Part shown: positions 1 through 64,000 of the stretch, in pieces
How the letters are laid out: the number at the start of each line of letters is the position of its first letter
Position numbering within the stretch: position 1 is the first letter of the stretch
Source: a virus
Lineage: Duplodnaviria > Caudoviricetes
DNA length: 64,000 nucleotides
Direction: 5' to 3' (one strand)
Virus record (IMG/VR): IMGVR_UViG_3300046820_001270
Location: 160,001-224,000 of that record
Notes under the pieces: model-generated
Told to the model about the DNA's origin: nothing
Seen by the model: the letters and a program-made list of their open reading frames with translations, nothing else
The model's database searches: none
Made by a program: the position numbers and the translations under genes

Positions 1-1
1 C

Positions 2-520
2 GTTGGTGGTAAAACATATCAATCTTTAATATCTCAAGTAAAACCAACTGAAGGAGACACTAATACTAATACTGACACTAATACCAATACCGACACTAAT
101 ACAAGTGTGGATAATAATGTTGAAGGTGATTTTAATGTTGTGGATGATTTTATAAATGAGAGTTATGATGATGACTATAACGAATTAGATAGTTTATTCA
201 CAAATAATTTCGATACTGAGGATGATTACGACGGTGAAATGTTTAGAGGAGACGATGAAGGTTTCAGTAATAAAATGAGACAAAATCAAATCCACAAAAA
301 AATGAGATTATCATCAACAGGATTGGATACATATTATAAAGGTGGAGGTGATTTAAAATCAAATACAATTCCTCGTGATTCCGAAGGTGAAGAAGTTAAA
401 TGGAGTCCAATTAGAGATAATGAAATGCCGTTAGACAAATACCTTGAGAAAAAGAAAATGAAAAATTTGGATGAAGATGAGGACATTGCAATGTTAGACA
501 ATTTATTAAAAAAAGATTAA
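2..520 (+). CDS. Acidic hypothetical protein, 5'-truncated by the window edge, with a Thr/Asn/Asp repeat
   Basis: The frame is open from position 2, upstream of the tracked GTG at 107; it encodes DTNTNTDTNTNTDTNTS then a D/E-rich region. Confidence 0.75.
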   Translation, partial: VGGKTYQSLISQVKPTEGDTNTNTDTNTNTDTNTSVDNNVEGDFNVVDDFINESYDDDYNELDSLFTNNFDTEDDYDGEMFRGDDEGFSNKMRQNQIHKKMRLSSTGLDTYYKGGGDLKSNTIPRDSEGEEVKWSPIRDNEMPLDKYLEKKKMKNLDEDEDIAMLDNLLKKD

Positions 521-530
521 AACAAAATAT

Positions 531-641
531 ATGGGAACAAAGGCAAATAAACCACGTGCTATGAGAAGTAGAAGAAGTGGTATTAAATCATTAAACATAG
601 TTAAGAAAAATTTAGAAATTCTAAAGAAACTTAAGGGGTAA
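531..641 (+). CDS. Small basic protein (36 aa, MGTKANKPRAMRSRRSG...)
   Basis: Not in the ORF track; fills the gap exactly, and its TAA overlaps the next ATG (TAATG). Confidence 0.6.
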   Translation: MGTKANKPRAMRSRRSGIKSLNIVKKNLEILKKLKG

Positions 642-1285
642 TGAAAATATTAATTTCGGAAGAACAATTAAAACGTATTATATCCGAACAACCCGAATCA
701 AGGTTTGCACCAAGAGGTATGTCCAATAAAGAACATATGGATGCTCTTAATAGAACCACTTTAAATCCAAATTTGGATGCTGACGATTATGCGGATATAG
801 TGTCAGGTTTAATTGATGTTATACCTGGTATTGGTAATGGGATATCGGGAGCAATTGATATAACACATGGTATTACCTATATTGTTAGATATTATTATGC
901 AAAAACTATAGAAGAGAAAGTTGAATTGGCCGTAATGGGACTTATTACGTTAGGTATGACATTTATCCCTGTTGGGGGTAATGCAACAAACATATTAGCG
1001 AGAAGTGAAATTAAAACGTTATTAAAGAAAACTCCATATGAAGTACGTTTGATGATGAAAAATATGGGACTTATAAAAAGTGCGGGATTCCAATTATCAA
1101 AACAAGCGTGGAAATATTCTTTCTTAATTGCACTCGTAAAAATATTCAGAGGTCAATTAGATAGTGTAATTGGAGATGTTTCGAGAACTTTAACGTCTAT
1201 CTCCAACAAATCTAAGGAACTAAGTCCTATCTTACAAAACTATATGAAAACTATAAACGAACTTAAAAATATTAACAAGGCGTAA
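641..1285 (+). CDS. Leader-bearing putative virion protein with a pre-toxin-like hydrophobic helical hairpin
   Basis: MKILISEEQLKRIISEQ leader; LIDVIPGIGNGISGAID...LGMTFIPVGG motif. Confidence 0.7.
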   Translation: MKILISEEQLKRIISEQPESRFAPRGMSNKEHMDALNRTTLNPNLDADDYADIVSGLIDVIPGIGNGISGAIDITHGITYIVRYYYAKTIEEKVELAVMGLITLGMTFIPVGGNATNILARSEIKTLLKKTPYEVRLMMKNMGLIKSAGFQLSKQAWKYSFLIALVKIFRGQLDSVIGDVSRTLTSISNKSKELSPILQNYMKTINELKNINKA

Positions 1286-3192
1286 TGAAAATACTTTTAA
1301 GTGAAGAACAATATGGTAAATTGATTGAAGCGAATCAAACTTATTCATTTCCTGAAAATAAAGGGGATCTTGATGCGTATATAAGAAGTTTTACCGAGAA
1401 AAACACTAAAAAAGAATTACAAGTAAAACATAATCCAATTTATTATAGATTATGGGCGGGTGGATTGTTAGATAAGTATTATCCCCCTAAAAAACCAATT
1501 ACCAAAAATGAAATAAAAAAATACATTAAGGATAATAATATTACATTAAAATCAAGTGATATAAAAGGGGATACAAGATCATTATCTCAAATGAATGGAA
1601 CTTATTACCGAGCTGCGTGGAGTAATGGATGGTTAGATGATTTATTTCCAAAAGAAAGTGATAAAAAAATATTTAGTAGAATAAAAAAATATATCAAGGA
1701 TAATGATTTAACAAGATCAACATTTAGGTTCAAAAAGTATTATCATATTGCTATCTCAAAAAATTGGATGGATTTGTTATTTCCACCAACAATTGGAACT
1801 AAAGATGAATTTATTAAAACTTGTAAAAAATCACATAAAGGAAGAGATTATGACTATACGGACATAGATTTTAAAGGTACTGGATATGAAATAACAATTA
1901 TTTGTCATAGAAAAGATAATGAGGGAAATGAACATGGACCATTTACTGTGGGGGCTGGAAAACATAAGTTAGGTGATGGAGAATGTAAAAAATGTTTATG
2001 TCAAGACAGAACAGAAAATTTCATTAAAAATGCAATTGAAAAACACGGGAATAAGTATGGTTATGATAAAGTCGATTTTTGTGATCCAAAGTATCAAGTA
2101 AAAGATACCTCAGGAAAAAATAAACATAGATGGTATTTTCCAATATATTGTGAAACACATAAAACTTATTTTAGACAAAGAACGGATATACATTTAACTC
2201 CACATGGATGCCCTTATTGTGCGGAATCACAAGGTGAATCGGCAATTAAAAAAACATTAGATGAGATGGGGTTAAAATATTCGGCGTGGGAAAGTTTTGA
2301 TTTTTGTACCAATCAAGGTTATAAAGGAAGAAAATGTACTGATTTAGAATTTGATGTTTATATCCCCGATATGAAAACTATTATTGAATACGACGGAGGA
2401 GGACACTTTGGACCAATTGATTATTTTGGAGGACAAGATACTTTTACACAAGTTGTACATTACGATAATTTGAAAAATGAATTTTGTGATGGACAATATA
2501 ATATACGTGGAACTCATATTGAAAAACTAATACGTATATCAGATAAAACCCCATTAAACGAAATACCAAGTGAAGTTAAACGTTTAATTATGGGTAAAAG
2601 AAAAGGTTTGTTATTATCAAAAAATTACCCATCCGCTGGTTGGAATGGAGGTGGTATAAACGAATCCAAATTATCGTTTGAAAATGTCTTAACCGAAAAG
2701 TTAAGAGATATGGTGTCAATTCCAATCTATCACCATACCACAGAGGAACGTGCTTTGGGTATTATGAATAGTAATATGTTAAAAGGATCTAAACAATATG
2801 AGGAGGTTTTAAATTTAGATAGAACATTAAAACAATCCAAACATAAAACAATGGTTTCCTTTACTCGTGATAAGAACTTTATACCAGATGGGTCTATTGG
2901 TAATTCTGGGGATGGTCCTCGTATTAAACCTGATATGTTGAACGTAATCTTTGTTGCAGATAGAAGTCGTCTTAAATCACGTTATAGGGTGGTTCCTTTT
3001 GATTATGGAACAATTGCAAATAAAGCTTGGATGGATCCAGTTCCACGTAGTCGTAAAAACCCTGAGGTAGAAGAAAGAGTATTAACTGATCGAATATATC
3101 CATTAAGACAATACCTTACAAATATTATTTATACAGGTCAAGATCTTGAGATACAAAAGAAGATAGATGAGTATCTATCGGGTATTAAATAA
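1285..3192 (+). CDS. Leader + homing-endonuclease-like region (Y..A...GWLD repeats, Zn-ribbon repeats, PD-(D/E)XK/Vsr-like nuclease) + C-terminal ADP-ribosyltransferase-like domain
   Basis: HG..YDY...IIC...HG.F..H..G..C..C repeats; FDVYIPDMKTIIEYDGGGHF; C-terminal YHHT / VSFTR / EVEER. Confidence 0.65.
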   Translation: MKILLSEEQYGKLIEANQTYSFPENKGDLDAYIRSFTEKNTKKELQVKHNPIYYRLWAGGLLDKYYPPKKPITKNEIKKYIKDNNITLKSSDIKGDTRSLSQMNGTYYRAAWSNGWLDDLFPKESDKKIFSRIKKYIKDNDLTRSTFRFKKYYHIAISKNWMDLLFPPTIGTKDEFIKTCKKSHKGRDYDYTDIDFKGTGYEITIICHRKDNEGNEHGPFTVGAGKHKLGDGECKKCLCQDRTENFIKNAIEKHGNKYGYDKVDFCDPKYQVKDTSGKNKHRWYFPIYCETHKTYFRQRTDIHLTPHGCPYCAESQGESAIKKTLDEMGLKYSAWESFDFCTNQGYKGRKCTDLEFDVYIPDMKTIIEYDGGGHFGPIDYFGGQDTFTQVVHYDNLKNEFCDGQYNIRGTHIEKLIRISDKTPLNEIPSEVKRLIMGKRKGLLLSKNYPSAGWNGGGINESKLSFENVLTEKLRDMVSIPIYHHTTEERALGIMNSNMLKGSKQYEEVLNLDRTLKQSKHKTMVSFTRDKNFIPDGSIGNSGDGPRIKPDMLNVIFVADRSRLKSRYRVVPFDYGTIANKAWMDPVPRSRKNPEVEERVLTDRIYPLRQYLTNIIYTGQDLEIQKKIDEYLSGIK

Positions 3193-3197
3193 ATTAT

Positions 3198-3869
3198 ATG
3201 ATAATTCATAGACCAGCACATACAAGATCTAATCCAAAAAATAATTGGATTAATTCGTATAGAACATTTAGTTTTCCTCCGTATTTTGATCCGAAGTATA
3301 TTAACTTTAGTTATTTACAAACAATCAATGACGATAGAGTTCAACCAAAAGGTCAAGTCGCAATGCACGAACATAAGAATATGGAAATATTTGGTTATGT
3401 TGTTGAAGGTGTTTGTAGGCACACGGATAGTCACGGAAACATATTAGATATACCAGCGGGAGCCGTCCAAAGAATGTCTTGCGGTTCAGGTATAAGACAC
3501 ACTGAGGGAAACACAACAGACACCCCAAATCGTTATTTACAACTATGGATAAGACCTAATGTAAAAGATACAGAACCAATACACGAATGGTATCAATTCA
3601 CAAGAGAAGATAAACTAAATAAGTTTTGCGATATAACGGAGAAATTACCCATAAAACAGGACGCAAGATTGTTGGCAGGTATATTCACAGAAAACTTTAG
3701 TTTTGACCTTAATTCGTCTCGTAAGTACTACCTGTACGTAGTATCAGGAATGTCTACCTTAAACGACACACCATTAATAGAAGGAGATGGTTTAAGCTTC
3801 ACAGAGGAAGATAAAATCAATATAATTACGGATACGGAAATCGAAATCATTTTGTTTGATTTAGGGTAA
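3198..3869 (+). CDS. Pirin family protein (YhhW/quercetin 2,3-dioxygenase-like)
   Basis: SYRTFSF..YFDP, INDDRV, HEHKNMEI, HTDSHGN, VQRMSCGSGIRHTE, LQLWIRP. Confidence 0.9.
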   Translation: MIIHRPAHTRSNPKNNWINSYRTFSFPPYFDPKYINFSYLQTINDDRVQPKGQVAMHEHKNMEIFGYVVEGVCRHTDSHGNILDIPAGAVQRMSCGSGIRHTEGNTTDTPNRYLQLWIRPNVKDTEPIHEWYQFTREDKLNKFCDITEKLPIKQDARLLAGIFTENFSFDLNSSRKYYLYVVSGMSTLNDTPLIEGDGLSFTEEDKINIITDTEIEIILFDLG

Positions 3870-3877
3870 TATTTATA
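3870..3877 (+). promoter_or_regulatory. TATTTATA motif, putative phage late promoter (representative copy)
   Basis: Same 8-mer on the sense strand about 4-14 nt before ATG at 6105, 6636, 17923, 25067, 25521, 27692 and 50958, and 35 nt before it at 60572; reverse copies precede minus-strand genes at 11306, 15028, 19658, 31735 and 37923. Confidence 0.7.
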
Positions 3878-3881
3878 TCTA

Positions 3882-5330
3882 ATGAAGCTTCAGGTAACAG
3901 AATCACAATTAAAACTTATTGAACAACAACAGTTAAATGAACTGAAGTGGTTGGCTAATGTTCAATCACACATTGTTAAAATGGACGTTCCGTTGACACC
4001 GTCGTTGGTAAACTATATTTGGGGAAGTCAAAGAGTTACAACATTCCACGTCGGAGATGTTAACGGTATTAATGAGATTGGTGCAATGGTTGGAACGAGA
4101 AAATCTTTATCTACATTTAGATTTATGGATAAGGAATTGGTTAAAAATATGAAAGGGGTTCAAACCGAAGGTGGAATTATCTATCAAATTGTTGGAGATT
4201 TACAATTCGACTCACCAACAGATGTTATGAGTGCTCCTGATGAGACAGGTAGAAGATGGGTAAACATTAGAAGTTTCCATAATGACTTTCAAAATAAAGT
4301 CGAACTTGAATATGTAAAGTATGAGAAATTTGGAGATATGGATGAACTATCAAAATCCCCAAAAAATTTAATAGAATATTATAGACTAATGGACCAATTG
4401 GTTCGAGAAAATGCAAAAGAAATTCGTGAATATTTTACCGACATTAAAAAGAACAGAGGTGGAAGGGAAAGTTTATGGAATGAAACTGTTGTGAATAATA
4501 TTGAGGTTAAGGACATATTATGGAAAGAGGATATTGTTGCATTTTTAGATAATTGGGAAACAAAAGAACAAAGGTTAAGTGTACTTGACAAAATTGGTAT
4601 AAAATTGAGTTCTATATCCACAGGAACCGTTTATTTGGCTGATAGAGGTGGTACGTTTGGTTTTAGAGATATTAATCCAGTTAAATGGGTTGAACAAAGA
4701 GGAGGTCTAACTAATTTTAAAAAATACGTTAAAAAATTCCATGTAGATAGTGAACCAAAGAGAATACGGATCAATGAGGATAAACCAAACCCTAATAACC
4801 CACCATTTATAAAATATGGTCAGGGTTATGTTTTAATTACACCCGACAAACCTATAGATAAAACTGCGTGTGTTATTTTCGGTGGTTGGAATACTACAGA
4901 TGGTAATCACAAACATTTAGTAAAATTTATTCCTGAAAATTTACAATATAAAAAAACAATATTAATTACAGTACCTGGTGCAAGTATGGGTGATTTAAAA
5001 AGGATGTTAGGTAATACAAAAATTAAATCTATAATAGGTTTTGAGGAAGGTGGAATGAACGCATGTAAGTATGCTGGTGAATATGATGTAGTTGGGTTAA
5101 TTAACCCCGTTTTAAATAAAGATTCACAAAGATATCATATTAACGATAAAAGAGTTTTCATGTTATATGACCCAAATAAGGGAATTTTAAATGGTAATAA
5201 AATTGAACGAGGAGATAAATACCAAAAAGAATTTGCTTCAATTATGACGGGTAATGCTATACCACTTAAAGATTATAAAAGTGAAAATATGTTAACTTAT
5301 TTCCTTAATAAGTTTCAAAATAATATTTAA
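3882..5330 (+). CDS. Leader-bearing two-domain protein: ART-like N-domain + alpha/beta-hydrolase-like C-domain
   Basis: MKLQVTESQLKLIEQ leader; TFHV / SLSTF / LWNET; CVIFGG and IIGFEEGG elbow-like motif. Confidence 0.5.
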   Translation: MKLQVTESQLKLIEQQQLNELKWLANVQSHIVKMDVPLTPSLVNYIWGSQRVTTFHVGDVNGINEIGAMVGTRKSLSTFRFMDKELVKNMKGVQTEGGIIYQIVGDLQFDSPTDVMSAPDETGRRWVNIRSFHNDFQNKVELEYVKYEKFGDMDELSKSPKNLIEYYRLMDQLVRENAKEIREYFTDIKKNRGGRESLWNETVVNNIEVKDILWKEDIVAFLDNWETKEQRLSVLDKIGIKLSSISTGTVYLADRGGTFGFRDINPVKWVEQRGGLTNFKKYVKKFHVDSEPKRIRINEDKPNPNNPPFIKYGQGYVLITPDKPIDKTACVIFGGWNTTDGNHKHLVKFIPENLQYKKTILITVPGASMGDLKRMLGNTKIKSIIGFEEGGMNACKYAGEYDVVGLINPVLNKDSQRYHINDKRVFMLYDPNKGILNGNKIERGDKYQKEFASIMTGNAIPLKDYKSENMLTYFLNKFQNNI

Positions 5331-5882
5331 TTAAATTGTAATTCCCTTTTTTTGATTGTATTTGATCATTGATTTAATATTTTTAGAATAATTACATCCG
5401 GGACAATAATCAGTATCCAATTTTTTATAATATCCATCAACGTTTAATGAACTATAACCAAGTTCGTCTTGCATTAATTTGTAATCTTTAACTGAATCAA
5501 CCCAATTGTTATATGTTGCATGATTTCTATTAGTACCTGTTGCAACATTTTTTCTTTGTTTTGGTTGTTTCATCCCAAACAAATTATTATTCTCTTTGAA
5601 CACATTACTTTTAAAATGTTCGCTTTCCCAAAAAGCTTGTGCTAGTGCAATATTTGGGTACTTAATACCTTGTTTAATAATCTCAGCTTTTAAATTTTCT
5701 AAACTAAATGGTTTAGGTTCTGTTTTTTCGGATGTTTTTGGTTTATTAGATTTAGTTAAACGATCATAAGCCGATTTACCCATATCATAAACCGATCTAC
5801 CAAGATTAACAGCATTTAAACCATCTATTTGTTCATTAATTAACCTATCAAGATCACTTTTTTTAATTCTAATAATTTTCAT
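5331..5882 (-). CDS. Leader-bearing glucosaminidase (FlgJ/GH73-like peptidoglycan hydrolase)
   Basis: ALAQAFWES, NNLFGMK, ATYNNWVDSVKDY. Confidence 0.8.
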   Translation of the reverse strand: MKIIRIKKSDLDRLINEQIDGLNAVNLGRSVYDMGKSAYDRLTKSNKPKTSEKTEPKPFSLENLKAEIIKQGIKYPNIALAQAFWESEHFKSNVFKENNNLFGMKQPKQRKNVATGTNRNHATYNNWVDSVKDYKLMQDELGYSSLNVDGYYKKLDTDYCPGCNYSKNIKSMIKYNQKKGITI

Positions 5883-5925
5883 ATGAAACTATATACTTTT
5901 TTAATATTTTAAGTTAAAATGATAC

Positions 5926-5992
5926 CCAGTATATACTAGTATTATTTATTACTAGATTAATAGCTAGATTCTAGTACTAGAATAAATACTGG
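5926..5992. repeat. CTAG-rich inverted-repeat element between divergent genes
   Basis: CCAGTAT(5926-5932)/ATACTGG(5986-5992); perfect palindrome ATTCTAGTACTAGAAT 5968-5983; five CTAG in 45 bp. Confidence 0.8.
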
Positions 5993-6125
5993 ATAAAATA
6001 GAAAAGTTGAGATGTTTTAATTGAAAAAGATGTACACCTTAAAGTACATGAACCCATGTTAATTGATCTTAAGGGTAAAATTGATACTAATCTCTAAATC
6101 CAAGTATTTATATAAAAACACACAA

Positions 6126-6587
6126 ATGGGAAAGAAATTTAAAATTACAGAAGACCAACTAAAAAGATTGGTTGAAAACAAAAGTAGAATTCAAGAACAA
6201 AATGAAGGATATATGGATGAAGAACTTGACGGACCTTCAAGAGAAGAATATTTTGCTAAACACGGAGATGATAATATGGGTTGGACAGGTAGTTCAAACA
6301 AAACATATCAAGATTTACCTGATGGTGACTATGATGATGAAACGTATGATGATTTTGATACATTACATAATGCTTATCCTAATTTTCATTCACATTATTC
6401 AGGTAAAGGTGAGGTAGATCGAGCAAGAGGAATGTTTGGTACATATAAAAACCTTCGTGGTCCATTACGTATAAAGAAAAGAAGATCTATGGATGAGATG
6501 GGCGTGAAAGAAGATGGTATGATGAACGAATCGATTAAACAATATAAAACCGAATTTGAGAGGTTTTTAAAGAAACCAAAACAATAG
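6126..6587 (+). CDS. Leader-bearing acidic hypothetical protein (start revised from 6063)
   Basis: TATTTATA at 6105 precedes ATG 6126; MGKKFKITEDQLKRLVE. Confidence 0.75.
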   Translation: MGKKFKITEDQLKRLVENKSRIQEQNEGYMDEELDGPSREEYFAKHGDDNMGWTGSSNKTYQDLPDGDYDDETYDDFDTLHNAYPNFHSHYSGKGEVDRARGMFGTYKNLRGPLRIKKRRSMDEMGVKEDGMMNESIKQYKTEFERFLKKPKQ

Positions 6588-6593
6588 TTAATG

Positions 6594-6619
6594 AACCCTT
6601 CAGAAATGAGGGGTTTTTT
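6594..6619 (+). terminator. Intrinsic terminator
   Basis: AACCCTTCA-GAAA-TGAGGGGTT followed by a T-tract. Confidence 0.8.
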
Positions 6620-6647
6620 ATTATATCTATAGGGATATTTATATACA

Positions 6648-8825
6648 ATGAACTTTAACAACATTTTTGAAGAATTACTACTTGAGTTAAGTGGACAGGA
6701 GATATACCAAAAGTATTATTCTAAAATACCATATGAGACTTTTTTAGATATTGTAATGGCTGACCCGAAAACAAACATAAGTGGATCAGGTGAATTACTA
6801 TCAATAGGAAAATATTCAAAATTATTATTATCATTTTATCAAAAGGGTAGTTTAAGGGATGAGGATTTAGCAAAGGCTGAAGAATATTTGGAATGTGTTT
6901 ATTCCCATAATATCGCATTAGACGTAAGTAAATTAAAAAATTTAGGGGACTTATATCAAGTAGTTCAAAAATATCTTATTTCGGACACACAAGATCTTAA
7001 TGAAATTTTAAAGGCACTTGTTATCGATCAAGATTACAAATTACTACATCAAGGTAAAGATTGGGATTTTTATCAACCTCTTACCGAAAAAGGATCATCA
7101 TATTTAGGATTTGCTACCGAGTGGTGTACCGCTTGGGGTCAGTATTGTCTTAATAAAAAATATAGAGAAAGGCAAAACCATTTTGAAAGACATAACGGAC
7201 AAGGACCTTTATTCATTATGATGAGTAAAATTAATCCATTAAACAAATATCAATTTCATTTTGAAACAAATCAATTTATGGATCCAAAGGACAGTAGAAT
7301 TAATTTTACTGAATTTTGGCCAAATAAAGATGAAATTAAAAATTATTTCTTCCCATCATTAGTTAGAGAAACATCTGAGGAAGAAGTAAAAAATGAATTA
7401 CAAAGAATTTCAATTTTACCTGATGCAGATGGTATGGTAATATTAAAGAAATCAATCGGAACTGTTAACAATCCTTTAGTGGAAGCAATCATAAATGAAG
7501 ATGAAGACGCATTAGAAGATTTGGTTGATGGTGAAGAAAGAGATGGTTCTGTTTATGTTTATAGTGGTAGACTTATTATACAAGTTGACGGGATACCAGG
7601 AGACGATGCTGAGGGTGTTGAAAGATCAATAGATCAATATAGGGGAGAGTCGAATAATGGTTGGGAGTGGGTTCACAGTGATATTGAAAATAGATATTAC
7701 GACGTAAGTGATTATGAAGATGATTTTGAAAAAATTTTTAAATCTTATTACGATAATCACAAAATAATATTACAACAAGAATTGGGTATTAATTCATATG
7801 AAATTTTTAAAGAAGATTATTTTGACAATTATCTTGGTGATAATCATATTGTAGATACTTTTGTAGATGATATAACTGATTTATCATATGCAAGTTATGA
7901 AGCCGAAAATGATAGAGAGGCGGATGCGATTGAAAAGTATTTGTCTTTTGGTTCTTCAGATGAACTTAATTTTTCAATTGTTTTTTTAGTACAATTTTTA
8001 ATTAAAAGAAATATTGTTGGACTTGGTGGGAATTATGATTGGACAATACAAGACATGGTTAGTAGTTATATTAGTCATTATAAATTAACAACTGAAATAG
8101 ATGAACCGGTATATAATTATGAGACAACATATCCAAAATATGGAGACAATAATTATATTACGAAAAGTACTGATGAACATTTCGGTAAATTATTAGATAA
8201 CCCTGAAACAAATCATCAATGTGTAGAATTAAGAAAACAATTAAATTATATTATTAAAACTTTATTTAAAGGATCAAACAAATTTGAAAATGATCATGTA
8301 AAAATTAAGTTAAAATCAAATAAAATTGATTGTGAAAAGGGGACAGTTAATATTGAATTTGTAAATAAAGATACGGGTCAGGTTTTCTACGATAATAATG
8401 TTAAAGTTGAAAATTTACCGAGATATGCAACTAACTACGAATTGAATTTAAAAGAAAATAAAAAAATGAAATTAGTTATAACAGAATCTCAATTAGAAAA
8501 TTTAAAGAAGTCGGTTGGTAAAGGAGAAGATATAGGTGAAAGAAGTCGTAGTTTTGCGTTTACAAGAAAGAAAAGAAAATTTAGTAAACCTGAAAGAATG
8601 TCTAATCCACTTAGATATAAAGAAAAGGATAGATTGGAAGAGGAAGGTGAAGAACATAATTTTAATAAACCGTTAACACCTGAACAAATAAAAAGTATTG
8701 AACAAATAAACAAAGACGCTAAGTTCCTTACTTGTAGAAACTGTAGACATAAATTTACACAAACGACACATAAAAAGAAGAAATCTTTACCTATTTGTCC
8801 AACTTGCGGAACACATAATAAATAA
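6648..8825 (+). CDS. Large hypothetical protein with a conserved phage 'WC' domain, an internal second leader and a C-terminal Zn ribbon
   Basis: TEWCTAWG...KYQFHFETNQFMD; in-frame MKLVITESQLENL at 8466; CRNC..CPTC. Confidence 0.7.
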   Translation: MNFNNIFEELLLELSGQEIYQKYYSKIPYETFLDIVMADPKTNISGSGELLSIGKYSKLLLSFYQKGSLRDEDLAKAEEYLECVYSHNIALDVSKLKNLGDLYQVVQKYLISDTQDLNEILKALVIDQDYKLLHQGKDWDFYQPLTEKGSSYLGFATEWCTAWGQYCLNKKYRERQNHFERHNGQGPLFIMMSKINPLNKYQFHFETNQFMDPKDSRINFTEFWPNKDEIKNYFFPSLVRETSEEEVKNELQRISILPDADGMVILKKSIGTVNNPLVEAIINEDEDALEDLVDGEERDGSVYVYSGRLIIQVDGIPGDDAEGVERSIDQYRGESNNGWEWVHSDIENRYYDVSDYEDDFEKIFKSYYDNHKIILQQELGINSYEIFKEDYFDNYLGDNHIVDTFVDDITDLSYASYEAENDREADAIEKYLSFGSSDELNFSIVFLVQFLIKRNIVGLGGNYDWTIQDMVSSYISHYKLTTEIDEPVYNYETTYPKYGDNNYITKSTDEHFGKLLDNPETNHQCVELRKQLNYIIKTLFKGSNKFENDHVKIKLKSNKIDCEKGTVNIEFVNKDTGQVFYDNNVKVENLPRYATNYELNLKENKKMKLVITESQLENLKKSVGKGEDIGERSRSFAFTRKKRKFSKPERMSNPLRYKEKDRLEEEGEEHNFNKPLTPEQIKSIEQINKDAKFLTCRNCRHKFTQTTHKKKKSLPICPTCGTHNK

Positions 8826-8840
8826 TATTATTAAGATTAA

Positions 8841-9971
8841 CTACAAACACTTAGCCCCTAAATTCCATTGTGTTCCTACAACGGGACTATATACTCTCAT
8901 AGTAACGGATGACATACTTTCATCTTTTGTTATGGTGATACCAACAGAACCATTATGATAAGGATTTAATTCCCAAAAATCGGGATCGTCGGTTGTGGTT
9001 TGTTTAATTGTGGTATTATCAGTAAAGGTATATAATGGTGTAGTTTGTAAAAACTCATCAATAAGTTTCATATTATTTGTTCCTTCACGCATAAATCGTT
9101 CATGATCAATAACATGTCTAAATAAACTCCATAAATCACTTACTCTCTTTCCTTCGAACATATCCAAAGCGTCGTATTTATCTAAACGAACAAAATTATT
9201 TGGAAAGTAATTAGGGATTTTACCTCCGTAACCATAAACTAAAGTTGTCGCAATACATGCGTTGACGAGTGGATCCGATGCTTGGTTGGAAACAAGTCCA
9301 GTGCTTTGAGAAAAAGAACCCGCATTAACCACTAACATATCCGCCATTGAATGTGGAGAAAATACTATTTTAAATTTAGTACCATTTGGTAATTTACTAA
9401 CATCAATTGTTTTTGTGTAACCAACAAAATCATCTTCTTTTTTGGCAACACCACCCTCCATATTTTCAGTAAAATTACAGATTGTTTCTATCGTTCTACT
9501 ACCAATAATTTGTAATGATAATGTAACGTATTGATTTTTTTTGTACTCTATCCAATCCTTACCCTTTTTCGGGTCCCAAGAAGGTCCTTGAACTCCTTTG
9601 TCTATTTTATTGATTTTAACATTTTCCGGTACACTTGATAACATAAATTTTTCTACCTCATCGGCCCTTAAACGTGATAAATCACCAACCTTCATTCCCG
9701 CTGGAGGTGGTACCGCTGATTCGGAGGATTCTACATTAATAATAAATTGTTGATTATTTGGGTAATCTTTAATTTCAGTATTTATTTTATTCATTGCGTC
9801 ATTAATTGATTTAGTGTTTGTCAATTTATATTGACCACTTGCAAATGAATTACTAATGTTGTAAACTTGTGACGGTTTAGTTTCAGTATAACTAGATAAT
9901 ACTTTTTGTTCATTAATCACCACTTTAGTGATTAAATCTTCAATCTGTTTTTCTAATAATATAATTTTCAT
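8841..9971 (-). CDS. Leader-bearing OmpA-C/MotB-like domain protein
   Basis: FASGQYKL...SSES...DLSRLRADEV...NQYV pattern; paralog of the neighbouring gene. Confidence 0.55.
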   Translation of the reverse strand: MKIILLEKQIEDLITKVVINEQKVLSSYTETKPSQVYNISNSFASGQYKLTNTKSINDAMNKINTEIKDYPNNQQFIINVESSESAVPPPAGMKVGDLSRLRADEVEKFMLSSVPENVKINKIDKGVQGPSWDPKKGKDWIEYKKNQYVTLSLQIIGSRTIETICNFTENMEGGVAKKEDDFVGYTKTIDVSKLPNGTKFKIVFSPHSMADMLVVNAGSFSQSTGLVSNQASDPLVNACIATTLVYGYGGKIPNYFPNNFVRLDKYDALDMFEGKRVSDLWSLFRHVIDHERFMREGTNNMKLIDEFLQTTPLYTFTDNTTIKQTTTDDPDFWELNPYHNGSVGITITKDESMSSVTMRVYSPVVGTQWNLGAKCL

Positions 9972-9991
9972 TGTTATTTCTAAATTGTTTT

Positions 9992-11299
9992 TTATTTCTT
10001 AGGTGGTTTACCACATAAGTCAGTTCTAAGAAGTGCGGTTTCACTCATACTACCTCTTGCCATTTTTACATTTGGTTCACCTTGGTAGAGGTTTCCTTCT
10101 TTATTATTAATTATAACAAATGGAACTTCAGCATGTGAACCATATAAATAAAACATACTATAATCACCCTCACTACCAACTAAAGGTTTAATTGATAAAA
10201 CTATTTCTTCCGCAGGGGCATTGTCTATTATTGATTTGGCCGTTTTACCATCTAATATAAATGTTTGTGAACGAACCCCACCCCATTTATTATCACTATA
10301 TCTATTATTATTTTTATTAATAGAATTATTAACCTTTTCTATATATTCAATATATGGTTCGTATTCATAAGAACCGGTTAATTCTGCATGTTTTGATATA
10401 TATTTATTTAAAAAAACTATTCTATTATCTTCAATAACCGGAGTGGGCTCATCACCTACAATTTTATAAATGTATTGTGCCATTTTTTGGTTGTTTGGAT
10501 TTTTTATTTTACCTTTTTCAATATCCGATAACCAAATTTGATATGCCATTTTTTGTTTATTTTCATATTCAGATTTTACATCAACACCTTTTTTAATGAT
10601 TTGTCTAAATTCAGGTGATGAAATAGTATCTAAAACACCATTGTTTAAATTTACAACTCCTATTGAAACTCCATTCATTTTTAAATCAAATATCGCCTCA
10701 TCACAATTATGTACAGCTTTAGTTTTACTTTGGTCATACATTAACGTAATTTCTAAACCTATAAGACATTCGTAATCTTTACTAGTACTAATAATTGCAC
10801 TTACAAATTGTTCTTTTTGATATAAACTTGTTAATTTCGGATTTTTTAAATCGTTAGATCCACTGTATGGGGTATCCCCAGTTTTTGTTTGAGGTTCTGG
10901 TATTTTAGGTAATTTATCTATGGATCCATTATCAAGAAGATCTTTAAAATATTTACCTAAATAATTAACCATTTGTTCTCCTCTTTTTTGTGATAAAATT
11001 CCTGTGGCTAATTTTGGTTTAGATGGATCTTCATTATCTACGTTTGTTACTTTACTTTCTCCTGCAACAATTTGTATTGTTATATTACTTCCTTTATTCT
11101 TATTGATAAAATTGGTTATTTTAGATAATTCAGGATTTAATTTACTTATTTGACTAGAAGTTAATTTCCAATAACCCATCGGCCAAATAGACCCTAATGG
11201 AACGGTCAATGATTCTGTTCTAACTTCATTTTGTTCGTTGACAACTAATTTATCGACCATCCTCTTAATCTGATCTTCCGTTAAAATTACTTTCTTCAT
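9992..11299 (-). CDS. Leader-bearing OmpA-C/MotB-like domain protein
   Basis: WPMGYWKL...AGES...ILSQKRGEQMVNYL...EQFV. Confidence 0.55.
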   Translation of the reverse strand: MKKVILTEDQIKRMVDKLVVNEQNEVRTESLTVPLGSIWPMGYWKLTSSQISKLNPELSKITNFINKNKGSNITIQIVAGESKVTNVDNEDPSKPKLATGILSQKRGEQMVNYLGKYFKDLLDNGSIDKLPKIPEPQTKTGDTPYSGSNDLKNPKLTSLYQKEQFVSAIISTSKDYECLIGLEITLMYDQSKTKAVHNCDEAIFDLKMNGVSIGVVNLNNGVLDTISSPEFRQIIKKGVDVKSEYENKQKMAYQIWLSDIEKGKIKNPNNQKMAQYIYKIVGDEPTPVIEDNRIVFLNKYISKHAELTGSYEYEPYIEYIEKVNNSINKNNNRYSDNKWGGVRSQTFILDGKTAKSIIDNAPAEEIVLSIKPLVGSEGDYSMFYLYGSHAEVPFVIINNKEGNLYQGEPNVKMARGSMSETALLRTDLCGKPPKK

Positions 11300-11359
11300 G
11301 TTATATATAAATACTTTAAAAAGATAAGTTGTATTTATTAGTATATAAATAGAAAAATT

Positions 11360-12202
11360 ATGTTATTAAAATTAGGATCAACGGGAGACGACGTTGTAAA
11401 ATTACAAAATAAATTGGGCGTTGACCCAATAGGTAAATTCGGACCTAAAACCGAAGCTGCGGTAAAAGCTTGGCAATCTCAGAACGGGTTAACCGCAGAT
11501 GGTATTGTTGGAGATGGTACTTGGAGTAAATTATTTGCTGAAGGTACAGTATCCGCTCCGACCTTAATAACTGAGCCTGCACCAATTAGGAGTTCAGGTG
11601 GGTTAAAATTAGAAAAATTAAAGGGACATATTCCCGATGCGGTTATAGCTCAAATTCCTGACACAGCAGCTAAATTCCAAATAGACACACCGTTACGTTT
11701 GGCTCATTTCTTAGCTCAATGTGGACATGAAAGTGGTGGGTTTAGACTTACAAAAGAAAATTTAAATTATTCAGCGAAAGGTCTAACAGGTACATTTAAG
11801 AAGTATTTCCCAACAGAAGCTGCGGCAAAACCATACGAAAGACAACCTGTAAAGATTGCAAATAAGGTATATGGTGGAAGAATGGGTAATGGTCCTGAAT
11901 CATCAGGAGAAGGGGCTAAATTCTGTGGTAGAGGATATATCCAATTAACGGGTAAAGACAACTACACGGCATTTGGTAAATCAATTAATGAGGATATCTT
12001 ATCAAATCCTGATAAAGTTGCAAGTGATTATGCGTTATTATCTGCGGCTTGGTTCTTCTCAAAGAACGGTTTACATAAGATGGCCGATGAGGGTTCATCT
12101 GATACAGTTGTAACTAAAATTACAAAAAGAGTTAATGGAGGTACAATTGGTTTGGCTGATCGTATTAAACACTTTAAAGAATATTATTCATTATTATCAT
12201 AA
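11360..12202 (+). CDS. Endolysin: PG_binding_1 domain + GH19 lysozyme/chitinase
   Basis: LQNKLG..G.FGPKTEAAVKAWQ..GLTADGIVG; AHFLAQCGHESGGF, ENLNYS, GRGYIQLTGKDNY. Confidence 0.92.
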   Translation: MLLKLGSTGDDVVKLQNKLGVDPIGKFGPKTEAAVKAWQSQNGLTADGIVGDGTWSKLFAEGTVSAPTLITEPAPIRSSGGLKLEKLKGHIPDAVIAQIPDTAAKFQIDTPLRLAHFLAQCGHESGGFRLTKENLNYSAKGLTGTFKKYFPTEAAAKPYERQPVKIANKVYGGRMGNGPESSGEGAKFCGRGYIQLTGKDNYTAFGKSINEDILSNPDKVASDYALLSAAWFFSKNGLHKMADEGSSDTVVTKITKRVNGGTIGLADRIKHFKEYYSLLS

Positions 12203-12228
12203 AAAAAGGGACTTTATAGTCCCTTTTT
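12203..12228. terminator. Bidirectional terminator between convergent genes
   Basis: AAAAAGGGACT-TTAT-AGTCCCTTTTT. Confidence 0.85.
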
Positions 12229-12231
12229 AAT

Positions 12232-13866
12232 TTAATACATTTCTTTTATATCTACATCCGTTTCAGGATCTAAATCACTGAATCTACGTGAATCGTCATC
12301 ATCATTTTCTTCGTCTTTAGGATGCATTTTAGTACCTTCTAATTCCGCCCATTTCTTAGCACCAATAAAGTGGCCTCCGGCCAATTCATTATCCTCATCG
12401 ATAGGATAAACACAATATAGTGTACGATTATCAATCGGACCATTCTCACCTACCACATATGTCTCAACTAAGTATGACTTGTCTTGATCATCAATGTATA
12501 ATATAGTTGATGATTCCGTATAATGAGGTTCAAACATAACTCCATCGTAAACAACCCAATTTGTTTTATCTAAATGATATAAACCAAAATTTTTCTTATT
12601 CTTCTTACTTTTATATAATCTAATCTTAGGATTATCAATACTTGTTCTAGCAGTAATAAATTCATTCTCCATTAAATGTTGGTAAATGAACGCCACACCT
12701 AAATCCGCTAAACTCTGATTTGAAATTCTACCTTGTTGATCTTGTCTTGATCCTACAGATTTAAGTGTACTATCTAATAGTCTAAATTCATTACCAACTT
12801 TTTTAATAGCAGACATTATTTCATATGACGAAAATTTATCAATAGCGTCTCTTGCAGTTACCGTTAAGATATATAGATTTCTAAGGTTGGTATCCATACT
12901 CTTCCAAGACTTTTCGGTTGATATTACCCCTCCTCCATCTAAATAAGCCTTTTTTAATTCTCTTCTTGCCGCTGCAAATTCATTTCTACCTGGATTTTCA
13001 GTAAGTCGATTGGCCATGTTTCTGTCGAATAATTCGGCCTCATCGTAAGCGATGTATTCAAACTTATCTTTATGTTCCGCCAATTGTGGATATATTCGAA
13101 TAACTTCTTCCCATGTTTTAGGGTTATCACCATCATTCAACATACTAGTCATTCTAAAACCGGTATATCCATTATCACGTACACAATATTGTAATGCACA
13201 TATGTAATATCTGTTAATATCCTTATTTGGGTTGTCTTTAGGATTTTTAGATTCATCCATAACAAACCAAAACGTTCTTCTTGGTCTATATGTTCCCCAT
13301 AAATTAGAACGAGAATCTGACGTATTTCTACCCGTTACACACCATTGAAGACCCCCGTGTTTTTCAGCCATTGCTTGTTGGTAAAATCCATACTTAATTG
13401 ATTCTCTAGCGTCAGATACATAGTGTACTTTAAATCCTTCTTCACTAATAATTACGTCTCTATCACTTGACCATAATTTTTTAGATGCTGCAATCTTCTT
13501 TTCGTCAGATGTTAATTTACCTTTAAATTCATCTTCTTCACCTGCAGTTAACACAGCATCTCTAAATTCGTGTAATAAAGATTCAATTTCTTCTAAACTG
13601 TATTGACTAATATCCATTAATTTAGATGGATCAAATGCGGGTAAACCACGAGTACCGTCGTGTCTCATTAAAAAAGTATAGACGGCCGGATTATTAACGG
13701 TTAAACTTTTTTGTTTTTCCATGAATAATGTTAAATCGGCTTCAGCTTGTTGTATTTGTTCTGGAGTTGGATTATCACCAAACCATTTTTTTAATAGAAA
13801 GTTAAATAGTTTCTTATTTTTAACCTCTTCTACTATAACGTCATAAACTAAATCTTGTATGTTCAT
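12232..13866 (-). CDS. Hypothetical protein with a 'WC' domain, paralog of 6648..8825
   Basis: GLQWCVTG...NLWGTY...FWFVMD. Confidence 0.7.
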   Translation of the reverse strand: MNIQDLVYDVIVEEVKNKKLFNFLLKKWFGDNPTPEQIQQAEADLTLFMEKQKSLTVNNPAVYTFLMRHDGTRGLPAFDPSKLMDISQYSLEEIESLLHEFRDAVLTAGEEDEFKGKLTSDEKKIAASKKLWSSDRDVIISEEGFKVHYVSDARESIKYGFYQQAMAEKHGGLQWCVTGRNTSDSRSNLWGTYRPRRTFWFVMDESKNPKDNPNKDINRYYICALQYCVRDNGYTGFRMTSMLNDGDNPKTWEEVIRIYPQLAEHKDKFEYIAYDEAELFDRNMANRLTENPGRNEFAAARRELKKAYLDGGGVISTEKSWKSMDTNLRNLYILTVTARDAIDKFSSYEIMSAIKKVGNEFRLLDSTLKSVGSRQDQQGRISNQSLADLGVAFIYQHLMENEFITARTSIDNPKIRLYKSKKNKKNFGLYHLDKTNWVVYDGVMFEPHYTESSTILYIDDQDKSYLVETYVVGENGPIDNRTLYCVYPIDEDNELAGGHFIGAKKWAELEGTKMHPKDEENDDDDSRRFSDLDPETDVDIKEMY

Positions 13867-13917
13867 ACTACATAAATATATAATAAATACCTTTTTATCA
13901 ATATAAAAACGGGTATA

Positions 13918-14271
13918 TTATTGAGATATGAACACGTCGGAGTTTGTTAGATTTTTTTTAAGGGTAGATAGTTCATCTGTCACCGATTTTAATAACCTCT
14001 CAATCATAAGGATTTTCATTAAACTATCAGCATCCGTTGTACTAACATCATTGGTTTGACCACCGAAAAGAGCTAACTTAATTAAACTATCGGTTTCATT
14101 TTTAGATTGTTTTTCTTTCTTTCTTTGGAAATATCTTCTAGAATTCTCCCTTGTACAGTCAATACAGTAATTACTATGACCATCTAAAACTAACTTGTTC
14201 TTGTAAAAATTGTCAAGTGTTTTCGGTGTTTTACACCCCGAACATCTCTTCTCATTTTTCTCTTCAGACAT
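13918..14271 (-). CDS. Zn-finger protein resembling the N-terminus of endonuclease VII/HNH proteins, without a nuclease core
   Basis: CSGCKTPKTLDNFYKNK...GH..YC..C. Confidence 0.65.
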   Translation of the reverse strand: MSEEKNEKRCSGCKTPKTLDNFYKNKLVLDGHSNYCIDCTRENSRRYFQRKKEKQSKNETDSLIKLALFGGQTNDVSTTDADSLMKILMIERLLKSVTDELSTLKKNLTNSDVFISQ

Positions 14272-14294
14272 AAATCTATTTTTTGATTAAGAAA

Positions 14295-14327
14295 CAAAGG
14301 TAATGTATATTAAAAGAAAAACCCAAA
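14295..14327 (-). promoter_or_regulatory. Bacteroidota sigma70-type promoter
   Basis: TTTG-N21-TACCTTTG on the minus strand. Confidence 0.75.
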
Positions 14328-14376
14328 TATCATAAAAAATATTTGGGTATAACTTATTTTATATTATATTTTAATA

Positions 14377-14718
14377 TTACCACCAACTTTCATGTTTAGA
14401 TACTAATTTGTCAAAAACCTCCTTTTCTTTTGGTGGCATTTTCTCTTCGGTATCAGGTCCCCACACACCATCGGTTGGGTAAACACGGACAATATCTTGA
14501 TACATTCTAATTGCCTCTTCAGTTGCAGAATTACGTCCAGTTCTACCATCAATAGTTAATTGTTTGAACTTTGGTATTGTTTTTAAACGAAGATTTAAAA
14601 ATTCCTGTACCGCCTTTATTTTATTTCTTTCGTAATTCTGTTCATTGATTTGAGTTCCCGTCATTTGACTATCAATAATTTTCTTAATTTGACTTTCAGT
14701 GAATATATATTTTTTCAT
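14377..14718 (-). CDS. Leader-bearing peptidoglycan-binding domain protein
   Basis: KAVQEFLN...IDGRTG...AIRMYQ...DGVWGPDT. Confidence 0.7.
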   Translation of the reverse strand: MKKYIFTESQIKKIIDSQMTGTQINEQNYERNKIKAVQEFLNLRLKTIPKFKQLTIDGRTGRNSATEEAIRMYQDIVRVYPTDGVWGPDTEEKMPPKEKEVFDKLVSKHESWW

Positions 14719-14719
14719 A

Positions 14720-15022
14720 TTATTTAGTTATTGTCCTTCTTTTTTTAATTAAATTATCGTTCTCTTTAGTTAGATATTCAACTTTAACGGTCAACGCGGC
14801 CACTTCTCTTGTTAAATTCAATACCATTGTACGTAGTTCATCTTTTTCACTTGCGGATTGTTCCAATAAGGCCTCCAATTTAGAGATACGATCTTTACAG
14901 TCATGTCTGATGAAGTCCTCATCTTTCTCCTTATGCATTGCTCTTCTTTCGTAGTATCTCCAAGCACCTCCACCACCTAAGATGGTTACTGCGGTGATTA
15001 ATACTGAATAAATGTTTTCCAT
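14720..15022 (-). CDS. Membrane-anchored coiled-coil protein (start revised from 15046)
   Basis: One N-terminal TM segment then heptads; motif at 15028-15035 precedes ATG 15022. Confidence 0.7.
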   Translation of the reverse strand: MENIYSVLITAVTILGGGGAWRYYERRAMHKEKDEDFIRHDCKDRISKLEALLEQSASEKDELRTMVLNLTREVAALTVKVEYLTKENDNLIKKRRTITK

Positions 15023-15244
15023 ATTGTTATAAATAGTGTAATACAAAATAAAATTTAACTTTTTCTAAGTTGGTGGGGGTAATAACCCGAATTAATTTTT
15101 ACCTGTCAAATCGACACTCTTTTTTTGGGTATTTTCCTAATCAATAACTTATTTATTTTTGTTGTCGGGGGACAAAATAAACTTATTAAATTAATATACG
15201 GGAGATTTCACAAACTCCCCTTTTTTATGTATATTAGGTAAGAT

Positions 15245-15796
15245 ATGAGTAAGATAATTAATTTTTTTGGTGGGCCGGGTATAGGTAAATCCACCCAAGC
15301 ATCAGGTTTATTTACAGAGATGAAAAAACACCATATGAGTGTTGAATACACTTATGAGTTTCCAAAAGAAGTTGCATGGGAAGGAAATGTGTCCCAATTG
15401 AAGGATCAGTTCTTTATTACCGCAAATCAACATAGAAACATTAGTCGTCTTTATGGTAAGGTCGATTATATTATTGTTGATTCACCGATAGTATTGGGTT
15501 GTTTTTACGAACAACGATACGGTGAAGGTTATCCCGCATCACATTACTCAATGTCAGGTTTAAGTAATTTTCTTTGGAGTTTATTTAAAAGATATGACAA
15601 TATAAACATTTTATTAAAAAGGAACGATGAGACATATGATACAAATGGTAGACTTCAGGATTTACAGGAAGCTATCGAAATTGATGAAGACATTAAACAA
15701 ACATTGGATGTTAATAACATACGTTATAGCGAATTTTCTGTTAATAATGATACTGCTTTGGACATTTACAGCTATTTAATAGAAAACAATTTATGA
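15245..15796 (+). CDS. P-loop nucleoside/nucleotide kinase (NadR/AAA_28-like)
   Basis: GGPGIGKST Walker A; EFPKEVAWE. Confidence 0.8.
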   Translation: MSKIINFFGGPGIGKSTQASGLFTEMKKHHMSVEYTYEFPKEVAWEGNVSQLKDQFFITANQHRNISRLYGKVDYIIVDSPIVLGCFYEQRYGEGYPASHYSMSGLSNFLWSLFKRYDNINILLKRNDETYDTNGRLQDLQEAIEIDEDIKQTLDVNNIRYSEFSVNNDTALDIYSYLIENNL

Positions 15797-16452
15797 GGAA
15801 AAATTTAGGTTCTTATGTGGGAATTACATTGATGACTTTAATGTTATTAACGATCACAGTATTCACTTTTGCACAAGATGTGGTGGTTTTAAAACATACA
15901 AATTATACATCACATTTCAGTAAATCAAAGAAATACCCCGTGATGGTTGAATGGTGGGAAACTAAAGCAAAAGTTGCTTGTGAAAAACCAATACCAAGAA
16001 AAGATAATTTTAAACCTGACCCATTATTGGTTAGTGAGACTAATTTAGCTGCAGATTACGTTGGTAGTGGTTTTGATAGAGGTCATTTAATGCCTGCCAA
16101 ATCAAATCAATGTCAAACACCGGCAATACAAGATGAGTGTTTTTATTTTTCCAATATGGTGGCACAATATCATAGATTAAATGCTGGTGATTGGAAATCA
16201 TTAGAAACTTTAACCAGAGATGTTGCAACAATAACCGACTCAGTTCACATATGGGCAGGAAATATCGGTGAAATTAAAAAAATAGGTAAAGTTTCTGTAC
16301 CAAAACAGTGTTGGAAGGTGTTTTATGTTGTTAAAAGTAAAGAATGGTTTGCTTATTTGTTTGAAAACGATTTATCCAATCCTGATGGTATAAATAACAA
16401 TAAAGTTTCAAAAACGGACATAGAAAAATTAACAGGTTTTAAATTCAAGTAA
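15793..16452 (+). CDS. Secreted DNA/RNA non-specific endonuclease (NucA family)
   Basis: Signal peptide ending FAQ; DRGHLMPA; FYFSNM..Q...LN. Confidence 0.9.
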   Translation: MRKNLGSYVGITLMTLMLLTITVFTFAQDVVVLKHTNYTSHFSKSKKYPVMVEWWETKAKVACEKPIPRKDNFKPDPLLVSETNLAADYVGSGFDRGHLMPAKSNQCQTPAIQDECFYFSNMVAQYHRLNAGDWKSLETLTRDVATITDSVHIWAGNIGEIKKIGKVSVPKQCWKVFYVVKSKEWFAYLFENDLSNPDGINNNKVSKTDIEKLTGFKFK

Positions 16453-16661
16453 TGTTAAATAAAGAATTAGTAAATTATCAAAATAAACTTTATTATATCT
16501 TTAAAAAGATAAAACAAGAACGTATTGTGGAAGGTTCTGTTAATGATTTAAGGGTACATTGGAGATGTGATATTGTTGTTAAAAGTAGAGTCAATAACGA
16601 CGACACACTTCTTTTTTTAGTGGAAATTCCTGAAGCTGAGATCGTAAAAGATCTTATTTAA
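16452..16661 (+). CDS. Hypothetical protein
   Basis: Translationally coupled ORF. Confidence 0.65.
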   Translation: MLNKELVNYQNKLYYIFKKIKQERIVEGSVNDLRVHWRCDIVVKSRVNNDDTLLFLVEIPEAEIVKDLI

Positions 16662-17054
16662 TTACATATTTTTCTTAATGTGTTTTATACACATATTAGT
16701 ATACTTTTCTTCATTACGTTTAGCCTCCTTTTCCAATGGATTTTGAGAGTAATAATGAGTTTTTTCGTAATTTCTATATTTTGTACGAGATTGTAAATAA
16801 TGAGTATATTCGTGGATCATGGTCGCCACAATATCGTGTATTGTGGTATTATTTGGTAGATATAAAGTTATAGTGTTCCTCCAAAAACAGTAGTTTCCGT
16901 AAACATCACAATTACCCATTTTACGTTTTCTTTCACTAACTTTAAAAATAATTTTACGTCTTTTTCTATCACACATCCCAAAATACTCCTTACACCACTT
17001 TAAGGCTTGATGAGCGTAATAAGTTTTGGATCCTATGTCGATAGTTCTAGCCAT
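16662..17054 (-). CDS. Zincin-like metallopeptidase
   Basis: HEYTH (HExxH). Confidence 0.65.
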   Translation of the reverse strand: MARTIDIGSKTYYAHQALKWCKEYFGMCDRKRRKIIFKVSERKRKMGNCDVYGNYCFWRNTITLYLPNNTTIHDIVATMIHEYTHYLQSRTKYRNYEKTHYYSQNPLEKEAKRNEEKYTNMCIKHIKKNM

Positions 17055-17406
17055 TATTTTTATCTATTTTAATCGTCCTTGGTGATCTTTTAATTGGTTT
17101 TGAGGTTACTTCATTAACTGCATCAAAGTTCTGTGCAATGTCATTTAAAATAGCGGCAAACTCATAATTCTCCGACTCTTCGTTCTTCTTCCAAAGAACA
17201 CTAACAAAACTCCTTAATTCTAAATCTGTCAGTTTAGCCCTTACTTTAACCGCATTTTTCATCAGTTTTAAGACCATGTACTGAACACCTAATTTCTTAT
17301 CTTGATTTAAGGAGAAGTAATTATTGATCGTCACATTAGATAAAATTGATGCCGATACGTTCTCCAAAAATGAAATGAACGACGGATGGTTAATGTTTAC
17401 ATTCAT
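17047..17406 (-). CDS. Hypothetical protein with a UVR-like motif
   Basis: EESENYEFAAILND. Confidence 0.6.
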   Translation of the reverse strand: MNVNINHPSFISFLENVSASILSNVTINNYFSLNQDKKLGVQYMVLKLMKNAVKVRAKLTDLELRSFVSVLWKKNEESENYEFAAILNDIAQNFDAVNEVTSKPIKRSPRTIKIDKNNG

Positions 17407-17513
17407 AAGTCTTTTCGTTTTTAATAAATAGTATTGTTATTGTTCTAAAAATGGAAAAGGGGATAAGTTTTTTAATTACTTAACCCCTTGACCTTCAATT
17501 TAATCGATATTCT

Positions 17514-17873
17514 CTATTTCGCCCATTTACCATTTTTTACCAATTGAGCAATAATGGAATAAACCGATAAGTCTTGGTAAGTGTCGTCTACCGCCTCTCC
17601 TACGTTATCCTGACCCCCTAAAACGACGAGTTGTTTGATCCTTTGGATCTTATCGTTCATTCTAAACCAAAGTCCCATTTGGGACAATTTACGGTCTTCT
17701 TCCTTAGTTAGATCTTTACCTAAGGCGATGTTATCAGGACCGTAATTGGACTGTTTTTTACAAAAAGTCTCATATTGGTCTCTCATTATTTTTTTGAATT
17801 CTCGGGTCATTTCTGGGTACTTATCCTCAATTTCTTTGATGACCGGATTTACTTGTGGTTTCTCTTCAGACAT
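17514..17873 (-). CDS. DUF1599/nucleotide-modification-associated domain protein
   Basis: KKQSNYG, RMNDKIQRI, DTYQDLSVY. Confidence 0.8.
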   Translation of the reverse strand: MSEEKPQVNPVIKEIEDKYPEMTREFKKIMRDQYETFCKKQSNYGPDNIALGKDLTKEEDRKLSQMGLWFRMNDKIQRIKQLVVLGGQDNVGEAVDDTYQDLSVYSIIAQLVKNGKWAK

Positions 17874-17945
17874 AAAATATCATTTATATTATAATATAAC
17901 GATTTTCTTTTGTAATACAAAATATTTATATAAAAACATATACAC

Positions 17946-18191
17946 ATGTCTTCTAAGAAATACCAAGAAATGCAGGCTTCGGGTGAAAAACCACATTCAG
18001 ACCAACCTAAACACAAACAACTTATTAAAATGTTGACTTTCAGAGTAGTACCTGCCTACTATAAGGAAATTGAGAAGGTTGCAAACCATAAAGATATGAC
18101 TGTTTCTAAATTAATTAGAACATACATTAAGGATGGTATGAAAAAAGACGGAGAATTAACCGATAAAGAGGAAAAAGATTTTGGTTTATAG
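17946..18191 (+). CDS. Ribbon-helix-helix DNA-binding protein
   Basis: LTFRV...EIEKVA...TVSKLIRTYI. Confidence 0.65.
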   Translation: MSSKKYQEMQASGEKPHSDQPKHKQLIKMLTFRVVPAYYKEIEKVANHKDMTVSKLIRTYIKDGMKKDGELTDKEEKDFGL

Positions 18192-18199
18192 TAAATTAT

Positions 18200-18526
18200 A
18201 TGAAAAAAACAATTATTACCGAAAATCAGGTAAAAAACGTATTAGATAAAGTTTTAATGGAAGAAACCTCCAAAGTTTCTCGTAATGAGTTCAGTAGAGT
18301 TCAGTTCAAAATTGAAGAACTACAAAATTCCCTTAATGAAACTGTTAGAGAACTTAGAAAATTGGAAGATTCTATCCCAAGTGGTTTACAAACCCTTACA
18401 AAATCAAGAATTTCGATGATTTCATCAAATTTGTTAAATTCGCAGAAATTATTGGTAATTGTTAAAGAAAAGATCAGAAATTATAAAAAAAGTTTATATT
18501 CACAAACAATAGAAGAAAAGAAATAA
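18200..18526 (+). CDS. Leader-bearing coiled-coil protein
   Basis: MKKTIITENQVKNVLDKVLMEE. Confidence 0.7.
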   Translation: MKKTIITENQVKNVLDKVLMEETSKVSRNEFSRVQFKIEELQNSLNETVRELRKLEDSIPSGLQTLTKSRISMISSNLLNSQKLLVIVKEKIRNYKKSLYSQTIEEKK

Positions 18527-19287
18527 TGAAACTTATCCAATTAATAGAAGAGTTTGATCCAAATTTAAAGAAAGATGACCCAAGTTATAAGAAACTTGTT
18601 AAAACTGTCAAATTTCTTGAAAAAAAGGAAAAAGTGTTGTTCATAACAACCTCAAATAGAGGTGAATGGGCGATGAAGGAACTCAAGGAGGAACCAAAGT
18701 CAACAAAATTGGCTAAGGCGGTTCAATCATACTTAGGTAAGTCAAAATGTACACTTTTCGAGACAATAAAATTACAAATACATCATTGTGAGGGTAATGT
18801 GTCCCATTTTGAGGGTAATTCATGTGGTGTTAAGAAGGCGTCCCTAAAAGATAAAGATAAGAACCCAACTGGTAATCATAGATGTTGGAGGAGTATTAAC
18901 AATCCCGATGATGAACTATGGAAAATCACCAAAGAACTCTTTGAATGTGATGCTGTGGTGTTTTTTGGGTCAATTAGATGGGGTCAAATGAATGCTCAAT
19001 ACCAAAATCTAATAGAAAGACTAACATTTTTACAGAATAGACACTCTACATTGAGTGAATCTAACATTTTAGGGGATATTTCATGTGGTATCATCGCCAC
19101 AGGTCAAAACTGGAACGGAAAAGAAGTGATCAACACCCAAAAACAAGTTCTTTCTTTTTTCGGATTTGATGTAAAGGATGAATTATCTTGGAATTGGCAA
19201 TTTACCGAGAATGTACTTGATGAAACATTAAAAAGTTATAAAGCGTCAGGTAAAAAATTTAACGATACTTTTGAATTAGATCAATAA
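18526..19287 (+). CDS. Flavodoxin-fold NAD(P)H-dependent FMN reductase/iron-sulfur flavoprotein-like protein
   Basis: CEGNVS..C...CW...DD...ECDAVVFFGSIRWG. Confidence 0.75.
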   Translation: MKLIQLIEEFDPNLKKDDPSYKKLVKTVKFLEKKEKVLFITTSNRGEWAMKELKEEPKSTKLAKAVQSYLGKSKCTLFETIKLQIHHCEGNVSHFEGNSCGVKKASLKDKDKNPTGNHRCWRSINNPDDELWKITKELFECDAVVFFGSIRWGQMNAQYQNLIERLTFLQNRHSTLSESNILGDISCGIIATGQNWNGKEVINTQKQVLSFFGFDVKDELSWNWQFTENVLDETLKSYKASGKKFNDTFELDQ

Positions 19288-19643
19288 TTCTTTTTCATCA
19301 CTCTTTTACCCTTTTTAGTAAGAAAAAACATCTCCTCGGTTGTCTCATCTTCATACGAGTCAACTAATCCTTTCTCTTTTAGTTCGTATAACACACTACC
19401 GGCAACGATTTCACGTAAAACAACGTCAAATTCCTCATCGTTAAAAACACCTAAAAATTCGTCCTCGTCATTTTCTAATTCACCCAATATAAACTTTTCG
19501 GTTAGTTTATCTAAAAGGTATTTCTCAGCAAACACAGTAGAATTAATCTCATAATCTTCAAAAAATTCACTTTCAGTCAAATCGGTAATGATTTCGTTAG
19601 TCATTTCGATTACAATAGGTTGGTATATCTTATTCATTATCAT
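19281..19643 (-). CDS. Acidic hypothetical protein (start revised from 19715)
   Basis: TATTTATA motif at 19658-19665 precedes ATG 19643. Confidence 0.65.
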   Translation of the reverse strand: MIMNKIYQPIVIEMTNEIITDLTESEFFEDYEINSTVFAEKYLLDKLTEKFILGELENDEDEFLGVFNDEEFDVVLREIVAGSVLYELKEKGLVDSYEDETTEEMFFLTKKGKRVMKKNY

Positions 19644-19750
19644 TAAAATTGTTCTATTATAAATAATAATCAAAAACCTTATAAAAAAGAAATTTGATGG
19701 ACTTTTGTTTTCCACATTTATTTGTTATATTATTAAAAAATTAATTATAC

Positions 19751-21004
19751 ATGAAGAAAGGTAAAATTTTTATCCAAATTGCGTCATATCGAGACCCACA
19801 ATTAGTTCCAACAATTAAAGACTGTATTGAAAAGGCAAAGAACCCTAAAAACTTAGTGTTTTCAATTGCTTGGCAACATTCAACTGAAGATGCTTGGGAT
19901 AATTTAGATGAATTTAAAGATGACAAAAGATTTAAAATTATTGACATTGATTATAAAGATGCCAAAGGTGCTTGTTGGGCGAGAAACCAATTACAACAAC
20001 AATATAACGATGAAGAGTACACATTACAATTAGATTCACATCATAGATTTTTAGAAAATTGGGATGCTGAGTTAATCACGATGTATAAAGGACTAGTAGA
20101 GAAGGGTCATGAAAAACCATTGTTAACAAGTTATATTTCATCATTTGATCCTGATAACGATCCTGCGGCAAGAGTACAAGTTCCTTGGAAAATGAACTTT
20201 GATAGATTTATTCCTGAAGGTGCAGTATTTTTCTTACCAGCAGGTATCGACAACTATAAAGAATTAAGTGAACCTATTCCTGCAAGATTTTACTCAGCAC
20301 ACTTTGCATTTGCTTCAGGTAGTTTTGTAAAAGAAGTTCCACACGATCCTGAATATTATTTTCACGGAGAAGAAATCTCAATTGCCGTTAGAGCGTACAC
20401 ATGGGGATATGATTTATTCCACCCACATAAGACTTTAATTTGGCACGAGTATACAAGAAAGAATAGAACTAAACAATGGGACGATGATAGAACTTGGGTT
20501 GACAAAAACAATGCATGTCATAAAAGAAACAGAAAATTATTCGAAATGGACGGTGAAGTAAAGGACATCGATTTCGGACCATATGATTTTGGTACAGTTA
20601 GAACATTGGAAGATTACGAAAGATATTCTGGTTTATCTTTTAAAAAGAGAGCAGTACAAAAATTCACATTAGATAATAATATTGCACCAAATCCGCCATT
20701 ATATGGCCAAGAATTCGAAGATTCATTTTTGAAGATATTTAAACATTGTATAGATGTACATAAAGGATCATTTAATAAAGAAGAGGATTACGATTTTTGG
20801 GCGGTTATTTTCGAAGACGACTCAAGTCAGCCTTTACATAGAAAAGATCTTGAACTAAATGAAATTAATTCGTTATTAAACAATAACGATCAATTTGTTA
20901 GAATTTGGAGAACATTTGATACTGAAACAAAACCAAGTAAATGGATTGTTTGGCCTCACTCAACAACTAACGGTTGGTTAAATAAAATTGAAGGTAGAAT
21001 ATAA
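19751..21004 (+). CDS. GlcNAc transferase-like glycosyltransferase (GT-A, Skp1 GlcNAcT-related)
   Basis: IFIQIASYRDP, GACWAR, LQLDSHHRF, YFHGEE. Confidence 0.85.
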   Translation: MKKGKIFIQIASYRDPQLVPTIKDCIEKAKNPKNLVFSIAWQHSTEDAWDNLDEFKDDKRFKIIDIDYKDAKGACWARNQLQQQYNDEEYTLQLDSHHRFLENWDAELITMYKGLVEKGHEKPLLTSYISSFDPDNDPAARVQVPWKMNFDRFIPEGAVFFLPAGIDNYKELSEPIPARFYSAHFAFASGSFVKEVPHDPEYYFHGEEISIAVRAYTWGYDLFHPHKTLIWHEYTRKNRTKQWDDDRTWVDKNNACHKRNRKLFEMDGEVKDIDFGPYDFGTVRTLEDYERYSGLSFKKRAVQKFTLDNNIAPNPPLYGQEFEDSFLKIFKHCIDVHKGSFNKEEDYDFWAVIFEDDSSQPLHRKDLELNEINSLLNNNDQFVRIWRTFDTETKPSKWIVWPHSTTNGWLNKIEGRI

Positions 21005-21016
21005 AATAAAAAAAAT

Positions 21017-21577
21017 ATGGATTTAACTTTAGAAAGAATGTATCACATTGGGAGACCTAGACCACCTAAAGGTCAGGGATTTGGTGGTATATATGAAAAT
21101 GGATATTATATTAATTATTTACATGGATTAGATTTTTTTTGTAGAAAACACATAAATAAAACGACTAAAATTTTAGAATTAGGTTGTTTTTATGGTGCTT
21201 CTTCGGAATTATTTAGTGAATATTCGGATTTTGTAACCAGCGTTGACTTGGAGTTACATAATGAAATGAAAGATGTTATTGAAAGAAAAAATGTTAAATT
21301 TATTCAATCAGATTCTATTGAATTTTTAAGTAAATTAGAGGTTGGTGAATATGACATCATTTATATTGATACAACACACGACTTCGGTCAAACCAAAAAA
21401 GAAATTTTATTATCTTATGAAAAATTATTAAACGGACAGTTTATTTCTGGACATGATTATAATTCTCCCGGTGTGTATAATGCGGTAATGGATGTTTTTG
21501 AATATCCTGATATTGAAATATACTTAGATAGTTCTTGGTTAATTAAGAAGACAGAAAATTTAGTGATAAAAAAGTAA
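21017..21577 (+). CDS. Class I SAM-dependent methyltransferase (Methyltransf_24-like)
   Basis: ILELGCFYGAS, DIIYID..H, GHDY. Confidence 0.85.
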   Translation: MDLTLERMYHIGRPRPPKGQGFGGIYENGYYINYLHGLDFFCRKHINKTTKILELGCFYGASSELFSEYSDFVTSVDLELHNEMKDVIERKNVKFIQSDSIEFLSKLEVGEYDIIYIDTTHDFGQTKKEILLSYEKLLNGQFISGHDYNSPGVYNAVMDVFEYPDIEIYLDSSWLIKKTENLVIKK

Positions 21578-21580
21578 AAA

Positions 21581-22399
21581 ATGAAAAAAGCATTATTAGG
21601 GTTATCAAATAATATTAGTCAACATAAAGAAAAAATAAAAATTTGGTCAGATAGTTTTAGAAAGTTTTCGGATGGAGAAGTAATTCTATTAGCTGCAAAT
21701 TCAAATGAAGAAGATATTAGGGTTTGTAATGAATTGAACATTAGACCCATTCCTGTAGTTGTTGAAGATACTTGGTATATTAATCATAAAAGATTGGAAC
21801 ATACCTATAATTTCTTAAAAGATACTGACATTGATTTGTTTATGATAACAGATGTGTTCGATGTGGTATTTCAGTCTGACCCATTTCAAAAATTTGATTT
21901 GGAAAACTATGACTTATTTATGGGCGCTGAAGGTATTTTAATGTCTGAAGAGCCTTGGAATAGTGATGTTATAAATAAAGTATTTCCAGGTGAAATAGAA
22001 TGTTGTAGAAACCACGAAATCATTTGTAGTGGAGTGATCGGCGGAAAGAAAGATCAATTGGTTTCATTATATAAACGTATGTACGATAAATGTGAATCTG
22101 GAACTAACAATCATAATATAAAGGATCAGGCAGCATTAATCATTATGATTGCTAAAAACGAAATTGATAAATTAAAGATTTTTAATTTAAATGATGCATG
22201 GGCGATGCATTGTTCTACCTCAGGACCAACACAATTCTTCGAATCGTGGGGACTTAGAAATAATATTGAAAGGAGGTATAATGTTCCTAAAATGATAGAC
22301 GGTAAAATTTACACAAACGATAATAAACTTTACGATATTGTACATCAATTCAATAGAGTACCGGAATGGAAAGATATTTTAACAGATGAGTTTAAATAA
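21581..22399 (+). CDS. Putative glycosyltransferase
   Basis: ITDVFDVVFQSDPF, CSGVIGG, IKDQA. Confidence 0.7.
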   Translation: MKKALLGLSNNISQHKEKIKIWSDSFRKFSDGEVILLAANSNEEDIRVCNELNIRPIPVVVEDTWYINHKRLEHTYNFLKDTDIDLFMITDVFDVVFQSDPFQKFDLENYDLFMGAEGILMSEEPWNSDVINKVFPGEIECCRNHEIICSGVIGGKKDQLVSLYKRMYDKCESGTNNHNIKDQAALIIMIAKNEIDKLKIFNLNDAWAMHCSTSGPTQFFESWGLRNNIERRYNVPKMIDGKIYTNDNKLYDIVHQFNRVPEWKDILTDEFK

Positions 22400-23147
22400 T
22401 GCATATTGTGTATGTACCGTACCGGGTACTTACCAATCATACGTAAGACATTGGGATTCATTTAAAGAAACCGGAAGAGAATTAACATTCGTATCGGATA
22501 TTAGTTCCGATGGATCTTTTGATGTTGGTTTTTTATATAATGAAACCAATATTAGAATGAGTCTTAATTTTTATAAAGATGTTGATAAAAGAAATTTTTG
22601 GAACTCGGTTGGTAATAGAAACATTATATGGTTTTATGCACATTTTAGAATGTTAAATTATTACATACATAATCCACATTACGATAACTATTGGTTTTTC
22701 GATGATGACGTTAGAATGGATGATTGGAACGCGTTTTTTAATGGTGTTGATAACGACGATTCAGATTTTATGTCTTACTTTTGTTTTAAAAATAAAAATG
22801 TAGAATCTCAGTTATCAATTCCAAAAATAGATAGTAATACACATTCTTGTGATGCGTGGTTTTTAAGATTTCCAGGTCCAGGTGATGTAGTACCTGAAGA
22901 TGTTAAAGAAATATTTGGATCATTTTTTCCCGTTGTAAAATATTCAAACAGAGCAATGAAAAAATTATTAGATTTAAATAACGAAGGATTAAGTGGATAC
23001 TCAGAAGGATTTGTACCTACAATGTTAAATAAACATGGAATGAAAATAAACACATTGATTAAATCAGATGACACGTCAGATTTTTTTGATGTTAACGAAG
23101 TTAATATTAAACATAAAAATATAAAAATAGAATGGTCATGGATATAA
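22386..23147 (+). CDS. Putative glycosyltransferase
   Basis: YWFFDDDV DxD motif; lies in a GT cluster. Confidence 0.55.
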   Translation: MSLNNAYCVCTVPGTYQSYVRHWDSFKETGRELTFVSDISSDGSFDVGFLYNETNIRMSLNFYKDVDKRNFWNSVGNRNIIWFYAHFRMLNYYIHNPHYDNYWFFDDDVRMDDWNAFFNGVDNDDSDFMSYFCFKNKNVESQLSIPKIDSNTHSCDAWFLRFPGPGDVVPEDVKEIFGSFFPVVKYSNRAMKKLLDLNNEGLSGYSEGFVPTMLNKHGMKINTLIKSDDTSDFFDVNEVNIKHKNIKIEWSWI

Positions 23148-23935
23148 AAAAACCAGTAATAGTAACAGCACTATATGATATCGGTAGAGATAAATGGGAA
23201 AAATTTACATCGTCTTATGGTGGTTATATTCATATGATGGAAAGAACATTATCAATTGATAATGAGATGGTTATCTATACACAAGAAAAATTTAAAGATG
23301 AGATCATTGAACTTAGAAAAAAGTATGATGTTAATTTAAATAAAACGGTTTTAATTATTCAAGAATTAGAAGAGTTGGATGCGTATAAATTGTATAATGA
23401 AAAATTAAACGATTTAATGTTCTCCGATGAATTTGTTAAGAAGGTTTCTTTTCCTGACGTTCCCGAAATGTGTAAACCATTATATAATGTAATCATGTTC
23501 AATAAAATGTTTTGGTTAAAAGATACAGTCGATAAAAAATATTTTGATGGGGATTTGATCATTTGGGCAGATGCGGGTGGTTTAAGAGAACCAATGGAAT
23601 TGTATAAAGGGAAGGTTTGGCCAAGTATTACTAAGATAAATGAAATTGAAGGAGAAAAAATTATTTTCTTTAGTCATCATGAAGATTTTAATGTTGACGA
23701 CAAAGAATTCTTATCATTATCTCAAATTAGAAATATACAAGGTACGGCTTTCTTTGTACCAACAAATATGGTGAATTATTTGACAGAAGAGTTTTGTAAA
23801 ACAATTGACGAATCTATTGATAACAAATATATTGGTAGTGATGAAAAAGTTTTTGACATTACTTATGTAAGAGATAAATCCAAATATCATTTGGTTAAAT
23901 GTACATGGAGAGAATACTTTAAAATATTTGAATAA
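23132..23935 (+). CDS. HtrL/YibB family protein
   Basis: IVTALYDIGR, YNVIMFNK, IWADAG. Confidence 0.75.
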   Translation: MVMDIKKPVIVTALYDIGRDKWEKFTSSYGGYIHMMERTLSIDNEMVIYTQEKFKDEIIELRKKYDVNLNKTVLIIQELEELDAYKLYNEKLNDLMFSDEFVKKVSFPDVPEMCKPLYNVIMFNKMFWLKDTVDKKYFDGDLIIWADAGGLREPMELYKGKVWPSITKINEIEGEKIIFFSHHEDFNVDDKEFLSLSQIRNIQGTAFFVPTNMVNYLTEEFCKTIDESIDNKYIGSDEKVFDITYVRDKSKYHLVKCTWREYFKIFE

Positions 23936-23938
23936 TAA

Positions 23939-23961
23939 AAAACCACCTATTTGGTGGTTTT
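23939..23961. terminator. Bidirectional terminator
   Basis: AAAACCACC-TATTT-GGTGGTTTT at a convergent junction. Confidence 0.7.
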
Positions 23962-24087
23962 CTTTTCTTCAGGTTTCTTTAAACCTTTCTTTAATTCTTC
24001 TTTTTTCTCACGAGCGATTTGTTCAAGTTTTTTATGTTGCTCGGAAATTCTTTTCTTTTCCTCTTCGGACATTCCAAATACTGACAT
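23947..24087 (-). CDS. Small charged protein (46 aa, MSVFGMSEEEKKRISEQH...) with a leader-like motif
   Basis: Not in the ORF track; ATG 2 nt after the stop of the upstream minus-strand gene. Confidence 0.6.
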   Translation of the reverse strand: MSVFGMSEEEKKRISEQHKKLEQIAREKKEELKKGLKKPEEKKTTK

Positions 24088-24089
24088 GA

Positions 24090-24410
24090 TTATATTGTTT
24101 TATTATCTATTATTTCAATTGCATCATCTTTTTTATGTTTTAACATTTCACATTTTTCATATTCTTCTCGGTCTTCAAAAATAAGAATTAAAGCATCCAA
24201 TATTTCAATGTAAAGTTGTAAATCATTATCATAAGATAAGATGGTACACGTATTATTATAATCATTTAATATCTCATTGTCAACTGCAACCATAAAATTC
24301 GATATCATCTCCAATTCATCTTCATCATAATTGTCGTTATGTAAGACTCTTGTTGATTGTAAAAGAAAGTTGGATGACATACTCATACTATTATCATAAA
24401 TATCACTCAT
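24090..24410 (-). CDS. Acidic protein with a UVR-like motif
   Basis: EDREEYEKCEMLKH. Confidence 0.6.
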   Translation of the reverse strand: MSDIYDNSMSMSSNFLLQSTRVLHNDNYDEDELEMISNFMVAVDNEILNDYNNTCTILSYDNDLQLYIEILDALILIFEDREEYEKCEMLKHKKDDAIEIIDNKTI

Positions 24411-24730
24411 ATAGTGTCTTTTAATTTTTTATCTAATATCCTGAAACATTCAATAAACCCGTCCGTTTCAGTTTCATCTCTGGTTGTTCTTGAATCTTGT
24501 GTTGGACCAAATACAATACCATTTTTAAGTGATATAGTAAAAACCCATTGATGTGGGGTATACATTTCAATGGTTAGGTACACACCTTCTTTATCAAAAA
24601 ATTGATATAATTTTTTTGAGTCGTATAACCCTAAAGTTGATAAACTAATAACCCCAACATTTGGGAACATAATATCCTTAAACCTTTGAAAGGCAATTGG
24701 ATATAGATATTCAATAACATACCAATCCAT
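24407..24730 (-). CDS. Hypothetical protein
   Basis: Coupled ORF. Confidence 0.65.
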   Translation of the reverse strand: MDWYVIEYLYPIAFQRFKDIMFPNVGVISLSTLGLYDSKKLYQFFDKEGVYLTIEMYTPHQWVFTISLKNGIVFGPTQDSRTTRDETETDGFIECFRILDKKLKDTI

Positions 24731-24826
24731 ATTATTAATAATAAGAAAAATATCTCTATTTTGTATCTATAAAAGGTATAATTTTTGATTTTGATTAAAA
24801 TCAATATAATTATGATTGTTTAGCCC

Positions 24827-25066
24827 ATGTACATAAGAGAATTTTATTATAATGACGACAATAGAATATTGTACGTTGAATTTTCAACCGATAATGACGG
24901 TGACGAGACATATCGTGTTTTAGAATTAACTATTGAGGACGTTATGTATTACTCTCCCAGTATTATTCATGAAAATGATATGTATAATATGGAGGAAAAT
25001 GATGTCATTGAATTAATTGACCAATATTCAACGGAAAATGATTTACCCGAAGAATCAATTTTGTAA
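24827..25066 (+). CDS. Acidic hypothetical protein
   Basis: ORF with normal composition. Confidence 0.65.
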   Translation: MYIREFYYNDDNRILYVEFSTDNDGDETYRVLELTIEDVMYYSPSIIHENDMYNMEENDVIELIDQYSTENDLPEESIL

Positions 25067-25078
25067 TATTTATAAAGT

Positions 25079-25447
25079 ATGAGTTTTTTAACAGACGAGA
25101 AAAAGGAAATATTAGACAAGTTTGTCCTATTTGTAAAGGAACAATTGGAACTTGAAACCGTTCCTACCATCAAGATCCAAAATCATAGAGATGGTCTAAA
25201 AACGACTGCAAACTACGATTACACCAAAGAAAACAAGATTATTAAGGTATGTGCTAAGAACCGAGCATTAGTTGATGTATGTAGAAGTATTGCTCACGAA
25301 ATGGTTCACCACAAACAATATGAACAAGGACGTTTAGAGAAAAGACCACCCGATATCGGTGGTGAGATCGAGGACGAAGCGAACGCTAAGGCCGGTCAGT
25401 ATATCAAAATGTACTCTAAAAAAGATCCTAATATCTACGAAGAATAG
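25079..25447 (+). CDS. Zincin-like (HExxH) protein
   Basis: AHEMVHH. Confidence 0.65.
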   Translation: MSFLTDEKKEILDKFVLFVKEQLELETVPTIKIQNHRDGLKTTANYDYTKENKIIKVCAKNRALVDVCRSIAHEMVHHKQYEQGRLEKRPPDIGGEIEDEANAKAGQYIKMYSKKDPNIYEE

Positions 25448-25532
25448 TTAAATCTTTATTTTTAACCCAAAAAAGGGTATTTTTCCCTATACCAATATCG
25501 TTTTCAAAAGTTTTATTGGATATTTATAAACT

Positions 25533-27677
25533 ATGAAGTTGGGCTTAACCGATAAACAATACAACAATTTATTAAATTTAATTTTAGAACAGGCGGAACC
25601 CCCTGCGTCAGAACCTGAAGCTGGTACATCAAGTAAACAGTCTGGAGGTCAAGGATATCCTCAAGTGGGTAAATGGGAAAGTGGTGTTACAAGAGGTCCC
25701 GGTAATCAAGTTGGGGTAACTAAATGGGCTGATGTGGTTGGAGCGAAATTGAATAGAGGTAAAGCTAATCCATTAAAAGAAATTAAGTATACAAAGAGAA
25801 GTCTTTTACGTTTAATGAGTGAACAGACACCTATATCCGATAAGGATACTCCGGGAGTTAAAGTGGGAGATGTAAACACGAGTGGGTTTTTGGGATCAGA
25901 ACAACCATCAGAACCCATTCCTGCAATACAAAAATATCCAAATCAGTGTCAATATTATGAGTATGGTAGATGTCCATTTGAGATGAAAAACAGGGAAGGG
26001 GAAATATATTTTTGGCATTATCATAGTGTTGCACCTGTTGGATTTTGGACTTACGTTGGTGAATTACACGGAGAGGTACCTGGTTTAGGGGATTATAAAC
26101 TTGGGAACTATAATTCAAATGATTTTGTCGGTAATAAAAAAGACATGATGGATTATTATGAAAATGAACTTGATTGGTGGTTGAAAGAAAATATGGATAC
26201 TACCTTAGAACAGTGGAAAAGATATCAAAATAGATTAAGTAAAAGTGGTAAAGAAGTTCCTAAAGGATTTGATCCTGATAGATATGACGAATATTTAGCT
26301 AAAATCGGCCCAATACAACAACAAATCGATACTATAGAAAAAAAACATAAATCTAATTGGAATCCATTAAAACCAAATTTTGGACCCGGAGGATATTGGG
26401 ACAAAAAAGACTTAAATGTTTTAAATAATCTTAAACAACAACTTACAAATATAACAAATGAATATTCCAATAATGAATTTAGTTATGGTATCACTAATGA
26501 AGAGTTAGAACAATATAATCAAAGGAAAAAAGAAATTACAGTTGAATATGAAAAAGAGGTTAATGAAATAAAGGGAAAATATGGATCATATGATCTTGAT
26601 CGTGCGGACAATACAAGAACATACAATCAAACCGCATATGCCGAACTTCCACCAGAAAATAATACACTAAAACAACAAAGAGATCAAGAATTATACCAAT
26701 TGCAACAAAAATATCAAAAAAATTTAATGGAACTTGATGTGGTATTTGGTAAAGATGACTTTGGTAAAGATGTTAGTATGTTTGGTCAATCATTTGATAA
26801 ATTTTGGGATAAATGGGGAGGGGCCATACAGACAGTAGGTAATATTGCAGTCATTGCACTTTCGGGTGGTATTGCGGGTATGGTTGAGGGGGTGGTAGGG
26901 GCCGTTGGGTTTACGTTCACCTCTGGAGTACTTAGAGCTATAGCACCTTATGCGGTGGATGCGACTTTTAATGCATTAGTCGGTACATATCAAGCTTCAA
27001 GAGGTAAAAATGAAAATGCGGTCATATCTTTTTTATGTGCAATGATACCGTTTATTTCATATGGAAGAAATGTTGGTAAGGTATCTATTGAAGTTGCTGA
27101 AGGGTTATCCAAAAAAGTTGCTGTAGGTAAATTTGACACTAAAGAAAGTATGGAAATTTTTATAAAGGCATTAACACCTGAAGAAAGATATATTTTTAGA
27201 GATGTTATGACATTACCAAAAGAATCAATTAAAGCTAATTTTGATAAGGCAGTTAAAGAACTTAGTAAAAAAATGGCAGGAAATGGTGTGAAGGTGGCTA
27301 AAGCGGGAACTGCAGTATGGTTACCTAAAATTTTGAAACAATTAGGATTTGAAGCCGTACCACCTACAGCGGCAATGATAACTAACGGGTTTTTAAAAGT
27401 GATTAAAGATAGTGGACATGCGTATACCCAAGATGAACTAATAAGAATTAAACAAACATTAAAGAATATAGAAAAGGAGGGGTTAGCTAAACAATTAATG
27501 ATTTTTGGTGAAGCTAGTAAAATATTAAAAGAGACAAAAGTATCATCTAAGAATAAACCCGATTTAGTGAACTTATTAGGGGCAATCCAAAGTAAACGTC
27601 AAAAAGAAATACCTGAACAAGAAGCTGAAAAGTTTTTTACTGAAATGACCGAAATAATGAAAAAAGGTAAAAATTAA
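25533..27677 (+). CDS. Large leader-bearing putative virion/ejection protein
   Basis: MKLGLTDKQYNNLLNLILEQ; Gly/Ala hydrophobic hairpin region ending CAMIPF. Confidence 0.65.
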   Translation: MKLGLTDKQYNNLLNLILEQAEPPASEPEAGTSSKQSGGQGYPQVGKWESGVTRGPGNQVGVTKWADVVGAKLNRGKANPLKEIKYTKRSLLRLMSEQTPISDKDTPGVKVGDVNTSGFLGSEQPSEPIPAIQKYPNQCQYYEYGRCPFEMKNREGEIYFWHYHSVAPVGFWTYVGELHGEVPGLGDYKLGNYNSNDFVGNKKDMMDYYENELDWWLKENMDTTLEQWKRYQNRLSKSGKEVPKGFDPDRYDEYLAKIGPIQQQIDTIEKKHKSNWNPLKPNFGPGGYWDKKDLNVLNNLKQQLTNITNEYSNNEFSYGITNEELEQYNQRKKEITVEYEKEVNEIKGKYGSYDLDRADNTRTYNQTAYAELPPENNTLKQQRDQELYQLQQKYQKNLMELDVVFGKDDFGKDVSMFGQSFDKFWDKWGGAIQTVGNIAVIALSGGIAGMVEGVVGAVGFTFTSGVLRAIAPYAVDATFNALVGTYQASRGKNENAVISFLCAMIPFISYGRNVGKVSIEVAEGLSKKVAVGKFDTKESMEIFIKALTPEERYIFRDVMTLPKESIKANFDKAVKELSKKMAGNGVKVAKAGTAVWLPKILKQLGFEAVPPTAAMITNGFLKVIKDSGHAYTQDELIRIKQTLKNIEKEGLAKQLMIFGEASKILKETKVSSKNKPDLVNLLGAIQSKRQKEIPEQEAEKFFTEMTEIMKKGKN

Positions 27678-27702
27678 TAAAATATAACAAATATTTATAT
27701 AA

Positions 27703-29751
27703 ATGAAGAATAGTAAAAATTTATTGACCGAGATATTAAGAGTACAAGAATTAATGGGGGTCAAACAACTAATAAGTGAAGAAGGAGGTAAATTTGATCC
27801 AGTGGTGGAATTTTTTAAATCTATGTTGAAAATATCGGCAAAGGATGTAAAATTCACAAAAATGTTTGATGAGGCTTTTGAACATATTAAATATAGAAAT
27901 TCTGAACTTTTTGAAAAACTTAAAAAATCATTGAACTCTACTGAAATTTCAGTTAATGGATTAAAAGGTTTAAGGAATTTATCATCTATTAAATCTTCTG
28001 AATTAAAGGCCATGTTAGAGGAATTACAAAGTGAGATGATTTCGTACGTTTTTACCAAATACACCGATGATTTTATTGAACTAGGTGATGATATAATTGA
28101 AGCTTCTCTTGTTGGTAAACCTCAGGCTAAAAGAGTATATGATTTTATGGTAGATTTGGCCGAAAAAGGTCAAGCAGAAGAATTACAGATTGCCATCCAA
28201 AAACAAAGAGGTAATTTCCCATCTTATGTTTTGGATCATATTCAAAATACTAAATTCATACAAAAGGCGGAAGATGCTGTTGTTGATACAATAGGTAAGA
28301 CAGGTGATGAAATTGTAGATGACGTTAGTGATGAGATGATTGATCAGATTATAGACGCTGGTGATAAATCTCTATCAAGGGTTAAAGAATTTTTTGGATC
28401 GGCTTGGGCTAAAATTGTATACGGTTGGGATAAAATAGGTGATTGGACATTATTATTAAGAAAATATAGTGGATTAAATGGTCCATTAGAAGGTGTTTTC
28501 ACTTCTTTTCCGTTTAAACAAGTTGCCAATGCACCTGGACTTTCTATCATAGCTAAAAAAATGCATCTTACTTATGATAAATTAATGGTAGACCCAATTC
28601 AAATTAAAAAAGATTTAGATGAAATTTTTAAAAGAATTTTAGTTAAACTTGAATCGGGAACGAACACTGACATTACAAATGAACAATTAGAATTAACAGC
28701 AAAATTTTCTCAATTTTTAGCAAAAAGAAATGAGTCACATAAAATAATTTTTGATGAATGGATGATTTTGTGGAAAGAAGATGATAGATTAAAAAGGTTA
28801 TTTAACCCAACACAAAAAAGACCAACAGGTCAATTAGATGCCAATAAAAACCCAATATTTTATGACGTTCCAGAACCTTTATATTTTAAAAATGGATGGA
28901 GTGATCCTAAGTTTATACAAATGATGGAAGCATTTGAAACTGCTAAAGGAAACAATGTTGGTGCAATAAAACAAACATATAATAAAATATATGGATCAAT
29001 ACAATTAGCAAAAAATTTAATAAAAATAATACCACATAGAAGACCTACAATAAAAAACTTTATGAATTATGGTGCAAATGTTTTGGAATTGATTCAAAGA
29101 TTAATAGGTGCATTAGTGGTTTATACTCCAAATACATATAAAGAAGTAGCACATAATGTTAGAGTTTTAGGTAAAGGTAGATGGTTTGGAGTTGGTCTTG
29201 GACAAAAAATAGTGATGTCAACTATAGATATACCATTAATATTAGCCTCTTATAGAACTATTGGTTCATTCATTCAGGATTATGTTAATAGTAGAAGATT
29301 AGCTCAAACAAAACCAGGACAACCATTACCTAAAGAGATGAAATGGTGGTTATTGAGTGATGAAGAATGGTCTATAATGACTAGTGGTCCAGATGGGGAT
29401 GCATTCAAGACAACTATATCATTTTTTGGTGAAAGTTTTAAAAAATTTAGTATAACAAACACAAAAGAATTAACAAATTCAGTTCTTCCATGGACAATAG
29501 CGGGGTGGGCGTATTTTGAAAAATTTAAAGGGGATTGGAAAGTAAGTGATTTCTACGATCAATTCAATTCTGTTGAGTCAAATAGTAAAGAAAATCTGAA
29601 CAAAGTAAATACAGAGGCAGTAAAAGATACAAATCTTAACAAAATAGTAAAAGATAATAATATACAAACATACGAAGAAACAAGTAATAAAATTGATACT
29701 GCACTTAAAACTAGACCTAAATTAGTGCCGACTGAAGAGGCAAATTATTAA
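27703..29751 (+). CDS. Large putative virion protein
   Basis: LLTEILRVQELMG...LISEE leader variant; follows TATTTATA. Confidence 0.65.
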   Translation: MKNSKNLLTEILRVQELMGVKQLISEEGGKFDPVVEFFKSMLKISAKDVKFTKMFDEAFEHIKYRNSELFEKLKKSLNSTEISVNGLKGLRNLSSIKSSELKAMLEELQSEMISYVFTKYTDDFIELGDDIIEASLVGKPQAKRVYDFMVDLAEKGQAEELQIAIQKQRGNFPSYVLDHIQNTKFIQKAEDAVVDTIGKTGDEIVDDVSDEMIDQIIDAGDKSLSRVKEFFGSAWAKIVYGWDKIGDWTLLLRKYSGLNGPLEGVFTSFPFKQVANAPGLSIIAKKMHLTYDKLMVDPIQIKKDLDEIFKRILVKLESGTNTDITNEQLELTAKFSQFLAKRNESHKIIFDEWMILWKEDDRLKRLFNPTQKRPTGQLDANKNPIFYDVPEPLYFKNGWSDPKFIQMMEAFETAKGNNVGAIKQTYNKIYGSIQLAKNLIKIIPHRRPTIKNFMNYGANVLELIQRLIGALVVYTPNTYKEVAHNVRVLGKGRWFGVGLGQKIVMSTIDIPLILASYRTIGSFIQDYVNSRRLAQTKPGQPLPKEMKWWLLSDEEWSIMTSGPDGDAFKTTISFFGESFKKFSITNTKELTNSVLPWTIAGWAYFEKFKGDWKVSDFYDQFNSVESNSKENLNKVNTEAVKDTNLNKIVKDNNIQTYEETSNKIDTALKTRPKLVPTEEANY

Positions 29752-29752
29752 T

Positions 29753-30904
29753 ATGGAAAATGCAATAGATAGAAAAGCAAATAGACGAGCCCTTTATAAT
29801 AAAGTTTTTACACAGTTTACTAATAAGAAAAATATTACATTTACTTTTGAAGAATGGGAAAATTTATTTTTTCAAAATGAAGAAAACTGTGTTACGGGTA
29901 AGGCATCTCCTGCTGATGGAAATGGTTATGTAAAACAAGGAAATTTATTTGACATATTAACACATGTAAATAAAAGAGGAAAAATAATTAAAGACGAGTT
30001 TTTAAAAAATGGTAGTTCAGAATATAATTCATTGAGTGACAAAGTTACATTTGTAAAAATATACGCTTGTTTTGATTTTGATTGGACAACCACAAGTACC
30101 ACAAAATATTGTGGTAATGCTGAAAAATCTAAAACAGATACTAAAACTAACACTAACACTAGTACTAGCACAATAAATTTACCTGACTATATTGGAGCGT
30201 TTAAAACTAAAGAACGTGAAATATTAAATATTATAATGAGTGGTGAAAACGGTATACAAAAATTAAAAATTAATGCCGAACATTTACCTTCAGGAATGAA
30301 TAGTTTTTTCTTAGAACAATCATCGGATAAATATACTTTTGATGTAAAATTACCTTCAGATGTCTCCTCAAAGATTGTAGATTTACTTAAAGATAAAAAA
30401 TCAACTATAAAATTTGCAAATGACTTACAATCGTTTGATTATGATTTAGCGGGACTAAGAAAAGGTACCGCAACTAAAGTTAAGTATGTTGAGAATAAAA
30501 AAACAGACAATAAAAAAAAGGTACAAGACGATGATGACGATGATGATACTAATGATGGAAACGTTATTATAAACAAGAAAGTTTATAACTATCCTGATGT
30601 TAACGTTAAAGACGAACCACCTATAGAGGGTAATAGAGATTGCGACGATTATCCATTCAAACCTGGATGTATAAATGATGATATTGGAGATCTTAATCTA
30701 ATGTTTTTTAACGATCGTAGAGGTAACGTTTTTGGTACTCGTTTATTAAAAAAATTAAATTCAATGGGACTAATTAGTCCTAACGATAAAAATCCAGAAA
30801 TTACTCCAGAGATATTCAATCAAGTTATGAGTAAATTCAAGAAAAATGTAATTAAAGAATCGGTAAAAAAAGTTTTAAAAGAATATACCAATAAGAAAAA
30901 ATAA
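29753..30904 (+). CDS. Hypothetical protein with Thr/Asn and Asp tracts and a C-terminal IKESVKKVLKE motif
   Basis: Coupled ORF. Confidence 0.7.
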   Translation: MENAIDRKANRRALYNKVFTQFTNKKNITFTFEEWENLFFQNEENCVTGKASPADGNGYVKQGNLFDILTHVNKRGKIIKDEFLKNGSSEYNSLSDKVTFVKIYACFDFDWTTTSTTKYCGNAEKSKTDTKTNTNTSTSTINLPDYIGAFKTKEREILNIIMSGENGIQKLKINAEHLPSGMNSFFLEQSSDKYTFDVKLPSDVSSKIVDLLKDKKSTIKFANDLQSFDYDLAGLRKGTATKVKYVENKKTDNKKKVQDDDDDDDTNDGNVIINKKVYNYPDVNVKDEPPIEGNRDCDDYPFKPGCINDDIGDLNLMFFNDRRGNVFGTRLLKKLNSMGLISPNDKNPEITPEIFNQVMSKFKKNVIKESVKKVLKEYTNKKK

Positions 30905-30915
30905 CATATTTATAA

Positions 30916-31012
30916 ACAGAGTTTGGCGGTTTGGTCGCCGTTAAATGATAACTCTGTAAACGAAAAGGAGGTATTCTAAATCTCGACAAAGGGTCTTCGG
31001 ACCTTTTGTTGT
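30916..31012 (+). ncRNA. Candidate small RNA A
   Basis: TATTTATA at 30907; stem ACAGAGTT/AACTCTGT enclosing GGCG/CGCC; ends in a 10-bp C(UUCG)G hairpin plus T-rich tail; no ORF. Confidence 0.55.
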
Positions 31013-31019
31013 TTTATAG

Positions 31020-31043
31020 AAAAACCCATCCGAAGATGGGTTT
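31020..31043 (-). terminator. tmRNA terminator
   Basis: AAACCCATC-TTCG-GATGGGTTT followed by Ts on the minus strand. Confidence 0.8.
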
Positions 31044-31045
31044 AA

Positions 31046-31443
31046 GGTGGAGACGAAGGGAGTCGAACCCTTGTCTTTCCTGTTCAACAATAAATGACTA
31101 CACGTTTATTCAATTGGTTCTCAATTGACAAATAGAAGGTTAATATCAGGAAACCATCAATACTGTTCCTAACCGGATTTTCAAGAGCCGTCAAGTTTGC
31201 TCCAACACTCTAGGGTTATGTTCCACCGAAAGGACTTCTGTTCCTAGGTTATATGTCCGTCGACCCGTGCGTAGAGGCTAATCTAATTAGGCTGCTACTT
31301 TAGAAGTTGCAAGAATACCTGCAATTTCCATTGTGTTGTAAACGTTGTCGTTTAATTTTCTTCACCGTGGATTTAAGTCATAGATGAATTCTGACTACGT
31401 GCCATTTACCCCTGATACCTGAAATCAAATCCAAGGCGTCCCC
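31046..31443 (-). ncRNA. ssrA: tmRNA; predicted tag (A)DNVYNTMEIAGILATSKVAA*
   Basis: GGGGACG/CGTCTCC acceptor stem with G3-U70; T-arm AAGGG-TTCGACT-CCCTT; internal ORF ending GCA GCC TAA. Confidence 0.93.
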
Positions 31444-31456
31444 AGTAAATAGAATA

Positions 31457-31464
31457 CAAATATA
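31457..31464 (-). promoter_or_regulatory. Bacteroidota -7 element for the tmRNA
   Basis: TATATTTG 13 nt upstream of the mature 5' end. Confidence 0.65.
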
Positions 31465-31523
31465 GATAAAAAAGGGTTAAAAAACTAATTTTAACCCTGA
31501 ATAACCTATATGTTAGAAAAAAA

Positions 31524-31721
31524 TTACTTAGTAGTAGTTTTCTTAGCTTTTGGTGCTTTATCAGTTACTTTTTTAACTTTAGCTTTAACTTCCGCTACTT
31601 TCTCTTTTACAACTTTAACTTCGGCAACAACCTCAGTTTCTAATTGTTGTAATTCAACGGCCTTTTCAGCCATAGTTCCAGTACCTAAAAGTTTCTTAAT
31701 TAAATCAATAATTTTTTTCAT
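31524..31721 (-). CDS. Small Lys/Val/Ala-rich basic protein (start revised from 31748)
   Basis: Motif at 31735 precedes ATG 31721; histone-like tail. Confidence 0.65.
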   Translation of the reverse strand: MKKIIDLIKKLLGTGTMAEKAVELQQLETEVVAEVKVVKEKVAEVKAKVKKVTDKAPKAKKTTTK

Positions 31722-31754
31722 AATTTTTCTTTTATATAAATATATCAAAAATGA

Positions 31755-32435
31755 CTAAATTGTCAAGGGTAGTTGTTTTTCAAATAACGATTCAAACAGT
31801 AGTTTATTCTTTTCCCATTGCTTATTAGTCATACCTACAGATTTATGAGTAATCCCAAATTTGGTGGTTAAACCGACTTTAACACCTTCCATATAATTCT
31901 CAACACAGAATAAAATATCATAGAAATGAAACCCTTCAAACTGTTCGTTAAATTCCTTCTTTAGAATACTTTTATGAACCATAAAGAACAAACCATCCAC
32001 AATTACAACATCTTTAAGAACATCGTTAAATACCCCCTTAGAATAATGATTTACGTGTCTTTTACCCTCATGAAGATGACCAACTACGCCAAACATATTT
32101 TCACGGTTTTGCCACCACATTCCACTCGTTAATTTATCGGTCCCCGCAATCCCAATAATTCCATATTCAGGATGTTTCTCAAATAACTTAACAATCTTAG
32201 GTGTCATATTAGGTGTCTCCAAAATAAGGTCATCGTGCATGAAAACAACGATGTCGTTAACACTTTCTTTTAACCCTTTGTTATAGACTTGTGTTAAAGA
32301 CATTTCACCGTTATTTTCATACATCAATATTTCTGTATTTGGATGGGAAAACATTCTTTTTACATGATCGTAATATGTCGGATCAATTTTTCTTGTGGAT
32401 ATAACCACACTTACAACTTCATTATTCTTCGACAT
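31755..32435 (-). CDS. GT2-like glycosyltransferase
   Basis: VVFMHDD, GIIGIAG, VDGLF, GFHFYD. Confidence 0.8.
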   Translation of the reverse strand: MSKNNEVVSVVISTRKIDPTYYDHVKRMFSHPNTEILMYENNGEMSLTQVYNKGLKESVNDIVVFMHDDLILETPNMTPKIVKLFEKHPEYGIIGIAGTDKLTSGMWWQNRENMFGVVGHLHEGKRHVNHYSKGVFNDVLKDVVIVDGLFFMVHKSILKKEFNEQFEGFHFYDILFCVENYMEGVKVGLTTKFGITHKSVGMTNKQWEKNKLLFESLFEKQLPLTI

Positions 32436-33171
32436 ATAATACTTGTATTTTACCGTTAATTTCAACTAAGTCAACAACGATTGGTTTATTGGTTGGTTCA
32501 TATCCTGTGGTACATATCGCCGCATTTACAAATACAGTTTTTTTACCGTACTGAACCCCATATCCCTCGTGAATATGACCAAACACATTTACCAATGGAT
32601 TAATTTCACCAATTCTATTTATTAAACATTCACAACCAACGTGTGTATTTGGTTGTCTCCAATTATTAACTAAATCTCCATATCCATTAGGTGGACTATG
32701 TGTGATTAAAACATCCGTATCCTCAGGTATCATATTCCATTTCTCCTGTAATTCAGTTCCTAATCTCGGTAAGTTAAATGCCCAATCATAGAACCAAGGT
32801 TGCCAAGGACTACCATAAAATTTGATAGGTCTTGAAAATTCGGGAGTTTCAATTGTAATAAAACTGTCCTCTAAATAAGTCACGTCAGATTGTGATAAAT
32901 TTTCAGGAGACATTAAATGACTTAACCATTCATATGTACCTTTATAAGAAGGTTTATTAATTCTTTCAAAACAATAATCATGATTACCTGATATGAATAT
33001 TTTTTGATCCCATCCACCTAAGTTTTGAAACCAATCGATGAAATCTTTAACATCTTGTTCTCCACCTTTATTTGATAAATCTCCCGCATGAATTAATATA
33101 TCACCTTTTGGTAAAGGATGTTCCATCTGATGATGAAGGCTGTGGGTATCTGATATACATACTAATCTCAT
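32422..33171 (-). CDS. Calcineurin-like metallophosphoesterase (MPPED/239FB-like)
   Basis: CISDTH, IHAGD, GNHD, ITHSPP, FGHIHE; TATATTTG promoter at 33176-33183. Confidence 0.9.
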   Translation of the reverse strand: MRLVCISDTHSLHHQMEHPLPKGDILIHAGDLSNKGGEQDVKDFIDWFQNLGGWDQKIFISGNHDYCFERINKPSYKGTYEWLSHLMSPENLSQSDVTYLEDSFITIETPEFSRPIKFYGSPWQPWFYDWAFNLPRLGTELQEKWNMIPEDTDVLITHSPPNGYGDLVNNWRQPNTHVGCECLINRIGEINPLVNVFGHIHEGYGVQYGKKTVFVNAAICTTGYEPTNKPIVVDLVEINGKIQVLYVEE

Positions 33172-33204
33172 AAAACAAATATACAAATTATTTTCGAATA
33201 TGCA

Positions 33205-33232
33205 TAAAAAAAGTCAGAATTTCTTCTGACTT
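33205..33232 (-). terminator. Terminator downstream of the large ncRNA
   Basis: AAGTCAGAA-GAAA-TTCTGACTT followed by a T-tract. Confidence 0.85.
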
Positions 33233-33243
33233 AATTTTGTATA

Positions 33244-34115
33244 GGCCGTATGGTTTTACATACATTCACCACCACTTTGTTTTTCTAAACAAAGAAAATA
33301 AAACTCTGAGAATACAAGTTTTAACAATCGACTTAGGAACATTATTTGTTTCTTTCCCTTTCCACAACCTTTTGAGTTGTACCGATCAATGACGGTCAAT
33401 TAGATTAACCAATCCTAAAGTCATCAGATACTCTTTTATTACTTATTACTCAACAAATCTGCCGACCTGTTTCAACCTTGCGGGTTTAGAGAACTTTCTT
33501 AAAAATCATATTGGGATTGAGTCCCTTTATGGCCGTGAACCCCTCACGACTAAGTAGTCACCTGTCTCCAATGACTGACGAACACTTTTTCTTGTTATAT
33601 TTAAGTTGTTAAACCGTAATTAACAAAATTTAGTTATCCGAATTGGGAAAGTAGTGGTTCGTCACCTAGCCAAGTTATCTTTTGAACAACTCGATACTAA
33701 ACTACTCTCTGAAGTGTCCCCACCTCCATATTTTTGGTTTCCTTCGAGATTAAACCCTTGGTAGGATTTATTCAAGGACACTAACAGCACCACCTGTTTT
33801 TTGTCATACCTTCCATCTTACGATGCTACGGTTTTAAGACCACCATTGTATTGAATTACGCAATAATAAAGTCGGATAACTATACTTCTTACATTAATTC
33901 TATGGATTATTCTTATTGATGTTCCCATCTCAACCAAACAACTCGGATTGCTTGGTCATCCAACCCTTTCGCTACGGAGTTACCCTCACTACTTCAGGTT
34001 AAATGATATTCCACTTGTCTACTCGAGATCCATTTCTGAATCCGCAACTTACCCCAACCAAGGGTTTGTCACTTTATCCCACTTTCGTGGTTTATTTTAT
34101 TGACTATAGACGGCC
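33244..34115 (-). ncRNA. Large structured RNA, ~872 nt, probably GOLLD-class
   Basis: No credible ORF; own promoter (TATCTTTG 34167-34174), boxA-like site and terminator; ends pair (GGCCGT/ACGGCC); many hairpins with GNRA loops; adjacent to tRNAs. The family name is an inference. Confidence 0.7.
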
Positions 34116-34125
34116 AATATTTTTA

Positions 34126-34135
34126 TTCAAAGAAC
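34126..34135 (-). promoter_or_regulatory. boxA-like antitermination motif GTTCTTTGA
   Basis: Also at 37970-37979 and 38761-38770, always inside stable-RNA transcription units. Confidence 0.55.
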
Positions 34136-34205
34136 ATTATCTTTTGGGTTATTCACCCTTCTTTTACAAAGATAAGAAACTATTTCTAAAAAAAGAAATT
34201 ATTTC

Positions 34206-34430
34206 TTAATTATTTTCTACTTTATTTTTTTTAGACTGTTTTTTAGATGATACTTTATTATCACTTTTACCAGTTTTATATTCTGGATTCTTATAAAGTT
34301 TATATTCGGTTTTAGGTGCAAATGCCCAATTACCTCCTTTAACTCTTAAATCTGCTTCATTATTATCGATTCTTACCATTTCACCGATTTCATGACCCTT
34401 ACTTAATTTAATTAATTTAATACATTTCAT
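34206..34430 (-). CDS. Small basic protein with a canonical SD sequence
   Basis: GGAGGT 5 nt before ATG. Confidence 0.7.
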   Translation of the reverse strand: MKCIKLIKLSKGHEIGEMVRIDNNEADLRVKGGNWAFAPKTEYKLYKNPEYKTGKSDNKVSSKKQSKKNKVENN

Positions 34431-34484
34431 AGTTTACCTCCACGTTTTTTAAAAGATAAGTAATAATATTTTAAAAACAAAATT

Positions 34485-35663
34485 TTATTCACATTTTCCA
34501 CAATTTATTTTACAAACCTTTAGTTCGTTTCCACTACCTAAATCGTTATAAATAAACTTATCTAATATGTTGGTTTCCAATACTTCTTTTAATTTTTTAC
34601 CCTTCAATGAGAAGCTGTCAAATCCCAAATCTAACATTTTATTTAATATTTCTTTTTGAAACGAGTTTTCAAATCCATCCGAATAATTCATTGATATTGA
34701 TATATTAGGAGGTATTAAACAACACGGCATTATCATTTTATTATATGTAATAAATAAATGATAATCATCCGATTTAAGATCTGACGGATTTGAATAGTTT
34801 TTTGAATAACATGTTTGTTTTTTAATTAAATCAAAATTATTAATTTCATTTTGAGTAAAATTGTAATCGGTTCTCTCATACACTTTAGAAGTCCCTTTAA
34901 GTTCTTGTGATTTTTTAAAATCACCAATTTCTAATTCTTTAACAGGTATTGATGGAAGAGTATTTTTTAATTTTTCAAGGTCATCAAATTTCCATATTGT
35001 GTCATAGAATGGAGTATATTCTTCATTTTTAATTTCAGTTAAAAAATGAGTCAATTCACTTTTCATATTATGAACTGAAATTTTACCACCATTTGAAAAT
35101 GGTTTTTTAAGTAATAGATTACCTTTACCTAATGATTTAATAAAGTCAATCATCGGTATTATTTGATCCGTAGTTTCAGACCACATTAAAAATTGAATAA
35201 ATAACTTTTCTTTTTGACAATATTTGGTAAATGAATTGATGTTTTTAAGTATATTATCCCATTTAACATTAACCCTATATAATTCATTTTTTTCTCCAAT
35301 ACCATCTAACCCAAACATAATTTGCACACCTAATTTACCTAATTCTTCATAATCATTACTATTACCAATACCTCCATTGGTATTAATATTAACGGCAATT
35401 TTTGGGTTTAGTCGAATAAAGTATTTGATAATTTCTACCACATCTGGATTACCCATTGGATCTCCAAAATTACCACAAAGAGTTAATGTTTTTAAATTTG
35501 TTATTATGTCAATATCAATCGTATCAACAACATCATTTATTGACCAATATGTGTGTTCAAAATTACCGTAATGACCGAAACGTCTTCTTGAACAAACAGT
35601 ACAACCAGCATTACAAATTGATGAGATTTCAAAATCTAAATGTTGGATTGATTTTATGTTCAT
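34485..35663 (-). CDS. Radical SAM protein with C-terminal Cys cluster (SPASM/twitch-like)
   Basis: CNAGCTVC; MPCC; CKINCGKC. Confidence 0.88.
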   Translation of the reverse strand: MNIKSIQHLDFEISSICNAGCTVCSRRRFGHYGNFEHTYWSINDVVDTIDIDIITNLKTLTLCGNFGDPMGNPDVVEIIKYFIRLNPKIAVNINTNGGIGNSNDYEELGKLGVQIMFGLDGIGEKNELYRVNVKWDNILKNINSFTKYCQKEKLFIQFLMWSETTDQIIPMIDFIKSLGKGNLLLKKPFSNGGKISVHNMKSELTHFLTEIKNEEYTPFYDTIWKFDDLEKLKNTLPSIPVKELEIGDFKKSQELKGTSKVYERTDYNFTQNEINNFDLIKKQTCYSKNYSNPSDLKSDDYHLFITYNKMIMPCCLIPPNISISMNYSDGFENSFQKEILNKMLDLGFDSFSLKGKKLKEVLETNILDKFIYNDLGSGNELKVCKINCGKCE

Positions 35664-35809
35664 TTTTAAAATTTATTTTGAATGAGAATAATCAATAGGG
35701 ACAGTTCCTTCACTTCTGTCTTGTAACTCCGTACCAACTCAGCACTATTGATGTTTGATGGATGAAAAACATCTATTCTTCTTGTGGACTTCCATCGGAG
35801 TCCCATATC

Positions 35810-36040
35810 TTACAAAAATCTACTACCTTGTCTTCTTCTTGCTTCTTCAGCTTCTCTATACCAACGAATCCACGTTAATGCTACATCAATTGGTGCTAAG
35901 ACCCAAGCCATCATTATCACCATAATTGTATCTAACTCAGGTGAACCACCTGTTGGATCGTTAGAATACCTTTTGTTTAAATTTTTAAACAACTGGTATA
36001 AACAATAAATAATACAAATAACATAATAACCTAAAAACAT
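35810..36040 (-). CDS. Small membrane protein
   Basis: Two hydrophobic segments. Confidence 0.6.
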   Translation of the reverse strand: MFLGYYVICIIYCLYQLFKNLNKRYSNDPTGGSPELDTIMVIMMAWVLAPIDVALTWIRWYREAEEARRRQGSRFL

Positions 36041-36092
36041 AATATAAATTTTTTATAAATTACGAAAAATATCCCAAAAAACAAAATAACAT

Positions 36093-36908
36093 TTAAATTA
36101 ACATTTGCTTAAATTCCGTATCTGAAATTAATTTTTGATCATATCCAAAAAAATAAGACTCATTTGAGGTATACTGACATACTTTAGAATATTCATTTTT
36201 AGTTACTTTATCATTATAGTTTATGTTCAAATGATGTTCCCTTTGTCCATATAAATTTTTAAAATATGAATAGAATAACATAAACATAAAATTAAATTCA
36301 GCAGGAAAATCAGACAAAAACGGAAATTCTATAGTGTCAGTATTAAATGCAGTTTTTTTTAATTTATCATTAAACCCAATATTTTCTTTAATTATGGTGT
36401 TATTATTTGATTTAATAACATCGTTTATAGATTCAATTTTGATAAATTTAAAATTATTTTTAAATTTATTTTTATATAAAAGATTTAAATCTCCGTCAAG
36501 TACCTCTTCCTTAAAAAAAGAATTATCGTAAAAAAGTAATTGTGAACTCTGAGGTATGTAATGAAAATCATCACAAAATTGTAAAAATGTCCTATAATTT
36601 ATAATATACGAATTAATGTCAGTTATTTTGGAACTCCTTAAATAATCATTAATTTTTATTTTTTCCTCATGATCATTATCAAATTCAATCATTTGTTTCA
36701 TCCAAAAATATGAAGAAAAAAAACGATCAATAGGGTCTCGTGTAAAAATTATTTTTTTATCTAAAGATGTAGTTGTGTCAAATGAAAATTCAATTTCAAT
36801 TTTAAAATGTTGAAATAAATGACTTAATGTGGTATAAATTAAAGTATGTCCATTTTTAACAGGTATAAAAAAAGAGGTATTGTATTTCTTTAAATTAAGT
36901 ATTTCCAT
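36093..36908 (-). CDS. Sulfotransferase family 2-like protein
   Basis: FIPVKNGHT; RDPIDRFFSSY; HYIPQS. Confidence 0.7.
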   Translation of the reverse strand: MEILNLKKYNTSFFIPVKNGHTLIYTTLSHLFQHFKIEIEFSFDTTTSLDKKIIFTRDPIDRFFSSYFWMKQMIEFDNDHEEKIKINDYLRSSKITDINSYIINYRTFLQFCDDFHYIPQSSQLLFYDNSFFKEEVLDGDLNLLYKNKFKNNFKFIKIESINDVIKSNNNTIIKENIGFNDKLKKTAFNTDTIEFPFLSDFPAEFNFMFMLFYSYFKNLYGQREHHLNINYNDKVTKNEYSKVCQYTSNESYFFGYDQKLISDTEFKQMLI

Positions 36909-36925
36909 TATCTAATATATATCGG

Positions 36926-36997
36926 TATTCCCGACGGGATTCGAACCCGTATTACCTCCGTGAAAGGGAGGTGACCTAACCCTTAGTCGACAAGAAC
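36926..36997 (-). tRNA. tRNA-Glu(UUC)
   Basis: Cloverleaf, anticodon loop CTTTCAC, T-loop TTCGAAT; GU-rich acceptor stem. Confidence 0.88.
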
Positions 36998-37021
36998 AAA
37001 TAATCACTCAAATGGGTATTT

Positions 37022-37118
37022 GTTATAGTATCACAATCGGTGCACTGTACTCTGGTTAATTACTCCGTCTGTACCCAACAGCTTTATGTTGGCTTATAAT
37101 TGGCTACTTTACTATAAC
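37022..37118 (-). ncRNA. Candidate small structured RNA within the tRNA array
   Basis: 9-bp closing stem GTTATAGTA/TACTATAAC; CCAACA/TGTTGG hairpin; GG-AGTAATTAA-CC loop. Confidence 0.45.
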
Positions 37119-37149
37119 TCACATTTTTATTTGTGATTAAAAAAGATCC

Positions 37150-37258
37150 CGTTTTTTTTCTACATTTAGCCCAAGCACCAGTAGGTCAGTGTTTTGGGTT
37201 TTGACGCGAGAAGTCTACAAGGTTTCCCCATTAGACCGTTACCACGGGCAAACTCTAC
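37150..37258 (-). ncRNA. Candidate structured RNA with a possible pseudoknot
   Basis: CCGT/ACGG, GTCTA/TAGAC and CCCAA/TTGGG stems; loop CTAC complementary to downstream GTAG. Confidence 0.35.
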
Positions 37259-37260
37259 AG

Positions 37261-37347
37261 CGGAAGCGTAGGGATTTGAACCCCAGATACCTTTCGGTAT
37301 GCCAGTTTTCAAGACTGGTGCAATAAACCGGACTCTGCCACACTTCC
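37261..37347 (-). tRNA. tRNA-Ser(UGA)
   Basis: Cloverleaf with long variable arm, anticodon loop CTTGAAA. Confidence 0.93.
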
Positions 37348-37348
37348 A

Positions 37349-37909
37349 TTATTTATTAGAAACAATATATCCATTATATTCCAATACTTGAATACATTTT
37401 TCTAAAAATTCTTCTACAGAAATGTCACTTTTCATTTTATTTATCGAAAAACTTATTAATCCCGCATTTTCTATAGTGTTTTCACCACCTTTAGATGCCG
37501 GTGTAATATGATCAATACTATATGATTTAGTCTCATATAAATTAATTGGTTCACCCGATAAATAACATTTAGGTTCGTTTCCTATTTTTAACAAAAAATC
37601 TCCTATATTAAAAGTAAGTTCAGGTTTAGTAATTGATATTTTTGAACCTTCCCTTCTTTGAAAATCTCTAACTTTACTGAGAACTCTTTTACCTAAATTA
37701 TTCCTATATCTAAAATCATATAGTTTTTTTTGTAAAATAAATTCAGGTTTAGATGTTCTTTTAATACTTCTATTTTTTGTTTTTTCTTTTTGGTTATCAC
37801 CCAAATAATATGAAATTGTCGATTTACTACAATTCAATTCTTTCATTATTTTATTATAGGTATAACCTTCTTTTTTTAATTCAATAATTCTATTTCCAAG
37901 CTCTGTCAT
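37349..37909 (-). mobile_element. Free-standing HNH homing endonuclease (HTH + HNH) inside the tRNA array
   Basis: CSKSTISYY HTH; CYLSG..IDHITPASKGGENTIEN...N.MK. Confidence 0.85.
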
Positions 37910-37984
37910 GATATTCTTTATATATAAATATCAGGTTCGAACTAAAAAGTTAAAAATCGAACTTCTTATTTCAAAGAACGTTTG

Positions 37985-38058
37985 CGGAACAGACGAGACT
38001 CGAACTCGCGACCCCGGCAGTGACAGTGCCGTATTCTAACCAACTGAACTACCATTCC
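37985..38058 (-). tRNA. tRNA-Asp(GUC)
   Basis: Cloverleaf, anticodon loop CTGTCAC. Confidence 0.93.
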
Positions 38059-38063
38059 TAATT

Positions 38064-38153
38064 ATCACATCAAACAGGGATTCTACTTCCCGCAGCACGA
38101 AATTGTATCTTACTTAGCCCTACGTTAGCGGTATGGGTACCTGAAGATATGAT
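38064..38153 (-). ncRNA. Candidate structured RNA
   Basis: ATCATATC/GATGTGAT and CAGG/CCTG stems; CCC-TAC/GTA-GGG hairpin; CCGC/GCGG possible pseudoknot. Confidence 0.4.
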
Positions 38154-38156
38154 TTG

Positions 38157-38232
38157 TGGGTGAGTTTGGATTCGAACCAAAGACCTAAAGTTTATGAGAC
38201 TTTTGCTCTAAAACCAGCTGAGCTACACACCC
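38157..38232 (-). tRNA. tRNA with CAU anticodon (elongator Met or lysidine Ile2)
   Basis: Cloverleaf, loop CTCATAA, no initiator features. Confidence 0.88.
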
Positions 38233-38256
38233 TATTAGTCTTTTCCTTACCTCTTA

Positions 38257-38317
38257 ATAACCACATTGCCATCCCGGTGTTACTGCCGGGTGCTTACCAC
38301 TTGCGTGGAGTGATTAT
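38257..38317 (-). ncRNA. Candidate 3-way-junction RNA (~61 nt)
   Basis: ATAATCAC/GTGGTTAT; CCAC-GCAA-GTGG; CCCGG/CCGGG. Confidence 0.5.
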
Positions 38318-38324
38318 CACGTTG

Positions 38325-38397
38325 CGCTCCCTGAGGGTCACGATCCCCCGACTTCAAAATTAACAGTTTTGCGCTCTACCAACTGAGCTAAGGAAGC
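38325..38397 (-). tRNA. tRNA-Asn(GUU) with atypical T-loop ATCGTGA
   Basis: Cloverleaf, anticodon loop CTGTTAA. Confidence 0.85.
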
Positions 38398-38483
38398 GTG
38401 TTTGATTCCAACCCAACTTAAGTTGCACCATCCGTGTCATGCACTGGTTAACAAAGTCCTCGTTGAGTTAGTTTCAAAAAGTT

Positions 38484-38666
38484 ACAGGTTTTTCGTACCA
38501 TCTATGTACATCATGTCCGAGACTGATTCATGAATCGGAGGTTACTTTTCGCTTAATGGTTAATTACTCCAACTTATAGTAACTCTACTCTCACCGTTCT
38601 ACATCTAGATTCAAACGGATAGTTGAGATTCATAGACAGTGGGGTCACACCACCGTCGTCACCTGT
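38484..38666 (-). ncRNA. Candidate multibranched RNA (~183 nt)
   Basis: ACAGGT/ACCTGT, TCTATG/CATAGA, GTTACT/AGTAAC, CCGTT/AACGG and TCCGA/TCGGA stems. Confidence 0.5.
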
Positions 38667-38668
38667 TG

Positions 38669-38741
38669 AGCCTAAGGTCAGATTCGAACTGACGACCTGC
38701 TGATTACAAATCAGCTGCTCTACCAACTGAGCTACTCAGGC
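38669..38741 (-). tRNA. tRNA-Thr(UGU)
   Basis: Cloverleaf, anticodon loop TTTGTAA. Confidence 0.95.
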
Positions 38742-38781
38742 TTATTTTCTACTATTTTATGTCAAAGAACCACTTATCTTA

Positions 38782-38812
38782 CAAAGATAATAAATAAATT
38801 CGGATATACAAA
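38782..38812 (-). promoter_or_regulatory. Internal Bacteroidota sigma70-type promoter in the tRNA array
   Basis: TTTG-N19-TATCTTTG followed by a boxA-like site. Confidence 0.75.
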
Positions 38813-38834
38813 ATTATTCTTAAATCTTTTTTTG

Positions 38835-38906
38835 AGGTCTCGGGTAGGGTCGAACTACCAACTTGAAATCCGTAGTTTCATGTGATCACCATTTCACCAC
38901 AAGACC
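38835..38906 (-). tRNA. tRNA-Arg(ACG)
   Basis: Cloverleaf, anticodon loop CTACGGA. Confidence 0.88.
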
Positions 38907-38913
38907 ATTTTAG

Positions 38914-38982
38914 TTGCGGGACCGGTAGTCGAAACCGGAAAAACACAGCTTATGAGACTGGTCGGGAACCCTCCTCCCCGCA
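38914..38982 (-). tRNA. Short-D-arm tRNA with CAU anticodon (69 nt)
   Basis: TGCGGGG/TCCCGCA acceptor stem, CTCATAA loop, CCGGT-TTCGACT-ACCGG; only 14 nt between acceptor and anticodon stems. Confidence 0.7.
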
Positions 38983-38986
38983 ATTT

Positions 38987-39060
38987 TGGATGTCCCTCGT
39001 GGATTCGAACCACAGCTAGATGGACCAAAACCACCTGTACTACCTCTATACTAAAGGACA
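38987..39060 (-). tRNA. tRNA-Gln(UUG), CCA encoded
   Basis: Cloverleaf, anticodon loop TTTTGGT. Confidence 0.92.
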
Positions 39061-39065
39061 ATATG

Positions 39066-39145
39066 TACCCAAGGTCGGACTCGAACCGACACGTCTCTCG
39101 ACACGGTTTCTAAGACCGCCGTGTATCCCATTCCACCACTCGGGT
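39066..39145 (-). tRNA. tRNA-Leu(UAG)
   Basis: Cloverleaf with variable arm, anticodon loop CTTAGAA. Confidence 0.92.
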
Positions 39146-39152
39146 ATTGTTG

Positions 39153-39224
39153 CACCCATGTAAGGACTCGAACCTTCATCTTCGGTTTTGGAGACCGACG
39201 TTCTACCAATTGAACTACACAGAT
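39153..39224 (-). tRNA. tRNA-Trp(CCA)
   Basis: Cloverleaf, anticodon loop CTCCAAA; wobble-rich acceptor stem. Confidence 0.88.
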
Positions 39225-39231
39225 ATGTTTG

Positions 39232-39307
39232 TCTAGATGGCTGGATTCGAACCAACGTGTTCTGCTTTCCAAAAGCAGCGAGAAAAGCCGGACTCCTCTA
39301 CATCTAG
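39232..39307 (-). tRNA. tRNA-Pro(UGG)
   Basis: Cloverleaf, anticodon loop TTTGGAA, C1-G72/A73. Confidence 0.92.
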
Positions 39308-39316
39308 ATATAAAAC

Positions 39317-39351
39317 AAAAAACCCCGAGATTTTTAAGTCTCAGGGTTTTT
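39317..39351 (-). terminator. Intrinsic terminator (putative attenuator) immediately before the first tRNA
   Basis: AAAAACCCTGAGA-CTTAAAAA-TCTCGGGGTTTTTT. Confidence 0.8.
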
Positions 39352-39374
39352 AATATTATTAGTTAAACTTACAT

Positions 39375-39470
39375 TTAACCGTGATTAATATCTCCGAGAC
39401 ATATAGACATAGGACGATCATTCCAATTTTGTTGGTTCATCGGCGACGTTGTATATAGGTTTTGTCTCAT
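39375..39470 (-). CDS. Putative leader peptide MRQNLYTTSPMNQQNWNDRPMSICLGDINHG (31 aa)
   Basis: Lies between promoter and terminator; A-rich initiation region; contains GTCTCGG, complementary to the terminator 5' arm. Confidence 0.6.
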   Translation of the reverse strand: MRQNLYTTSPMNQQNWNDRPMSICLGDINHG

Positions 39471-39500
39471 TGAATTTTGTTTAATTTTTGTTTCTTTTTA

Positions 39501-39531
39501 CAAAGATACATATAAATATATACATAAACAA
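39501..39531 (-). promoter_or_regulatory. Promoter of the leader/tRNA operon
   Basis: TTG-N20-TATCTTTG with an overlapping TATTTATA (39511-39518). Confidence 0.7.
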
Positions 39532-39594
39532 TAAAAGGTTAAAATATTTTATAATCAATTATGAATCAATCGATAAGAACTGATATTTATCAAT

Positions 39595-40110
39595 ATGACA
39601 AAAATAAAGGGACTCTCTCTCCTTTTATGTACTTTGTTCTTGGCATTCTCTTCATTTGCTCAGGACACGCAAAAAGTGTACATATCTGGCGTTGAGAATA
39701 AAATCAAGATTGGTCGTATGACATCTAACCGAAACTTGGCTTTCGGTGTTAAAAACATTTTCGAAGAAATTTTACAGGATAAGGATTTCACAATCGTAGA
39801 GGTACGTAGTGAGGCTGACGTTTTATTAAACGTTGATTTATTATTTTTTGACGTTAATAAAACTAAAAGAAACGTTTCAGTATTTCATTCTAATGTTGAA
39901 GAAACATTGGTAATAATGAAAGGTACTATCACCGATAAATCAGGTAAAAAATTAAAAGAGGTGGTGGCCGAAGAATCAAGTTCAGAAATTTCTACGTCAA
40001 CGTTAATCACTGACGAAGGAAGTGGACAAATAAACCAACAGGCATTGTCTTCAGCAATTAAGAAGACATGTGTTTCACTTGTAGATAAAATATTTTTAAA
40101 TAAGAAATGA
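39595..40110 (+). CDS. Secreted CsgG/LpoB-like fold protein
   Basis: Signal peptide ending FAQ; alpha/beta pattern ending ALSSAIKKTC. Confidence 0.5.
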   Translation: MTKIKGLSLLLCTLFLAFSSFAQDTQKVYISGVENKIKIGRMTSNRNLAFGVKNIFEEILQDKDFTIVEVRSEADVLLNVDLLFFDVNKTKRNVSVFHSNVEETLVIMKGTITDKSGKKLKEVVAEESSSEISTSTLITDEGSGQINQQALSSAIKKTCVSLVDKIFLNKK

Positions 40111-41759
40111 AAAAACTAACATTATTAATGGGATTATTTTTATTAATGTCCCTATCATCATTCGCACAATTAACTATCAGTCAATCATTAACACCAACAA
40201 CGGGTTTAAAGGTGGGTGATACAATTACCGTTAGATATAATCTAACAAAAGGTCAGGTAATCGTAAATCCTCGTTACCTTTGGTTTAGATATCAATTTAA
40301 CAACAAGGCGTTGACTTATCTTTCAACTGAATTTAATCAGGGTGCATCTACACAAACATTCTACACAGGTTGGAACAACTATAAGTTCACACCGAATACT
40401 AATAATAACGCTAGTGATAATGAATTGAATGTTCAATATGGTTTAAGTCCATGGAATTACACAGTAAATTCGGATTGGAATGTCGGACAATTAACCATTC
40501 AAAGAGCAGACCGTTCTATTGATGGGTTACTTGCAACTCAAAAGTATATTTTAAAAGATCAAAACACATATGATAATATATTCAAAATAGATTTGGCAAC
40601 AGGTACCGATACAACTGGTGCTGTTGTTGGAACTATCTTTGGTGGTGGGTGGTCATCCATATCTAATGTAGTTGGTAACACGTCACAATTCAAAGTTAGA
40701 GTGTTATTCCCACAAGGATATACGATTAGCGACCACAATGTTCAATTGATGAGATTGAAAACAGATGGTAGTGGTGACATTGATTGGTCACAACAACCAA
40801 TTACACAAAAAGCGTTGGATGCAAGTGGTGAAGCAATATTCACATCAGGTGTTAAAGTTGGTGATTCGGTTGGTGTATTTATATCACCCGCATCACAAAA
40901 GACTTGGATGAATAATGTAATCACAGTTTCAGATGCATATAAAGCATTCTTAGGTCATTCTCAAACTGATATTAGTGGAACCGCAAACTTCTTTACAAGA
41001 CCTGTTTTAGAAAGAAAAATAGGTAATGTAACAAAAAATGATATGACATTCAACGAAGCTGACTCATATAACTTATTTGCATATGTAATCGGACAAGATG
41101 TATCAATAAATGCATTCATTCCGACATCAACTGCAACTTCTTGGAGATGGCATAGTGGTTTATTAAATCAAAGTTGGTTAGATGGTGTTACTAAAAATAG
41201 AGTATTAGTTACAGCACCATCACAAACTGTTGATGCGGTATTTGCATGGGCAGGTGACTTAAACTGGTCACACTCATCTCATCCTGACACAATTGCAACT
41301 AGAATTACACAAGGTAATTTTACAAACTCAGTAAACGATAGAAACTTCCAATCACTTTCAGTGAAATCAATGTCATATACTCAACCTACATTTGAAAAAA
41401 TGACATTGGGTATTAACTCTACTTTAGAAAATGGTAAAGTTGTATTAACTACAACATTAACAAAAGAAGGATTGGCAGGTTTACAAGTTATTATGAATTA
41501 TGACGAAAGTAAATTAACGTTGGATAATGTTTCATTTGATGCGGGATCTACAATTACAAACTTCTCAACTCGTGATGGTAATAGATTAACATTTGGTTCA
41601 ATTGATCAAATGAAAACTGCGAGAATTAAAGTAGGGACACCGTATAAATTAATTTTCACCCCTAAAGTTCAATTAACAAATACCGCAGGTTTATTCTTCT
41701 TTGTATTAGCAGACGCGGTTGATGGTTTGGGTAAGAAAATTGATTTGACAATAGAATAA
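40107..41759 (+). CDS. Secreted Ig/cohesin-like + dockerin-like protein
   Basis: Signal peptide; VSDAY and FNEADSY dockerin-like segments; C-terminal GLQVIMNYDESKL cohesin-like domain. Confidence 0.55.
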   Translation: MKKLTLLMGLFLLMSLSSFAQLTISQSLTPTTGLKVGDTITVRYNLTKGQVIVNPRYLWFRYQFNNKALTYLSTEFNQGASTQTFYTGWNNYKFTPNTNNNASDNELNVQYGLSPWNYTVNSDWNVGQLTIQRADRSIDGLLATQKYILKDQNTYDNIFKIDLATGTDTTGAVVGTIFGGGWSSISNVVGNTSQFKVRVLFPQGYTISDHNVQLMRLKTDGSGDIDWSQQPITQKALDASGEAIFTSGVKVGDSVGVFISPASQKTWMNNVITVSDAYKAFLGHSQTDISGTANFFTRPVLERKIGNVTKNDMTFNEADSYNLFAYVIGQDVSINAFIPTSTATSWRWHSGLLNQSWLDGVTKNRVLVTAPSQTVDAVFAWAGDLNWSHSSHPDTIATRITQGNFTNSVNDRNFQSLSVKSMSYTQPTFEKMTLGINSTLENGKVVLTTTLTKEGLAGLQVIMNYDESKLTLDNVSFDAGSTITNFSTRDGNRLTFGSIDQMKTARIKVGTPYKLIFTPKVQLTNTAGLFFFVLADAVDGLGKKIDLTIE

Positions 41760-41762
41760 TTT

Positions 41763-44045
41763 ATGAAAAAACTATTAGTAGTATTATTTTTATTTATATC
41801 ATTTTTAGGGTTCGGACAGAGTGTATCTGCTCCGGACTCTAAATCGTTTATACCATCCACAACTGCACAAGATGGAAGTGGATTCGTATTAAGTGGATTT
41901 AGTGCAACATCTACTTTGTTAGCATCAATCAGTTTAATAAATCCATCAACAAATACTACATTTTATTTAACTACAACAACGGGTTTAACTGCAGCAAGTG
42001 GATTTACTTTAAGTGGTAACAAAACTCGTTTGGTTGTAACGGGAACGATGGCTAATATCAATACCGCATTGGAATCGTTAAAAGTTAATACAGGTTCAGT
42101 AGTAGGTAATGTTCAATTATCAGTAGCGGCAACTGTCAACCCCGTTGGGTATTTCTACAATGGTGTTAATGGACACTTTTATAGACCTATATCAACCGGA
42201 GCAACTTATACAAATGCAAGAACACTATCATCTCAACAAACATTCAAAGGACAGACAGGATATTTGGTAACAATTACTTCTGCGGATGAAGATGCTTTTA
42301 TATTTGCTAATGTTCCACAAGCTAGTATTTGGTTTGCATTAACCGATGAAGCAAGTGAAGCTAGATGGACAATCGATGCTGGTCCTGAAAACGGAACTCT
42401 AATTAAAATCAATAACGGACAACTAAACGGAAACATTCCTGGTCAATATAACAACTGGGCACCTGGTGAACCAAACAATAGTGGTAACGAAGATTATGCA
42501 GTAACTAAATGGGGTGGAGGTTCTCAATGGAACGATTTACCAAATCATTTTAGTTGTGCTTATGTAGTTGAATTTGGAACTTGGACTAACCCTGATGACC
42601 AAACATTTACAGAATTTTATACTAATAGTGTAACTCACTCAAACGGAGAAGTATTAAGAGCATCATTCAATGTAGATTTTGGAACTAATGTAGATGAAAC
42701 TAAATTTACAGCAAAAGGATACACATATACTAACAACACATGGAATATAGTAAACGGAACTGCTAGACAATTGAGTGGATTGGGTAAAGTTGATTTAACT
42801 ACCTTATTAGATACTAATAAAATTGCTGGAAATGGATATAGAGCAACAACCTCTACCGGACAAGTTGAATGGGCAATAATAAATCCATATAATGAAACTT
42901 TGGGTGGCCATCAATTATTAATAGACGAAAGAGAATTCGACGGAACAGGGGTATCCCCAAATAATGTAACATCAATTAAATTATTTGACATATACGATGG
43001 ACCAGTTAGTGTTAATAGTGTAAGTGGATGGTGGAAAACATATGTAATTCCTGGCAATTTGACAACCAAAATAACTTCATCTACGTTTCAAGCTCAATTA
43101 AGATTACAAGATGGTTGGTATGGAACAAGAGCCGAATTTACTTTCTCACCAATAATGTCATACAAATCACATGGAATAGAATTATCTCATTCAAATCAAA
43201 CTGAGTTAAACACATTGTATAGTAGTATTGTGAGTGTGGCTGATGTATATTTAGCATTCAAAGAATTAGCAGATAGGGGTATATTAGGAAATCAAAGTGG
43301 ATTAGGTTTGACAAATGGTATTCAGTATTTGAATGCAGATGTGGATGGGAATGGGGTATTCAATGAAGCGGATACCTACAAATTATTACAACATCTAACA
43401 GGAGTTCAATCACTTTCACAATCCACTGCATTAACTTATTTAATGAAGTTATACAATAAATCAGCATATGATACAATAACAACATCGAATTGGGGAACTC
43501 AATTTAATTACACTCGTAACTTAATTCCATTTACATTAACTAGTTTGAATAACACATATAATTTAAGTGTAACTTGGTTAGGTGATGTAAACTTATCACA
43601 TTCAGCACAACAAAGTGTAAGTAGTGTTGCAACTAATTCATATAGAAGTATGAGTGTATTTTCATCACCGATATCAAATGAAATCAATGCATCAATCTTA
43701 ACTGAAATGATTGGTGATAGTGTTTATGCATATATCACAATTGACCCAATAGGACAAGAATTGGTAGGAACACAATTCAAATTAAATTACGATAATAGTT
43801 TATTGAAATTTAACAATGTAAGTTTCAAAACAAAAGGTTTTCCTACAAATTATGGAACTGACAAAGGTGATTATATCAATTTAGGTTCTTTAATTACGGA
43901 TGGTGGAATTTTGGATAATACAACTGAATATAGAATATCATTCACATCAAAAACAAAATTGGATAACATATTAGGATTGATTTCAGTAGATACAACGGAT
44001 GCGGTTAGTAAAGATGGTAAACAATTAAAAGTAAAAATAAAATAA
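41763..44045 (+). CDS. Secreted C-type lectin + dockerin-like + cohesin-like protein
   Basis: GYLVTITS..E, WAPGEPNN, EDYA, QWNDLP; ADVDGNGVFNEAD; GTQFKLNYDNSLL. Confidence 0.65.
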   Translation: MKKLLVVLFLFISFLGFGQSVSAPDSKSFIPSTTAQDGSGFVLSGFSATSTLLASISLINPSTNTTFYLTTTTGLTAASGFTLSGNKTRLVVTGTMANINTALESLKVNTGSVVGNVQLSVAATVNPVGYFYNGVNGHFYRPISTGATYTNARTLSSQQTFKGQTGYLVTITSADEDAFIFANVPQASIWFALTDEASEARWTIDAGPENGTLIKINNGQLNGNIPGQYNNWAPGEPNNSGNEDYAVTKWGGGSQWNDLPNHFSCAYVVEFGTWTNPDDQTFTEFYTNSVTHSNGEVLRASFNVDFGTNVDETKFTAKGYTYTNNTWNIVNGTARQLSGLGKVDLTTLLDTNKIAGNGYRATTSTGQVEWAIINPYNETLGGHQLLIDEREFDGTGVSPNNVTSIKLFDIYDGPVSVNSVSGWWKTYVIPGNLTTKITSSTFQAQLRLQDGWYGTRAEFTFSPIMSYKSHGIELSHSNQTELNTLYSSIVSVADVYLAFKELADRGILGNQSGLGLTNGIQYLNADVDGNGVFNEADTYKLLQHLTGVQSLSQSTALTYLMKLYNKSAYDTITTSNWGTQFNYTRNLIPFTLTSLNNTYNLSVTWLGDVNLSHSAQQSVSSVATNSYRSMSVFSSPISNEINASILTEMIGDSVYAYITIDPIGQELVGTQFKLNYDNSLLKFNNVSFKTKGFPTNYGTDKGDYINLGSLITDGGILDNTTEYRISFTSKTKLDNILGLISVDTTDAVSKDGKQLKVKIK

Positions 44046-44051
44046 AAAATT

Positions 44052-44348
44052 ATGAATGTATCGTTTGATTATAATGAAATGAAGAATTTTATATCACACA
44101 CAGGTAAATATAAAATCGTAAATGTTAAGTGTTTTATTATAGTAGCCGGTAGTTGGTATAATCAATTTAGAAGAGAAGAAGAAGAGGTAGATATGGAAGT
44201 GGCTTATCTAATAGATGATATTGAAACTGAAAAATGGATATTTGATGAAAGATATAGGAAAAGAAAAGACGAACTTATGATGTGGAGTATCGAATCGGTT
44301 TTTTATAGAGAGTACAAAAGTAAAATATTAAATTTATTATATAAGTGA
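44052..44348 (+). CDS. Hypothetical protein
   Basis: ORF within the operon. Confidence 0.55.
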   Translation: MNVSFDYNEMKNFISHTGKYKIVNVKCFIIVAGSWYNQFRREEEEVDMEVAYLIDDIETEKWIFDERYRKRKDELMMWSIESVFYREYKSKILNLLYK

Positions 44349-45238
44349 AAAAACTAATAATCATATTATCCTTACTTTGTATAAGTTTTGTTTCAAACGC
44401 ACAAATCGTAAAACCTGATACATTACAATTATCACCAAAAGAATTATTTGGAGAGAGTGATGATTGGAACGATGTGGGTATATTGCAATCCTATGTTAAT
44501 TTTTCAAAAGATGTTCTCTCATCATCAAACCTTTCAGTTGGTATAATTGGTAGGCAAGTATCTACAACTCTTAATTTAGGTTACAATAAATCATCTATGA
44601 ATGGTCAATGGGCCCACACATTTGCGGCATCAATAAATCCTATATGGAACTACTATGGAGTAGGTTATGGACTTAGTAGAAATACAGAAAAAAGAACAAC
44701 AACAATACAAACATTTTATTCTACGGATTTTGATTTCCAAAAAGATATTACATTATCATTTATAGATGTGTTTAGAACAAAAAAGTATGGAACATTCGGT
44801 TATAGTTTAACAGCATCAAAATCATTTTGGGGAACTTATCAAGGTGAATGGGAAGGAAAATATACGGTAGATGAAAATGGTGATTTTAAAGATTTAATAT
44901 ATCCACAAATGCCGGCATCATCCGAACTTTCTTATAGAGGTATGGTGATGTACACTTATACATTGAAAACAAAAAGGGTGAATATTTCACCGCAAATATT
45001 TGCAATGAGTGATGTATATAAAGTATTTAAAGATGGTACCAAATCGGATTTAGCATATGTAGATGATTTCAATTTGGATTTATATTATGGTACATCTATT
45101 GATTGGAAAATAACTAAAAGATTTGTGTTGAATACTAATATTAGATATAACACAACTTGGGATAAATTAAGTGAATCAGTTGGTTATAAAAAAAGTAACC
45201 CAATAATGTTTATGATAGGAACAAACTTTCAATTTTAA
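44345..45238 (+). CDS. Outer-membrane beta-barrel protein
   Basis: GTG start, signal peptide ending NAQ, alternating aromatic strands, C-terminal FMIGTNFQF. Confidence 0.7.
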   Translation: MKKLIIILSLLCISFVSNAQIVKPDTLQLSPKELFGESDDWNDVGILQSYVNFSKDVLSSSNLSVGIIGRQVSTTLNLGYNKSSMNGQWAHTFAASINPIWNYYGVGYGLSRNTEKRTTTIQTFYSTDFDFQKDITLSFIDVFRTKKYGTFGYSLTASKSFWGTYQGEWEGKYTVDENGDFKDLIYPQMPASSELSYRGMVMYTYTLKTKRVNISPQIFAMSDVYKVFKDGTKSDLAYVDDFNLDLYYGTSIDWKITKRFVLNTNIRYNTTWDKLSESVGYKKSNPIMFMIGTNFQF

Positions 45239-45582
45239 TGAAAAAGATAATAATCATATTAATTTTATCGTTGGTGTCGTGTAAAAAAACACAAGTTCCA
45301 CCCACACCACAAACCATAAATAAAGAATTTTTCAATTCACGTGAAAATAACGTTAAAAATGGGGATATTATTAATTTTACCTTAACCACAGTTGGTGTTT
45401 ATACTTTAACAATGATTGATACGGTTCAAAATCAAGTTATTACCAGAGAAAAATTCACAGGTAAAATTGGTATAAACTCACTTAAAATATTTACAAAAAC
45501 TTTACCGACAAAATACCTAAGTGTCGTTTTAAAGGATCAAAATAATCAACAGATAGGTAAAACAAGAATAACAATAAACTAA
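45238..45582 (+). CDS. Lipoprotein with Ig-like/T9SS-CTD-like domain
   Basis: Lipobox LVSC; GVYTLTM..; YLSVVLKD. Confidence 0.6.
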   Translation: MKKIIIILILSLVSCKKTQVPPTPQTINKEFFNSRENNVKNGDIINFTLTTVGVYTLTMIDTVQNQVITREKFTGKIGINSLKIFTKTLPTKYLSVVLKDQNNQQIGKTRITIN

Positions 45583-45595
45583 AAAATAACAAAAA

Positions 45596-45964
45596 ATGAA
45601 AAAAGTATCTCTCGTACTCTTCGGTTTAATTCTACTTGCTGGATGTAGAAAATCAGATTTTCCAACACCTCCTCAATCAATTAGTGATGATTTAAAAATT
45701 GCTAGTTTATCAGGGTTAAAATTACAAACTGCATTTGTAACAAGTGAAGTTTCAATGAACATAAAAAGTGAGGCATCTCAAACTGTCACTATCAAAATCT
45801 TTGATATTGCAAATAGAGTAGTGTCTAAATCAACAAGCGAGGTAAAATCAGGTGATAACATATTGAAGGTATATACCTCAGCATTACCGTCATCAGGATA
45901 TAGAATTGCAATTTACGATCGTGCCGGTAATATGTTAGGTATTACGGACTTTAATAAAATTTAA
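45596..45964 (+). CDS. Lipoprotein with T9SS type-A CTD-like domain
   Basis: Lipobox LAGC; TIKIFDIANRVV...GDN...SALPSSGYRIAI...FNKI. Confidence 0.65.
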   Translation: MKKVSLVLFGLILLAGCRKSDFPTPPQSISDDLKIASLSGLKLQTAFVTSEVSMNIKSEASQTVTIKIFDIANRVVSKSTSEVKSGDNILKVYTSALPSSGYRIAIYDRAGNMLGITDFNKI

Positions 45965-45995
45965 GATAATTATATAAAGACAAAAACACAAAATT

Positions 45996-46304
45996 ATGGC
46001 AGAAGAAGTAGAACAAGAATCAACAGGTAAATCCTTTAAAGGAATTATTATCACATTAGTAAGTACAGTTACATTAGGTGTAGGTGGATTTATTACGAAC
46101 AAATTAACAGGTGGTGGAGATGATGAAAAACCGGCAGTACAACAAGCGGCTCCCGTAATCAACATTCAAAACACTCAAAACCAGTCTCAATCGGCGGGTG
46201 GTGGTAAGACAGTCATTATTAAAGAAAAGGAAACTGTTAAAGAACAACCAAAACCTAAGAAGAAAGAAGGTGATGAGTTTAAAGAAGAAGCTCCAAAGTG
46301 GTAG
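45996..46304 (+). CDS. Single-TM protein with low-complexity tail
   Basis: GIIITLVSTVTLGVGGFI. Confidence 0.65.
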   Translation: MAEEVEQESTGKSFKGIIITLVSTVTLGVGGFITNKLTGGGDDEKPAVQQAAPVINIQNTQNQSQSAGGGKTVIIKEKETVKEQPKPKKKEGDEFKEEAPKW

Positions 46305-46411
46305 TATCTGTAACAGGATACCAAATTGGGACACTAATCTTTACGATTATAATAATGGGGTTTTCAATAAAGACGACCTTGGATTTAATAAAAAAAGAAA
46401 AAAATGGCTGA
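46298..46411 (+). CDS. Possible 37-aa single-TM microprotein
   Basis: GTG start; overlaps both neighbours; one hydrophobic helix. Confidence 0.35.
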   Translation: MVVSVTGYQIGTLIFTIIIMGFSIKTTLDLIKKEKNG

Positions 46412-47030
46412 TCAACAACCACCAAGTGGATTTAAAGAATTATTAGCAAGTATGATGAAACGTAGATGGTTCATCACCGCCATCGTATTAGGTGGATTCA
46501 TGATTATCATAATGGGTATATTTGGAGCAATTCTAAATAAATCTGCAATCGAGGGAGAGTGGAAAGAACTTTTATTATTGTTATTGGGTGCTTTCATTGG
46601 TTCTTATGGTAAAATCATTGACTATTGGTTTAGTGATACTGATAAGGATAAAATGTTAGTTCAGAAAATGGATGAGGAAGACGGTACATCATTAAGTAAT
46701 ACCGCGGATTTACCAAATAACCCAATTGTCCCAATGTCAACAGCACCTTTAGTTTTACCAACAACACAAGATACGGTAGAAGTCGAAACTCCACAACAAA
46801 GTGATGAAGTTATTACTCAAGTTACACCAAAAGTAGGTGTGGAGATTGATGAAGATGGTGATGGAACTATGGATGGTTTAGATTTTGACGGAGATGGTAA
46901 AATTGATGAATATTTTACACACAGACAATGTGAACACGTTTGGGGAGACTTAGACGGTGATGGTACAGAGGAGTGTTTGAAATGTGGTAAAGTAAAAGAT
47001 GAATTTGCAGAAATGCATATGGAAGGATAA
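46404..47030 (+). CDS. Two-TM protein with DxDGDG Ca-binding repeats and a Cys/His knuckle
   Basis: DEDGDGTMDGLDFDGDG, DLDGDG, CEH..CLKC. Confidence 0.7.
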   Translation: MADQQPPSGFKELLASMMKRRWFITAIVLGGFMIIIMGIFGAILNKSAIEGEWKELLLLLLGAFIGSYGKIIDYWFSDTDKDKMLVQKMDEEDGTSLSNTADLPNNPIVPMSTAPLVLPTTQDTVEVETPQQSDEVITQVTPKVGVEIDEDGDGTMDGLDFDGDGKIDEYFTHRQCEHVWGDLDGDGTEECLKCGKVKDEFAEMHMEG

Positions 47031-47056
47031 TAAACAAAGACAAAAAATAAAAAACT

Positions 47057-47305
47057 ATGAATTTTAAACAATGGGTTATTGAACTTTTCAAAGATGAAAG
47101 AGGTTCTATATCGGTAAAACCGGTAATTGCAATGATAGGTGCTATGTTCCTATGTATTACGATGATATTAAATTCGTTCTCTCACGCGGATTTTGCTCCA
47201 TCACCTGAATTGGTTAACGCGGTTATGTTAATCACAGGTATTGGAATGGGTGCAGATACTTTAGATAAGTTCTCACACAAAAAGAAAGAAGAAACAGAAG
47301 GTTAA
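47057..47305 (+). CDS. Small two-TM holin-like protein
   Basis: DERGSIS.KPVIAMIG; two TM segments; charged tail. Confidence 0.55.
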   Translation: MNFKQWVIELFKDERGSISVKPVIAMIGAMFLCITMILNSFSHADFAPSPELVNAVMLITGIGMGADTLDKFSHKKKEETEG

Positions 47306-47309
47306 TATT

Positions 47310-47337
47310 AAGGAGGGTTTATCCCTCCTTTTTTTTT
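47310..47337 (+). terminator. Intrinsic terminator
   Basis: AAGGAGGG-TTTAT-CCCTCCTT followed by a T-tract. Confidence 0.85.
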
Positions 47338-47362
47338 GTATATATTTATTAAAAATGATTAT

Positions 47363-47575
47363 ATGAAAAAATTAAAAGAAACATTAGCTTTAAGATTTGT
47401 TCAGTTAGTTTTTGTATGGGTAAACTTGGCACTAGCATTTCAAGTGTTTATGTTAGTCACACATTTTACTAATCCAGAATTAAGTACAAAAATAGGTAAT
47501 GAAATAATGTGGAAAATTGACGGGACATTCAAAAATGACCCTAATAATATATGGTACGAAGGACCATCAAAATAG
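47363..47575 (+). CDS. Single-TM protein (start revised from 47336)
   Basis: TATTTATT at 47343; one TM segment. Confidence 0.6.
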   Translation: MKKLKETLALRFVQLVFVWVNLALAFQVFMLVTHFTNPELSTKIGNEIMWKIDGTFKNDPNNIWYEGPSK

Positions 47576-47581
47576 TAGATA

Positions 47582-48160
47582 ATGATTTTCCCAAAAAGAA
47601 TTAGTAATAATATTTTTTTTAAAAAAGAATTTATTGACGGGTTGTTACTAAATGTACCAAAAGAAACCATGAACTATTGGGGGGTTTCGATTATTGACAC
47701 TAACAAAATAGAAGGGGGAATTCGTTATATCAATGGCATAATAGATGTTATCTATATCGTTATAAATTGTAAAAAAGGGGTTGATCGTTCAGAAAAATTA
47801 ATAAAATTCAATTTAATTGAACAAAATTATGTTTTTGATTCTTTATACATAAAATATGATATTAAAACTGATTCTCCGTCCTTTCCAATTGAATATAGGT
47901 ACGATAACGATTTAAACGTAATTGCGACATATAAATGGAATAATAACATTAATGAATATCTTAGAACAGGTATTCTTACCACACAATATAAAGATAATAT
48001 TAAATTAAAAGAATATATATTATGTGCAAATAAAAAGGTACCCGAATCATTTAAAGAACTAACCGATATATTGATAATTCCAGAAAGTATTTATAATAAT
48101 GATATAGAATACTTATCTGTTAAAGATAATCAAGAATTATTATATTATTATATTAAATAA
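47582..48160 (+). CDS. Hypothetical protein
   Basis: ORF. Confidence 0.6.
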   Translation: MIFPKRISNNIFFKKEFIDGLLLNVPKETMNYWGVSIIDTNKIEGGIRYINGIIDVIYIVINCKKGVDRSEKLIKFNLIEQNYVFDSLYIKYDIKTDSPSFPIEYRYDNDLNVIATYKWNNNINEYLRTGILTTQYKDNIKLKEYILCANKKVPESFKELTDILIIPESIYNNDIEYLSVKDNQELLYYYIK

Positions 48161-48166
48161 AAAAAT

Positions 48167-49240
48167 ATGAAAAAAGAACAAATTCCTACGGGATGGAAAG
48201 GTGGTTTTCCCTCAGAAAATCAAAAACAAATGTTATATCCTACTTCGGATTTAACTTCATTACCTATGTTGGGTAATATGGATAACATCGATTTACTACA
48301 AAGACAATGGGGTGTTAAATGGCCAATGTTTAGTTGGAATACTCTAAATGGAGAAAAGGATCCAAAGCGTTGTTATGTACAATTTGCTCCTTATATCTCA
48401 AGAATAGGATATACCAATGAAGGTAGAATTTATTCCATAATCTGTCCTCAACAAGGGATGTGGATTGGGGATGAAATTTGTATCAATGTTGAAGTAACAG
48501 TTACAGGACAAAGAGGTTGGGTTAATGAAACCACAAAAGAAATTTCTGCAGATATGATGGTTGAGGGAAAAATTTGGTTAACACCAAGTGAACATCAAGG
48601 TAGTCATTTAAAAGCAATTTGGCCATTATTAAAATACGGATCTCACAAATACCCTATCGACAAAGAAAACGCTATTCGTGTTGGAACACACCTACCAGGA
48701 AATCCTAAAGAACCTATATTCCAACTCGGAAAAGGTCTATCCTCAAGATTTAAAAATCCAGAATATGCTTTACACGAAGAAGGATCATTTACAACAGGAC
48801 ATATTGATGTTGAGATAGGAGGAATGATCCCCACAAACGATGAAAAATTAGATAAGTTTAATCAATATTTTTTAAACATTTTTAATATAGCTACGGGTAA
48901 TATGCTACAAAAGGGTAATGTATTATCGTGGAATTTATGGTTTAATTCACCTGAGTTAGTTTCAGTTCCTGAATGGAAAAATCACGCTGAATATTGGCGT
49001 ACTTCTATAAACGCCCATCACGGTTCACCAGGTGGTGAGGGAACAAGTGCAAGATATTTTGACGGAACATATTTTGACACTAAATCATTTGCTGTTAAAG
49101 AGATTGTTAAAGAAATTTTAAATCACACCGTAAAAAATTCCGTGTTGAGGAAGGTTTTAATATTCACTATAGAACATTTCCCTAAAACAATTTTGGATAT
49201 GTTTTTAAAGAAAAGTAATAAAGATAAAACAAATACATAA
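48167..49240 (+). CDS. Hypothetical protein
   Basis: Long Trp/Pro/Gly-rich globular ORF. Confidence 0.75.
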   Translation: MKKEQIPTGWKGGFPSENQKQMLYPTSDLTSLPMLGNMDNIDLLQRQWGVKWPMFSWNTLNGEKDPKRCYVQFAPYISRIGYTNEGRIYSIICPQQGMWIGDEICINVEVTVTGQRGWVNETTKEISADMMVEGKIWLTPSEHQGSHLKAIWPLLKYGSHKYPIDKENAIRVGTHLPGNPKEPIFQLGKGLSSRFKNPEYALHEEGSFTTGHIDVEIGGMIPTNDEKLDKFNQYFLNIFNIATGNMLQKGNVLSWNLWFNSPELVSVPEWKNHAEYWRTSINAHHGSPGGEGTSARYFDGTYFDTKSFAVKEIVKEILNHTVKNSVLRKVLIFTIEHFPKTILDMFLKKSNKDKTNT

Positions 49241-49983
49241 TGACAAAAAACGAAATACTATACAATGTCGGTTTAACCGACAAAGTTTATTCAGAACAAA
49301 AAGATATTGATTTTAAGGCACAAAGATTAAAATTAATTAAATGGATTGAGGATAAAAAATCAGATACTCAAGGATTTGTTGCAACTAAAGACAACACAAT
49401 TTATATTGTGTGGAGAGGTAGTTCTTCTAAAAAAGACTTCCAAAACGACGCATCAATAGATAAGGTACCTTTTGTTGAGGAAGGTGAAAAAGTTCACATT
49501 GGGTTTAAATCTTGTTGGGATGCCGTTAAGGACGACACATATAAGGCTTTAGATATTGCACTTAAAAACTTGGGTCAAGAACATTCAATTGACAATATTG
49601 TTGTTTGTGGACATAGTTTAGGTGCCGCAATTTCAACCTTATGTGCATATGAGATCTATTCAATTTATAAGTCAAATAAAATTATATGTTGTACAATTGG
49701 TAGTCCAAGAGTTGGTAATAAAGTGTTCAAACAAAACTTTGACAAATCTCCAATTGAATCATTAAGGATTGTAAACAATTTAGACGTTGTTACTCGTGCT
49801 CCAAATATCGGATATCATCATGTTAATACCGAATTACGTATTGATAGTGAGGGTAAAATCAAAAAATGGATGATTGATTGGCAAAGAGTTGGTGAATACC
49901 TTAAAGCCGTATTTACAGGTAGGACAGCTAAAGATCATATGACAAATAACTACATAAGTGCATTAAATAAATGGAACCCATAA
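49240..49983 (+). CDS. Class 3 lipase
   Basis: WRGS, VHIGF, CGHSLGAA, GSPRVGN, DVV..P, DH. Confidence 0.88.
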   Translation: MTKNEILYNVGLTDKVYSEQKDIDFKAQRLKLIKWIEDKKSDTQGFVATKDNTIYIVWRGSSSKKDFQNDASIDKVPFVEEGEKVHIGFKSCWDAVKDDTYKALDIALKNLGQEHSIDNIVVCGHSLGAAISTLCAYEIYSIYKSNKIICCTIGSPRVGNKVFKQNFDKSPIESLRIVNNLDVVTRAPNIGYHHVNTELRIDSEGKIKKWMIDWQRVGEYLKAVFTGRTAKDHMTNNYISALNKWNP

Positions 49984-49992
49984 AAAAAATAT

Positions 49993-50712
49993 ATGAAAAA
50001 ATTATTAACATTATTAATCGTTTGTTTAGTAAGTCTTGTTGCAAATAGTCAAACAATAGGTAAGACTAAGACAGAGGACTTTAAGGCGGACTTTGAAAAG
50101 AAAAAAGATATAAGTGCTTACTTAGATTATGAGGGTCCTCAAATACCCGTTCAAATCCTTAAATGTGGTATTTCTGACGAGGTGTATGAAATGTACCCTG
50201 AATTGAAAGAAAAACGTGTAGGTTTGGGTGTTGCGAATATTTCTATGGAATACCTTGAAAACTTAAACAGATTCAAATTTACCGAAGATAAAACGGAAAT
50301 TAAGAATCGTATGGTAAAACAATTTCAAGCGTCTGCCGCAGGTATTTCTGAAAACAAATTAGACGGTCGTGGTAAAATCAATTTAGCCAAGTATTTTGTA
50401 ACTATTGAGTGTTATGACTATTCCGTATCAGAAGACGAAACTATCAACCTAAAAGACGGTATTAAGGACAATATGGTTACTCGTATCGGTTTACAAGTTA
50501 GATTTACAGATGCGGAAACAGGTTTAGTGTTTGCAGGTTCAGGTTTAGGTGAGGCTAAAACAACGAGAGAATTAACTCTATTGTCTGACGCAACTATAGA
50601 CCCAATAAAATTTAACCAATCAACTATCAGTATTTCAACCAAAAAAGCATTAGACATTGCGGTTGCAAATATCCTTGATAGAATGATTAAAAAAGGTATA
50701 TTCACAAAATAA
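49993..50712 (+). CDS. CsgG/HfaB family secreted protein
   Basis: Signal peptide ending NSQ; GLGVANI..E.LENLNRF; GLQVRFTDAETG...GSG.GEA. Confidence 0.7.
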   Translation: MKKLLTLLIVCLVSLVANSQTIGKTKTEDFKADFEKKKDISAYLDYEGPQIPVQILKCGISDEVYEMYPELKEKRVGLGVANISMEYLENLNRFKFTEDKTEIKNRMVKQFQASAAGISENKLDGRGKINLAKYFVTIECYDYSVSEDETINLKDGIKDNMVTRIGLQVRFTDAETGLVFAGSGLGEAKTTRELTLLSDATIDPIKFNQSTISISTKKALDIAVANILDRMIKKGIFTK

Positions 50713-50942
50713 TGAAATACGAAATTGTGGACGTCCCACAACCTGAAAATTGTGAAAAATGTACCCCATGTTTAAGAATAAGATTAATGGAAATGGGGTT
50801 TATTACAGGTGAAAAAATTGAATTTGGAGAAAAAAGGTTAGGGTTATACACGGTTAACATACTAACCGAAAACGATCATGTTTCATCGGTCGTCGCATTA
50901 AGACAAGAAGAATTAGATAGAATATGTTTAAAAGGGGTTTAA
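50712..50942 (+). CDS. FeoA-domain protein
   Basis: RLMEMGFITGEKI...G...V...VALR. Confidence 0.7.
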   Translation: MKYEIVDVPQPENCEKCTPCLRIRLMEMGFITGEKIEFGEKRLGLYTVNILTENDHVSSVVALRQEELDRICLKGV

Positions 50943-50969
50943 TAACCCCTTTTTTAGTATTTATATAAT

Positions 50970-51149
50970 ATGAATAAGTTTTATAGAATATATGATGATA
51001 GAGTTTTCTTTGGTGTATGTGGGGGATTAAGCCACAGAACCAATATAGATCCATTAGTTTGGAGACTATTATTTTTCTTTCTAATATTTTCACCATTACC
51101 AATAATAACAGGATATTTATTAACCTCAATTTTAACTAAAAGCGTATGA
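50970..51149 (+). CDS. PspC-domain membrane protein (59 aa)
   Basis: Not in the ORF track; YR..DDRVFFGVCGGL..TNIDP..WRL. Confidence 0.85.
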   Translation: MNKFYRIYDDRVFFGVCGGLSHRTNIDPLVWRLLFFFLIFSPLPIITGYLLTSILTKSV

Positions 51150-51988
51150 AAAAAGTTTTATTAGTTACAGGATTAATTTTTATATTAATTCTAATATGTA
51201 CTTTCATGTTAAGTGCACAAGTGTCATCTTGGAGAAGTAATCCTCCACAACAAAAAACTGAAACACCAAGAGTTCAACCATCTGTATCACAACAAAATAA
51301 TGTGAGTCGATGGAGAACACAAACCGCACCTATTAGACCAGGTGATAAATATGAATTACCACAATCAACTCGTAGAGTTAGAGTACAAAATTGGGGTAGA
51401 CCAAATCCCTACGGTTACTATTGGAGTAATTGGGGTTGGTATCAACCATTCCCTTATATTTGGTACGATGACTTTGGATGGAGACAACGAAGTGTAATTC
51501 ATGTATATGAAAATGGTAGAAGAGATACGATTAAAAAAGAATCGGTTTATACCTCTTTTGGTATCGGACACACAAATAATAAACAATCGTCTTTTTGGGG
51601 TGCTGTAGGAAGAAAGAAAGGTTATTTTATTTTAGATTATACAATGTCTTACGATATTGACCAAAATAAATTTTACCCGAATGGTAGAATTAATGAAGTG
51701 GATTTCCCATTAAGTAAGAATGACTTTATCAAAGAAGGAACTTTATATCTCGGAGGAGGTAAAAGATTTGGTAAGTTAGGTGTTCACGGAATGATTGGTT
51801 TTGGGAATGAGAATATCAGATATCAAGGTAAAGATGATCTTGGAGGTATATCTTTTCCTAAATCAAACTCAAATTTTACAACACTTAAATTTGGTATTAT
51901 AAGAGACTTCAATTTCTTTACATTAAAATTAGACAGAGATCCAATAAGAAATTTTAATCAAATATCAATAGGATTACATAATAAGTAA
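51146..51988 (+). CDS. Secreted protein: Pro/Gln/Trp-rich N-region + small beta-barrel
   Basis: Signal peptide ending SAQ; C-terminal amphipathic strands. Confidence 0.6.
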   Translation: MKKVLLVTGLIFILILICTFMLSAQVSSWRSNPPQQKTETPRVQPSVSQQNNVSRWRTQTAPIRPGDKYELPQSTRRVRVQNWGRPNPYGYYWSNWGWYQPFPYIWYDDFGWRQRSVIHVYENGRRDTIKKESVYTSFGIGHTNNKQSSFWGAVGRKKGYFILDYTMSYDIDQNKFYPNGRINEVDFPLSKNDFIKEGTLYLGGGKRFGKLGVHGMIGFGNENIRYQGKDDLGGISFPKSNSNFTTLKFGIIRDFNFFTLKLDRDPIRNFNQISIGLHNK

Positions 51989-53430
51989 TGAAAAAAATAA
52001 TATTACTCATTTTTATTATTTTTAACGTTTTAACTTTAAAATCACAAACGTACACACAAACTTTTATAGATAAGTGTACGGGTGAAAAAAAAGTTGCAAC
52101 AACTACCATGATAAATGGTAATGCTCAAGTTTCATTTTATAGTCAAGTTAGAACATTTACACCAATTGAAGTTCAGACAGGACAATTACAAATATGGTTG
52201 CAAACAACATATGCCACATATAACTCTTTAGCTTGCCCTACTAGTCAAGTGGTACAACAAACTGTACAGAATACCGTAACTCAAGCAACTTCACAAGCGG
52301 CAAGTGCTGCCGCATCAAATGCAGCTTCAAATGCCGCAAGTTCGGCAGCATCTTCTTCGGCGTCCGCTGCCGCAAGTAGTACCGCATCATCTGCGGCTTC
52401 AACCACAGGTTCATCTGTATCAAGTAGTGGAGCATCCACTTCGTCATCAGCACCACCTCCAAGTTCATCATCAAGTAGTTCATCATCAAGTAGTTCATCG
52501 TCGTCTTCGTCTGAAAGTAGTTCATCATCTTCAAGTAGTTCTTCATCTGAAAGTAAAACAGAATCTAAATCAGAAACTAAGAGTGAATCTAAATCAGAAG
52601 AAAAGAAATCGGAAAGTAAGAGTGAAGAAAAAAAGGAAGAGAAGAAATCTGAAGAAAAGAAAGAAGAGAAAAAAGAGGAAAAGAAAGAAGAAAAAAAGGA
52701 AGAGAAGAAAAAGGAAGAGAAGAAAAAGGAAGAAAAGAAAAAAGAAGAGAAGAAAGAAAAAAAGAAAAGTGGCGTATTAAACCCAATGTTAATTGCTTCA
52801 GATTATACCGTAGCACAAAATGCGGATAAAAGTTTTGGTTCTATGTTAGGTTTGGGTTGGAGTAAATCTTCTTTAATGGGAGATGAATCATTTTCGGTAA
52901 ATTCAATTATTTGGACTAACCTTAAACAATTTGCACTTGGTGGTGGTTATACAAAAATGGATTTTAAAGATGGTAAGTTAAACGCAATACATTCATATGG
53001 AGTGACTACGGCGTATCTCGATGGTAATTATATGGCACTATTAGGATACACATGGATTAAACCACATCCAAAATACGGAACGTTTGGTTACAACTTAGGT
53101 GTAGTAAATTTATTTTTAAAAGGAACAAAACAAAAATTTGATTATAGTACTGTGACATCGGCAGTTGTGTTTTGGACTAAACCTTATCAGTACAGTAAAA
53201 AATTGTCTATATCTCCACAGGTATTCGTAATGTCATCTCCATTGTCATATAATTCTTTTATGGGAACATCTTCTGTTAATAGACATGCAGGATTTTTAAT
53301 GGGTAGTTCTTTTGATTATAAATTAAGTAAAAGATTTGGATTTAGTTTTAATTATAAAATGAATTTCTCAACTCAACCGTACTCACCAGTTTTACATAAC
53401 TTCTTAGTTGGTAGTAGAATGGTATTATAA
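51988..53430 (+). CDS. Outer-membrane beta-barrel with Ala/Ser-rich, poly-Ser and EEKK spacers
   Basis: Signal peptide ending KSQ; low-complexity linker; C-terminal alternating strands. Confidence 0.65.
   Translation: MKKIILLIFIIFNVLTLKSQTYTQTFIDKCTGEKKVATTTMINGNAQVSFYSQVRTFTPIEVQTGQLQIWLQTTYATYNSLACPTSQVVQQTVQNTVTQATSQAASAAASNAASNAASSAASSSASAAASSTASSAASTTGSSVSSSGASTSSSAPPPSSSSSSSSSSSSSSSSSESSSSSSSSSSSESKTESKSETKSESKSEEKKSESKSEEKKEEKKSEEKKEEKKEEKKEEKKEEKKKEEKKKEEKKKEEKKEKKKSGVLNPMLIASDYTVAQNADKSFGSMLGLGWSKSSLMGDESFSVNSIIWTNLKQFALGGGYTKMDFKDGKLNAIHSYGVTTAYLDGNYMALLGYTWIKPHPKYGTFGYNLGVVNLFLKGTKQKFDYSTVTSAVVFWTKPYQYSKKLSISPQVFVMSSPLSYNSFMGTSSVNRHAGFLMGSSFDYKLSKRFGFSFNYKMNFSTQPYSPVLHNFLVGSRMVL
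52440..52770 (+). repeat. Poly-Ser and (EEKK)n coding repeats
   Basis: tcatca/agtagt runs followed by gaagaaaagaaa-type repeats. Confidence 0.85.
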
Positions 53431-53517
53431 AAAAATCCTCGAAGTAGAAACCTCGAGGATATGACAAAAAATAAATGTACCTCTCTCCTGATACAATGTA
53501 AATTTAACTAAGATTTT

Positions 53518-53856
53518 TTAAAAAGTCAATTCTTTGTGGAGATTCAATACTTGACTACACATTTCGTAATCTTCATTTTCTTCAAAAAAAGGAAGAATAT
53601 CTCTTTTCAAAACAATCGTTTCACTACGGTGAAATTCAAATTCAGTATTCCAATCCGCGTCTTTAAATTTAGCAGATAATTTTAATACCAAAGATTTTTT
53701 TCTTGTGTTTTTAAATTCCTCAAAGATTTCAATTATTGATTTATAAATTTCTTCTTTGTTAGGTTCGTAAAAACTTTTCCAATCCTTATATACTCCATTG
53801 ATAATCAATTCTTTATAAGGTTTTTTTCTCCTCTTAGGTTGGTTTAGTTCTTCCAT
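53518..53856 (-). CDS. Hypothetical protein with a UVR-like motif
   Basis: EENEDYEMCSQVLNL. Confidence 0.6.
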   Translation of the reverse strand: MEELNQPKRRKKPYKELIINGVYKDWKSFYEPNKEEIYKSIIEIFEEFKNTRKKSLVLKLSAKFKDADWNTEFEFHRSETIVLKRDILPFFEENEDYEMCSQVLNLHKELTF

Positions 53857-53927
53857 ATGTTATTGGGTTTAGTTTAGTTTAGAAACGGAGATAAAATTAA
53901 GTAAATTTATCAAACAAAAAAAATTAT

Positions 53928-54416
53928 TTATTCGTTTTCCACACTTCGATCCCACTTTGCCTTACGGGCCTCGGGAGAAAGGTGGAAAACTTCATCTATG
54001 GTATGTTCAATTTGGACTCTTACACAAGTTTGAGGTAATCTACAATTCATTAAATAATTGTTGATATAACCCATCATATTACCCGCACCGATCGGGTTTG
54101 CCGAATGAATGTATATTTGAGGTAAAGGTATTTTTTCATTCATACTCTCACTTACAATATAACGACAACAATCCATACCAGTCCTTTCATTAATGTTGTT
54201 ATAATCCAACATATAATTATTTTTTACATTTGTATAGTATTCAACCATAGCACCCTCACCTAAATCGTGATCTAATGATATCACTTCAAATGATGACAAT
54301 CCGTGCAGTTTAATTTGTTTTATAAATTCGTCATAATCTCTCGCAACAATCCATTCAGAATCTTTTGGTGTTCTTATATCATCAAGGTATAATCTCAATC
54401 TTTTATTAATTTTCAT
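53928..54416 (-). CDS. Cyclic-phosphate-processing receiver-domain protein
   Basis: LYLDDIR, ISLDHDLG, TGMDC, IHSANP.G. Confidence 0.82.
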   Translation of the reverse strand: MKINKRLRLYLDDIRTPKDSEWIVARDYDEFIKQIKLHGLSSFEVISLDHDLGEGAMVEYYTNVKNNYMLDYNNINERTGMDCCRYIVSESMNEKIPLPQIYIHSANPIGAGNMMGYINNYLMNCRLPQTCVRVQIEHTIDEVFHLSPEARKAKWDRSVENE

Positions 54417-55476
54417 CTTTTTTAAATGGTTTTTCGTATTTAGGTTTCATTATTCTCCAAATAATTTGATCATATGGTTTTCCGTCCCACATTGCAAATA
54501 ATATTGGTCTATAAAATGTCTCAACATCACATTTTTCTAAATGTAATGCAAAATCTTTTTTTGTTGGCATTGGGTCTACATCTCCATATTTTCCATATCT
54601 AAAATAATCATGTATCTTACCACAATGTTCTCCAATTCTGTATTTGGCATATTCAAAAGAACTCACTTGTTGTTTAACCCACTTGTAAAATTCATCAGGT
54701 ACCCTATCTAAAAATTCATCCATAGGTTTTCCTTCTTTCATTAATTCCCAAATATCTTTTGATGAAAAATTGGTTAATATTTTATGTAATCTTTTATATT
54801 CTTCTCCTTTGATTTTCATACGAAAACCATTTTTAAAACGAATTACATAACCTTCTCTATCTTTACTAATTTCTTCTTTAAGTAAATCATATCCTTCTCC
54901 CCATGTTTTGTATGTCATAACAATTTCAAATCCAGATTCCTGCATCCAAAAAATACTACTATCAGGTATTTCATAACCAGTTTCAGTATGTATTGCACCA
55001 AGAACAACTAATTTTTCTTCACCTTTATAATCGACAACAATTCTATTTTCAGGATAAATAATTTCAAACAAATATGTATTGTCTTTTCTCCATGCACTAA
55101 TGTCATGTCTATCAAGAATTTCTTTACCCTTAATTGCCTGCGGTGATGTGAATGATCCGCGTGTTGCGAATATCCATTCATTTTCATAATTAAAAAGAAT
55201 ACCTAATGAACCATCCATTTTTTCATAAACAACATAATCTTCATTTGGAATATCTTCTGGTTTATGTTCTTCATAATTAAAAAATTTCTTAAATGGTCTT
55301 GCAACAATATCACCTTTTGAATTAGTAACTAATCCACGACATTGCAAAGTAATATCATCCCACAATCTTTCGTATTGAACTTTAGGAGAATAATTCCATA
55401 TGGTCAAATCTTTAGTAGGATGTGTTTGTTTATGCAACAAACCATCATTATAATATTTTTCTAATATGTCTAACAT
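54406..55476 (-). CDS. T4 Rnl1-like RNA ligase
   Basis: YEKMDGSLG, ATRGSF, FEII, EGYV, MKIK. Confidence 0.9.
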   Translation of the reverse strand: MLDILEKYYNDGLLHKQTHPTKDLTIWNYSPKVQYERLWDDITLQCRGLVTNSKGDIVARPFKKFFNYEEHKPEDIPNEDYVVYEKMDGSLGILFNYENEWIFATRGSFTSPQAIKGKEILDRHDISAWRKDNTYLFEIIYPENRIVVDYKGEEKLVVLGAIHTETGYEIPDSSIFWMQESGFEIVMTYKTWGEGYDLLKEEISKDREGYVIRFKNGFRMKIKGEEYKRLHKILTNFSSKDIWELMKEGKPMDEFLDRVPDEFYKWVKQQVSSFEYAKYRIGEHCGKIHDYFRYGKYGDVDPMPTKKDFALHLEKCDVETFYRPILFAMWDGKPYDQIIWRIMKPKYEKPFKKDEN

Positions 55477-55479
55477 AAA

Positions 55480-55722
55480 TTATTTTACGGGTCTGAATAA
55501 ACCGATGTTGTACGTATATTTTAACCAGTTTATAGACAAATATACACCACATATTTTGTTTTTCCAAATAGATACATGGGAATCGGGATGACAAGTATCA
55601 AAATAAAAATAAACAAAAGGTAATGGATATAATGACCATTGGTTTCTATGTAAGTTAGCGTGGAATTTCATCTTAGGTTTTGGATTTACGGATTCAACAT
55701 AAGAAGAAATAAATTGACTCAT
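55480..55722 (-). CDS. Hypothetical protein
   Basis: Coupled ORF. Confidence 0.55.
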   Translation of the reverse strand: MSQFISSYVESVNPKPKMKFHANLHRNQWSLYPLPFVYFYFDTCHPDSHVSIWKNKICGVYLSINWLKYTYNIGLFRPVK

Positions 55723-56150
55723 TAAAGTTTAACTTGAAATCTATTTTTCATTTGTTGAAGTTTATCTTCGGGAACTCCGTGGACATTTTCATTACCATGT
55801 CTGTTTTCAACAATTACTGTATGAACACGATAATTGTATCTTTCCGCCATTTTAAAATATTCGTCCATTTCCCATTCTTGGGTAAAAGTATTCGCAACAA
55901 CTATCCTAGCCTTTTGTTGTCTCATTCTTTCTGAGCATCTAAATTGACAATAGTTATGTGCTTCTTTTATTTTAGTCGGATCAAAATTGTAATCACCTTC
56001 TTTATCTTCAAAAAAATCATCAGCAGATAAAACCTCAGGTTCATCTGTACTTCTAAGTTGTAGTATGATTTTTGCTAATGTTGATTTACCTGAACCAGGT
56101 AATCCTCTCAATAATATTAATTCACCTTGTGTCTCGTTTACACTATCCAT
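55722..56150 (-). CDS. Polynucleotide kinase-like P-loop protein (AAA_33/N4BP2-like)
   Basis: LRGLPGSGKST, SADDFF, VANTF, NVHGVP. Confidence 0.85.
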   Translation of the reverse strand: MDSVNETQGELILLRGLPGSGKSTLAKIILQLRSTDEPEVLSADDFFEDKEGDYNFDPTKIKEAHNYCQFRCSERMRQQKARIVVANTFTQEWEMDEYFKMAERYNYRVHTVIVENRHGNENVHGVPEDKLQQMKNRFQVKL

Positions 56151-56203
56151 AGGAGAGATTTAAGATTAAAAAATTGGGGTTAGACTAATCCAACCCCGAT
56201 TTC

Positions 56204-56416
56204 TTATTTTACAGCTTCATTAGATACTGGTTTTTCAGCATCTTCTTTTACTGCACCACCTTCAACAGGGGCAACAGTTGAATCCGCTACCACTGCAGTT
56301 GTGTCTGCAACAGGAGCTACTGTAGAGTCAGTTGTTTGAGTTGCGGTTGACCCAGAACCACATGCTGATAGTGTTAATACAACACCAAGAGCCAAAATAA
56401 ATGTTACTTTTTTCAT
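56204..56416 (-). CDS. Small Thr/Ala/Val-rich lipoprotein (start revised from 56473)
   Basis: MKKV..LSAC lipobox; DSTVA/DTTAV repeats; upstream TTTG-N20-TATATTTA. Confidence 0.75.
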   Translation of the reverse strand: MKKVTFILALGVVLTLSACGSGSTATQTTDSTVAPVADTTAVVADSTVAPVEGGAVKEDAEKPVSNEAVK

Positions 56417-56460
56417 ATATAGTAAATATACGAAAATTAAATTAGAAAACCAAATCCAAT

Positions 56461-56562
56461 AAAAAAACCCCAACGAGATGTCGGGGTTTAAGGTCTTTGG
56501 GTGGGTTCAACCCCACTTACTTTTGAAAAAAACGAAAAGGTAATCGACAAAGAGAACCTATA
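56461..56562 (-). ncRNA. Candidate small RNA B with its own terminator
   Basis: TATTTATA at 56567-56574 (minus strand); TCTTTG/CAAAGA and GTGGG/CCCAC stems; terminator AAACCCCGAC..GTTGGGGTTTTTTT. Confidence 0.5.
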
Positions 56563-56607
56563 GTGATATAAATATATATAACTTTAGTAAAAAGTCAAGT
56601 ATTTACA

Positions 56608-58620
56608 TTATTTTTTTGAGATTATTAAATTTTCGTCCTTATATTTCAAAGTATATTGTACGTTTTCTAAAATTGTACCTTTTAAAATTTCTTCACTTAA
56701 AAAGTCTTCACAAAGATTTTGAATGATACGTTTTAAAGGACGTGCACCATATTCTTCTTGTGAATTCAAATCATAGATTCTATTAATCACAGTTTTATCA
56801 AAATTAATTTTGTAGTTCTTTTCAATTAAACGTTTATTCAATCTATTAACTTCAATATTAATAATTTTCTTTAATGTATCGTTATTCAATGAATTGAATA
56901 AAATAATATCATCAATACGATTTAAAAATTCAGGATTGAATTGTTGTTTCAACGCCTTTTGGATCATTGTCTTTCTAACTTCGTATTGTTGTTCTTCACT
57001 TGATGAGGTTTTAAATCCAACACCACCACCTAAATCAGAAACACGTTTTGCACCAACGTTGGAAGTCATGATAACAATCGTATTTGTAAAATTAATTTTT
57101 CTACCAAATGAATCAGTTAAATGACCTTCATCTAAAATTTGTAATAAAATATTGAATACATCTTTATGTGCCTTTTCAATTTCATCAAATAATACAACAG
57201 AGAATGGGTTATTTTTAATTTTCTCAGTCAACTGACCTCCTTCATCATAACCAACATAACCTGGAGGAGAACCAATTAATTTAGATACATTATGTTTCTC
57301 CATGTATTCACTCATATCAACACGAATAATTTTATCAGGATCACCAAATAAAGTTTCCGCAATTGATTTAGCAAGATATGTTTTACCAACACCTGTCGAT
57401 CCGATAAAGATAAACGAACCAATTGGTTTATTTGCCTCTTTGATACCGACACGATTTCTTCTGATTGCCTTTGAGATGGTTTTAACTGCCTCATCTTGAC
57501 CGATTACTTTAGAAGTTAATGTTTCTTCTAATTGTAATAACTTTTTAGTTTCTTTTGTGTCAAGTTTAGTAATTGGAACTCCTGTCATATCACTAATAAT
57601 GTCATAAACATCGTCTAATGAAACTGGTGTCTTATTATCTTTTTGTTTTTCCGACCATTTTAATTTTTCATCTTCCAGTTTTGTTGTTACTTTTCTTTCT
57701 TCATCACGAAGCTTCGCAGCTTGTTCGTAATTTTGATTTTTTACAACTTGAACTTTCTTTTCTTTAATAGTATCAATTTCCTTTTTTAATTTTTCAATTA
57801 CTTCAGGAATTTTAGATGATACTCTTTTTTCAGAACCTAATTCATCCAACACATCAATTGCCTTATCAGGAAATTGTCTATCAGTAATGTAACGTCCTGA
57901 AAGTTTAACAATTGTTTCTAATACACCTTCTTCATAACTTACTTTGTGGAAGTCTTGATATGATGTTGTTAGATTTTTAAGAATTTCTAATGTTTCTTCT
58001 TCGGTTGGTTCTTGTAAAACTATTTTTTGAAAACGACGAACTAATGCCGCATCTTTTTCAATGTGTTTTTTGAATTCATCAAAAGTTGTTGCACCAATAC
58101 ATTGTAATTCACCACGTGCTAATGCGGGTTTCAAAATATTAGCAGCATCCATCGCACCACTTGCATTACCCGCACCAACCATAGTATGTAATTCATCTAT
58201 GAAGATAATAACGTTTGGGGCTTCTTGTAATTCATTAATAATTGCTTTAATTCTCTCTTCAAATTGACCACGGTATTTTGTACCCGCAACTAAAGATGTT
58301 AAATCTAAAGACATGATACGTTTATCTAAAAGATTTGAAGGGCAATCTCCTTTATGAATCATCAATGCTAATTTTTCTACTAATGCTGATTTACCAACAC
58401 CAGCCTCACCAACAATAACAGCATTGTTTTTCTTTTTACGAGAAAGAATTTGTGCAATTCTTTTTACCTCTTTATCTCTACCAACAACAGGATCAATTTT
58501 ACCCTCTTCAGCCATCTTAATAAGATCACGAGAGAAATTGTCTAAGATTGGTGTGTTTGACCCTTTTCTAACCTTCTTGGGGTTTGTGGTTGGTCCGTCC
58601 TCAAAAAAATCTACTGACAT
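56608..58620 (-). CDS. clpC: ClpC/ClpA-family AAA+ chaperone lacking the N-terminal Clp repeats (start revised from 58656)
   Basis: [16 protein letters not shown] middle domain [33 protein letters not shown]. Confidence 0.9.
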
Positions 58621-58644
58621 AAATAATAAGTTTAGTTTACAGTA

Positions 58645-58676
58645 CAAACATAACATATTCCATACTAAAAACCAAA
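58645..58676 (-). promoter_or_regulatory. Bacteroidota sigma70-type promoter
   Basis: TTTG-N20-TATGTTTG. Confidence 0.8.
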
Positions 58677-58798
58677 TGGTTGTGTATAAATTTATTTTAA
58701 TGACAAGTTGTCAAATAAAATTATAAAACTATGACAAGTTGTCTAAATTTATGTGTTGGCAAATATTTTGATAATTTAAGGGTATAAAACAATTTATT

Positions 58799-59155
58799 AT
58801 GATAACATTATTTAAAGACCCATTTTTTAGAGGAATAGATACGAAGGGATTTCTATCTACTCCTGAAACTAACATCGAAAAAGATGAATTAGGATACACG
58901 GTATCCATAAGCGTTCCTGGTTTAACAAAGGAAGATCTAAAAATTTCCGTTAAAGAAGGTGTACTAAAAATTACCTATCAAAAAGAAGAAGGTGATATTA
59001 CAAGACACTTTATTGGAAGTTTTGTGAAATCCTATAATATTCCAGAAGATGTTAAAGAAAAAGATATCGAAGGTAAAGTGGAAAATGGTGTTCTAACTAT
59101 CTCATTACCAATTGATAAGAAGAAAAGTTTAGAAAGATTAATTTCTTTGAATTAA
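58799..59155 (+). CDS. Hsp20/alpha-crystallin small heat-shock protein
   Basis: VPGLTKEDLKI, FVKSYNIP, ENGVLTISLP. Confidence 0.9.
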   Translation: MITLFKDPFFRGIDTKGFLSTPETNIEKDELGYTVSISVPGLTKEDLKISVKEGVLKITYQKEEGDITRHFIGSFVKSYNIPEDVKEKDIEGKVENGVLTISLPIDKKKSLERLISLN

Positions 59156-59223
59156 AATATTTCCTCTAAAATTTTTTTTTACGGATATATTTGTGTAGAT
59201 TTATAATATAAAATTTATACACC

Positions 59224-59475
59224 ATGTCAGTAAAAAAAGAAAAAATCAACGGTAAGATGATTGAGGTATCAATCAAGTCAACAAGTTTAAACAAAGCAAC
59301 TTACGATGCTTTAAAAGAAAACTTGAGAGTATCTTTTGTAAATGGAGGCATTTACGAATATCAAGGGGTACCTTCTAAAACTTTTACACAGTTTAGATTG
59401 GCTAAATCACAAGGTAAGTTCTTAAACGAAAGTATCGCTAAGACTTACAAATACAAAAAAGTTAGAACTATCTAA
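59224..59475 (+). CDS. KTSC-domain protein
   Basis: STSL..ATYD...LRVSF.NG.IYEY.GVP...F..A.SQGKF. Confidence 0.88.
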   Translation: MSVKKEKINGKMIEVSIKSTSLNKATYDALKENLRVSFVNGGIYEYQGVPSKTFTQFRLAKSQGKFLNESIAKTYKYKKVRTI

Positions 59476-59482
59476 TTAAACT

Positions 59483-59512
59483 TAAACCCCTCTAAATGAG
59501 GGGTTTATTTTT
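59483..59512 (+). terminator. Intrinsic terminator
   Basis: TAAACCCCTC-TAAAT-GAGGGGTTTA followed by Ts. Confidence 0.75.
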
Positions 59513-59548
59513 TGGTATTTATTAACTATAATATATAAACAATATAAT

Positions 59549-59794
59549 ATGGGAATAATATCAGAAAAAATTGATGGTAAACTTATTACTGTCGTTGTCC
59601 AATCATCCAATCTTAAAGAAGCTACTTACAATACCGAAACAGAAGATTTGACCGTTATATTCAATAACGGAAGTATTTATGAGTATAATAAAGTTCCTTG
59701 GTCTAAGTTCACCAAATTTAGGTTAGCCGAATCTCAAGGAAAACACTTTAACGAAAACATCGCTAAAGCACATAAGTACACAAAAAAAGGATGA
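59549..59794 (+). CDS. KTSC-domain protein (second copy)
   Basis: SSNL..ATYN...L.VIFNNGSIYEY..VP...AESQGKHF. Confidence 0.88.
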   Translation: MGIISEKIDGKLITVVVQSSNLKEATYNTETEDLTVIFNNGSIYEYNKVPWSKFTKFRLAESQGKHFNENIAKAHKYTKKG

Positions 59795-60543
59795 GTTTAT
59801 TTGAAGAACTTATTGAGGGTAAAAAGAAAGACAAACAAATTGTAAAATCTTTCGAGACAAAAGAAACTTTATCTAATCAAATTTTTGAGGAGAAGAAGGG
59901 TCATTTTGTTATGCGTGATGAAATTAAAAAAAGACTTCTTGAGGTATCTAATAATTTTATTGAGAGTTTGGGAGTTGAATTTTTTATTCATGACATCGTT
60001 CTTACAGGTTCATTGGCGAATTATAATTGGTCTCAATATTCAGATGTTGATTTACATATCCTTATCGATTTTGAAGAATCCAAGTATGAAATGGATATTT
60101 TAAAGGAGTTTTTTGATGCGAAGAAAAACGTATGGAATGAAAAACATGACATTAAAATAAAGGGTTATGACGTTGAAGTTTACGTACAGGACGTAAACGA
60201 GGAACATATTTCATCAGGTGTATATTCAATACTACATAATAAATGGGAAATTGAACCTGAAAAAGATAATCCAAATATTGACGATAGAAAGATATTGGAA
60301 AAGGGAGAAGAGTTTGGTAAAAAAATAGATCATTTATTACAAAACCCTAAAGAGATTACAATTGACCAACTTGAGGATCTTAGAAAGAAGATAAAAGAGT
60401 TTAGACAGAGTGGTTTAGAATCTGGAGGGGAGTATTCTTATGAAAACCTTACGTTCAAATTATTGAGAAGAAACGGATATATCCAAAAACTTTTAAAACT
60501 AAAAACACAACTGACGGATAAGAAATTGTCCATAACACAATAA
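59791..60543 (+). CDS. Pol-beta-superfamily nucleotidyltransferase
   Basis: LTGSLANYNWSQYSDVDLH, DVEVYVQD. Confidence 0.8.
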   Translation: MSLFEELIEGKKKDKQIVKSFETKETLSNQIFEEKKGHFVMRDEIKKRLLEVSNNFIESLGVEFFIHDIVLTGSLANYNWSQYSDVDLHILIDFEESKYEMDILKEFFDAKKNVWNEKHDIKIKGYDVEVYVQDVNEEHISSGVYSILHNKWEIEPEKDNPNIDDRKILEKGEEFGKKIDHLLQNPKEITIDQLEDLRKKIKEFRQSGLESGGEYSYENLTFKLLRRNGYIQKLLKLKTQLTDKKLSITQ

Positions 60544-60614
60544 TTATACCTAATTTTTCTATATATCTATGTATTTATAGGATAAGAATAAGTATATCTT
60601 AACAAATTTAAAAA

Positions 60615-61592
60615 ATGGGAGATTTAAAACCACTAGGAAGTGAAAAATTAAACGGGAATGACAAGTTAAAAAGAATTCTCGAATTAACATACTTCAACAG
60701 CAATAAAAATAATAGTCGTTCTTCGAGTAAACCCGAATTAGTGAAAGAATCTAAAAACGGGGGTGTATATGGTGTCGTTAAAGAAAAAGACGGTTACTAT
60801 GTAAAGAGAGGATTAAATGAATCATCACTAGATTATATCGGTGGAATGTTCATGAAGAACAAGAATAAGTTCTCTTCGTATGCCGAAGCGTTCAAACGAC
60901 TTGAGTTGTTGCAAGGACAAGAGGAATTACAGGAAGCGACAAAATATGTGTTAAAGCAAAACAAACCTCAACAAGAGGCTCCAATGCCAGAACCACAAAT
61001 GGATTTACCTCCAGCACCTGCGGCTGACGCATCAGGTGATGTTCCTCCTGCTTCTCCTGAAGGTGGTGAAGCTCCAATGGATGCTCCAACAGACGCTCCT
61101 CCTGCTGAAGGTGGTGATGACGCTGAAGATGAAAGTAAAAGATCGTCTTACATGGCTGAAGCTCAAAAATATGCTGGTAAATTAGGTCAAGAATTACGTG
61201 ATTTACATGATAGAATGGAAAGTGATGATATCAAATACATTTTAAACATGATCATATCTGCGGTTGATTTAGATAAATTATCTGATGAAGATATTGAAGA
61301 AATAGGTAAGAAATTTGAAAGAGAGGAAGAAGAAGGTGGAATGGGTTCTGAAGAACCAATGGGTGATGAACCATCTCCTGAAGAAGCTCCTTCTGATATG
61401 AATGAATATGATTCAATAGAGGCATTAGATGAGTTTGTTAACACTCCTATGGATACTGACGAAGTAAATTTGAGTAAGTATTCAATTAAAGAAGAAGGTG
61501 AAATAGGTGGTGAAGAAGATGATATTCAAGAATTAGATTTAGATGAAATAAAGACGGCGATTGGTGATACATTAAGCAAATATTTTAAATAA
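60615..61592 (+). CDS. Acidic Pro-rich protein, possibly head scaffold/core
   Basis: Many [LIM]xE motifs; very acidic C-terminal half. Confidence 0.55.
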   Translation: MGDLKPLGSEKLNGNDKLKRILELTYFNSNKNNSRSSSKPELVKESKNGGVYGVVKEKDGYYVKRGLNESSLDYIGGMFMKNKNKFSSYAEAFKRLELLQGQEELQEATKYVLKQNKPQQEAPMPEPQMDLPPAPAADASGDVPPASPEGGEAPMDAPTDAPPAEGGDDAEDESKRSSYMAEAQKYAGKLGQELRDLHDRMESDDIKYILNMIISAVDLDKLSDEDIEEIGKKFEREEEEGGMGSEEPMGDEPSPEEAPSDMNEYDSIEALDEFVNTPMDTDEVNLSKYSIKEEGEIGGEEDDIQELDLDEIKTAIGDTLSKYFK

Positions 61593-61595
61593 AAA

Positions 61596-61997
61596 ATGCA
61601 TCTAATATATGTCAATGAAATCGGGTCAGATTACAAAGGTCAAAAACAATACGAATTCGTATTCAGTCAGACCACTGAGATTGATATGGGTGACTGGTTC
61701 GTTATTCCTGCTTCGGCTTGCCAACGATCTAAATCGCCTGACATCGAATATGTTGATGTAGTTGGTTTATTAAAAGATACAGATTTACAATTAGAATTAG
61801 TTCAAGACTCCGATCATTTCGGAGTTATTGATGCTGTAGATGGTGTAATTTCAATGGCTTGGGAAAAGTTTGATTTTGAAAATACAGAACAAAGATTGAC
61901 ATTTAAATTTGGTGAACCAATAGAGAATGTAACAAAGAAATTAAAATCAAGAGGGTTTATCCTCTTAAAAGAAGAAATAAAATTCAAGGAATCATGA
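61596..61997 (+). CDS. Hypothetical protein
   Basis: Coupled ORF. Confidence 0.7.
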   Translation: MHLIYVNEIGSDYKGQKQYEFVFSQTTEIDMGDWFVIPASACQRSKSPDIEYVDVVGLLKDTDLQLELVQDSDHFGVIDAVDGVISMAWEKFDFENTEQRLTFKFGEPIENVTKKLKSRGFILLKEEIKFKES

Positions 61998-63631
61998 AAA
62001 GAACAGAATTAATCGGAAGACTTTTAAAAGAAGGGTTTTCAGAAAAAACATTAGTAAACTTTAGCGATAACCAATTAAAACAATTGGCTTCAAGAATATT
62101 ATCTGAAGAAGATTTGATGGTGTCTAAAAAAGATCCTCAATATCAACAAAAAGTAGCTGACGCTAAAAAACAAAATAAAACTATTGAAGCTTACGAAGAA
62201 CTTAAGGGAAACCAAAAAGTATTAGATAAGAATGACAATGGTAAAATTGATTCCGATGATTTTGCTATTTTAAATAAAGAAAAGAAAGGTGAAGTTAAAG
62301 AAGGTATATTCGGTGGAAAACACAAAAAAGTTAGTACCATCAAACATGACGGACATGAAATAGATGTTTTTTCAAAAGACGATAAAAAGGTATACGGACA
62401 TCCAAGAAAAGAAGGTTCAAAAAATCAAAACGATAAAGAACGTTTAGTATATAATGATTTAGAAAGTTTGAAAAAATCTGTGAGTTCTATGGGTAAAGGA
62501 GAAAAGAATGTAAATTTCCCAAAATCTAAAAAAATTAGTAATCCTGATTATAAATCAACAGTTGTAGATATTAACGAAGTTGATATGGGATTAACCATAA
62601 AAGGTTCAAAATCAAGTAGTTCATCTGTATTTGGTGGAGTACCTAAAAAATCAAGTTCTCCTAAAAAGAAACCTACACCTAAGAAAAAAGAAATGGGAGA
62701 AGAAGGTGAAGTGGATGAATCTTTACATGGTATTATGATTGGAGCAACTAAAGAAAAATTAAAGAAAGATTTAGGTAGAGATCCTAAAGATCATGAAGTG
62801 GAAAAAGAACTTGAAAAATTTGTTGATAGTTGGAAAAAAGATAACGAGTCGAAAGAAAAAAAGGGAAAAAATCCCTATAATCCAGGGAAACCACCTAGTC
62901 CAGATTTTAATGGTTATAATAAGAGAAAAGAAAAGAAAGAAGGTGAAGTAGAAGAGGGTGATTATCACAATGAAAGAAGTGAAAAGGCATTAGAGAAATC
63001 AAAAGAAGATTTCCCACAACTTAAAAACGTTAAAAAATGTAAAGAGTGTGGAAAGGTAGAGTCTAAGTGTAAGTGTGAAAAAGAAGAAGAAGTGGATGAG
63101 TTATTACGTTTTTATGATGATGACGGAAACCCAATAAAAAATAAAAAAGGTGAACAAGACGCGGTTTCTACAAAGGATAAAAACTTTAAAAAGAAAACCA
63201 AAAGTAAGAAATGTTCAGATTGTGGGGAAGATACAAAAGATTGTAAATGTGATCACAGTCATTTAGATGAAAATAAAACAATAAAAAATTGGGTTAAAAG
63301 TTTGGTAGAAAACAAAGAATTTCATAGCTTTACGTCTAAAAACGAAATTATGGAACTTATCCAAACTAAACTTACTGAGTCTGAAACAATGACACACGAA
63401 TTTGGTCCTAAAGTTAAAAAAGGACATAACGGTATTCCTGAGTTTATGACTTATGACGCGATTACAAGTGCAGAACCAAAAACAGCACCAAGTAAACCAG
63501 AACCATCAACTAAACCTGGAACAAGACCAACACCAACAAGAAGAGAAGACCCAAGAAAAACTCCTTTTCAACCTGGACCAGGAACAAACCCTAAACCAAA
63601 GGCTAAAATAGCTGAGGAGAAAAAAAAGTAA
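61994..63631 (+). CDS. Lys/Glu-rich low-complexity protein with an EF-hand-like motif and CxxC knuckles
   Basis: LDKNDNGKIDSDDF; CKECG, CSDCG; P/T-rich tail. Confidence 0.7.
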   Translation: MKRTELIGRLLKEGFSEKTLVNFSDNQLKQLASRILSEEDLMVSKKDPQYQQKVADAKKQNKTIEAYEELKGNQKVLDKNDNGKIDSDDFAILNKEKKGEVKEGIFGGKHKKVSTIKHDGHEIDVFSKDDKKVYGHPRKEGSKNQNDKERLVYNDLESLKKSVSSMGKGEKNVNFPKSKKISNPDYKSTVVDINEVDMGLTIKGSKSSSSSVFGGVPKKSSSPKKKPTPKKKEMGEEGEVDESLHGIMIGATKEKLKKDLGRDPKDHEVEKELEKFVDSWKKDNESKEKKGKNPYNPGKPPSPDFNGYNKRKEKKEGEVEEGDYHNERSEKALEKSKEDFPQLKNVKKCKECGKVESKCKCEKEEEVDELLRFYDDDGNPIKNKKGEQDAVSTKDKNFKKKTKSKKCSDCGEDTKDCKCDHSHLDENKTIKNWVKSLVENKEFHSFTSKNEIMELIQTKLTESETMTHEFGPKVKKGHNGIPEFMTYDAITSAEPKTAPSKPEPSTKPGTRPTPTRREDPRKTPFQPGPGTNPKPKAKIAEEKKK

Positions 63632-63637
63632 GTTAAA

Positions 63638-64000
63638 ATGCAATTTTCTAAGAAAAAACTCTTATCTTTAATTCAAGAAAATTTGAATGAAATGCCAATG
63701 GATTTTGATAGTCAGGATAGACCTGACCAAGGAGTACAAGATGACTTAGCTGCGGGAGAAACCCCGTTGAAAAAGATACCTTTCCCACAAACAGGGGATG
63801 AACCTAACAAGAACTTCCAAGAACTATTAGCTTCAGAAAGATATAGACAAGTTGTTGCTAAAATGAGACAATATACCGGTACAAATGCTACTATTAGAGG
63901 TACACAAGGTATGACCCCATTGATGCAACAAATGATGAGTGCTCACAACCAAATCTTACAGTTTGAACAAAACCACAGAGGAGAATTAGAAGCGTTAGCG
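63638..64000 (+). CDS. Leader-bearing protein, 3'-truncated by the window edge
   Basis: MQFSKKKLLSLIQENLNEMP...; frame open to the end. Confidence 0.75.
   Translation, partial: MQFSKKKLLSLIQENLNEMPMDFDSQDRPDQGVQDDLAAGETPLKKIPFPQTGDEPNKNFQELLASERYRQVVAKMRQYTGTNATIRGTQGMTPLMQQMMSAHNQILQFEQNHRGELEALA

Follow-up and report, generated by a model that had tools for sequence, protein, structure and literature searches.

The window, a 64,000-nucleotide stretch of DNA, belongs to the 334-kb genome of an uncultured T4-like lake phage. Ten ORFs between positions 641 and 27677 opened with a common class A motif, MK(x1-3)[ILV][ILVF][ST]E[SDEN]Q[LIVY]K[KR][LIM][IV], which was followed by [ILV]-x-E and then mostly by Q, the whole leader comprising 17 to 26 residues. 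The original prediction had named ten ORFs with such a start (641, 1285, 3882, 5882-, 6126, 9971-, 11299-, 14718-, 18200, and 25533, a minus sign denoting the minus strand), and the motif was present at the start of 10/10.

The first of these genes (641 to 1285, plus strand; 214 aa; leader MKILISEEQLKRIISE/Q, the slash marking the putative cleavage position) was detected by both the regular expression and the HMM described below; its product had no Pfam or PHROG match, and no orthologue was found in the related genomes G001 and G003. The adjoining 635-aa ORF (1285 to 3192, plus strand; MKILLSEEQYGKLIE/A) contained a nuclease-like region and a C-terminal ADP-ribosyltransferase (ART)-fold domain (aa 463 to 635), with a fusion junction, GGGINE/SKLSFENVLTE/KLRDMV, at 2650 to 2700 on the same strand. 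A 482-aa class A protein (3882 to 5330, plus strand; MKLQVTESQLKLIE/Q; HMM), whose gene had TATTTATA 4 nt upstream, may end in an alpha/beta-hydrolase-like domain, although this is a weak lead. A class A variant, MKIIRIKKSDLDRLINE/Q, preceded a 183-aa glucosaminidase (5331 to 5882, minus strand; PF01832). The start of the next gene (6126 to 6587, plus strand; 153 aa; MGKKFKITEDQLKRLVE/N; regular expression and HMM) was placed at the motif-bearing ATG, which follows the promoter-like TATTTATA, whereas an upstream TTG at 6063 does not. A 725-aa ORF (6648 to 8825, plus strand) began with a short, weak variant, MNFNNIFEELLLE; within it, the HMM detected a class A leader, NLKE/NKKMKLVITESQLENLKK (junction NLKE/NKKMKLVITESQ), at 8466 to 8516 on the plus strand.

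Three further class A genes lay on the minus strand: one of 376 aa with a weak OmpA-like match (8841 to 9971; MKIILLEKQIEDLITKVVINE/Q; HMM), one of 435 aa (9992 to 11299; MKKVILTEDQIKRMVDKLVVNE/Q; regular expression and HMM), and one of 113 aa with a PG-binding-like passenger (14377 to 14718; MKKYIFTESQIKKIID...QINE/Q). On the plus strand, a 108-aa class A gene (18200 to 18526; MKKTIITENQVKNVLDKVLME/E; regular expression and HMM) was followed by a gene with a short class B leader, MKLIQLIEE, on a flavodoxin/FMN_red-like protein (18526 to 19287; domain match below the cut-off). The last class A gene of the series (25533 to 27677, plus strand; 714 aa; regular expression) encoded MKLGLTDKQYNNLLNLILE/Q and then a Pro/Glu/Ala-rich linker. 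Reading of the sequence at 27703 to 29751 (plus strand) identified a possible class C leader, MKNSKNLLTEILRVQELMGVKQLISE/E, which is similar to the C terminus of the phage scaffold, ...FSRIKEMM.

Leader classes and their distribution

A strict regular expression, [ST][ED][EDSNK]Q[LIVYF][KGNE][KRNLD][LIVM][ILVM], was run over the six-frame translation of the whole window. There were 7 matches, each at a start codon and beginning at ORF residue 6 to 8, while 300 shuffles gave a mean of 0.017 matches and a maximum of 1. An HMM built from the ten N termini scored the leaders at 16 to 27 bits against noise of ≤3.2 bits and added a single internal copy, that at 8466 in ORF 6648-8825. When this HMM was applied to the window and two relatives, 37/561 N termini scored ≥6 bits, compared with 0/289 internal control segments. 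The copies differed in their codons (Ser, for example, was TCG or AGT). This codon variation, together with better conservation of the leader than of the passenger, argues that the leader is under selection at the protein level.

That the similarity is a by-product without tag function, arising from recombination-cassette ancestry of gene starts or from 5' mRNA selection for translation, can be given almost no credence. Genomes of this kind often have AT-rich Lys codons following the ATG, and leader genes have been shuffled among relatives, but residues were kept while codons varied, conservation spanned the 17 to 26 residues and stopped at an invariant Glu, the motif was also found inside ORFs, and no match to it was obtained in the 644 kb that make up two further large, AT-rich T4-like genomes.

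Shorter variants had also been proposed at 6648, 18526, 24087-, 27703, 59791, and 63638. The one at 18526 proved to be a genuine member of class B, MKL[LMIF][DQ][IL][ILV]xE, which had 13 N-terminal and 0 internal matches in the window, G001, and G003. The variant at 27703 possibly represents a third class (C), to judge from its resemblance to the scaffold C terminus. Those at 6648, 59791, 63638, and 24087- had no statistical support of their own.

Leader copies were also located within and at the ends of proteins. The junction in ORF 1285 retained two [ILV]xE sites, and at this point the leader MKLQDILLE is found in G001 and G003, where the ART gene stands alone. Similarly, the module behind the internal leader at 8466 to 8516 is encoded in G003 by a leader gene of its own, with a GTG start. 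An [LI]xE-[NG]-K-K sequence commonly stood directly before internal copies, and internal copies with a preceding [LI]xE-N-K-K have an arrangement that looks like that of polyproteins. A complete copy of the motif was present at the end of metagenomic proteins P0018, P0029, P0034, P0035, P0038, and P0040.

Each genome contained about 25 to 30 tagged genes. A profile search located the tag on uncharacterised metagenomic proteins, with no carrier found among cultured phages; the leader profile also gave no match to RB43, a T4-related coliphage of the family Straboviridae. Overall, the tag is real and portable, is limited to protein starts or module boundaries, and is always followed by [ILV]-x-E.

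Passenger domains and the leader boundary

A diverse set of passenger domains had been predicted. The glucosaminidase (5882-; PF01832, E value of 1.7e-14), the nuclease region of ORF 1285 (phrog_559, E value of 1e-24), and the NTase (ORF 59791; NTP_transf_2, 24.2 bits against a 21-bit cut-off) were recovered by domain searches and the ART by structural modelling, but the PG-binding (PG_binding_1; 14718-), flavodoxin/FMN_red (18526), and OmpA (9971-; PF00691, E value of 0.026) assignments were obtained only below threshold. For the ART-fold passenger of ORF 1285 and of g3_48155, an AlphaFold2 model had a pLDDT of 81, and its top Foldseek match was DarT (E value of 2.6e-4, probability of 1.0, TM score of 0.52), followed by Tpt1/KptA and the pertussis toxin S1 subunit. 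The family kept the columns YHHT, SFTR, and EERV, fitting motifs of the H/Y...S-x-T/R...E-x-E type, while the Pfam family Tox-ART-HYD1 matched with an E value of 0.014 only. The model supports assignment of the C terminus of ORF 1285 to the ART fold, as a putative ADP-ribosyltransferase.

Identical domains were found behind different leaders. The ART-fold family carried class B, minimal, class C (on orthologue P0128), or class A leaders, and at the boundary the Glu column was invariant and P3 was L or I in 19/19 sequences. The glucosaminidase family had 43 class A and 10 class-B-like leaders, with [ILVM]xEQ in 52/53. In the PG-binding family, mean pairwise identity was 82.8% for the leader, 30% for the spacer, and 41.6% for the passenger. 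ORF 25533 and its G001 counterpart had only the leader and linker (the first 83 aa) in common. The exchange of tag classes on the same domains, the invariant boundary Glu, and the greater conservation of leader than passenger bore out the proposal of a portable tag on unrelated proteins.

In distant cellular-type glucosaminidase homologues, a membrane or signal anchor occupies exactly the position of the phage leader. This correspondence, together with the sub-threshold PG-binding and OmpA-like passengers, would suit an export or envelope-targeting signal, with a non-Sec route for cell-wall enzymes, for example for lysis. We consider this very unlikely, as the leader is charged and amphipathic without a hydrophobic core, and the hydrophobic h-region after a basic n-region that marks Sec, Tat, or lipoprotein signal peptides was absent from it. 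Ordinary Sec and lipoprotein signals were present on other phage genes (39595 to 53430), lysis is already covered by a leaderless GH19-type endolysin (11360 to 12202), the targets of passengers such as the ART-fold and nuclease proteins lie in the cytoplasm, and the copies inside proteins or at their C termini are at odds with an export signal.

A tag that is better conserved than its passengers would also be expected if a single modifying enzyme, such as a radical-SAM maturase, used it as a RiPP-style recognition sequence, and a radical-SAM gene was indeed present in the window (34485 to 35663, minus strand; PF04055, E value of 5.7e-12). This gene, however, lay on the other strand amid glycosyltransferase and tRNA genes, no radical-SAM gene was among those called in leader arrays L106, L107, and L108 (12 to 22 kb each), and the passengers are large folded enzymes of 100 to 700 aa, all of which makes a RiPP-style role highly improbable.

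The end of the leader was examined as a putative cleavage site. [ILVM]xE was present at +6 to +23 in 125/131 distinct leaders, compared with 24.8% of background windows, and P1' was Gln in 37% compared with 2.8% in the background. Single [ILV]xE sites prove little, since the motif is common in this Lys/Glu/Ile-rich proteome (∼25% of 18-residue windows), but the boundary [LI]-x-E Glu was invariant in two passenger families (ART-fold and PG-binding) whichever tag class preceded it. The strongly kept Gln after the Glu, and the leader helix, could serve a purpose other than proteolysis. In an AlphaFold2 model of the PG-binding leader protein, the leader had a pLDDT of <60 and was detached from the confident passenger, as is usual for peptides that acquire their fold by binding a partner.

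An amphipathic helix that is modelled at low pLDDT when alone could be a docking helix for the tail or baseplate, an intracellular complex, or a self-association network, and would then not be removed by a prohead protease. The complete C-terminal copies fit a general docking helix as well as they fit a propeptide; some proteins had complete copies at both ends, and tandem copies occurred. Several passengers bind or degrade the cell wall, and proteins of this kind are tail or baseplate parts in most phages; two leader genes of G003 adjoined baseplate-like genes. Docking alone, however, leaves unexplained the invariant Glu of the boundary [LI]xE, the further [LI]xE just before internal copies, and the exchange of a scaffold-C-terminus-like tag with class A on the same passenger, and we regard this reading as unlikely.

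Head genes and a proposed route into the capsid

Directly downstream of the window were genes for terminase, portal (Portal_T4, PF07230), Peptidase_S77, an acidic scaffold, and a Gp23 capsid protein (PF07068). The gp21-family protease (PF03420, Peptidase_S77) was a 227-aa ORF ∼6.3 kb past the window end (L002, 18267 to 18950), and its gene was also found in relatives G003 and G004 (72.5 and 77.6 bits). The capsid protein matched T4 gp23 in the PDB (E value of 2e-11); its propeptide aligned with gp23 residues 6 to 43 and ended LINE/AA. The N terminus of the protease carried GILIE, comparable to LIE-9 of T4 gp21 (PMC9026906). The class A leader itself had no similarity to the head proteins of the same phage.

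TATTTAT[AG] was present within 45 nt upstream of 61/423 G003 ORFs, including those for terminase, portal, protease, scaffold, and large tail-like genes, and preceded 10/16 leader genes (Fisher P value of 8e-6). Its assignment as a late promoter is uncertain because it often ends just 3 to 6 nt before the ATG. The predicted link to a T4-type head was strengthened by this shared upstream motif and by the protease, portal, scaffold, and gp23-like capsid genes just past the window. Median identity to G003 was 48.5% for leader genes compared with 83.5% for their neighbours (P value of 0.006), and several leader genes were present in one genome and absent from another. From these comparisons, the leader genes appear to show arms-race behaviour like that of T-even internal-protein loci.

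The leader probably serves as a portable address at the N terminus, of the T4 capsid-targeting type, and would pack enzymes into the capsid so that they are injected along with the DNA; we infer cleavage, head loading, and injection by analogy with T4. Tagged genes would be expressed late, together with the head genes. The first 15 to 17 residues, a short basic stretch and an N-capped amphipathic helix, would bind a component of the prohead core, so that unrelated passengers could be built into the prohead. The gp21-family protease would then cut after the Glu of [ILV]-x-E, freeing the passenger inside the head, and in fusions the sites on either side of an internal leader would split the polyprotein. 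At infection, the passengers would exit with the DNA. The cell-wall enzymes among them would act on the envelope, and the remainder, including those with ART-fold or nuclease domains, on host targets or defences.

Relation to known packaging systems

The capsid-targeting sequence (CTS) of T4 internal proteins was reportedly described by Mullaney and Black in 1996. The T4 CTS (MKTYQEFIAE) directs the packaging of even foreign proteins, the ART Alt is packaged and its termini are cleaved, and T4 propeptides comprise 10 to 20 residues (PMC9026906, PMC5694885, PMC3012670). The prohead protease gp21 removes the CTS of IPI, IPII, and IPIII and the propeptides of Alt and gp24 (PMC9026906, PMC3012670, PMC5694885). 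Like the CTS, the leader is a short N-terminal peptide on unrelated, fast-evolving proteins that opens with M-K and closes with [L/I]-x-E. As in T4, a gp21-family protease, T4-type portal, scaffold, and gp23-like capsid protein are encoded, and one passenger is modelled with the ART fold, recalling Alt. Class B (MKLLDIIxE, 9 residues) has the format of MKTYQEFIAE, although only the format is in common. Class A, unlike the CTS, is in two parts, MKKxIxLTE and then xQLKRxI...[ILV]xEQ, is about twice as long, and had no sequence similarity to MKTYQEFIAE. T4 has 3 or 4 tagged genes, in contrast to about 25 to 30 per genome here. At least three interchangeable tag classes, copies inside fusion proteins, and peptidoglycan hydrolases or binders as passengers are further differences from T4.

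Propeptides are found on head and ejection proteins of phiKZ, 201phi2-1, and SPN3US (Thomas et al.; PMC5694885, PMC10052503). In likeness to what is proposed here, those jumbo phages have a diverged gp21-like protease that cuts after Glu and many internal or ejection proteins, as well as N termini conserved between diverged paralogues and propeptides with multiple sites. Their motif, however, is [S/A/G]-x-E or A-x-E, and their propeptides often exceed 100 residues and are specific to one paralogue family, whereas here one short tag spans unrelated folds.

Encapsulin cargo-loading peptides and the coat-binding helices at scaffold C termini offer a parallel to the proposed role, in that a short terminal peptide is enough to load unrelated cargo into an HK97-fold shell, and class C resembles this phage's own scaffold C terminus. 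Encapsulin tags, which remain uncleaved, generally sit at the C terminus and attach directly to the shell; the leader here is N-terminal. The T7 internal core protein gp16, which has a lytic transglycosylase domain, is carried in the capsid and is ejected at infection. It provides a precedent for a capsid-carried cell-wall-degrading activity, the role proposed for the leader-tagged glucosaminidase, but it is built as a large structural protein of the core and has no portable, cleaved tag. Polyvalent proteins, as far as the account in PMC7824862 extends (citing Iyer et al. 2017), are multidomain conflict effectors, including ARTs and nucleases, that phages and conjugative elements deliver with the DNA. 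The fusions in ORFs 1285 and 6648 and the metagenomic multi-leader proteins have a similar build; the candidate effectors here differ in being mostly separate genes, each with its own tag, and the fusions keep the tag and flanking [LI]xE sites.

A broader proposal, which we offer tentatively and with some doubt, is that of a modular addressing system across a wide group of uncultured giant phages. At least three interchangeable classes (A, the T4-like B, and the scaffold-mimicking C) would all end at an invariant [LI]-x-E, and the same unit with flanking cut sites inside ORFs would create protease-processed effector polyproteins. The head would then be a programmable delivery vehicle for 25 to 30 enzymes, including cell-wall hydrolases in which the signal peptide has given way to the tag.

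The tag is most likely, by analogy, a much enlarged version of the capsid-targeting trick known from phage T4. If it works as proposed, the injected proteins of abundant uncultured lake and marine giant phages would be readable from sequence alone, and the tagged list would be one of candidate anti-defence and entry effectors, among them the DarT-like ART, nucleases, the glucosaminidase, and many others. It would also offer a short, portable peptide with which to load foreign proteins into the capsids of Bacteroidota-infecting phages. What T4 does with three or four proteins could, if this is true, expand to the scale of a genome, as an exchangeable cargo system that has several tag classes and also a polyprotein form.

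The class A leader and its distribution

The original prediction that ten ORFs share a common start held throughout: 10/10 began with MK(x1-3)[ILV][ILVF][ST]E[SDEN]Q[LIVY]x[KR][LIM][IV], the main, 17- to 26-residue form (class A) of a short N-terminal leader, or tag, borne by unrelated proteins (passengers). Over some 128,000 residues of complete six-frame translation, a strict nine-residue regular expression gave 7 matches, each beginning at residue 6 to 8 of a real ORF, while shuffled sequence gave a mean of 0.017 matches and a maximum of 1 (300 trials). An HMM of the ten N-termini scored its members at 16 to 27 bits and everything else at ≤3.2 bits, with the exception of an internal copy at 8466 (12.5 bits). 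Codon choice varied between leader copies for identical residues (TCG or AGT for Ser; ACA, ACG or ACT for Thr), indicating that conservation acts at the protein level. That the leader likeness is a nonfunctional by-product is barely credible. The passengers of ORFs 641, 3882, 6126, 11299 and 25533 had no Pfam or PHROGs match, and the ESM Atlas provided weak leads only, with 11299 being OmpA-like (0.79) and 3882 alpha/beta-hydrolase-like (0.78).

A protease-based search detected 440 related IMG/VR contigs, and three relatives were studied: G001, a fragment of 105 kb in which the conserved genes show about 93% protein identity to those of the window; G003, a complete genome of 335,630 bp that was examined whole; and G004, a more distant genome of 310,691 bp with a protease and scaffold of the same type. 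Leader matches numbered 14, about 16 and 7, respectively. Across the window, G001 and G003, 37 of 561 N-termini scored at least 6 bits, compared to 0 of 289 internal control segments (maximum, 4.6 bits). The G003 leader genes, like those of the window, cluster 40 to 80 kb upstream of the head module, and a few further ones adjoin capsid and baseplate genes or sit near the genome end. Zero leader matches were detected in LR756508.1 and Flavobacterium phage immuto (large T4-like phages, 644 kb together) or in phage RB43. Searches by tblastn with a leader peptide and a three-leader protein revealed no cultured phage with the tag, the only matches being chance ones to Gordonia (E of 0.2 or worse), and a literature search found no paper describing the motif.

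A profile of 28 leaders produced 56 matches at E ≤0.001 among 1.84 billion representative proteins. Two were set aside as unrelated look-alikes, namely P0043, which has LTEEQVKALI repeats, and the 3967-aa repeat protein P0001 (RIEATEKQLKRLFES). The other 54 came from metagenomes and were uncharacterised, with the consensus MKK[VI]I[RK]LTES[DQE]LxR[IL]Vx[KR]VIxEQ. Of the copies in these proteins, 53 were N-terminal and 44 internal or C-terminal, a ratio that is not a frequency because the scoring favours multi-copy proteins. Internal copies were often preceded by [LI][SN]E[NG]KK, such that a cut there would yield a new leader-like N-terminus. Tandem N-terminal pairs were present in P0003, P0004, P0021, P0027, P0045, P0046 and P0250 (e.g., MKLILSESQYNRIFNNKKKKIVVTESQYDRLLNE). 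In two ENA contigs, L106 and L107, arrays of 10 to 13 adjacent genes each start with the tag; P0044, searched to type the phage behind these arrays, had no relative in IMG/VR. A radical-SAM gene in the window (34485-35663) would suit a RiPP-type recognition leader, an explanation that is very improbable given the 0 radical-SAM genes among the called genes of the other leader arrays (L106, L107 and L108).

Exchange of tags between passengers and the site that follows them

The proposal of a portable tag on unrelated proteins was borne out by three passenger families, which exhibited either tag exchange or higher conservation of the tag than of the passenger. The first is an ART-like domain formed by the last 173 residues of ORF 1285, where the junction GGGINE/SKLSFENVLTE/KLRDMV precedes it; in G001 and G003 the domain has a gene to itself. 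Among its 40 database homologues, the same passenger was found behind a class B tag, the short MKLLDIIxE type (MKLQDILLE), a minimal tag (MKLLE), a class C tag (MNLQENINRIKQVMGLEE) and class A tags (MKILISESQYKTLNE and MKIIVRESQFLKLNE). The domain model (pLDDT 81) had its top fold matches to the ADP-ribosyltransferases DarT, Tpt1/KptA and pertussis toxin S1 subunit. Alignment showed an invariant Glu column at the tag/passenger boundary, and the third residue before this Glu was L or I in 19/19 sequences. This invariant Glu disagrees with the leader being an uncleaved docking helix for another assembly, an unlikely reading with which the tandem and C-terminal leader copies do agree. Modules may also be bounded internally: ORF 6648-8825 has a class A leader at about residue 607 (..NLKE/NKKMKLVITESQLENLKK..), and in G003 the module that follows this leader is encoded separately, by a GTG-start gene bearing a leader of its own.

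The second family is the glucosaminidase of ORF 5331-5882. Of 89 homologues, 43 had class A and 10 class-B-like leaders, and [ILVM]xEQ occurred inside the first 45 residues in 52 of the 53 leader-bearing proteins. Distant cellular-type homologues have a membrane or signal anchor at the N-terminus instead. Such an exchange would be in agreement with the leader acting as an export signal, which is nevertheless improbable: the charge of the leader disagrees, some passengers are cytoplasm-directed, and the phage already uses ordinary signal peptides at 39595-53430.

In the third family, the PG-binding-like protein of 14377-14718 and its orthologues (n = 30), mean pairwise identity was 82.8% for the leader, 30.3% for the spacer, 60.1% for the site and 41.6% for the passenger, and the Glu of [ILV]xEQ was among only six invariant columns. 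An AlphaFold2 model placed the leader helix (pLDDT <60) detached from a confident passenger (pLDDT 87 to 91). The leader is thus the best-conserved part of the protein yet lies outside its fold, as would be expected of a peptide that folds upon a partner.

Of the shorter variants in the original prediction, one belongs to a second tag class and one resembles a third, while 6648, 59791, 63638 and 24087 (-) lacked statistical support of their own. ORF 18526 is the only class B member in the window; this class (MKL[LMIF][DQ][IL][ILV]xE) starts 13 ORFs and has 0 internal occurrences across the window, G001 and G003. ORF 27703 (LLTEILRVQELMG...LISE) resembles class C, LQExIxRIKxxMG, which itself resembles the C-terminus of the phage's scaffold (...NPQFSRIKEMMRKIK). 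The class C expression had only 3 matches, all terminal, a number too small for statistics.

An [ILVM]-x-E site was present in 125 of 131 distinct leader instances, with its Glu 6 to 23 residues past the anchor Glu and with offsets peaking at +8/9 and +12/13, in comparison to 24.8% of equal-sized windows from the same proteins. The residue after the site Glu was Gln in 37% of leaders versus 2.8% of background. Overall, these analyses showed a genuine tag that sits at protein ends or module borders, is portable and under selection, and is almost always followed by this site, in a genome that has matching machinery.

Head module and genome setting

At about 31% GC, the window is rich in AT; it is contained, at roughly 193,711-257,710, in the 334,429-bp contig Ga0451736_0000008 of JGI metagenome 3300043419. 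The head module was read from the JGI locus L002, and genome-wide counts were taken from G003. A T4-type module begins immediately beyond the right end of the window and encodes a terminase, a Portal_T4 protein, proteins of 248 aa and 141 aa between portal and protease, a gp21-family Peptidase_S77 protease (227 aa; L002 18267-18950), a very acidic scaffold-like protein of 426 aa (L002 19040-20320) and a Gp23-family major capsid protein. Two further proteins, of 466 aa and 545 aa, are encoded upstream of the terminase gene. The predicted propeptide of the capsid protein aligns to T4 gp23 residues 6-43 and ends ...SYLINE/AAVAD. T4 gp23 is cut at ...FLTE/AE (PMC9026906). The protease N-terminus reads MKILGPKELGTGILIE, resembling the LIE-9 motif of T4 gp21 (PMC9026906). 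The nearest capsid-protein matches were from a 484-kb uncultured phage, Rhodothermus phage RM378 and Flavobacterium phage immuto (38 to 47% identity, partial coverage). No cultured phage was close to the window, and a megablast of positions 1-20000 against cultured phages was without a match. Freshwater Bacteroidota are the probable hosts of this clade.

When the leader HMM was run against head-module proteins, no convincing copy was detected, the best score being 4.4 to 4.7 bits in ORF 61994. A predicted complex of scaffold and leader alignments scored 0.01, which counts neither for nor against binding. Within its variable Asp/Glu-rich middle, the scaffold has invariant islands (DEVLKVFKAMKPEDGIVVKKDG..., EYIIKLD and YEIE) that, from the alignment, look like small binding modules.

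Several other features were observed. A ribosomal protein S21 homologue (PF01165; L002 17509-17700 (-)) lies about 5.5 kb beyond the window between the portal and protease genes, on the opposite strand. A ClpB/AAA+ type "ATP-dependent protease" (phrog_4871, E of 1e-242; 56608-58656 (-)), an HSP20 small heat-shock protein (58799-59155 (+)) and two KTSC-domain proteins (59224-59794 (+)) are encoded just upstream of the module. An array of 11 tRNA genes (36924-39307 (-)) and a tmRNA gene (31046-31443 (-); tag peptide DNVYNTMEIAGILATSKVAA) lie within a local GC-rich stretch. Genes for a radical-SAM enzyme (PF04055), a GT2 glycosyltransferase and a metallophosphoesterase (34485-35663 (-) and 31755-33186 (-)) adjoin the tRNA region and have no link to leader genes. 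A series of some nine genes (39595-53430 (+)), located after the tRNA array and before the head module, encodes exported phage proteins with canonical Sec or lipoprotein signal peptides (e.g., MKKLTLLMGLFLLMSLSSFAQ and MKKVSLVLFGLILLAGC). A T4 Rnl1-type RNA ligase (PF09511) is beside a cREC_REC-domain protein and an AAA_33 kinase-like gene (54406-55476 (-) and 53928-54416 (-)), a group that may be a tRNA-repair set. Among the leader genes, a leaderless pirin/quercetinase-like cupin gene (3198-3869 (+)) is inserted that is absent from G001 and G003. In both G001 and G003, other genes take the place of a block of probable glycosyltransferase-type genes (19751-23935 (+)), of which ORF 19751 alone has a counterpart (37% identity).

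In G003, 61 of 423 ORFs had the sequence TATTTAT[AG] ≤45 nt upstream, among them the terminase, portal, protease and scaffold genes and several tail-like genes of very large size. Ten of the 16 leader genes have it in front (Fisher p 8e-6), as do many class B genes. This sequence may be a late promoter, which would give almost leaderless transcripts; both window-wide and genome-wide in G003 it often ends only 3 to 6 nt before the ATG of head, tail and leader genes, a nearness that weighs against certainty.

Leader genes were also fast-changing. Those with a G003 orthologue had a median identity of 48.5% versus 83.5% for neighbours (p 0.006), in 4/10 the part that bears the leader had no equivalent in G003, and ORF 25533 shares only its first 83 residues with its G001 counterpart. 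T-even phages exhibit the same turnover at their polymorphic loci for internal proteins (PMC3012670, PMC9026906).

Comparison with capsid targeting in T4

The leader is probably an address peptide of the type of the T4 capsid-targeting sequence (CTS), which is N-terminal on T4 internal proteins. On this reading, the leader would bind the prohead core, a gp21-family protease would cut it off after [ILV]-x-E, and the freed passengers would stay inside the head and then be ejected together with the DNA. The likeness to the T4 system is functional, with 5/7 of its features found here, among them a gp21-family protease, a T4-type head module, one short peptide on unrelated proteins and its [L/I]-x-E ending; the leader had no sequence homology to the T-even CTS. 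Class B has the same format as MKTYQEFIAE of T4 (PMC9026906). The system differs from that of T4 in the length and sequence of the leader, in having 25 to 30 tagged genes per genome and several interchangeable classes, and in its polyprotein use and cell-wall passengers. A review has suggested that T4-like phages may use the CTS generally for loading proteins of various kinds (PMC9026906).

Follow-up and report, generated by a model that had tools for sequence, protein, structure and literature searches.

A nuclease cassette probably inserted in frame at the front of an ADP-ribosyltransferase-fold gene in a giant T4-like lake phage

Known nuclease insertions and the present locus

Selfish nuclease genes limit the damage that they cause by lying between genes, by residing in self-splicing introns or inteins, or by splitting genes into halves that continue to work. 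In T4-type phages, modular shuffling reportedly takes place at PeSL elements, the repeated regulatory cassettes described by Arbiol et al. in 2010. The locus considered here is similar in that short conserved sequences at gene boundaries appear to serve as cassette crossover points; unlike PeSL elements, however, its conserved flanks are coding (a leader and a joint), so that exchange preserves the reading frame.

The classic signs of a homing endonuclease gene (HEG) are presence or absence at one site, alternation of nuclease families, multiple copies and incongruence with the host-gene tree (PMC2677866). As with the free-standing HEGs of T4-like phages (seg, mob and Hef) and the HEGs of 'fractured genes' (Dassa et al. 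2009; PMC2677866), Vsr-like and GIY-YIG nucleases alternate at one site of the present locus, presence or absence differs between close relatives, and the cassette, which has its own expression signals, is tightly packed against a conserved host gene. Unlike in those systems, the nuclease lies in the frame of the host gene and is followed by a conserved peptide joint. Furthermore, in contrast to the fractured genes, split-intein halves are absent, the host gene remains in one piece and every nuclease carries a phage N-terminal tag. Inteins and the ShiLan-type methylase insertion (PMC11855218) share with this locus a host frame that stays open and the behaviour of a homing element. However, the Hint domain and the His-Asn/Cys-Ser-Thr splice junction of inteins are absent here, and the nuclease shares the reading frame of the host gene, whereas that of ShiLan is out of frame. 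Compared with both, the insertion is sited in a pro-segment at the N-terminus, not within a folded domain, and a separate protease acting in trans would have to carry out any removal.

Another related system is that of phage T4, in which the protease gp21 cleaves after L/I-x-E and the ADP-ribosyltransferase (ART) Alt is packaged and trimmed at both ends (PMC9026906). The present locus resembles it in a short tag at the N-terminus that closes with [LI]-x-E, in the ART cargo and in the gp21-type protease of a collinear relative; it differs from Alt in its DarT/Tpt1-like ART branch, in the 445-aa nuclease between tag and cargo, and in that its packaging and cleavage are putative.

In this study, the ORF at 1285..3192 of the window (the whole 64,000-nucleotide stretch of DNA that was analyzed) was compared with these systems. 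It belongs to a giant T4-like lake phage, and megablast of window positions 1-20000 against cultured and deposited phages gave no match. With a probability of roughly 70%, the ORF is a chimera in which a mobile homing-endonuclease cassette stands in place of codons 1-8 of a small DarT/Tpt1-like ADP-ribosyltransferase gene. Four parts would make up this cassette: the long leader, the DNA-binding repeats, the nuclease with its Zn ribbons and Vsr-like core, and the conserved joint of 13 aa. The locus suggests a further way of limiting damage, in which the cassette enters in frame at the disposable front of a protein; such siting in a propeptide would be a novel means for a selfish gene to spare its host gene.

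Parts of the fused reading frame

The ORF is a single unbroken frame of 635 aa with five parts, all on the + strand. A long (class-A) leader of 15 aa (1285..1329, aa 1-15), which ends in L-I-E and is followed by A, precedes three helical repeats (1330..1797, aa 16-171) and a Hef-like nuclease (1798..2646, aa 172-454) with Zn-ribbon repeats and a Vsr-like PD-(D/E)XK core. After a GGG linker and the 13-aa joint (2647..2694, aa 455-470), which contain I-N-E (nt 2656-2664, aa 458-460), the ORF closes with an ART-fold domain (2695..3192, aa 471-635 and the stop codon), the first codon of which is the E of L-T-E (aa 469-471, nt 2689-2697). The original prediction had given the order as leader, repeats, Zn ribbons, PD-(D/E)XK nuclease, I-N-E, L-T-E and a YHHT/SFTR/EEER domain; the frame, the PHROG matches and the AF2 and fold matches agree with it, and its position for I-N-E was correct. 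Its observation that intein termini and a group I intron core are lacking also stands. An intein was rejected because Pfam gave no Hint/intein or LAGLIDADG match in the ORF and because the insert starts with A after E15 and finishes with N-E followed by S. The intron readings (group I and group II) were rejected because the frame is continuous and Rfam gave no match at E <= 0.1 in window 1..6000.

The repeats have cores of the form YY..GW(L/M)D..FP at aa 53, 107 and 152. Similar repeats lie upstream of GIY-YIG domains in P0003, P0004 and L002 (4766..6001), and they are probably the DNA-binding module of the nuclease cassette; the alignment of P0005 to the window ORF begins at aa 72, within them. 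The nuclease has Zn-ribbon CxxC motifs at aa 234 and aa 309, and aa 172-431 match PHROG 559 (E 1e-24) and PHROG 9084, 'homing endonuclease' (E 2e-12). The precomputed annotations of the relatives P0001, P0002 and P0005 include Pfam DUF723 (PF05265), whereas at E <= 0.1 it did not appear among the matches of the query. The Foldseek matches of an AF2 model of aa 296-457 (pLDDT 80.8) were all PD-(D/E)XK nucleases (Vsr, I-Bth0305I, PvuRts1I and AbaSI), with weak E-values (5e-3 to 4e-2) and probabilities of 0.9-0.97; TM was 0.46-0.47 against Vsr (1cw0) and TMt was 0.56 against I-Bth0305I (3r3p). In alignment A2, the query retains every nearly invariant column (H8, C14, C17, D62, P66, H79 and K102). 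The model indicates that a Vsr-type PD-(D/E)XK catalytic core is present in this part. Matches to the nuclease were found in 615 phage records by tblastn, a PDB sequence search gave no match and a metagenome scan with the query nuclease gave relatives at 30-38% identity only. The nuclease part stops at the native C-terminus of its own subfamily (..YPxxGWN), free-standing relatives of which end in ..GWNK (G001, 44070..45380).

The C-terminal domain carries the motifs YHHT, SFTR and EVEER, and its AF2 model (pLDDT 84.6) has an ART fold. Foldseek gave probabilities of 0.99-1.0 at TM 0.46-0.47, ART-fold proteins filled 30 of the top 30 structural-match rows, and VIA-align Z was 9.7 for 7yk3 (DarT), 9.1 for 7yw4 (Tpt1) and 9.0 for 7omv (DarT). 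As modelled, the domain is an ART fold of the DarT/Tpt1-like branch; Pfam Tox-ART-HYD1 matched the query with an E of 0.071 only. The motifs Y-H-x-T, S-x-T-R and E-x-E-E are invariant in the ART family, and these residues are candidates for catalysis or NAD binding. About 30 clusters of stand-alone ART proteins of 173-174 aa are known at 72-92% identity, and from nt 2695 onward the window is 93.2% identical in DNA to the empty allele L001, an identity that marks the domain as the counterpart of the stand-alone 173-aa gene. A dN/dS of 0.03-0.12 at a dS of 0.36-0.6 indicates strong purifying selection on ART, the fused allele included.

A variable slot in front of the ART gene

The slot in which the nuclease lies is bounded on the left by a conserved basic small ORF of 36 aa (531..641, + strand) and on the right by the ART codons for E-K-L-R-D-M. 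The small ORF was also found in L001, L002, L004, L005, L007, L009 and L011, and in every case its stop codon overlaps the start codon (ATG) of the gene that follows, whether that gene encodes ART, a GIY-YIG nuclease or a leader-bearing protein. Six of the 13 related loci carry ART as a gene of its own, 173 aa long, immediately 3' of this small ORF. Window 650-2694 measures 2,045 bp, compared with 15 bp in the empty allele, which bears out the in-frame insertion of a nuclease before ART that the original prediction had proposed; ART stands alone in most relatives, rather than all homologs having the full-length architecture. Presence or absence at one exact site among close relatives supports the nuclease block being a selfish-type insertion. 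The 2,045-bp segment also includes orfB (641..1285, + strand), a 214-aa ORF with the long leader and hydrophobic stretches. Only in its leader is it similar to the gene that occupies this position in L011, and tblastn against the 13 related loci gave no counterpart of its body.

Across phages, the slot contains nothing, a GIY-YIG nuclease or a Hef-like nuclease, which either abuts the ART gene or is fused to it. A free GIY-YIG nuclease occupies it in L002, L007 and G001, a GIY-YIG nuclease is fused to ART in P0003 and P0004, and a Hef-like nuclease is fused to ART in the window, L011, P0001, P0002 and P0013. The ART of P0013 is 97% identical and its joint is identical, with a nuclease from another subfamily; P0008 has other cargo fused to ART via the same joint, and a search for stand-alone relatives of that cargo found none. 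Related loci have multiple nuclease copies per genome. In the free-standing arrangements of L002 and G001, the nuclease persists without fusion.

At least six ORFs of the window carry the leader peptide, variants of it stand on 14 ORFs of the relative G001, the long-leader peptide also heads P0001-P0004 and P0006, and every complete nuclease ORF in the related loci starts with a leader. The leader DNA of the window shares 84.8% identity with its counterpart on the Hef-like nuclease of L011 and 89.5% with the one on the GIY-YIG nuclease of L002. The nuclease bodies do not align in either case, so that the leader belongs to the cassette. The empty alleles of close relatives have their own short N-terminus, MKLQDILLEKLRDM, in place of the long leader, so the leader travels with the cassette. 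The predicted form in which the leader is joined directly to ART occurs in distant family members only (P0069, P0071, P0060 and P0074) and is not that of close relatives. That the long leader is ART's own, split by the insertion, found no support in the close relatives and holds for these distant members only.

One joint is common to 9/9 fused forms regardless of the upstream nuclease, P0008 included; since the joint is inherited by descent among fused alleles, this count does not represent nine independent events. DNA homology of the window to the fused L011 starts at nt 2657. A scan of IMG/VR with the joint DNA, a pattern that is unspecific in AT-rich DNA, gave at least one true locus among the matches listed (L114, which is like L011). 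Compared at the DNA level, leader and joint are conserved flanks between which the nuclease bodies are exchanged. The eight fused alleles require eight changes on the ART tree, and its well-supported branches force at least six switches between the fused and free states; this scatter suggests that the cassette moves between alleles.

In the chimera reading, the nuclease would cut cassette-free alleles near the ART start, and repair would copy the cassette in, with the conserved leader and a 19-nt stretch after the joint as likely crossover points. The joint would mimic ART's own short N-terminal helix and retain L-x-E, which would place the cassette in a removable propeptide that is family-wide. 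The cassette's joint would rebuild the front end of ART together with its likely protease site. Furthermore, swapping unrelated nucleases between two short coding flanks could account for the assembly of modular phage proteins that carry leader tags.

An unlikely alternative is that the fusion works as made, without processing, and that the DNA-binding parts of the nuclease carry an ART that modifies DNA or RNA onto nucleic acid. DarT and Tpt1, which have the nearest folds, do act on DNA and RNA, the ART of the fused allele is under purifying selection, and fusions have been kept across 51-55% nuclease divergence. However, most alleles are free, the same ART occurs with unrelated nucleases or none, and the joint is predicted to lie in a flexible linker (coil in the AF2 model, pLDDT about 60). 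With at least six flips between states and partners that vary, the association looks opportunistic rather than a selected partnership.

It is rather improbable that the nuclease is a domesticated, leader-tagged virion effector, used for example to degrade host or rival DNA, and that the site variation is ordinary shuffling of accessory genes. In favour of this reading, all the nucleases have the leaders that are also found on cell-wall enzymes and other cargo, and recombination of an ordinary kind could account for modules being exchanged between conserved flanks; against it, one-site presence or absence, alternation of Vsr-like and GIY-YIG nucleases, multiple copies and incongruence with the host-gene tree are signs of HEGs (PMC2677866).

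We give little credence to a third alternative, in which translation of ART starts inside the fused gene, for instance at M476, and the upstream fusion is without consequence. An in-frame ATG at aa 476 does lie behind a purine-rich stretch, and cluster P0024 (160 aa) was called from this Met, but the same M476 codons are present in free alleles and are nothing specific to fused ones. A start at M476 would, moreover, lose the conserved helix and L-x-E, and an internal late promoter for ART was rejected, no late-promoter box being found between nt 1 and 3125. That the fused frame is a recent accident (a lost stop codon) or an assembly error without biological meaning is most improbable, although fused alleles are in the minority (8/51 distinct ART sequences; 1/13 IMG/VR loci), in view of same-joint fusions in many independent metagenomes (ENA, JGI and Logan), synonymous differences in joint DNA between the window and L011, and the low dN/dS of ART at appreciable dS.

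Possible release by a prohead protease

By analogy with T4, release by a prohead protease is plausible. A T4-type protease would free the same mature ART from both the fused and the empty allele, together with the nuclease within the capsid, a step to which we assign somewhat less than an even chance; should it fail, the rest of the chimera model is unaffected, being independent of it. A broader and doubtful proposal is that HEGs live in removable capsid-targeting propeptides, where the prohead protease would replace self-splicing and free an intact ART, and that the nuclease is packaged, injected with the DNA and cuts rival genomes before gene expression. If the packaging were true, homing nucleases would be delivered as proteins with the phage genome, which would change the view of competition between co-infecting phages.

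The collinear 335-kb relative G001 has a Peptidase_S77 match (72.5 bits; gp21 homologue in the region 123018-123485), and this gp21-type protease is 44% identical to cyanophage prohead proteases. The leader is N-terminal, ends in [LI]-x-E (as L-I-E) and is common to unrelated phage proteins, as is a T4-type tag. The flexible linker predicted at the joint is a further indirect indication of release. Just before the ART core, [LIVM]-x-E is present in 41/46 family representatives, compared with 12% of background windows, and the L-T-E of the window is its counterpart. The conserved Glu could be structural, since the AF2 model puts it in a helix. P0076 contains five tandem ART domains, with an [LIVM]-x-E site before each.

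In-frame nuclease and empty allele

ORF 1285..3192 (+) encodes 635 aa in one continuous frame. Its N-terminal leader of 15 aa ends in L-I-E followed by A and recurs, as such or in variants, both in the window (at least six ORFs) and in a related genome (14 ORFs). Behind it come three helical repeats (aa 53, 107 and 152), Zn-ribbon repeats plus the nuclease core at aa 172-454, then a GGG linker with a 13-aa joint (I-N-E at nt 2656-2664, L-T-E at nt 2689-2697) and a C-terminal domain of 165 aa with an ART fold in the predicted structure. The nuclease part matches PHROG 559 (E = 1e-24) and PHROG 9084, 'homing endonuclease' (E = 2e-12), and by tblastn its relatives span 615 phage records, a good many of which are from jumbo phages. 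The AF2 model of aa 296-457 (pLDDT 80.8) matched PD-(D/E)XK nucleases only, namely Vsr, I-Bth0305I (a homing endonuclease), PvuRts1I and AbaSI, with weak E-values and probabilities of 0.9-0.97. As modelled (pLDDT 84.6), the C-terminal domain is an ART fold; DarT (Z 9.7 and 9.0) and Tpt1 (Z 9.1) are its nearest neighbours, and its structure matches are ART-fold proteins throughout the list. No intein or intron signature is present in the ORF. The original prediction, a nuclease lying in frame between a leader and an ART-like domain, with xxE sites and without intein or intron hallmarks, was confirmed in every particular.

The C-terminal domain also exists on its own: approximately 30 clusters of stand-alone proteins (173-174 aa) share 72-92% identity with it and begin with a short N-terminus (MKLQDILLEKLRDM), and in six of the 13 related IMG/VR loci the stop of a 36-aa ORF directly overlaps the ART start. 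Since DNA homology between the window and this empty allele extends to nt 649 (87.6% identity) and resumes only at nt 2695, the E471 codon (93.2%), 2,045 bp in the window correspond to 15 bp in the empty allele. The additional segment comprises orfB (641..1285) and the nuclease cassette. Judged from this alignment, the free ART clusters and the six loci, the nuclease block is an insertion, as had been proposed.

The long leader, by the same comparison, is part of the cassette, because the empty alleles of close relatives carry only the short N-terminus. The expected form with a leader and ART but no nuclease does exist in distant family members, where a long-type leader is joined straight to the ART domain (cluster representatives P0069, P0071, P0060 and P0074), but not among these close relatives. 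A leader, of either class, heads every complete nuclease ORF in the loci. For the joint, the best reading is mimicry of the short N-terminal helix of ART, with S replacing the start M; AF2 places a helix at F465-M476 after a low-confidence coil (aa 445-464).

Exchange of nucleases in front of ART

Gene order is kept in the 13 loci: orfA, the 36-aa ORF, a slot, the ART gene, an optional pirin gene, orfD and, on the opposite strand, a glucosaminidase gene. In two loci (L002 and L007) the slot holds a 411-aa GIY-YIG nuclease with the same long leader, the stop of which overlaps the ART start. The GIY-YIG nuclease of G001, a related IMG/VR genome, has a short-type leader, ends 2 nt before the ART start and is 67% identical to the body of cluster representative P0004, a fusion of this nuclease to ART. 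Hef-like nucleases are fused to ART in the window, in locus L011 and in P0001, P0002 and P0013, and in P0006 the upstream part is a different one. The joint, [ILM]-x-E followed by S/T-K-L-S-F-E-N and three more residues, is common to all fused forms, P0008 with its unrelated cargo included; in P0013 it is identical and the ART is 97% identical, but the nuclease comes from another subfamily. Free-standing copies of the query's nuclease subfamily end natively in ..YPxxGWN(K), exactly where the GGG and joint start, and DNA homology between the window and the fused L011 begins at nt 2657, the first joint codon. Because the joint and the leader DNA are conserved (leader identity between unrelated nucleases, 85-90%) and the nuclease bodies cannot be aligned, the cassette has a pair of conserved coding flanks between which nuclease bodies have been swapped. 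Searches for further joints and for closer relatives of the query's nuclease gave nothing useful among the matches listed.

In a maximum-likelihood phylogeny built from 51 distinct ART sequences, eight state changes are needed to place the eight fused alleles, at least six of them forced by well-supported branches, and the nearest relative of each resolved fused allele is a free allele; the cassette is thus mobile between alleles. Crossovers appear to fall immediately after the joint, since the variable residues right after E-K-L-R-D-M in fused alleles are all found in free alleles too. Such tree incongruence is expected for a homing element with short co-conversion tracts, and homologous exchange without nuclease action predicts the same pattern. 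Between the window and free alleles, dN/dS of ART is 0.03-0.12 at dS 0.36-0.60, values that indicate no decay of ART in the fused allele.

Each component was already known: the nuclease families, the ART fold, the logic of a T4-type leader. The novelty lies in their arrangement: in front of a packaged-type ART, homing nucleases of unrelated families replace one another in frame between two conserved elements, the leader and the joint; the exchanged cassette probably lies inside the ART propeptide.

Possible release by the prohead protease and alternatives

The window derives from an uncultured AT-rich giant phage, with a tRNA array, tmRNA, a ClpB-like gene and RNA ligase in the window, and is collinear with G001 (335,630 bp), which encodes a T4 gp21-type prohead protease (Peptidase_S77, 72.5 bits; 44% identity to cyanophage T4-like proteases). 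T4 gp21 cuts after L/I-x-E and trims both ends of the packaged ART Alt (PMC9026906). In the joint, I-N-E followed by S sits in a predicted flexible linker, and L-T-E, which precedes K472, corresponds to L-L-E of the free allele. Of 46 family representatives, 41 have an [LIVM]-x-E within the 12 residues before ART core strand 1, a motif present in 12% of the other windows of those proteins; it makes no difference whether the domain upstream is preceded by a leader of the short or long type or by a further domain. Some family members, such as P0090, have a ten-residue leader, and P0076, a metagenome protein of 1200 aa, has five ART-like domains in tandem. Such a site stands before every one of them, in a hydrophobic-x-E-G-K-Q-V-G motif, and the protein resembles an ART polyprotein. 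On this indirect evidence, we put release of the nuclease from the fusion by the prohead protease at roughly 40-45%. If the Glu before the ART core is the maturation site, both alleles would yield the same mature ART, with the cassette wholly in the discarded segment. However, this Glu could be structural instead, and the existence of free-standing arrangements demonstrates that the nuclease can do without fusion.

Among the rival readings, all unlikely, the least so is a bifunctional protein that works as the fusion it is. Slightly weaker is the case for a packaged nuclease that has been domesticated and is not selfish. Production of ART by internal initiation at M476 is improbable; nt 1 to 3125 contain no late-promoter box. 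An accidental or artefactual fused frame is hardly credible, being contradicted by many independent metagenomes and by synonymous differences in the joint.

Other features of the locus

By ARAGORN prediction, a tmRNA gene lies at 31046-31443 (-) and an array of 11 tRNA genes at 36924-39307 (-). The 36-aa ORF (531-641, +), the left boundary of the variable slot, is very basic, and all related loci have it; whichever gene follows, the ORF's stop overlaps the ATG of that gene in every case. orfB (641-1285, +; 214 aa) bears a leader and hydrophobic glycine-rich stretches; it has no counterpart in the 13 related loci, and L011 carries a different leader gene (485 aa) in its place. Free-standing Hef-like nucleases (L002 1040-1110 and 3300-3365; L001, L004-L011) end in a joint-like tail, S/P-K-L-S-L, about seven residues and a stop, the last codons of which overlap the late-promoter box of the next gene; [ILM]-x-E precedes the tail in two of nine, compared with nine of nine fused forms.

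Directly after the ART gene, a pirin-like gene (3198-3869, +; Pfam Pirin, E = 1e-23) forms a second presence/absence difference, being found in the window, L004, L010 and L011 and missing from most other relatives. The first ~297 aa of orfD (3882-5330, +) are kept in all relatives, and several loci have a replaced or truncated C-terminal part, with matches to 1-297, 1-362 or 1-480. A 725-aa ORF (6648-8825, +) has an internal long-type leader around 8463-8520, ~110 aa from its end, followed by a small Zn-ribbon segment; here, too, a leader-tagged gene may have been fused in frame.

Follow-up and report, generated by a model that had tools for sequence, protein, structure and literature searches.

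The 64,000-nucleotide window analysed here, a stretch of a giant lake phage genome, carries two small protein-less RNA genes, A and B, placed 25 kb apart, whose sequences change in step across the phage's relatives so that they stay able to pair. RNA A copies the ribosome-docking signal of the host, and RNA B most likely covers that signal, although neither RNA has yet been shown to be made. The pair occurs in jumbo phages whose five tested relatives all encode bS21. No family for A or B was found in Rfam, where only weak terminator-driven hits below the gathering threshold were obtained, and literature searches, which did not extend to the supplements of large motif screens, returned no description of either RNA.

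The sequence-only reading had reported that two short blocks recur on the + strand at both loci, with promoter motif and terminator pointing + at the first and - at the second, and this observation proved to be real. AAACGAAAAGG-(14 nt)-TCGACAAAG is found at 30958-30991 (+) and AAACGAAAAGG-(3 nt)-TCGACAAAG at 56530-56552 (+), while 0 of 100 dinucleotide shuffles gave even one match; since the pattern was chosen after the fact, conservation is the stronger test. The blocks are 11 and 9 bp long, not two of about 11 bp as had been proposed. The motif TATTTATA lies at 30907-30914 on + and at 56574-56567 on -, and terminator-like hairpins point + at 30984-31011 and - at 56489-56465. The arrangement of the two loci is as follows.

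30907-30914 (+): TATTTATA, promoter-like motif of RNA A (phage late-type; inferred)
30916-31012 (+): RNA A, about 97 nt (ends approximate), without a conserved ORF
30917-30956 (+): 5' hairpin of A with tandem G.A pairs (AGA/GAU) and the invariant loop core UUGGUC (30931-30936)
30950-30957 (+): linker of A (block 0), complementary to the linker of B in most lineages; in this subclade it folds back on A's own 5' end instead
30958-30968 (+): block 2 of A, AAACGAAAAGG, pairing with B 56540-56530
30963-30976 (+): extended Shine-Dalgarno (SD) AAAAGGAGGUAUUC, exact 14-nt complement of the 16S tail variant GAAUACCUCCUUUU
30968-30984 (+): SD hairpin GAGGU/AUCUC, with an invariant AUC where a start codon would be (7-13 nt after GGRGG)
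30983-30991 (+): block 1 of A, UCG(A/G)CAAAG, pairing with B 56552-56544 or with A's own 3' arm
30984-31015 (+): terminator-like hairpin of A and U-rich tail
31045-31443 (-): phage tmRNA, a convergent neighbour, but not a constant neighbour of A
56567-56598 (-): promoter region of B, TATATATTTATA with an upstream T-run and TTGACT (56598-56593; TTGAC in 16 of 43 homologs)
56461-56559 (-): RNA B, about 99 nt with terminator (ends approximate), also the 3' UTR of clpC; no conserved reading frame
56530-56552 (-): seed of B, CUUUG(U/C)CGA, a variable 2-5 nt spacer and CCUUUUCGUUU
56517-56529 (-): linker of B (U-run plus variable segment), lineage-specific partner of A's linker
56501-56516 (-): hairpin of B with 5 co-varying pairs and a near-invariant GUUGAA loop
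56492-56495 (-): invariant GACC before the terminator, able to pair with B's 5' GGU or, untested, with GGUC in A's loop
56461-56489 (-): intrinsic terminator of B/clpC
56608-58656 (-): ClpC/ClpB-type ATPase gene, constant upstream neighbour of B

The blocks lie in two conserved, structured, non-coding units. The promoter-like motif is directional, because 46% of TATTTATA sites in the window and related loci are followed by an ATG ORF against 6% for the reverse complement, which also rejects the opposite, T4-like orientation TATAAATA. In all 43 homologs of A the motif lies 14-18 nt before the UUGGUC loop, and in several lineages it is preceded by an upstream terminator, so A is a stand-alone unit there. 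The fold of A has a z-score of -4.0, its 33-sequence alignment shows co-varying stems around the fixed loop core, and the G.U-containing helices conserved in A need the + strand. In B, aligned over 52 sequences, all five pairs of the hairpin show two-sided changes, and the locus follows clpC in 43 of 43 cases; in the homolog L452 the 5' GG is lost but GACC is kept. Promoter motif, terminators and the lack of a conserved ORF speak for two separately transcribed non-coding RNAs, but no expression data were analysed and the point is left undecided. Peptide coding was rejected: no ATG, GTG or TTG occurs 4 or more nt after the SD of A in 43 homologs, AUC-frame products are 1-40 aa long without conservation, and the frames of B fall into three classes (16/14/13).

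Compensatory change across related genomes, which had been named in advance as a check on trans pairing, was looked for in 43 distinct pairs of A and B located on the same contig, and conserved complementarity with compensatory change was found. One variable (R/Y) site gives G-C in 21, A-U in 14, G.U in 7 and A.C in 1 of the pairs (counting G in the homolog L125), while the same position of A mismatches its own intramolecular partner in 5 of 33 sequences. The G-C count is enriched and comes mostly from two clades, because many pairs with GCC in B were fetched with a GCC pattern, and a test of this single site restricted to tree-independent pairs was underpowered (2-4 pairs). Block 2 is one nt shorter in both RNAs in 13 pairs and discordant in 3, and one pair (L437/L410) has two A.C mismatches in block 1.

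A previously unnoticed feature is that the variable linkers of A and B form a third, lineage-specific complementary block, which is absent in the window's own subclade. Cognate linkers give -3.5 to -3.6 kcal/mol against -1.6 to -1.9 kcal/mol for permuted ones (z -4.6 to -5.9, p <= 0.003 with one genome per ClpC lineage, for 14, 22 or 28 lineages), while five control segment pairs are null at the lineage level. The unrelated linker solutions include UACUUAU/AUAAGUA, CAGACUA/UAGUCUG, AGUUUUC/GAAAACU, AACGAGAA/UUCUCGUU and CUGG/CCAG. Such lineage-by-lineage turnover of a complementary block between two loci 10-30 kb apart is, independently of mechanism, unusually clear comparative evidence for an RNA–RNA pair inside a phage genome.

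RNA A is also complementary to the 3' tail of 16S rRNA. Its 14-nt exact complement of a Bacteroidota tail variant was identified using the 16S tails of 31 Bacteroidota loci, with a net energy of -19.7 kcal/mol in this genome and about -20 kcal/mol on average over the 43 homologs, and its GUAUUC/GUGUUC variants match the natural tail variants GAAUAC/GAACAC. bS21 is encoded in 5 of 5 relatives tested, including one with 97% ClpC identity, and its gene lacks an SD. A bS21 gene in a genome of about 300 kb, as in the freshwater Bacteroidetes jumbo phages of PMC9723584, is present in these five relatives, but the gene would lie outside this window, membership of the clades in that paper was not checked, and the assignment of the present phage is not settled by these data. 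In Flavobacteriales, rpsU is typically the only gene with a strong SD, and bS21-less ribosomes recognise it (PMC9976891).

We suggest, with a probability of about 0.5, that A and B are two separately promoted small RNAs of a bS21-encoding Bacteroidota jumbo phage which base-pair in trans, A being a ribosome-tail “decoy” and B its dedicated “antidote”. In this view, A is a start-less copy of an extended SD able to grip the 3' tail of host 16S rRNA, most plausibly acting on 30S subunits whose tail is out of the bS21/bS18/bS6 pocket. B would nucleate on A's exposed linker and AAACG, zip over AAAAGG and clamp the far side (UCGACAAAG), and so lock the GAGGU/AUCUC hairpin; the whole 10-nt SD core would then be paired, rebuilding a nicked SD:anti-SD-like helix, and A could no longer bind ribosomes. 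Conservation, orientation, co-variation, complementarity to the 16S tail and the absence of an ORF rest on sequence comparison, whereas expression, actual pairing, ribosome binding and the notion that B inactivates rather than assembles A are our inference.

Weak points of this scheme are the lack of expression and binding data and the low net predicted binding in this genome. Net binding, calculated from MFE differences, averages -10.1 kcal/mol against -4.9 for shuffled B, but in this genome it is only -7.2 kcal/mol, which is not better than 35% of B shuffles; block 1 competes with A's own hairpin and the linker block is absent. The naked 16S tail binds A more strongly (-19.7 kcal/mol) than B does, so B could not strip A from a free tail without help, and a duplex scan of B's 5' 40 nt does not rank A first in the window. 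An opposite-strand energy control does not decide the strand, because the duplex favours A+/B- while net binding does not. The invariant GUUGAA and GACC of B and UUGGUC of A are unexplained by simple masking, and the host of this phage was not determined. No match was found among GenBank phage records, and the model of B gave no hit in 151 Bacteroidota genomes sampled, with limited candidate scoring.

The interpretation given in the sequence-only reading is partly supported by these data. Opposite orientation and trans pairing are supported by the co-variation, but the SD, proposed to be looped out, is only half so, because B covers AAAAGG and A's own AUCU covers AGGU. Invasion of the 5' arm of A's terminator is possible but not favoured for full-length A, as the two-block model lies 2.4 kcal/mol above the minimum. 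Its extension, in which B antiterminates A co-transcriptionally and the read-through RNA silences the convergent tmRNA, is not supported and seems very unlikely: although block 1 overlaps the 5' arm of the terminator-like hairpin and tmRNA is 28 nt away here, in many homologs the distance is about 300 nt to 2.5 kb, genes can lie between, tmRNA was not found in several long loci, the tmRNA's own hairpin at 31020-31044 intervenes in the window, and the GGUC-UUCG-GACC core survives invasion. The alternative of a shared DNA-level site, or of duplication relics whose RNAs do not meet, is also unlikely. Watson-Crick complementarity between opposite-strand RNAs equals same-strand identity in DNA, and the linker signal is strand-symmetric; however, block spacing differs (14 and 3 nt), G.U outnumbers A.C 7:1, lineage-specific blocks arise anew at both loci, both loci carry co-varying RNA hairpins, and block 1 has only 2-5 copies per genome with no regulon-like repetition.

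A more serious, though still tentative, rival is that A and B are two halves of one stable structured RNA, in which A's AUCU plus B's CCUUUU form a composite anti-SD (AUCU|CCUUUU compared with 16S ACCUCCUUUU), so that the junction rebuilds a nicked SD:anti-SD helix binding bS21 (host or phage) or another platform protein, while the UUGGUC loop, GUUGAA loop and GACC tail make tertiary or protein contacts. The composite is kept in most pairs, up to three blocks give 20-30 bp, invariant loops lie outside the duplex, the complementary GGUC and GACC would be brought close by the linker block, and every contig at least 90% complete searched from A also had B. In addition, bS21 binds an SD:ASD mimic in OLE RNA (PMC12054373), but binding of bS21 to the composite helix was not assessed here. 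On the other hand, A keeps 12-14 nt of complementarity to the 16S tail, extending into its hairpin loop, which a permanent complex would not need, A keeps its own competing 3' arm, the promoter contexts differ, suggesting different timing, and GGUC/GACC never vary, which leaves their contact without a comparative test. It is more doubtful that B is a broader antisense RNA acting mainly on mRNAs (the host rpsU leader or phage leaders such as 17410-17420) with A as its sponge. B's CCUUUUCG/UCCUUUCG is complementary to the 5' part of rpsU-type leaders, one phage leader has AAACGAAAAGA, and B's 5' region is single-stranded and more conserved than A's matching block; nevertheless, B's seed follows the changes of A, including the linker, it covers only 6-7 nt of an rpsU SD, and A's SD match to 16S is not explained.

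A bolder possibility, which is tentative but not excluded, is a phage two-RNA device aimed at the ribosome itself, where A pulls or holds the sequestered 16S tail of Bacteroidota 30S subunits (assisting exchange of host for phage bS21, or blocking host bS21 autoregulation) and the A:B complex rebuilds an SD:anti-SD helix from two chains that releases the ribosome or traps bS21. Why aquatic phages carry bS21 is an open question, and McNutt et al. (PMC9976891) speculate that such phages encode factors that help exchange bS21 and that host rpsU autoregulation counters them. A start-less extended-SD RNA with a dedicated partner is a concrete, small candidate for that missing layer, which can be assayed in F. 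johnsoniae with existing reporters and toeprints.

Among known systems, bacterial sRNA sponges (CrfA/SisA-D, PMC12559287; SroC/GcvB and QrrX/Qrr, reviewed in PMC13501541) share with the A/B pair the base-pairing of one non-coding RNA with another, unlinked one, which is presumably inactivated, and B, like SroC, lies at the 3' end of an mRNA. Here both partners are encoded by a jumbo phage, the putative victim seems to aim at 16S rRNA rather than mRNAs, the pairing spans up to three blocks round a hairpin and co-evolves by lineage, and no chaperone is known. Inactivation or destabilisation of A on pairing was not measured, although the model covers the SD core; whether A, as a sponged RNA should, regulates mRNAs by base-pairing is not answered by our data, since its best-supported other partner is the 16S tail and mRNA targets were not surveyed. 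The extended SD of rpsU (bS21) autoregulation in Flavobacteriales (PMC9976891) has a comparable 9-14 bp complementarity to the 16S 3' tail, but A is a free-standing phage RNA with AUC instead of a start codon, in a frame that is not conserved, without a bS21 ORF downstream and with a trans partner. The P6 helix of OLE RNA, an SD:anti-SD mimic bound by bS21 (PMC12054373), is similar to what the A:B junction would form, but OLE is a single RNA of about 600 nt from Bacillota, whereas here the mimic would be split over two phage RNAs of about 100 nt, and neither matches the OLE covariance model. Two-piece structured RNAs (two-piece tmRNA, tracrRNA:crRNA) also consist of separate chains held by conserved intermolecular helices, yet those are cut from one precursor or encoded side by side, while A and B are 10-30 kb apart on opposite strands.

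Some other resemblances were examined and rejected. B has a GNCGA motif and a T-loop-like GUUGAA loop and sits near RNA-repair genes, as would suit a bacterial Y RNA (YrlA), but the Ro60 (TROVE) gene was found in 0 of 5 large relatives, three of them at least 90% complete. A tRNA-like acceptor stem of B formed by CUUUG/CAAAG holds in this genome but not across homologs, while GGU/ACC holds but hardly varies. The resemblance of A's loop to the 23S A-loop was rejected because only UUGGUC is invariant and the closing pairs change.

The window is part of a jumbo phage: it carries GOLLD RNA, tmRNA and 11 tRNAs, together with a ClpC-type ATPase and an RNA ligase. The sequence-only reading had described two pairs of identical segments about 25 kb apart, lying in two sRNA loci that point in opposite directions, and this observation holds: both segments were found at the stated positions in loci A and B, with gaps of 14 and 3 nt, respectively, and no shuffled sequence gave such a match. 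The motif TATTTATA precedes locus A on the + strand and locus B on the - strand, and terminator-like hairpins point the same ways. The motif is directional, since 46% of its sites are followed by an ATG ORF against 6% for the reverse complement. Its role as a promoter is inferred from position; our literature search revealed no paper on it. Throughout the window this motif, which is the reverse complement of the T4 late promoter, often lies only 3–5 nt before an ATG, implying near-leaderless mRNAs, with a second peak at 13–15 nt. Neighbouring features are the following:

33303-33709 (-): GOLLD RNA (3' domain match, 298 bits), upstream of tmRNA and downstream of the tRNA cluster.
31045-31443 (-): phage tmRNA with a ~20-codon tag ending VAA, about twice the usual length, conserved in relatives.
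53928-56150 (-): RNA-repair-like cluster just downstream of B and a lipoprotein-like ORF, comprising an AAA_33 kinase, a T4-type RNA ligase and a DxD phosphatase-like ORF.

Both loci represent conserved RNAs. Pattern scans of viral contigs gave dozens of homologs of each. RNA A has a 5' hairpin with co-varying pairs and a fixed UUGGUC loop core, a single-stranded AAACGAAA(A)GG, a GAGGU/AUCUC hairpin and a 3' hairpin, and many conserved G.U pairs fix it to the + strand. RNA B has a seed region, a U-rich linker, a hairpin in which all five pairs show two-sided changes, an invariant GACC and a terminator. The 5' loop UUCAAAA of the GOLLD RNA could pair with the UUGAA of B, although this was not tested. 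Neither A nor B codes for a conserved peptide, and neither is in Rfam. B follows clpC in 43 of 43 pairs and is therefore also its 3' UTR, while A is a stand-alone unit, with its own upstream terminator, in several lineages.

To understand whether the two RNAs pair, we applied covariance models of each RNA to the contigs behind the loci, collected 43 distinct same-contig pairs and built a ClpC tree (ClpC identity to the window is 65–97%). Compensatory change across related genomes had been named by the sequence-only reading as a check on the pairing, and at the one variable site of block 1 (the downstream complementary segment of A) the pairs are G-C 21, A-U 14, G.U 7 and A.C 1. The tilt to G.U fits RNA pairing in the A+/B- sense, but the tree gives too few independent contrasts for a test, and the G-C class is enriched by the way in which it was fetched. 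Block 2, the upstream segment of A, is one base shorter in both RNAs in 13 pairs and discordant in 3, but 12 of the 13 belong to one clade. One pair (loci L437/L410) has a damaged block 1.

The strongest evidence was not part of the sequence-only reading. The linker of A before AAACG and the linker of B after CCUUUUCGUUU are free to vary, yet they are complementary within a genome in different ways in different lineages: UACUUAU/AUAAGUA, CAGACUA/UAGUCUG, AGUUUUC/GAAAACU, AACGAGAA/UUCUCGUU, CUGG/CCAG, and an 11-bp bulged block in the pair L439/L393. With one genome per ClpC lineage (14, 22 or 28 lineages), cognate linkers pair at -3.5 to -3.6 kcal/mol against -1.6 to -1.9 for permuted partners (z -4.6 to -5.9, p <= 0.003). 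Stripping the A- and U-runs does not weaken this signal, and five control segment pairs are null at the lineage level. The linker signal alone is strand-symmetric, so the assignment of strands rests on promoters, terminators and G.U pairs. This third block extends block 2 in the right antiparallel register, but the subclade of this window lacks it: here, the linker of A folds on A's own 5' end. Taken together, we consider it highly probable that the RNAs pair in vivo.

Two segments of A are of note:

30963-30976 (+): AAAAGGAGGUAUUC of A, the exact complement of a 16S tail variant found among 31 Bacteroidota loci.
30998-31015 (+): conserved 3' tail of A, CUUUGUUCGUU, which looks like a fusion of the two seed blocks of B and could pair with either A block, so A may be bistable on its own.

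The GUAUUC/GUGUUC variants of A match the tail variants GAAUAC/GAACAC. No start codon follows, and an invariant AUC sits at start-codon distance. Similar SD-like strings occur by chance in coding DNA of the window, so the argument rests on conservation in a non-coding unit. Five of five relatives encode bS21, from a gene without an SD; these phage bS21 genes (loci L425–L429) have A/U-rich leaders and would therefore escape rpsU-type autoregulation. In Bacteroidia, the 16S tail is held in a pocket of bS21, bS18 and bS6, in Flavobacteriales rpsU is typically the only gene with a strong SD, and ribosomes lacking bS21 recognise it (PMC9976891). Phage bS21 is expressed late (PMC9723584). Many Bacteroidota-phylum rpsU genes (host loci L490, L499, L500, L514 and others) start TTG GTC GG after a strong SD, the same letters as the invariant loop of A, but the order relative to the SD is reversed in A, so this is probably a coincidence.

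In the two-block model, the CCUUUU of B pairs with AAAAGG and the AUCU of A with AGGU, so that the 10-nt SD core would be fully paired to a composite AUCU|CCUUUU, one base from the real tail. The 2–5 nt spacer of B varies freely, as a junction should. While the conservation of both RNAs, the match of A to the 16S tail and the lineage-specific matching of the linkers are read directly from the compared sequences, we only infer that B masks the SD of a ribosome decoy, using the linker as a toehold (probability about 0.5). The same geometry supports the main rival, a lasting two-piece SD:anti-SD mimic that binds bS21 as OLE RNA does (PMC12054373), which we regard as possible but less likely. Against easy acceptance, net binding in this genome is only -7.2 kcal/mol, the minimum-energy complex leaves block 1 in A's own hairpin, the two-block form is 2.4 kcal/mol higher, and a naked 16S tail binds A more tightly than B does. 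These calculations omit coaxial stacking, proteins and 3' trimming. Over all pairs, the mean is -10.1 against -4.9 kcal/mol for shuffled B. A possible secondary target of the B seed was also seen:

17410-17420 (-): AAACGAAAAGA, three bases before the ATG of ORF 17406-17047.

The interpretation offered by the sequence-only reading is therefore supported in part: pairing of the two RNAs in trans is favoured, but its suggestion that read-through of A would act as antisense to the tmRNA is not supported. A is often convergent with tmRNA, but the gap runs from 28 nt to 2.5 kb and several long loci show no tmRNA, so antisense read-through is not the conserved function. The third co-evolving block, the composite anti-SD and the rejection of the tmRNA link are the new elements of this analysis.

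The A/B pair would work most like an sRNA sponge pair (PMC12559287, PMC13501541), but it is no member of a described family: when tested for membership among rpsU leaders, OLE RNA, Y RNA and the Rfam families, it failed in each case. One more feature of the window was recognised by eye, without a profile scan:

59224-59794 (+): two adjacent similar ~82-aa ORFs with a KTSC-like sequence pattern, next to a small heat-shock-like ORF.

Follow-up and report, generated by a model that had tools for sequence, protein, structure and literature searches.

A probable full-length GOLLD RNA gene with an rRNA-style boxA leader in a large freshwater phage

The minus strand of the window, by which we mean the whole 64,000-nt stretch of DNA analyzed here, very probably carries the gene for a full-length GOLLD RNA of a large freshwater phage, with promoter, leader, both RNA domains, tail, and terminator arranged as a single unit. 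What is new, if modestly so, is the rRNA-style promoter-boxA leader on the GOLLD gene, which is common to the phage's tRNA operons. The unit comprises the following features, in the direction of transcription:

34174-34167, minus strand: -7 promoter box TATCTTTG of the Bacteroidota type, part of a shared 12-mer and conserved in relatives
34158-34146, minus strand: leader hairpin GGGU-GAAUA-ACCC between promoter and boxA (predicted fold, weak, z -1.8)
34135-34127, minus strand: boxA motif GUUCUUUGA of the rrn type, located in the leader 32 nt downstream of the -7 box and 11 nt upstream of what looks like the mature 5' end
34115-33710, minus strand: GOLLD 5' domain of ~406 nt, starting with an invariant GGCCG and with homologs on more than 40 contigs in IMG/VR and in two 640-kb phages
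33709-33303, minus strand: GOLLD 3' domain (RF02032), with 90 predicted pairs, 74 of them compensatory
33302-33244, minus strand: lineage-specific 3' tail of ~57 nt, with hairpins at 33294-33275 and 33264-33247 followed by ACGGCC at 33249-33244 (predicted fold)
33232-33204, minus strand: intrinsic terminator with a 9-bp stem AAGUCAGAA/UUCUGACUU, a GAAA loop, and a U run at 33210-33204 (terminator scan and predicted fold)

When the whole window was compared with Rfam 15 using Infernal, the GOLLD model RF02032 matched the minus strand at 33709-33303 with 298.5 bits (E 2e-84) over model positions 1-416 of 416, about twice its gathering score of 150, and no other Rfam family reached its gathering score on this stretch; ROOL had no match at the gathering threshold anywhere in the window. 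The locus is a further GOLLD and not a new RNA class, since the match is full length and at twice the gathering score. The original prediction, which had called a GOLLD-like noncoding RNA of ~870 nt, is thereby confirmed, at the cost in novelty that it had foreseen for a strong match. GOLLD is among the largest bacterial or phage noncoding RNAs, and its cage exceeds the ribosome in size; the literature reference for the family is Weinberg et al. (2009). The Rfam model covers the conserved 3' half of the RNA only, so that, given the minus-strand stems and the size of the stretch, the 5' half was to be expected upstream, at higher coordinates. The total length of the RNA is 813-815 nt plus the ~57-nt tail, and this size fits GOLLD as predicted, as does the context of a phage with 11 tRNAs and a tmRNA within 6 kb (ARAGORN, Rfam). 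The stretch was further described as free of open reading frames and enriched in GC: no ORF on either strand exceeds 68 aa, and GC content is 36-39% over 33300-34199 vs. 24-31% in the flanks.

Among GenBank phages, blastn returned two uncultured phages only, of 642 kb and 635 kb, with homology from window position 34108 and full GOLLD matches in both. Querying IMG/VR with an invariant 16-mer of the 5' half gave 53 viral loci, of which about 44 are homologous over the full RNA (66-98% identity) and lie on contigs as long as 483 kb; all relatives scanned with the GOLLD model gave GOLLD matches. The same 16-mer had 62 matches in one genome per prokaryote species, a single one of them a real GOLLD and the remainder by chance. 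That one (L070) lies on a 5.9-kb contig binned with a Saccharibacteria MAG, probably a mis-binned phage contig, and the scan of prokaryote genomes provided no host assignment from prophages. Comparison of ten large ORFs of the window with PHROG recovered no capsid and no terminase, and the putative viral origin rests on the relatives, which are viral contigs.

The alignment A2 of 32 full-length sequences was folded with RNAalifold, flanks included, and the resulting structure has 192 predicted pairs, 140 of them with compensatory changes. For counts per domain the conserved columns were folded separately, and the controls were pairs with partners slid by 1-3 columns and 200 column shuffles. 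In the 5' domain, where 98.3% of the cells of 100 pairs are canonical, double changes occur in 66/100 pairs vs. 14-25 with slid partners and at most 52 in shuffles; the corresponding figures for the 3' domain are 74/90 pairs vs. 17-35 and at most 61. Covariation extends across the whole RNA and both of its domains. The alignment published with PMC12286853 is gapped and confined to the 3' domain, which is why the invariant 16-mer was not found in the supplements of that paper. The 32-sequence full-length alignment presented here contributes covariation data for the less studied 5' domain.

GOLLD is present as RNA in lake libraries. Parts of the stretch are contained in 16 RNA runs from lake, river, and other fresh water, and in four of these runs, each from a different study, contigs span 33275-34097 at a word depth of 10^2-10^4. 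The flanking genes have a word depth of 0-5, a difference that is no measure of transcript boundaries or expression level, as contigs cannot show transcript ends or levels and missing cover or depth cannot rank genes. None of the listed RNA contigs reaches beyond 34097, a point 18 nt inside the conserved 5' end, or includes the leader at 34116-34160, which may have been trimmed off, or the RNA may start elsewhere. The recurrent contig ends at 34097 and 33393 are probably branch points of the assembly graph. In one contig from one run, 33735 is joined to 34069 with a 29-nt side, skipping 333 nt of the 5' domain; this joint may be an assembly chimera or stem from a shorter relative.

The original prediction had given the RNA a promoter, a boxA, and a terminator of its own, and comparative tests uphold all three, with one correction: the promoter lies upstream of the interval 33244-34115 and is a -7 box of the Bacteroidota type, not a σ70-type -35/-10 pair. 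TAnnTTTG is known from Bacteroides promoter studies as the -7 box of Bacteroidota promoters, where it takes the place of -35/-10 elements. Transcription would start at ~34160-34163, giving a leader of ~45 nt that consists of boxA and of the small hairpin, which near relatives retain with G-U or compensating substitutions. The exact 12-mer TTATCTTTGTAA has two copies in the window, one before GOLLD and one at 38790-38779 before tRNA-Thr, and in the tRNA-Thr unit (38790-38762, minus strand) it is followed 8 nt later by the boxA GTTCTTTGA; a one-mismatch copy, GTATCTTTGTAA (39509-39498, minus strand), heads the entire tRNA array. Together these copies suggest a stable-RNA promoter class common to GOLLD and the tRNA units.

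The nonamer GTTCTTTGA has 4 copies in the window vs. 0.89 expected, and 0/100 shuffles reach 4; three of these copies belong to the RNA-gene cluster and are on the minus strand. In the relatives, counting the 38 that have enough upstream sequence, GTTCTTT[GA]A is found within 200 nt upstream of GOLLD in 36 (at 21-113 nt), as compared with 0.18% of shuffled upstream regions, and 26 of the 38 have a TAnnTTT[GA] box 8-70 nt ahead of it. Judged by its sequence, GTTCTTTGA is the rRNA-leader boxA of Bacteroidota, since it also precedes the 16S rRNA gene, by 78-137 nt, in 7/9 sampled genomes of that phylum. Its place behind the promoter argues that boxA is transcribed, and the motif itself points to an antitermination signal; together, the promoter and boxA types make Bacteroidota the likely host phylum. 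On the comparison of these loci, boxA characterizes this clade, not the GOLLD family as a whole, because three GOLLD loci from phages of other phyla, namely phiCbK, Vibrio phage 70E35.6, and Mycobacterium phage Bongo, have no boxA-like motif upstream of GOLLD with the pattern used. A literature search for GOLLD and boxA brought up nothing relevant and no paper linking the two in the library searched, and a full-text search for the boxA 9-mer found unrelated primer lists only.

The most serious alternative, which we consider unlikely but well worth weighing, is that GTTCTTTGA acts as some other stable-RNA signal, either a processing site or a DNA-level promoter element, rather than as an antitermination boxA. 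The case for boxA consists of sequence motif and position, only 11 nt separate the motif from the apparently mature 5' end, a plausible place for a processing site, and the copy at 37979-37971 stands behind tRNA-Asp and not behind a promoter. Against this, the 16S leaders of 7/9 Bacteroidota genomes hold the motif at the usual boxA distance, the motif is always downstream of the -7 box, and in the relatives it lies anywhere between 21 and 113 nt from GOLLD, unlike a fixed processing signal. boxA elements preceding long RNAs that are not translated, among them rRNA and CRISPR arrays, are also well established, and an antitermination boxA remains the reading we prefer.

The GOLLD gene is embedded in a cluster of RNA and protein genes. 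Its downstream neighbors encode a metallophosphoesterase and a family-2 glycosyltransferase, HNH endonucleases are encoded in the window, and the other nearby genes referred to here are:

31045-31443, minus strand: tmRNA (Rfam 80.7 bits; ARAGORN tag peptide ending in ...ATSKVAA), 1.8 kb downstream of GOLLD
34206-34430, minus strand: 74-aa ORF with no family match, the upstream neighbor
34485-35663, minus strand: radical SAM protein gene, also upstream

The third boxA copy (37979-37971, minus strand) comes directly after tRNA-Asp and before an HNH endonuclease ORF (37349-37909) that is inserted in the tRNA array.

This arrangement allows for GOLLD to be cut from a longer transcript, produced by read-through from the radical SAM operon or as part of tRNA transcripts, a scenario we regard as improbable. 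In its favor, the genes from 31755 to 39307 all share one strand, a tRNA directly precedes or follows GOLLD in many relatives, the megaphage relatives have a boxA with no -7 box within 200 nt, and the upstream 74-aa ORF is followed by a weak, A/U-rich hairpin that resembles a terminator. What speaks for a separate unit instead is that GOLLD has its own exact copy of the tRNA-Thr promoter 12-mer, that the -7 box ahead of boxA is kept in 26/38 relatives, and that a strong terminator, itself conserved in near relatives, follows the gene.

Less probable still is transcription from the σ70-like sequence TTGAAT-16 nt-TATAGT at 34130-34103, which would place the start near 34097 and leave GGCCGUCUAU and boxA untranscribed. 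The site scores 9/12 in a promoter scan, a perfect TTGACA-17-TATAGT occurs in the relative L039 and a correctly spaced TTGnnn in several others, and RNA contigs from two strain variants both stop at 34097. The last point carries no information on RNA ends, as it is the assembly graph that determines where contigs end, and promoter-like sites are fewer in number than in shuffles (6 vs. 7.6). In addition, TATAGT must itself be transcribed because it lies inside helix P1 of the 5' domain, which covaries without broken pairs in 32 sequences; moreover, the cage-forming env-38 RNA starts 2 nt before GGCCGC, and the -7 box is the element that Bacteroidota use. The Bacteroidota-type promoter is therefore retained here, and the helix in question is:

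34111-34106, minus strand: 5' strand GUCUAU of helix P1, pairing with GUAGAC at 34022-34017 and covarying

Among the 32 sequences, one pair of P1 is UA in 16 and CG in 16 and the next is CG in 18, AU in 8, UA in 4, and GC in 2, with none broken. Four of the internal stems listed in the original prediction proved real on the minus strand: CCAC-GAAA-GUGG (34090-34079) and ACCAAGCA/UGUUUGGU (33956-33933) covary across the 32 homologs, as does ACAAC/GUUGU in the 3' domain, and CAUC-GUAA-GAUG forms an extension hairpin that varies between lineages, occurs in only some members of the clade, and shows its own compensatory changes. The fifth, CUUUGUUU/AAACAAAG (33294-33275), also exists but lies in the tail beyond the family model; it is restricted to near relatives, with one compensatory variant, CUUAG/CUAAG. 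While the absence of ORFs, the GC enrichment, and these five stems held up, the closing stem proposed between the two ends, GGCCGU (34115-34110) and ACGGCC (33249-33244), did not: the letters are there, and the pairing is unsupported. A run at least as long arises in 63/500 shuffles of the 101-nt tail, the stem is missing outside the clade of at least 86% identity, the G and U of GGCCGU at 34111-34110 lie in P1 and hence compete with it, and the ACG of ACGGCC forms a local hairpin in the predicted tail fold. The stem is accordingly rejected as a chance-level match of near relatives.

The variable position 34112 (column 90) has no partner inside the conserved RNA, and an apparent covariation at 34115-34102 was discarded, as it comes from one clade only and hence represents a single event. 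In L039 (2059-3057; A2 columns 103-139), a 36-nt insertion adds two extra tetraloop hairpins right after the 5' strand of P1, a point at which the 5' domain evidently tolerates added modules.

The env-38 GOLLD RNA has been solved by cryo-EM as a hollow cage, a 14-mer with D7 symmetry (Kretsch et al. 2025, PMC12286853). Its construct opens with AUGGCCGC, followed by UAUGGUCGU, AAAUAAA, GAAAG, and GGAUAAAGUGG, and the order of motifs is the same in the window, a comparison made by eye and limited to the ~115 nt at the 5' end of the construct given in the supplement. Shared between env-38 and A2, in order, are GGCCGC, UAUGGUCGU, AAAUAAA, the GAAAG tetraloop hairpin, GGAUAAAGUGG, CUGCGG, and GAGUAGGCAAGUG. 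Because of these ordered opening motifs we take the RNA in the window to be a full-length homolog of the solved env-38 RNA, and the conventional 5' end of the family falls within 2 nt of the predicted 34115. The domain sizes are similar (~406 + ~407 nt here vs. 420 + 413 nt in env-38), and both RNAs contain a variable linker and belong to phages that encode them next to tRNAs; the GC/CG self-complementary loop of env-38 has a candidate counterpart here. They differ in that the RNA described here continues into a ~57-nt tail with two hairpins and its own terminator, has no abutting tRNA and no tRNA in its linker, is preceded by a leader with a Bacteroidota promoter and boxA, and belongs to a freshwater phage as opposed to a marine sample. 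Given the full-length RF02032 match at twice the gathering score, the homology of the 5' domain to env-38, and the failure of every other Rfam family to pass its gathering score here, the reading as a new giant RNA class merely resembling GOLLD is ruled out for practical purposes, with nothing in its favor after testing.

The 3' domain contains three further elements of interest:

33663-33657 / 33583-33577, minus strand: linker-closing helix, covarying (GC 26 / AU 4 / CG 2, UA 14 / CG 13 / GC 4, and similar)
33652-33587, minus strand: variable linker loop of 66 nt, A/U-rich, poorly conserved, and of variable length in A2
33463-33460, minus strand: hairpin loop GGCA with a self-complementary central GC, a candidate symmetric kissing loop

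The linker matches the disordered linker of env-38 by position, and ARAGORN detects no tRNA inside 33652-33587. The structure line of the Rfam model shows no pairing at the positions of the linker-closing helix. At 33463-33460, the hairpin loop is GGCA in 25 of the 32 homologs, GCA in 4, and GCGA in 3, that is, with a GC-to-CG switch. A GC/CG switch has also been described for GOLLD loop L21a (bridge B8), a symmetric intersubunit kissing loop (PMC12286853), of which the loop here is, by position only, a candidate equivalent. The 3' end of the RNA as defined by the family lies at ~33301-33303, and the tail that follows is restricted to the near clade; in distant relatives a tRNA comes directly after the GOLLD 3' end.

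By analogy with env-38, to which it is roughly 70% identical, the RNA would self-assemble without protein into a 14-copy hollow cage, capped by its 5' domains, with a ring made of the 3' domains and the linker directed inward. During its synthesis host Nus factors may bind boxA and shield the transcript, which is long and untranslated, from termination by Rho, in the way known for rRNA operons. The leader resembles that of an rRNA operon in that the same 9-mer comes shortly after the promoter and precedes a structured RNA that is long and untranslated, and differs from it in standing before a phage noncoding RNA and phage tRNAs, where Nus binding and an effect on Rho are putative. As the exact promoter 12-mer is common to the GOLLD and tRNA operons, GOLLD would be coproduced with the phage's translation RNAs, and boxA and the shared promoter together suggest its production in bulk as a stable RNA alongside them. 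Our best guess from this context is that the cage might hold or organize translation components, tRNAs or ribosomes, during infection.

We tentatively propose, as a possibility still short of probable, that in a clade of freshwater Bacteroidota phages including the 640-kb megaphages, GOLLD is a Nus/boxA-antiterminated stable RNA that uses a tRNA-operon promoter and belongs to a "translation RNA" regulon. If true, this would argue that the cage takes part in the handling of tRNAs or ribosomes and would offer a first regulatory handle on GOLLD. The locus in any case provides a clean natural example, in which both domains are homologous to a solved structure and the promoter, leader, and terminator can be named.

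Other systems place the locus in a wider setting. ROOL is likewise phage-borne, found near tRNAs, and assembled into an RNA-only cage (PMC12286853), but it is distinct from the RNA described here in sequence and fold. Caulobacter phage phiCbK, Bongo, and Vibrio phage 70E35.6 resemble the window in holding the giant RNA within a tRNA island and differ from it in the absence of a GTTCTTTGA-type motif upstream. In phiCbK (L127), a tRNA-Gly is annotated at 102638-102709 within the linker of the GOLLD 3' domain, unlike in the window, whose linker has none. In Bongo the order is tmRNA, tRNA, GOLLD, tRNA, and the window likewise runs from tmRNA through GOLLD to the tRNA array.
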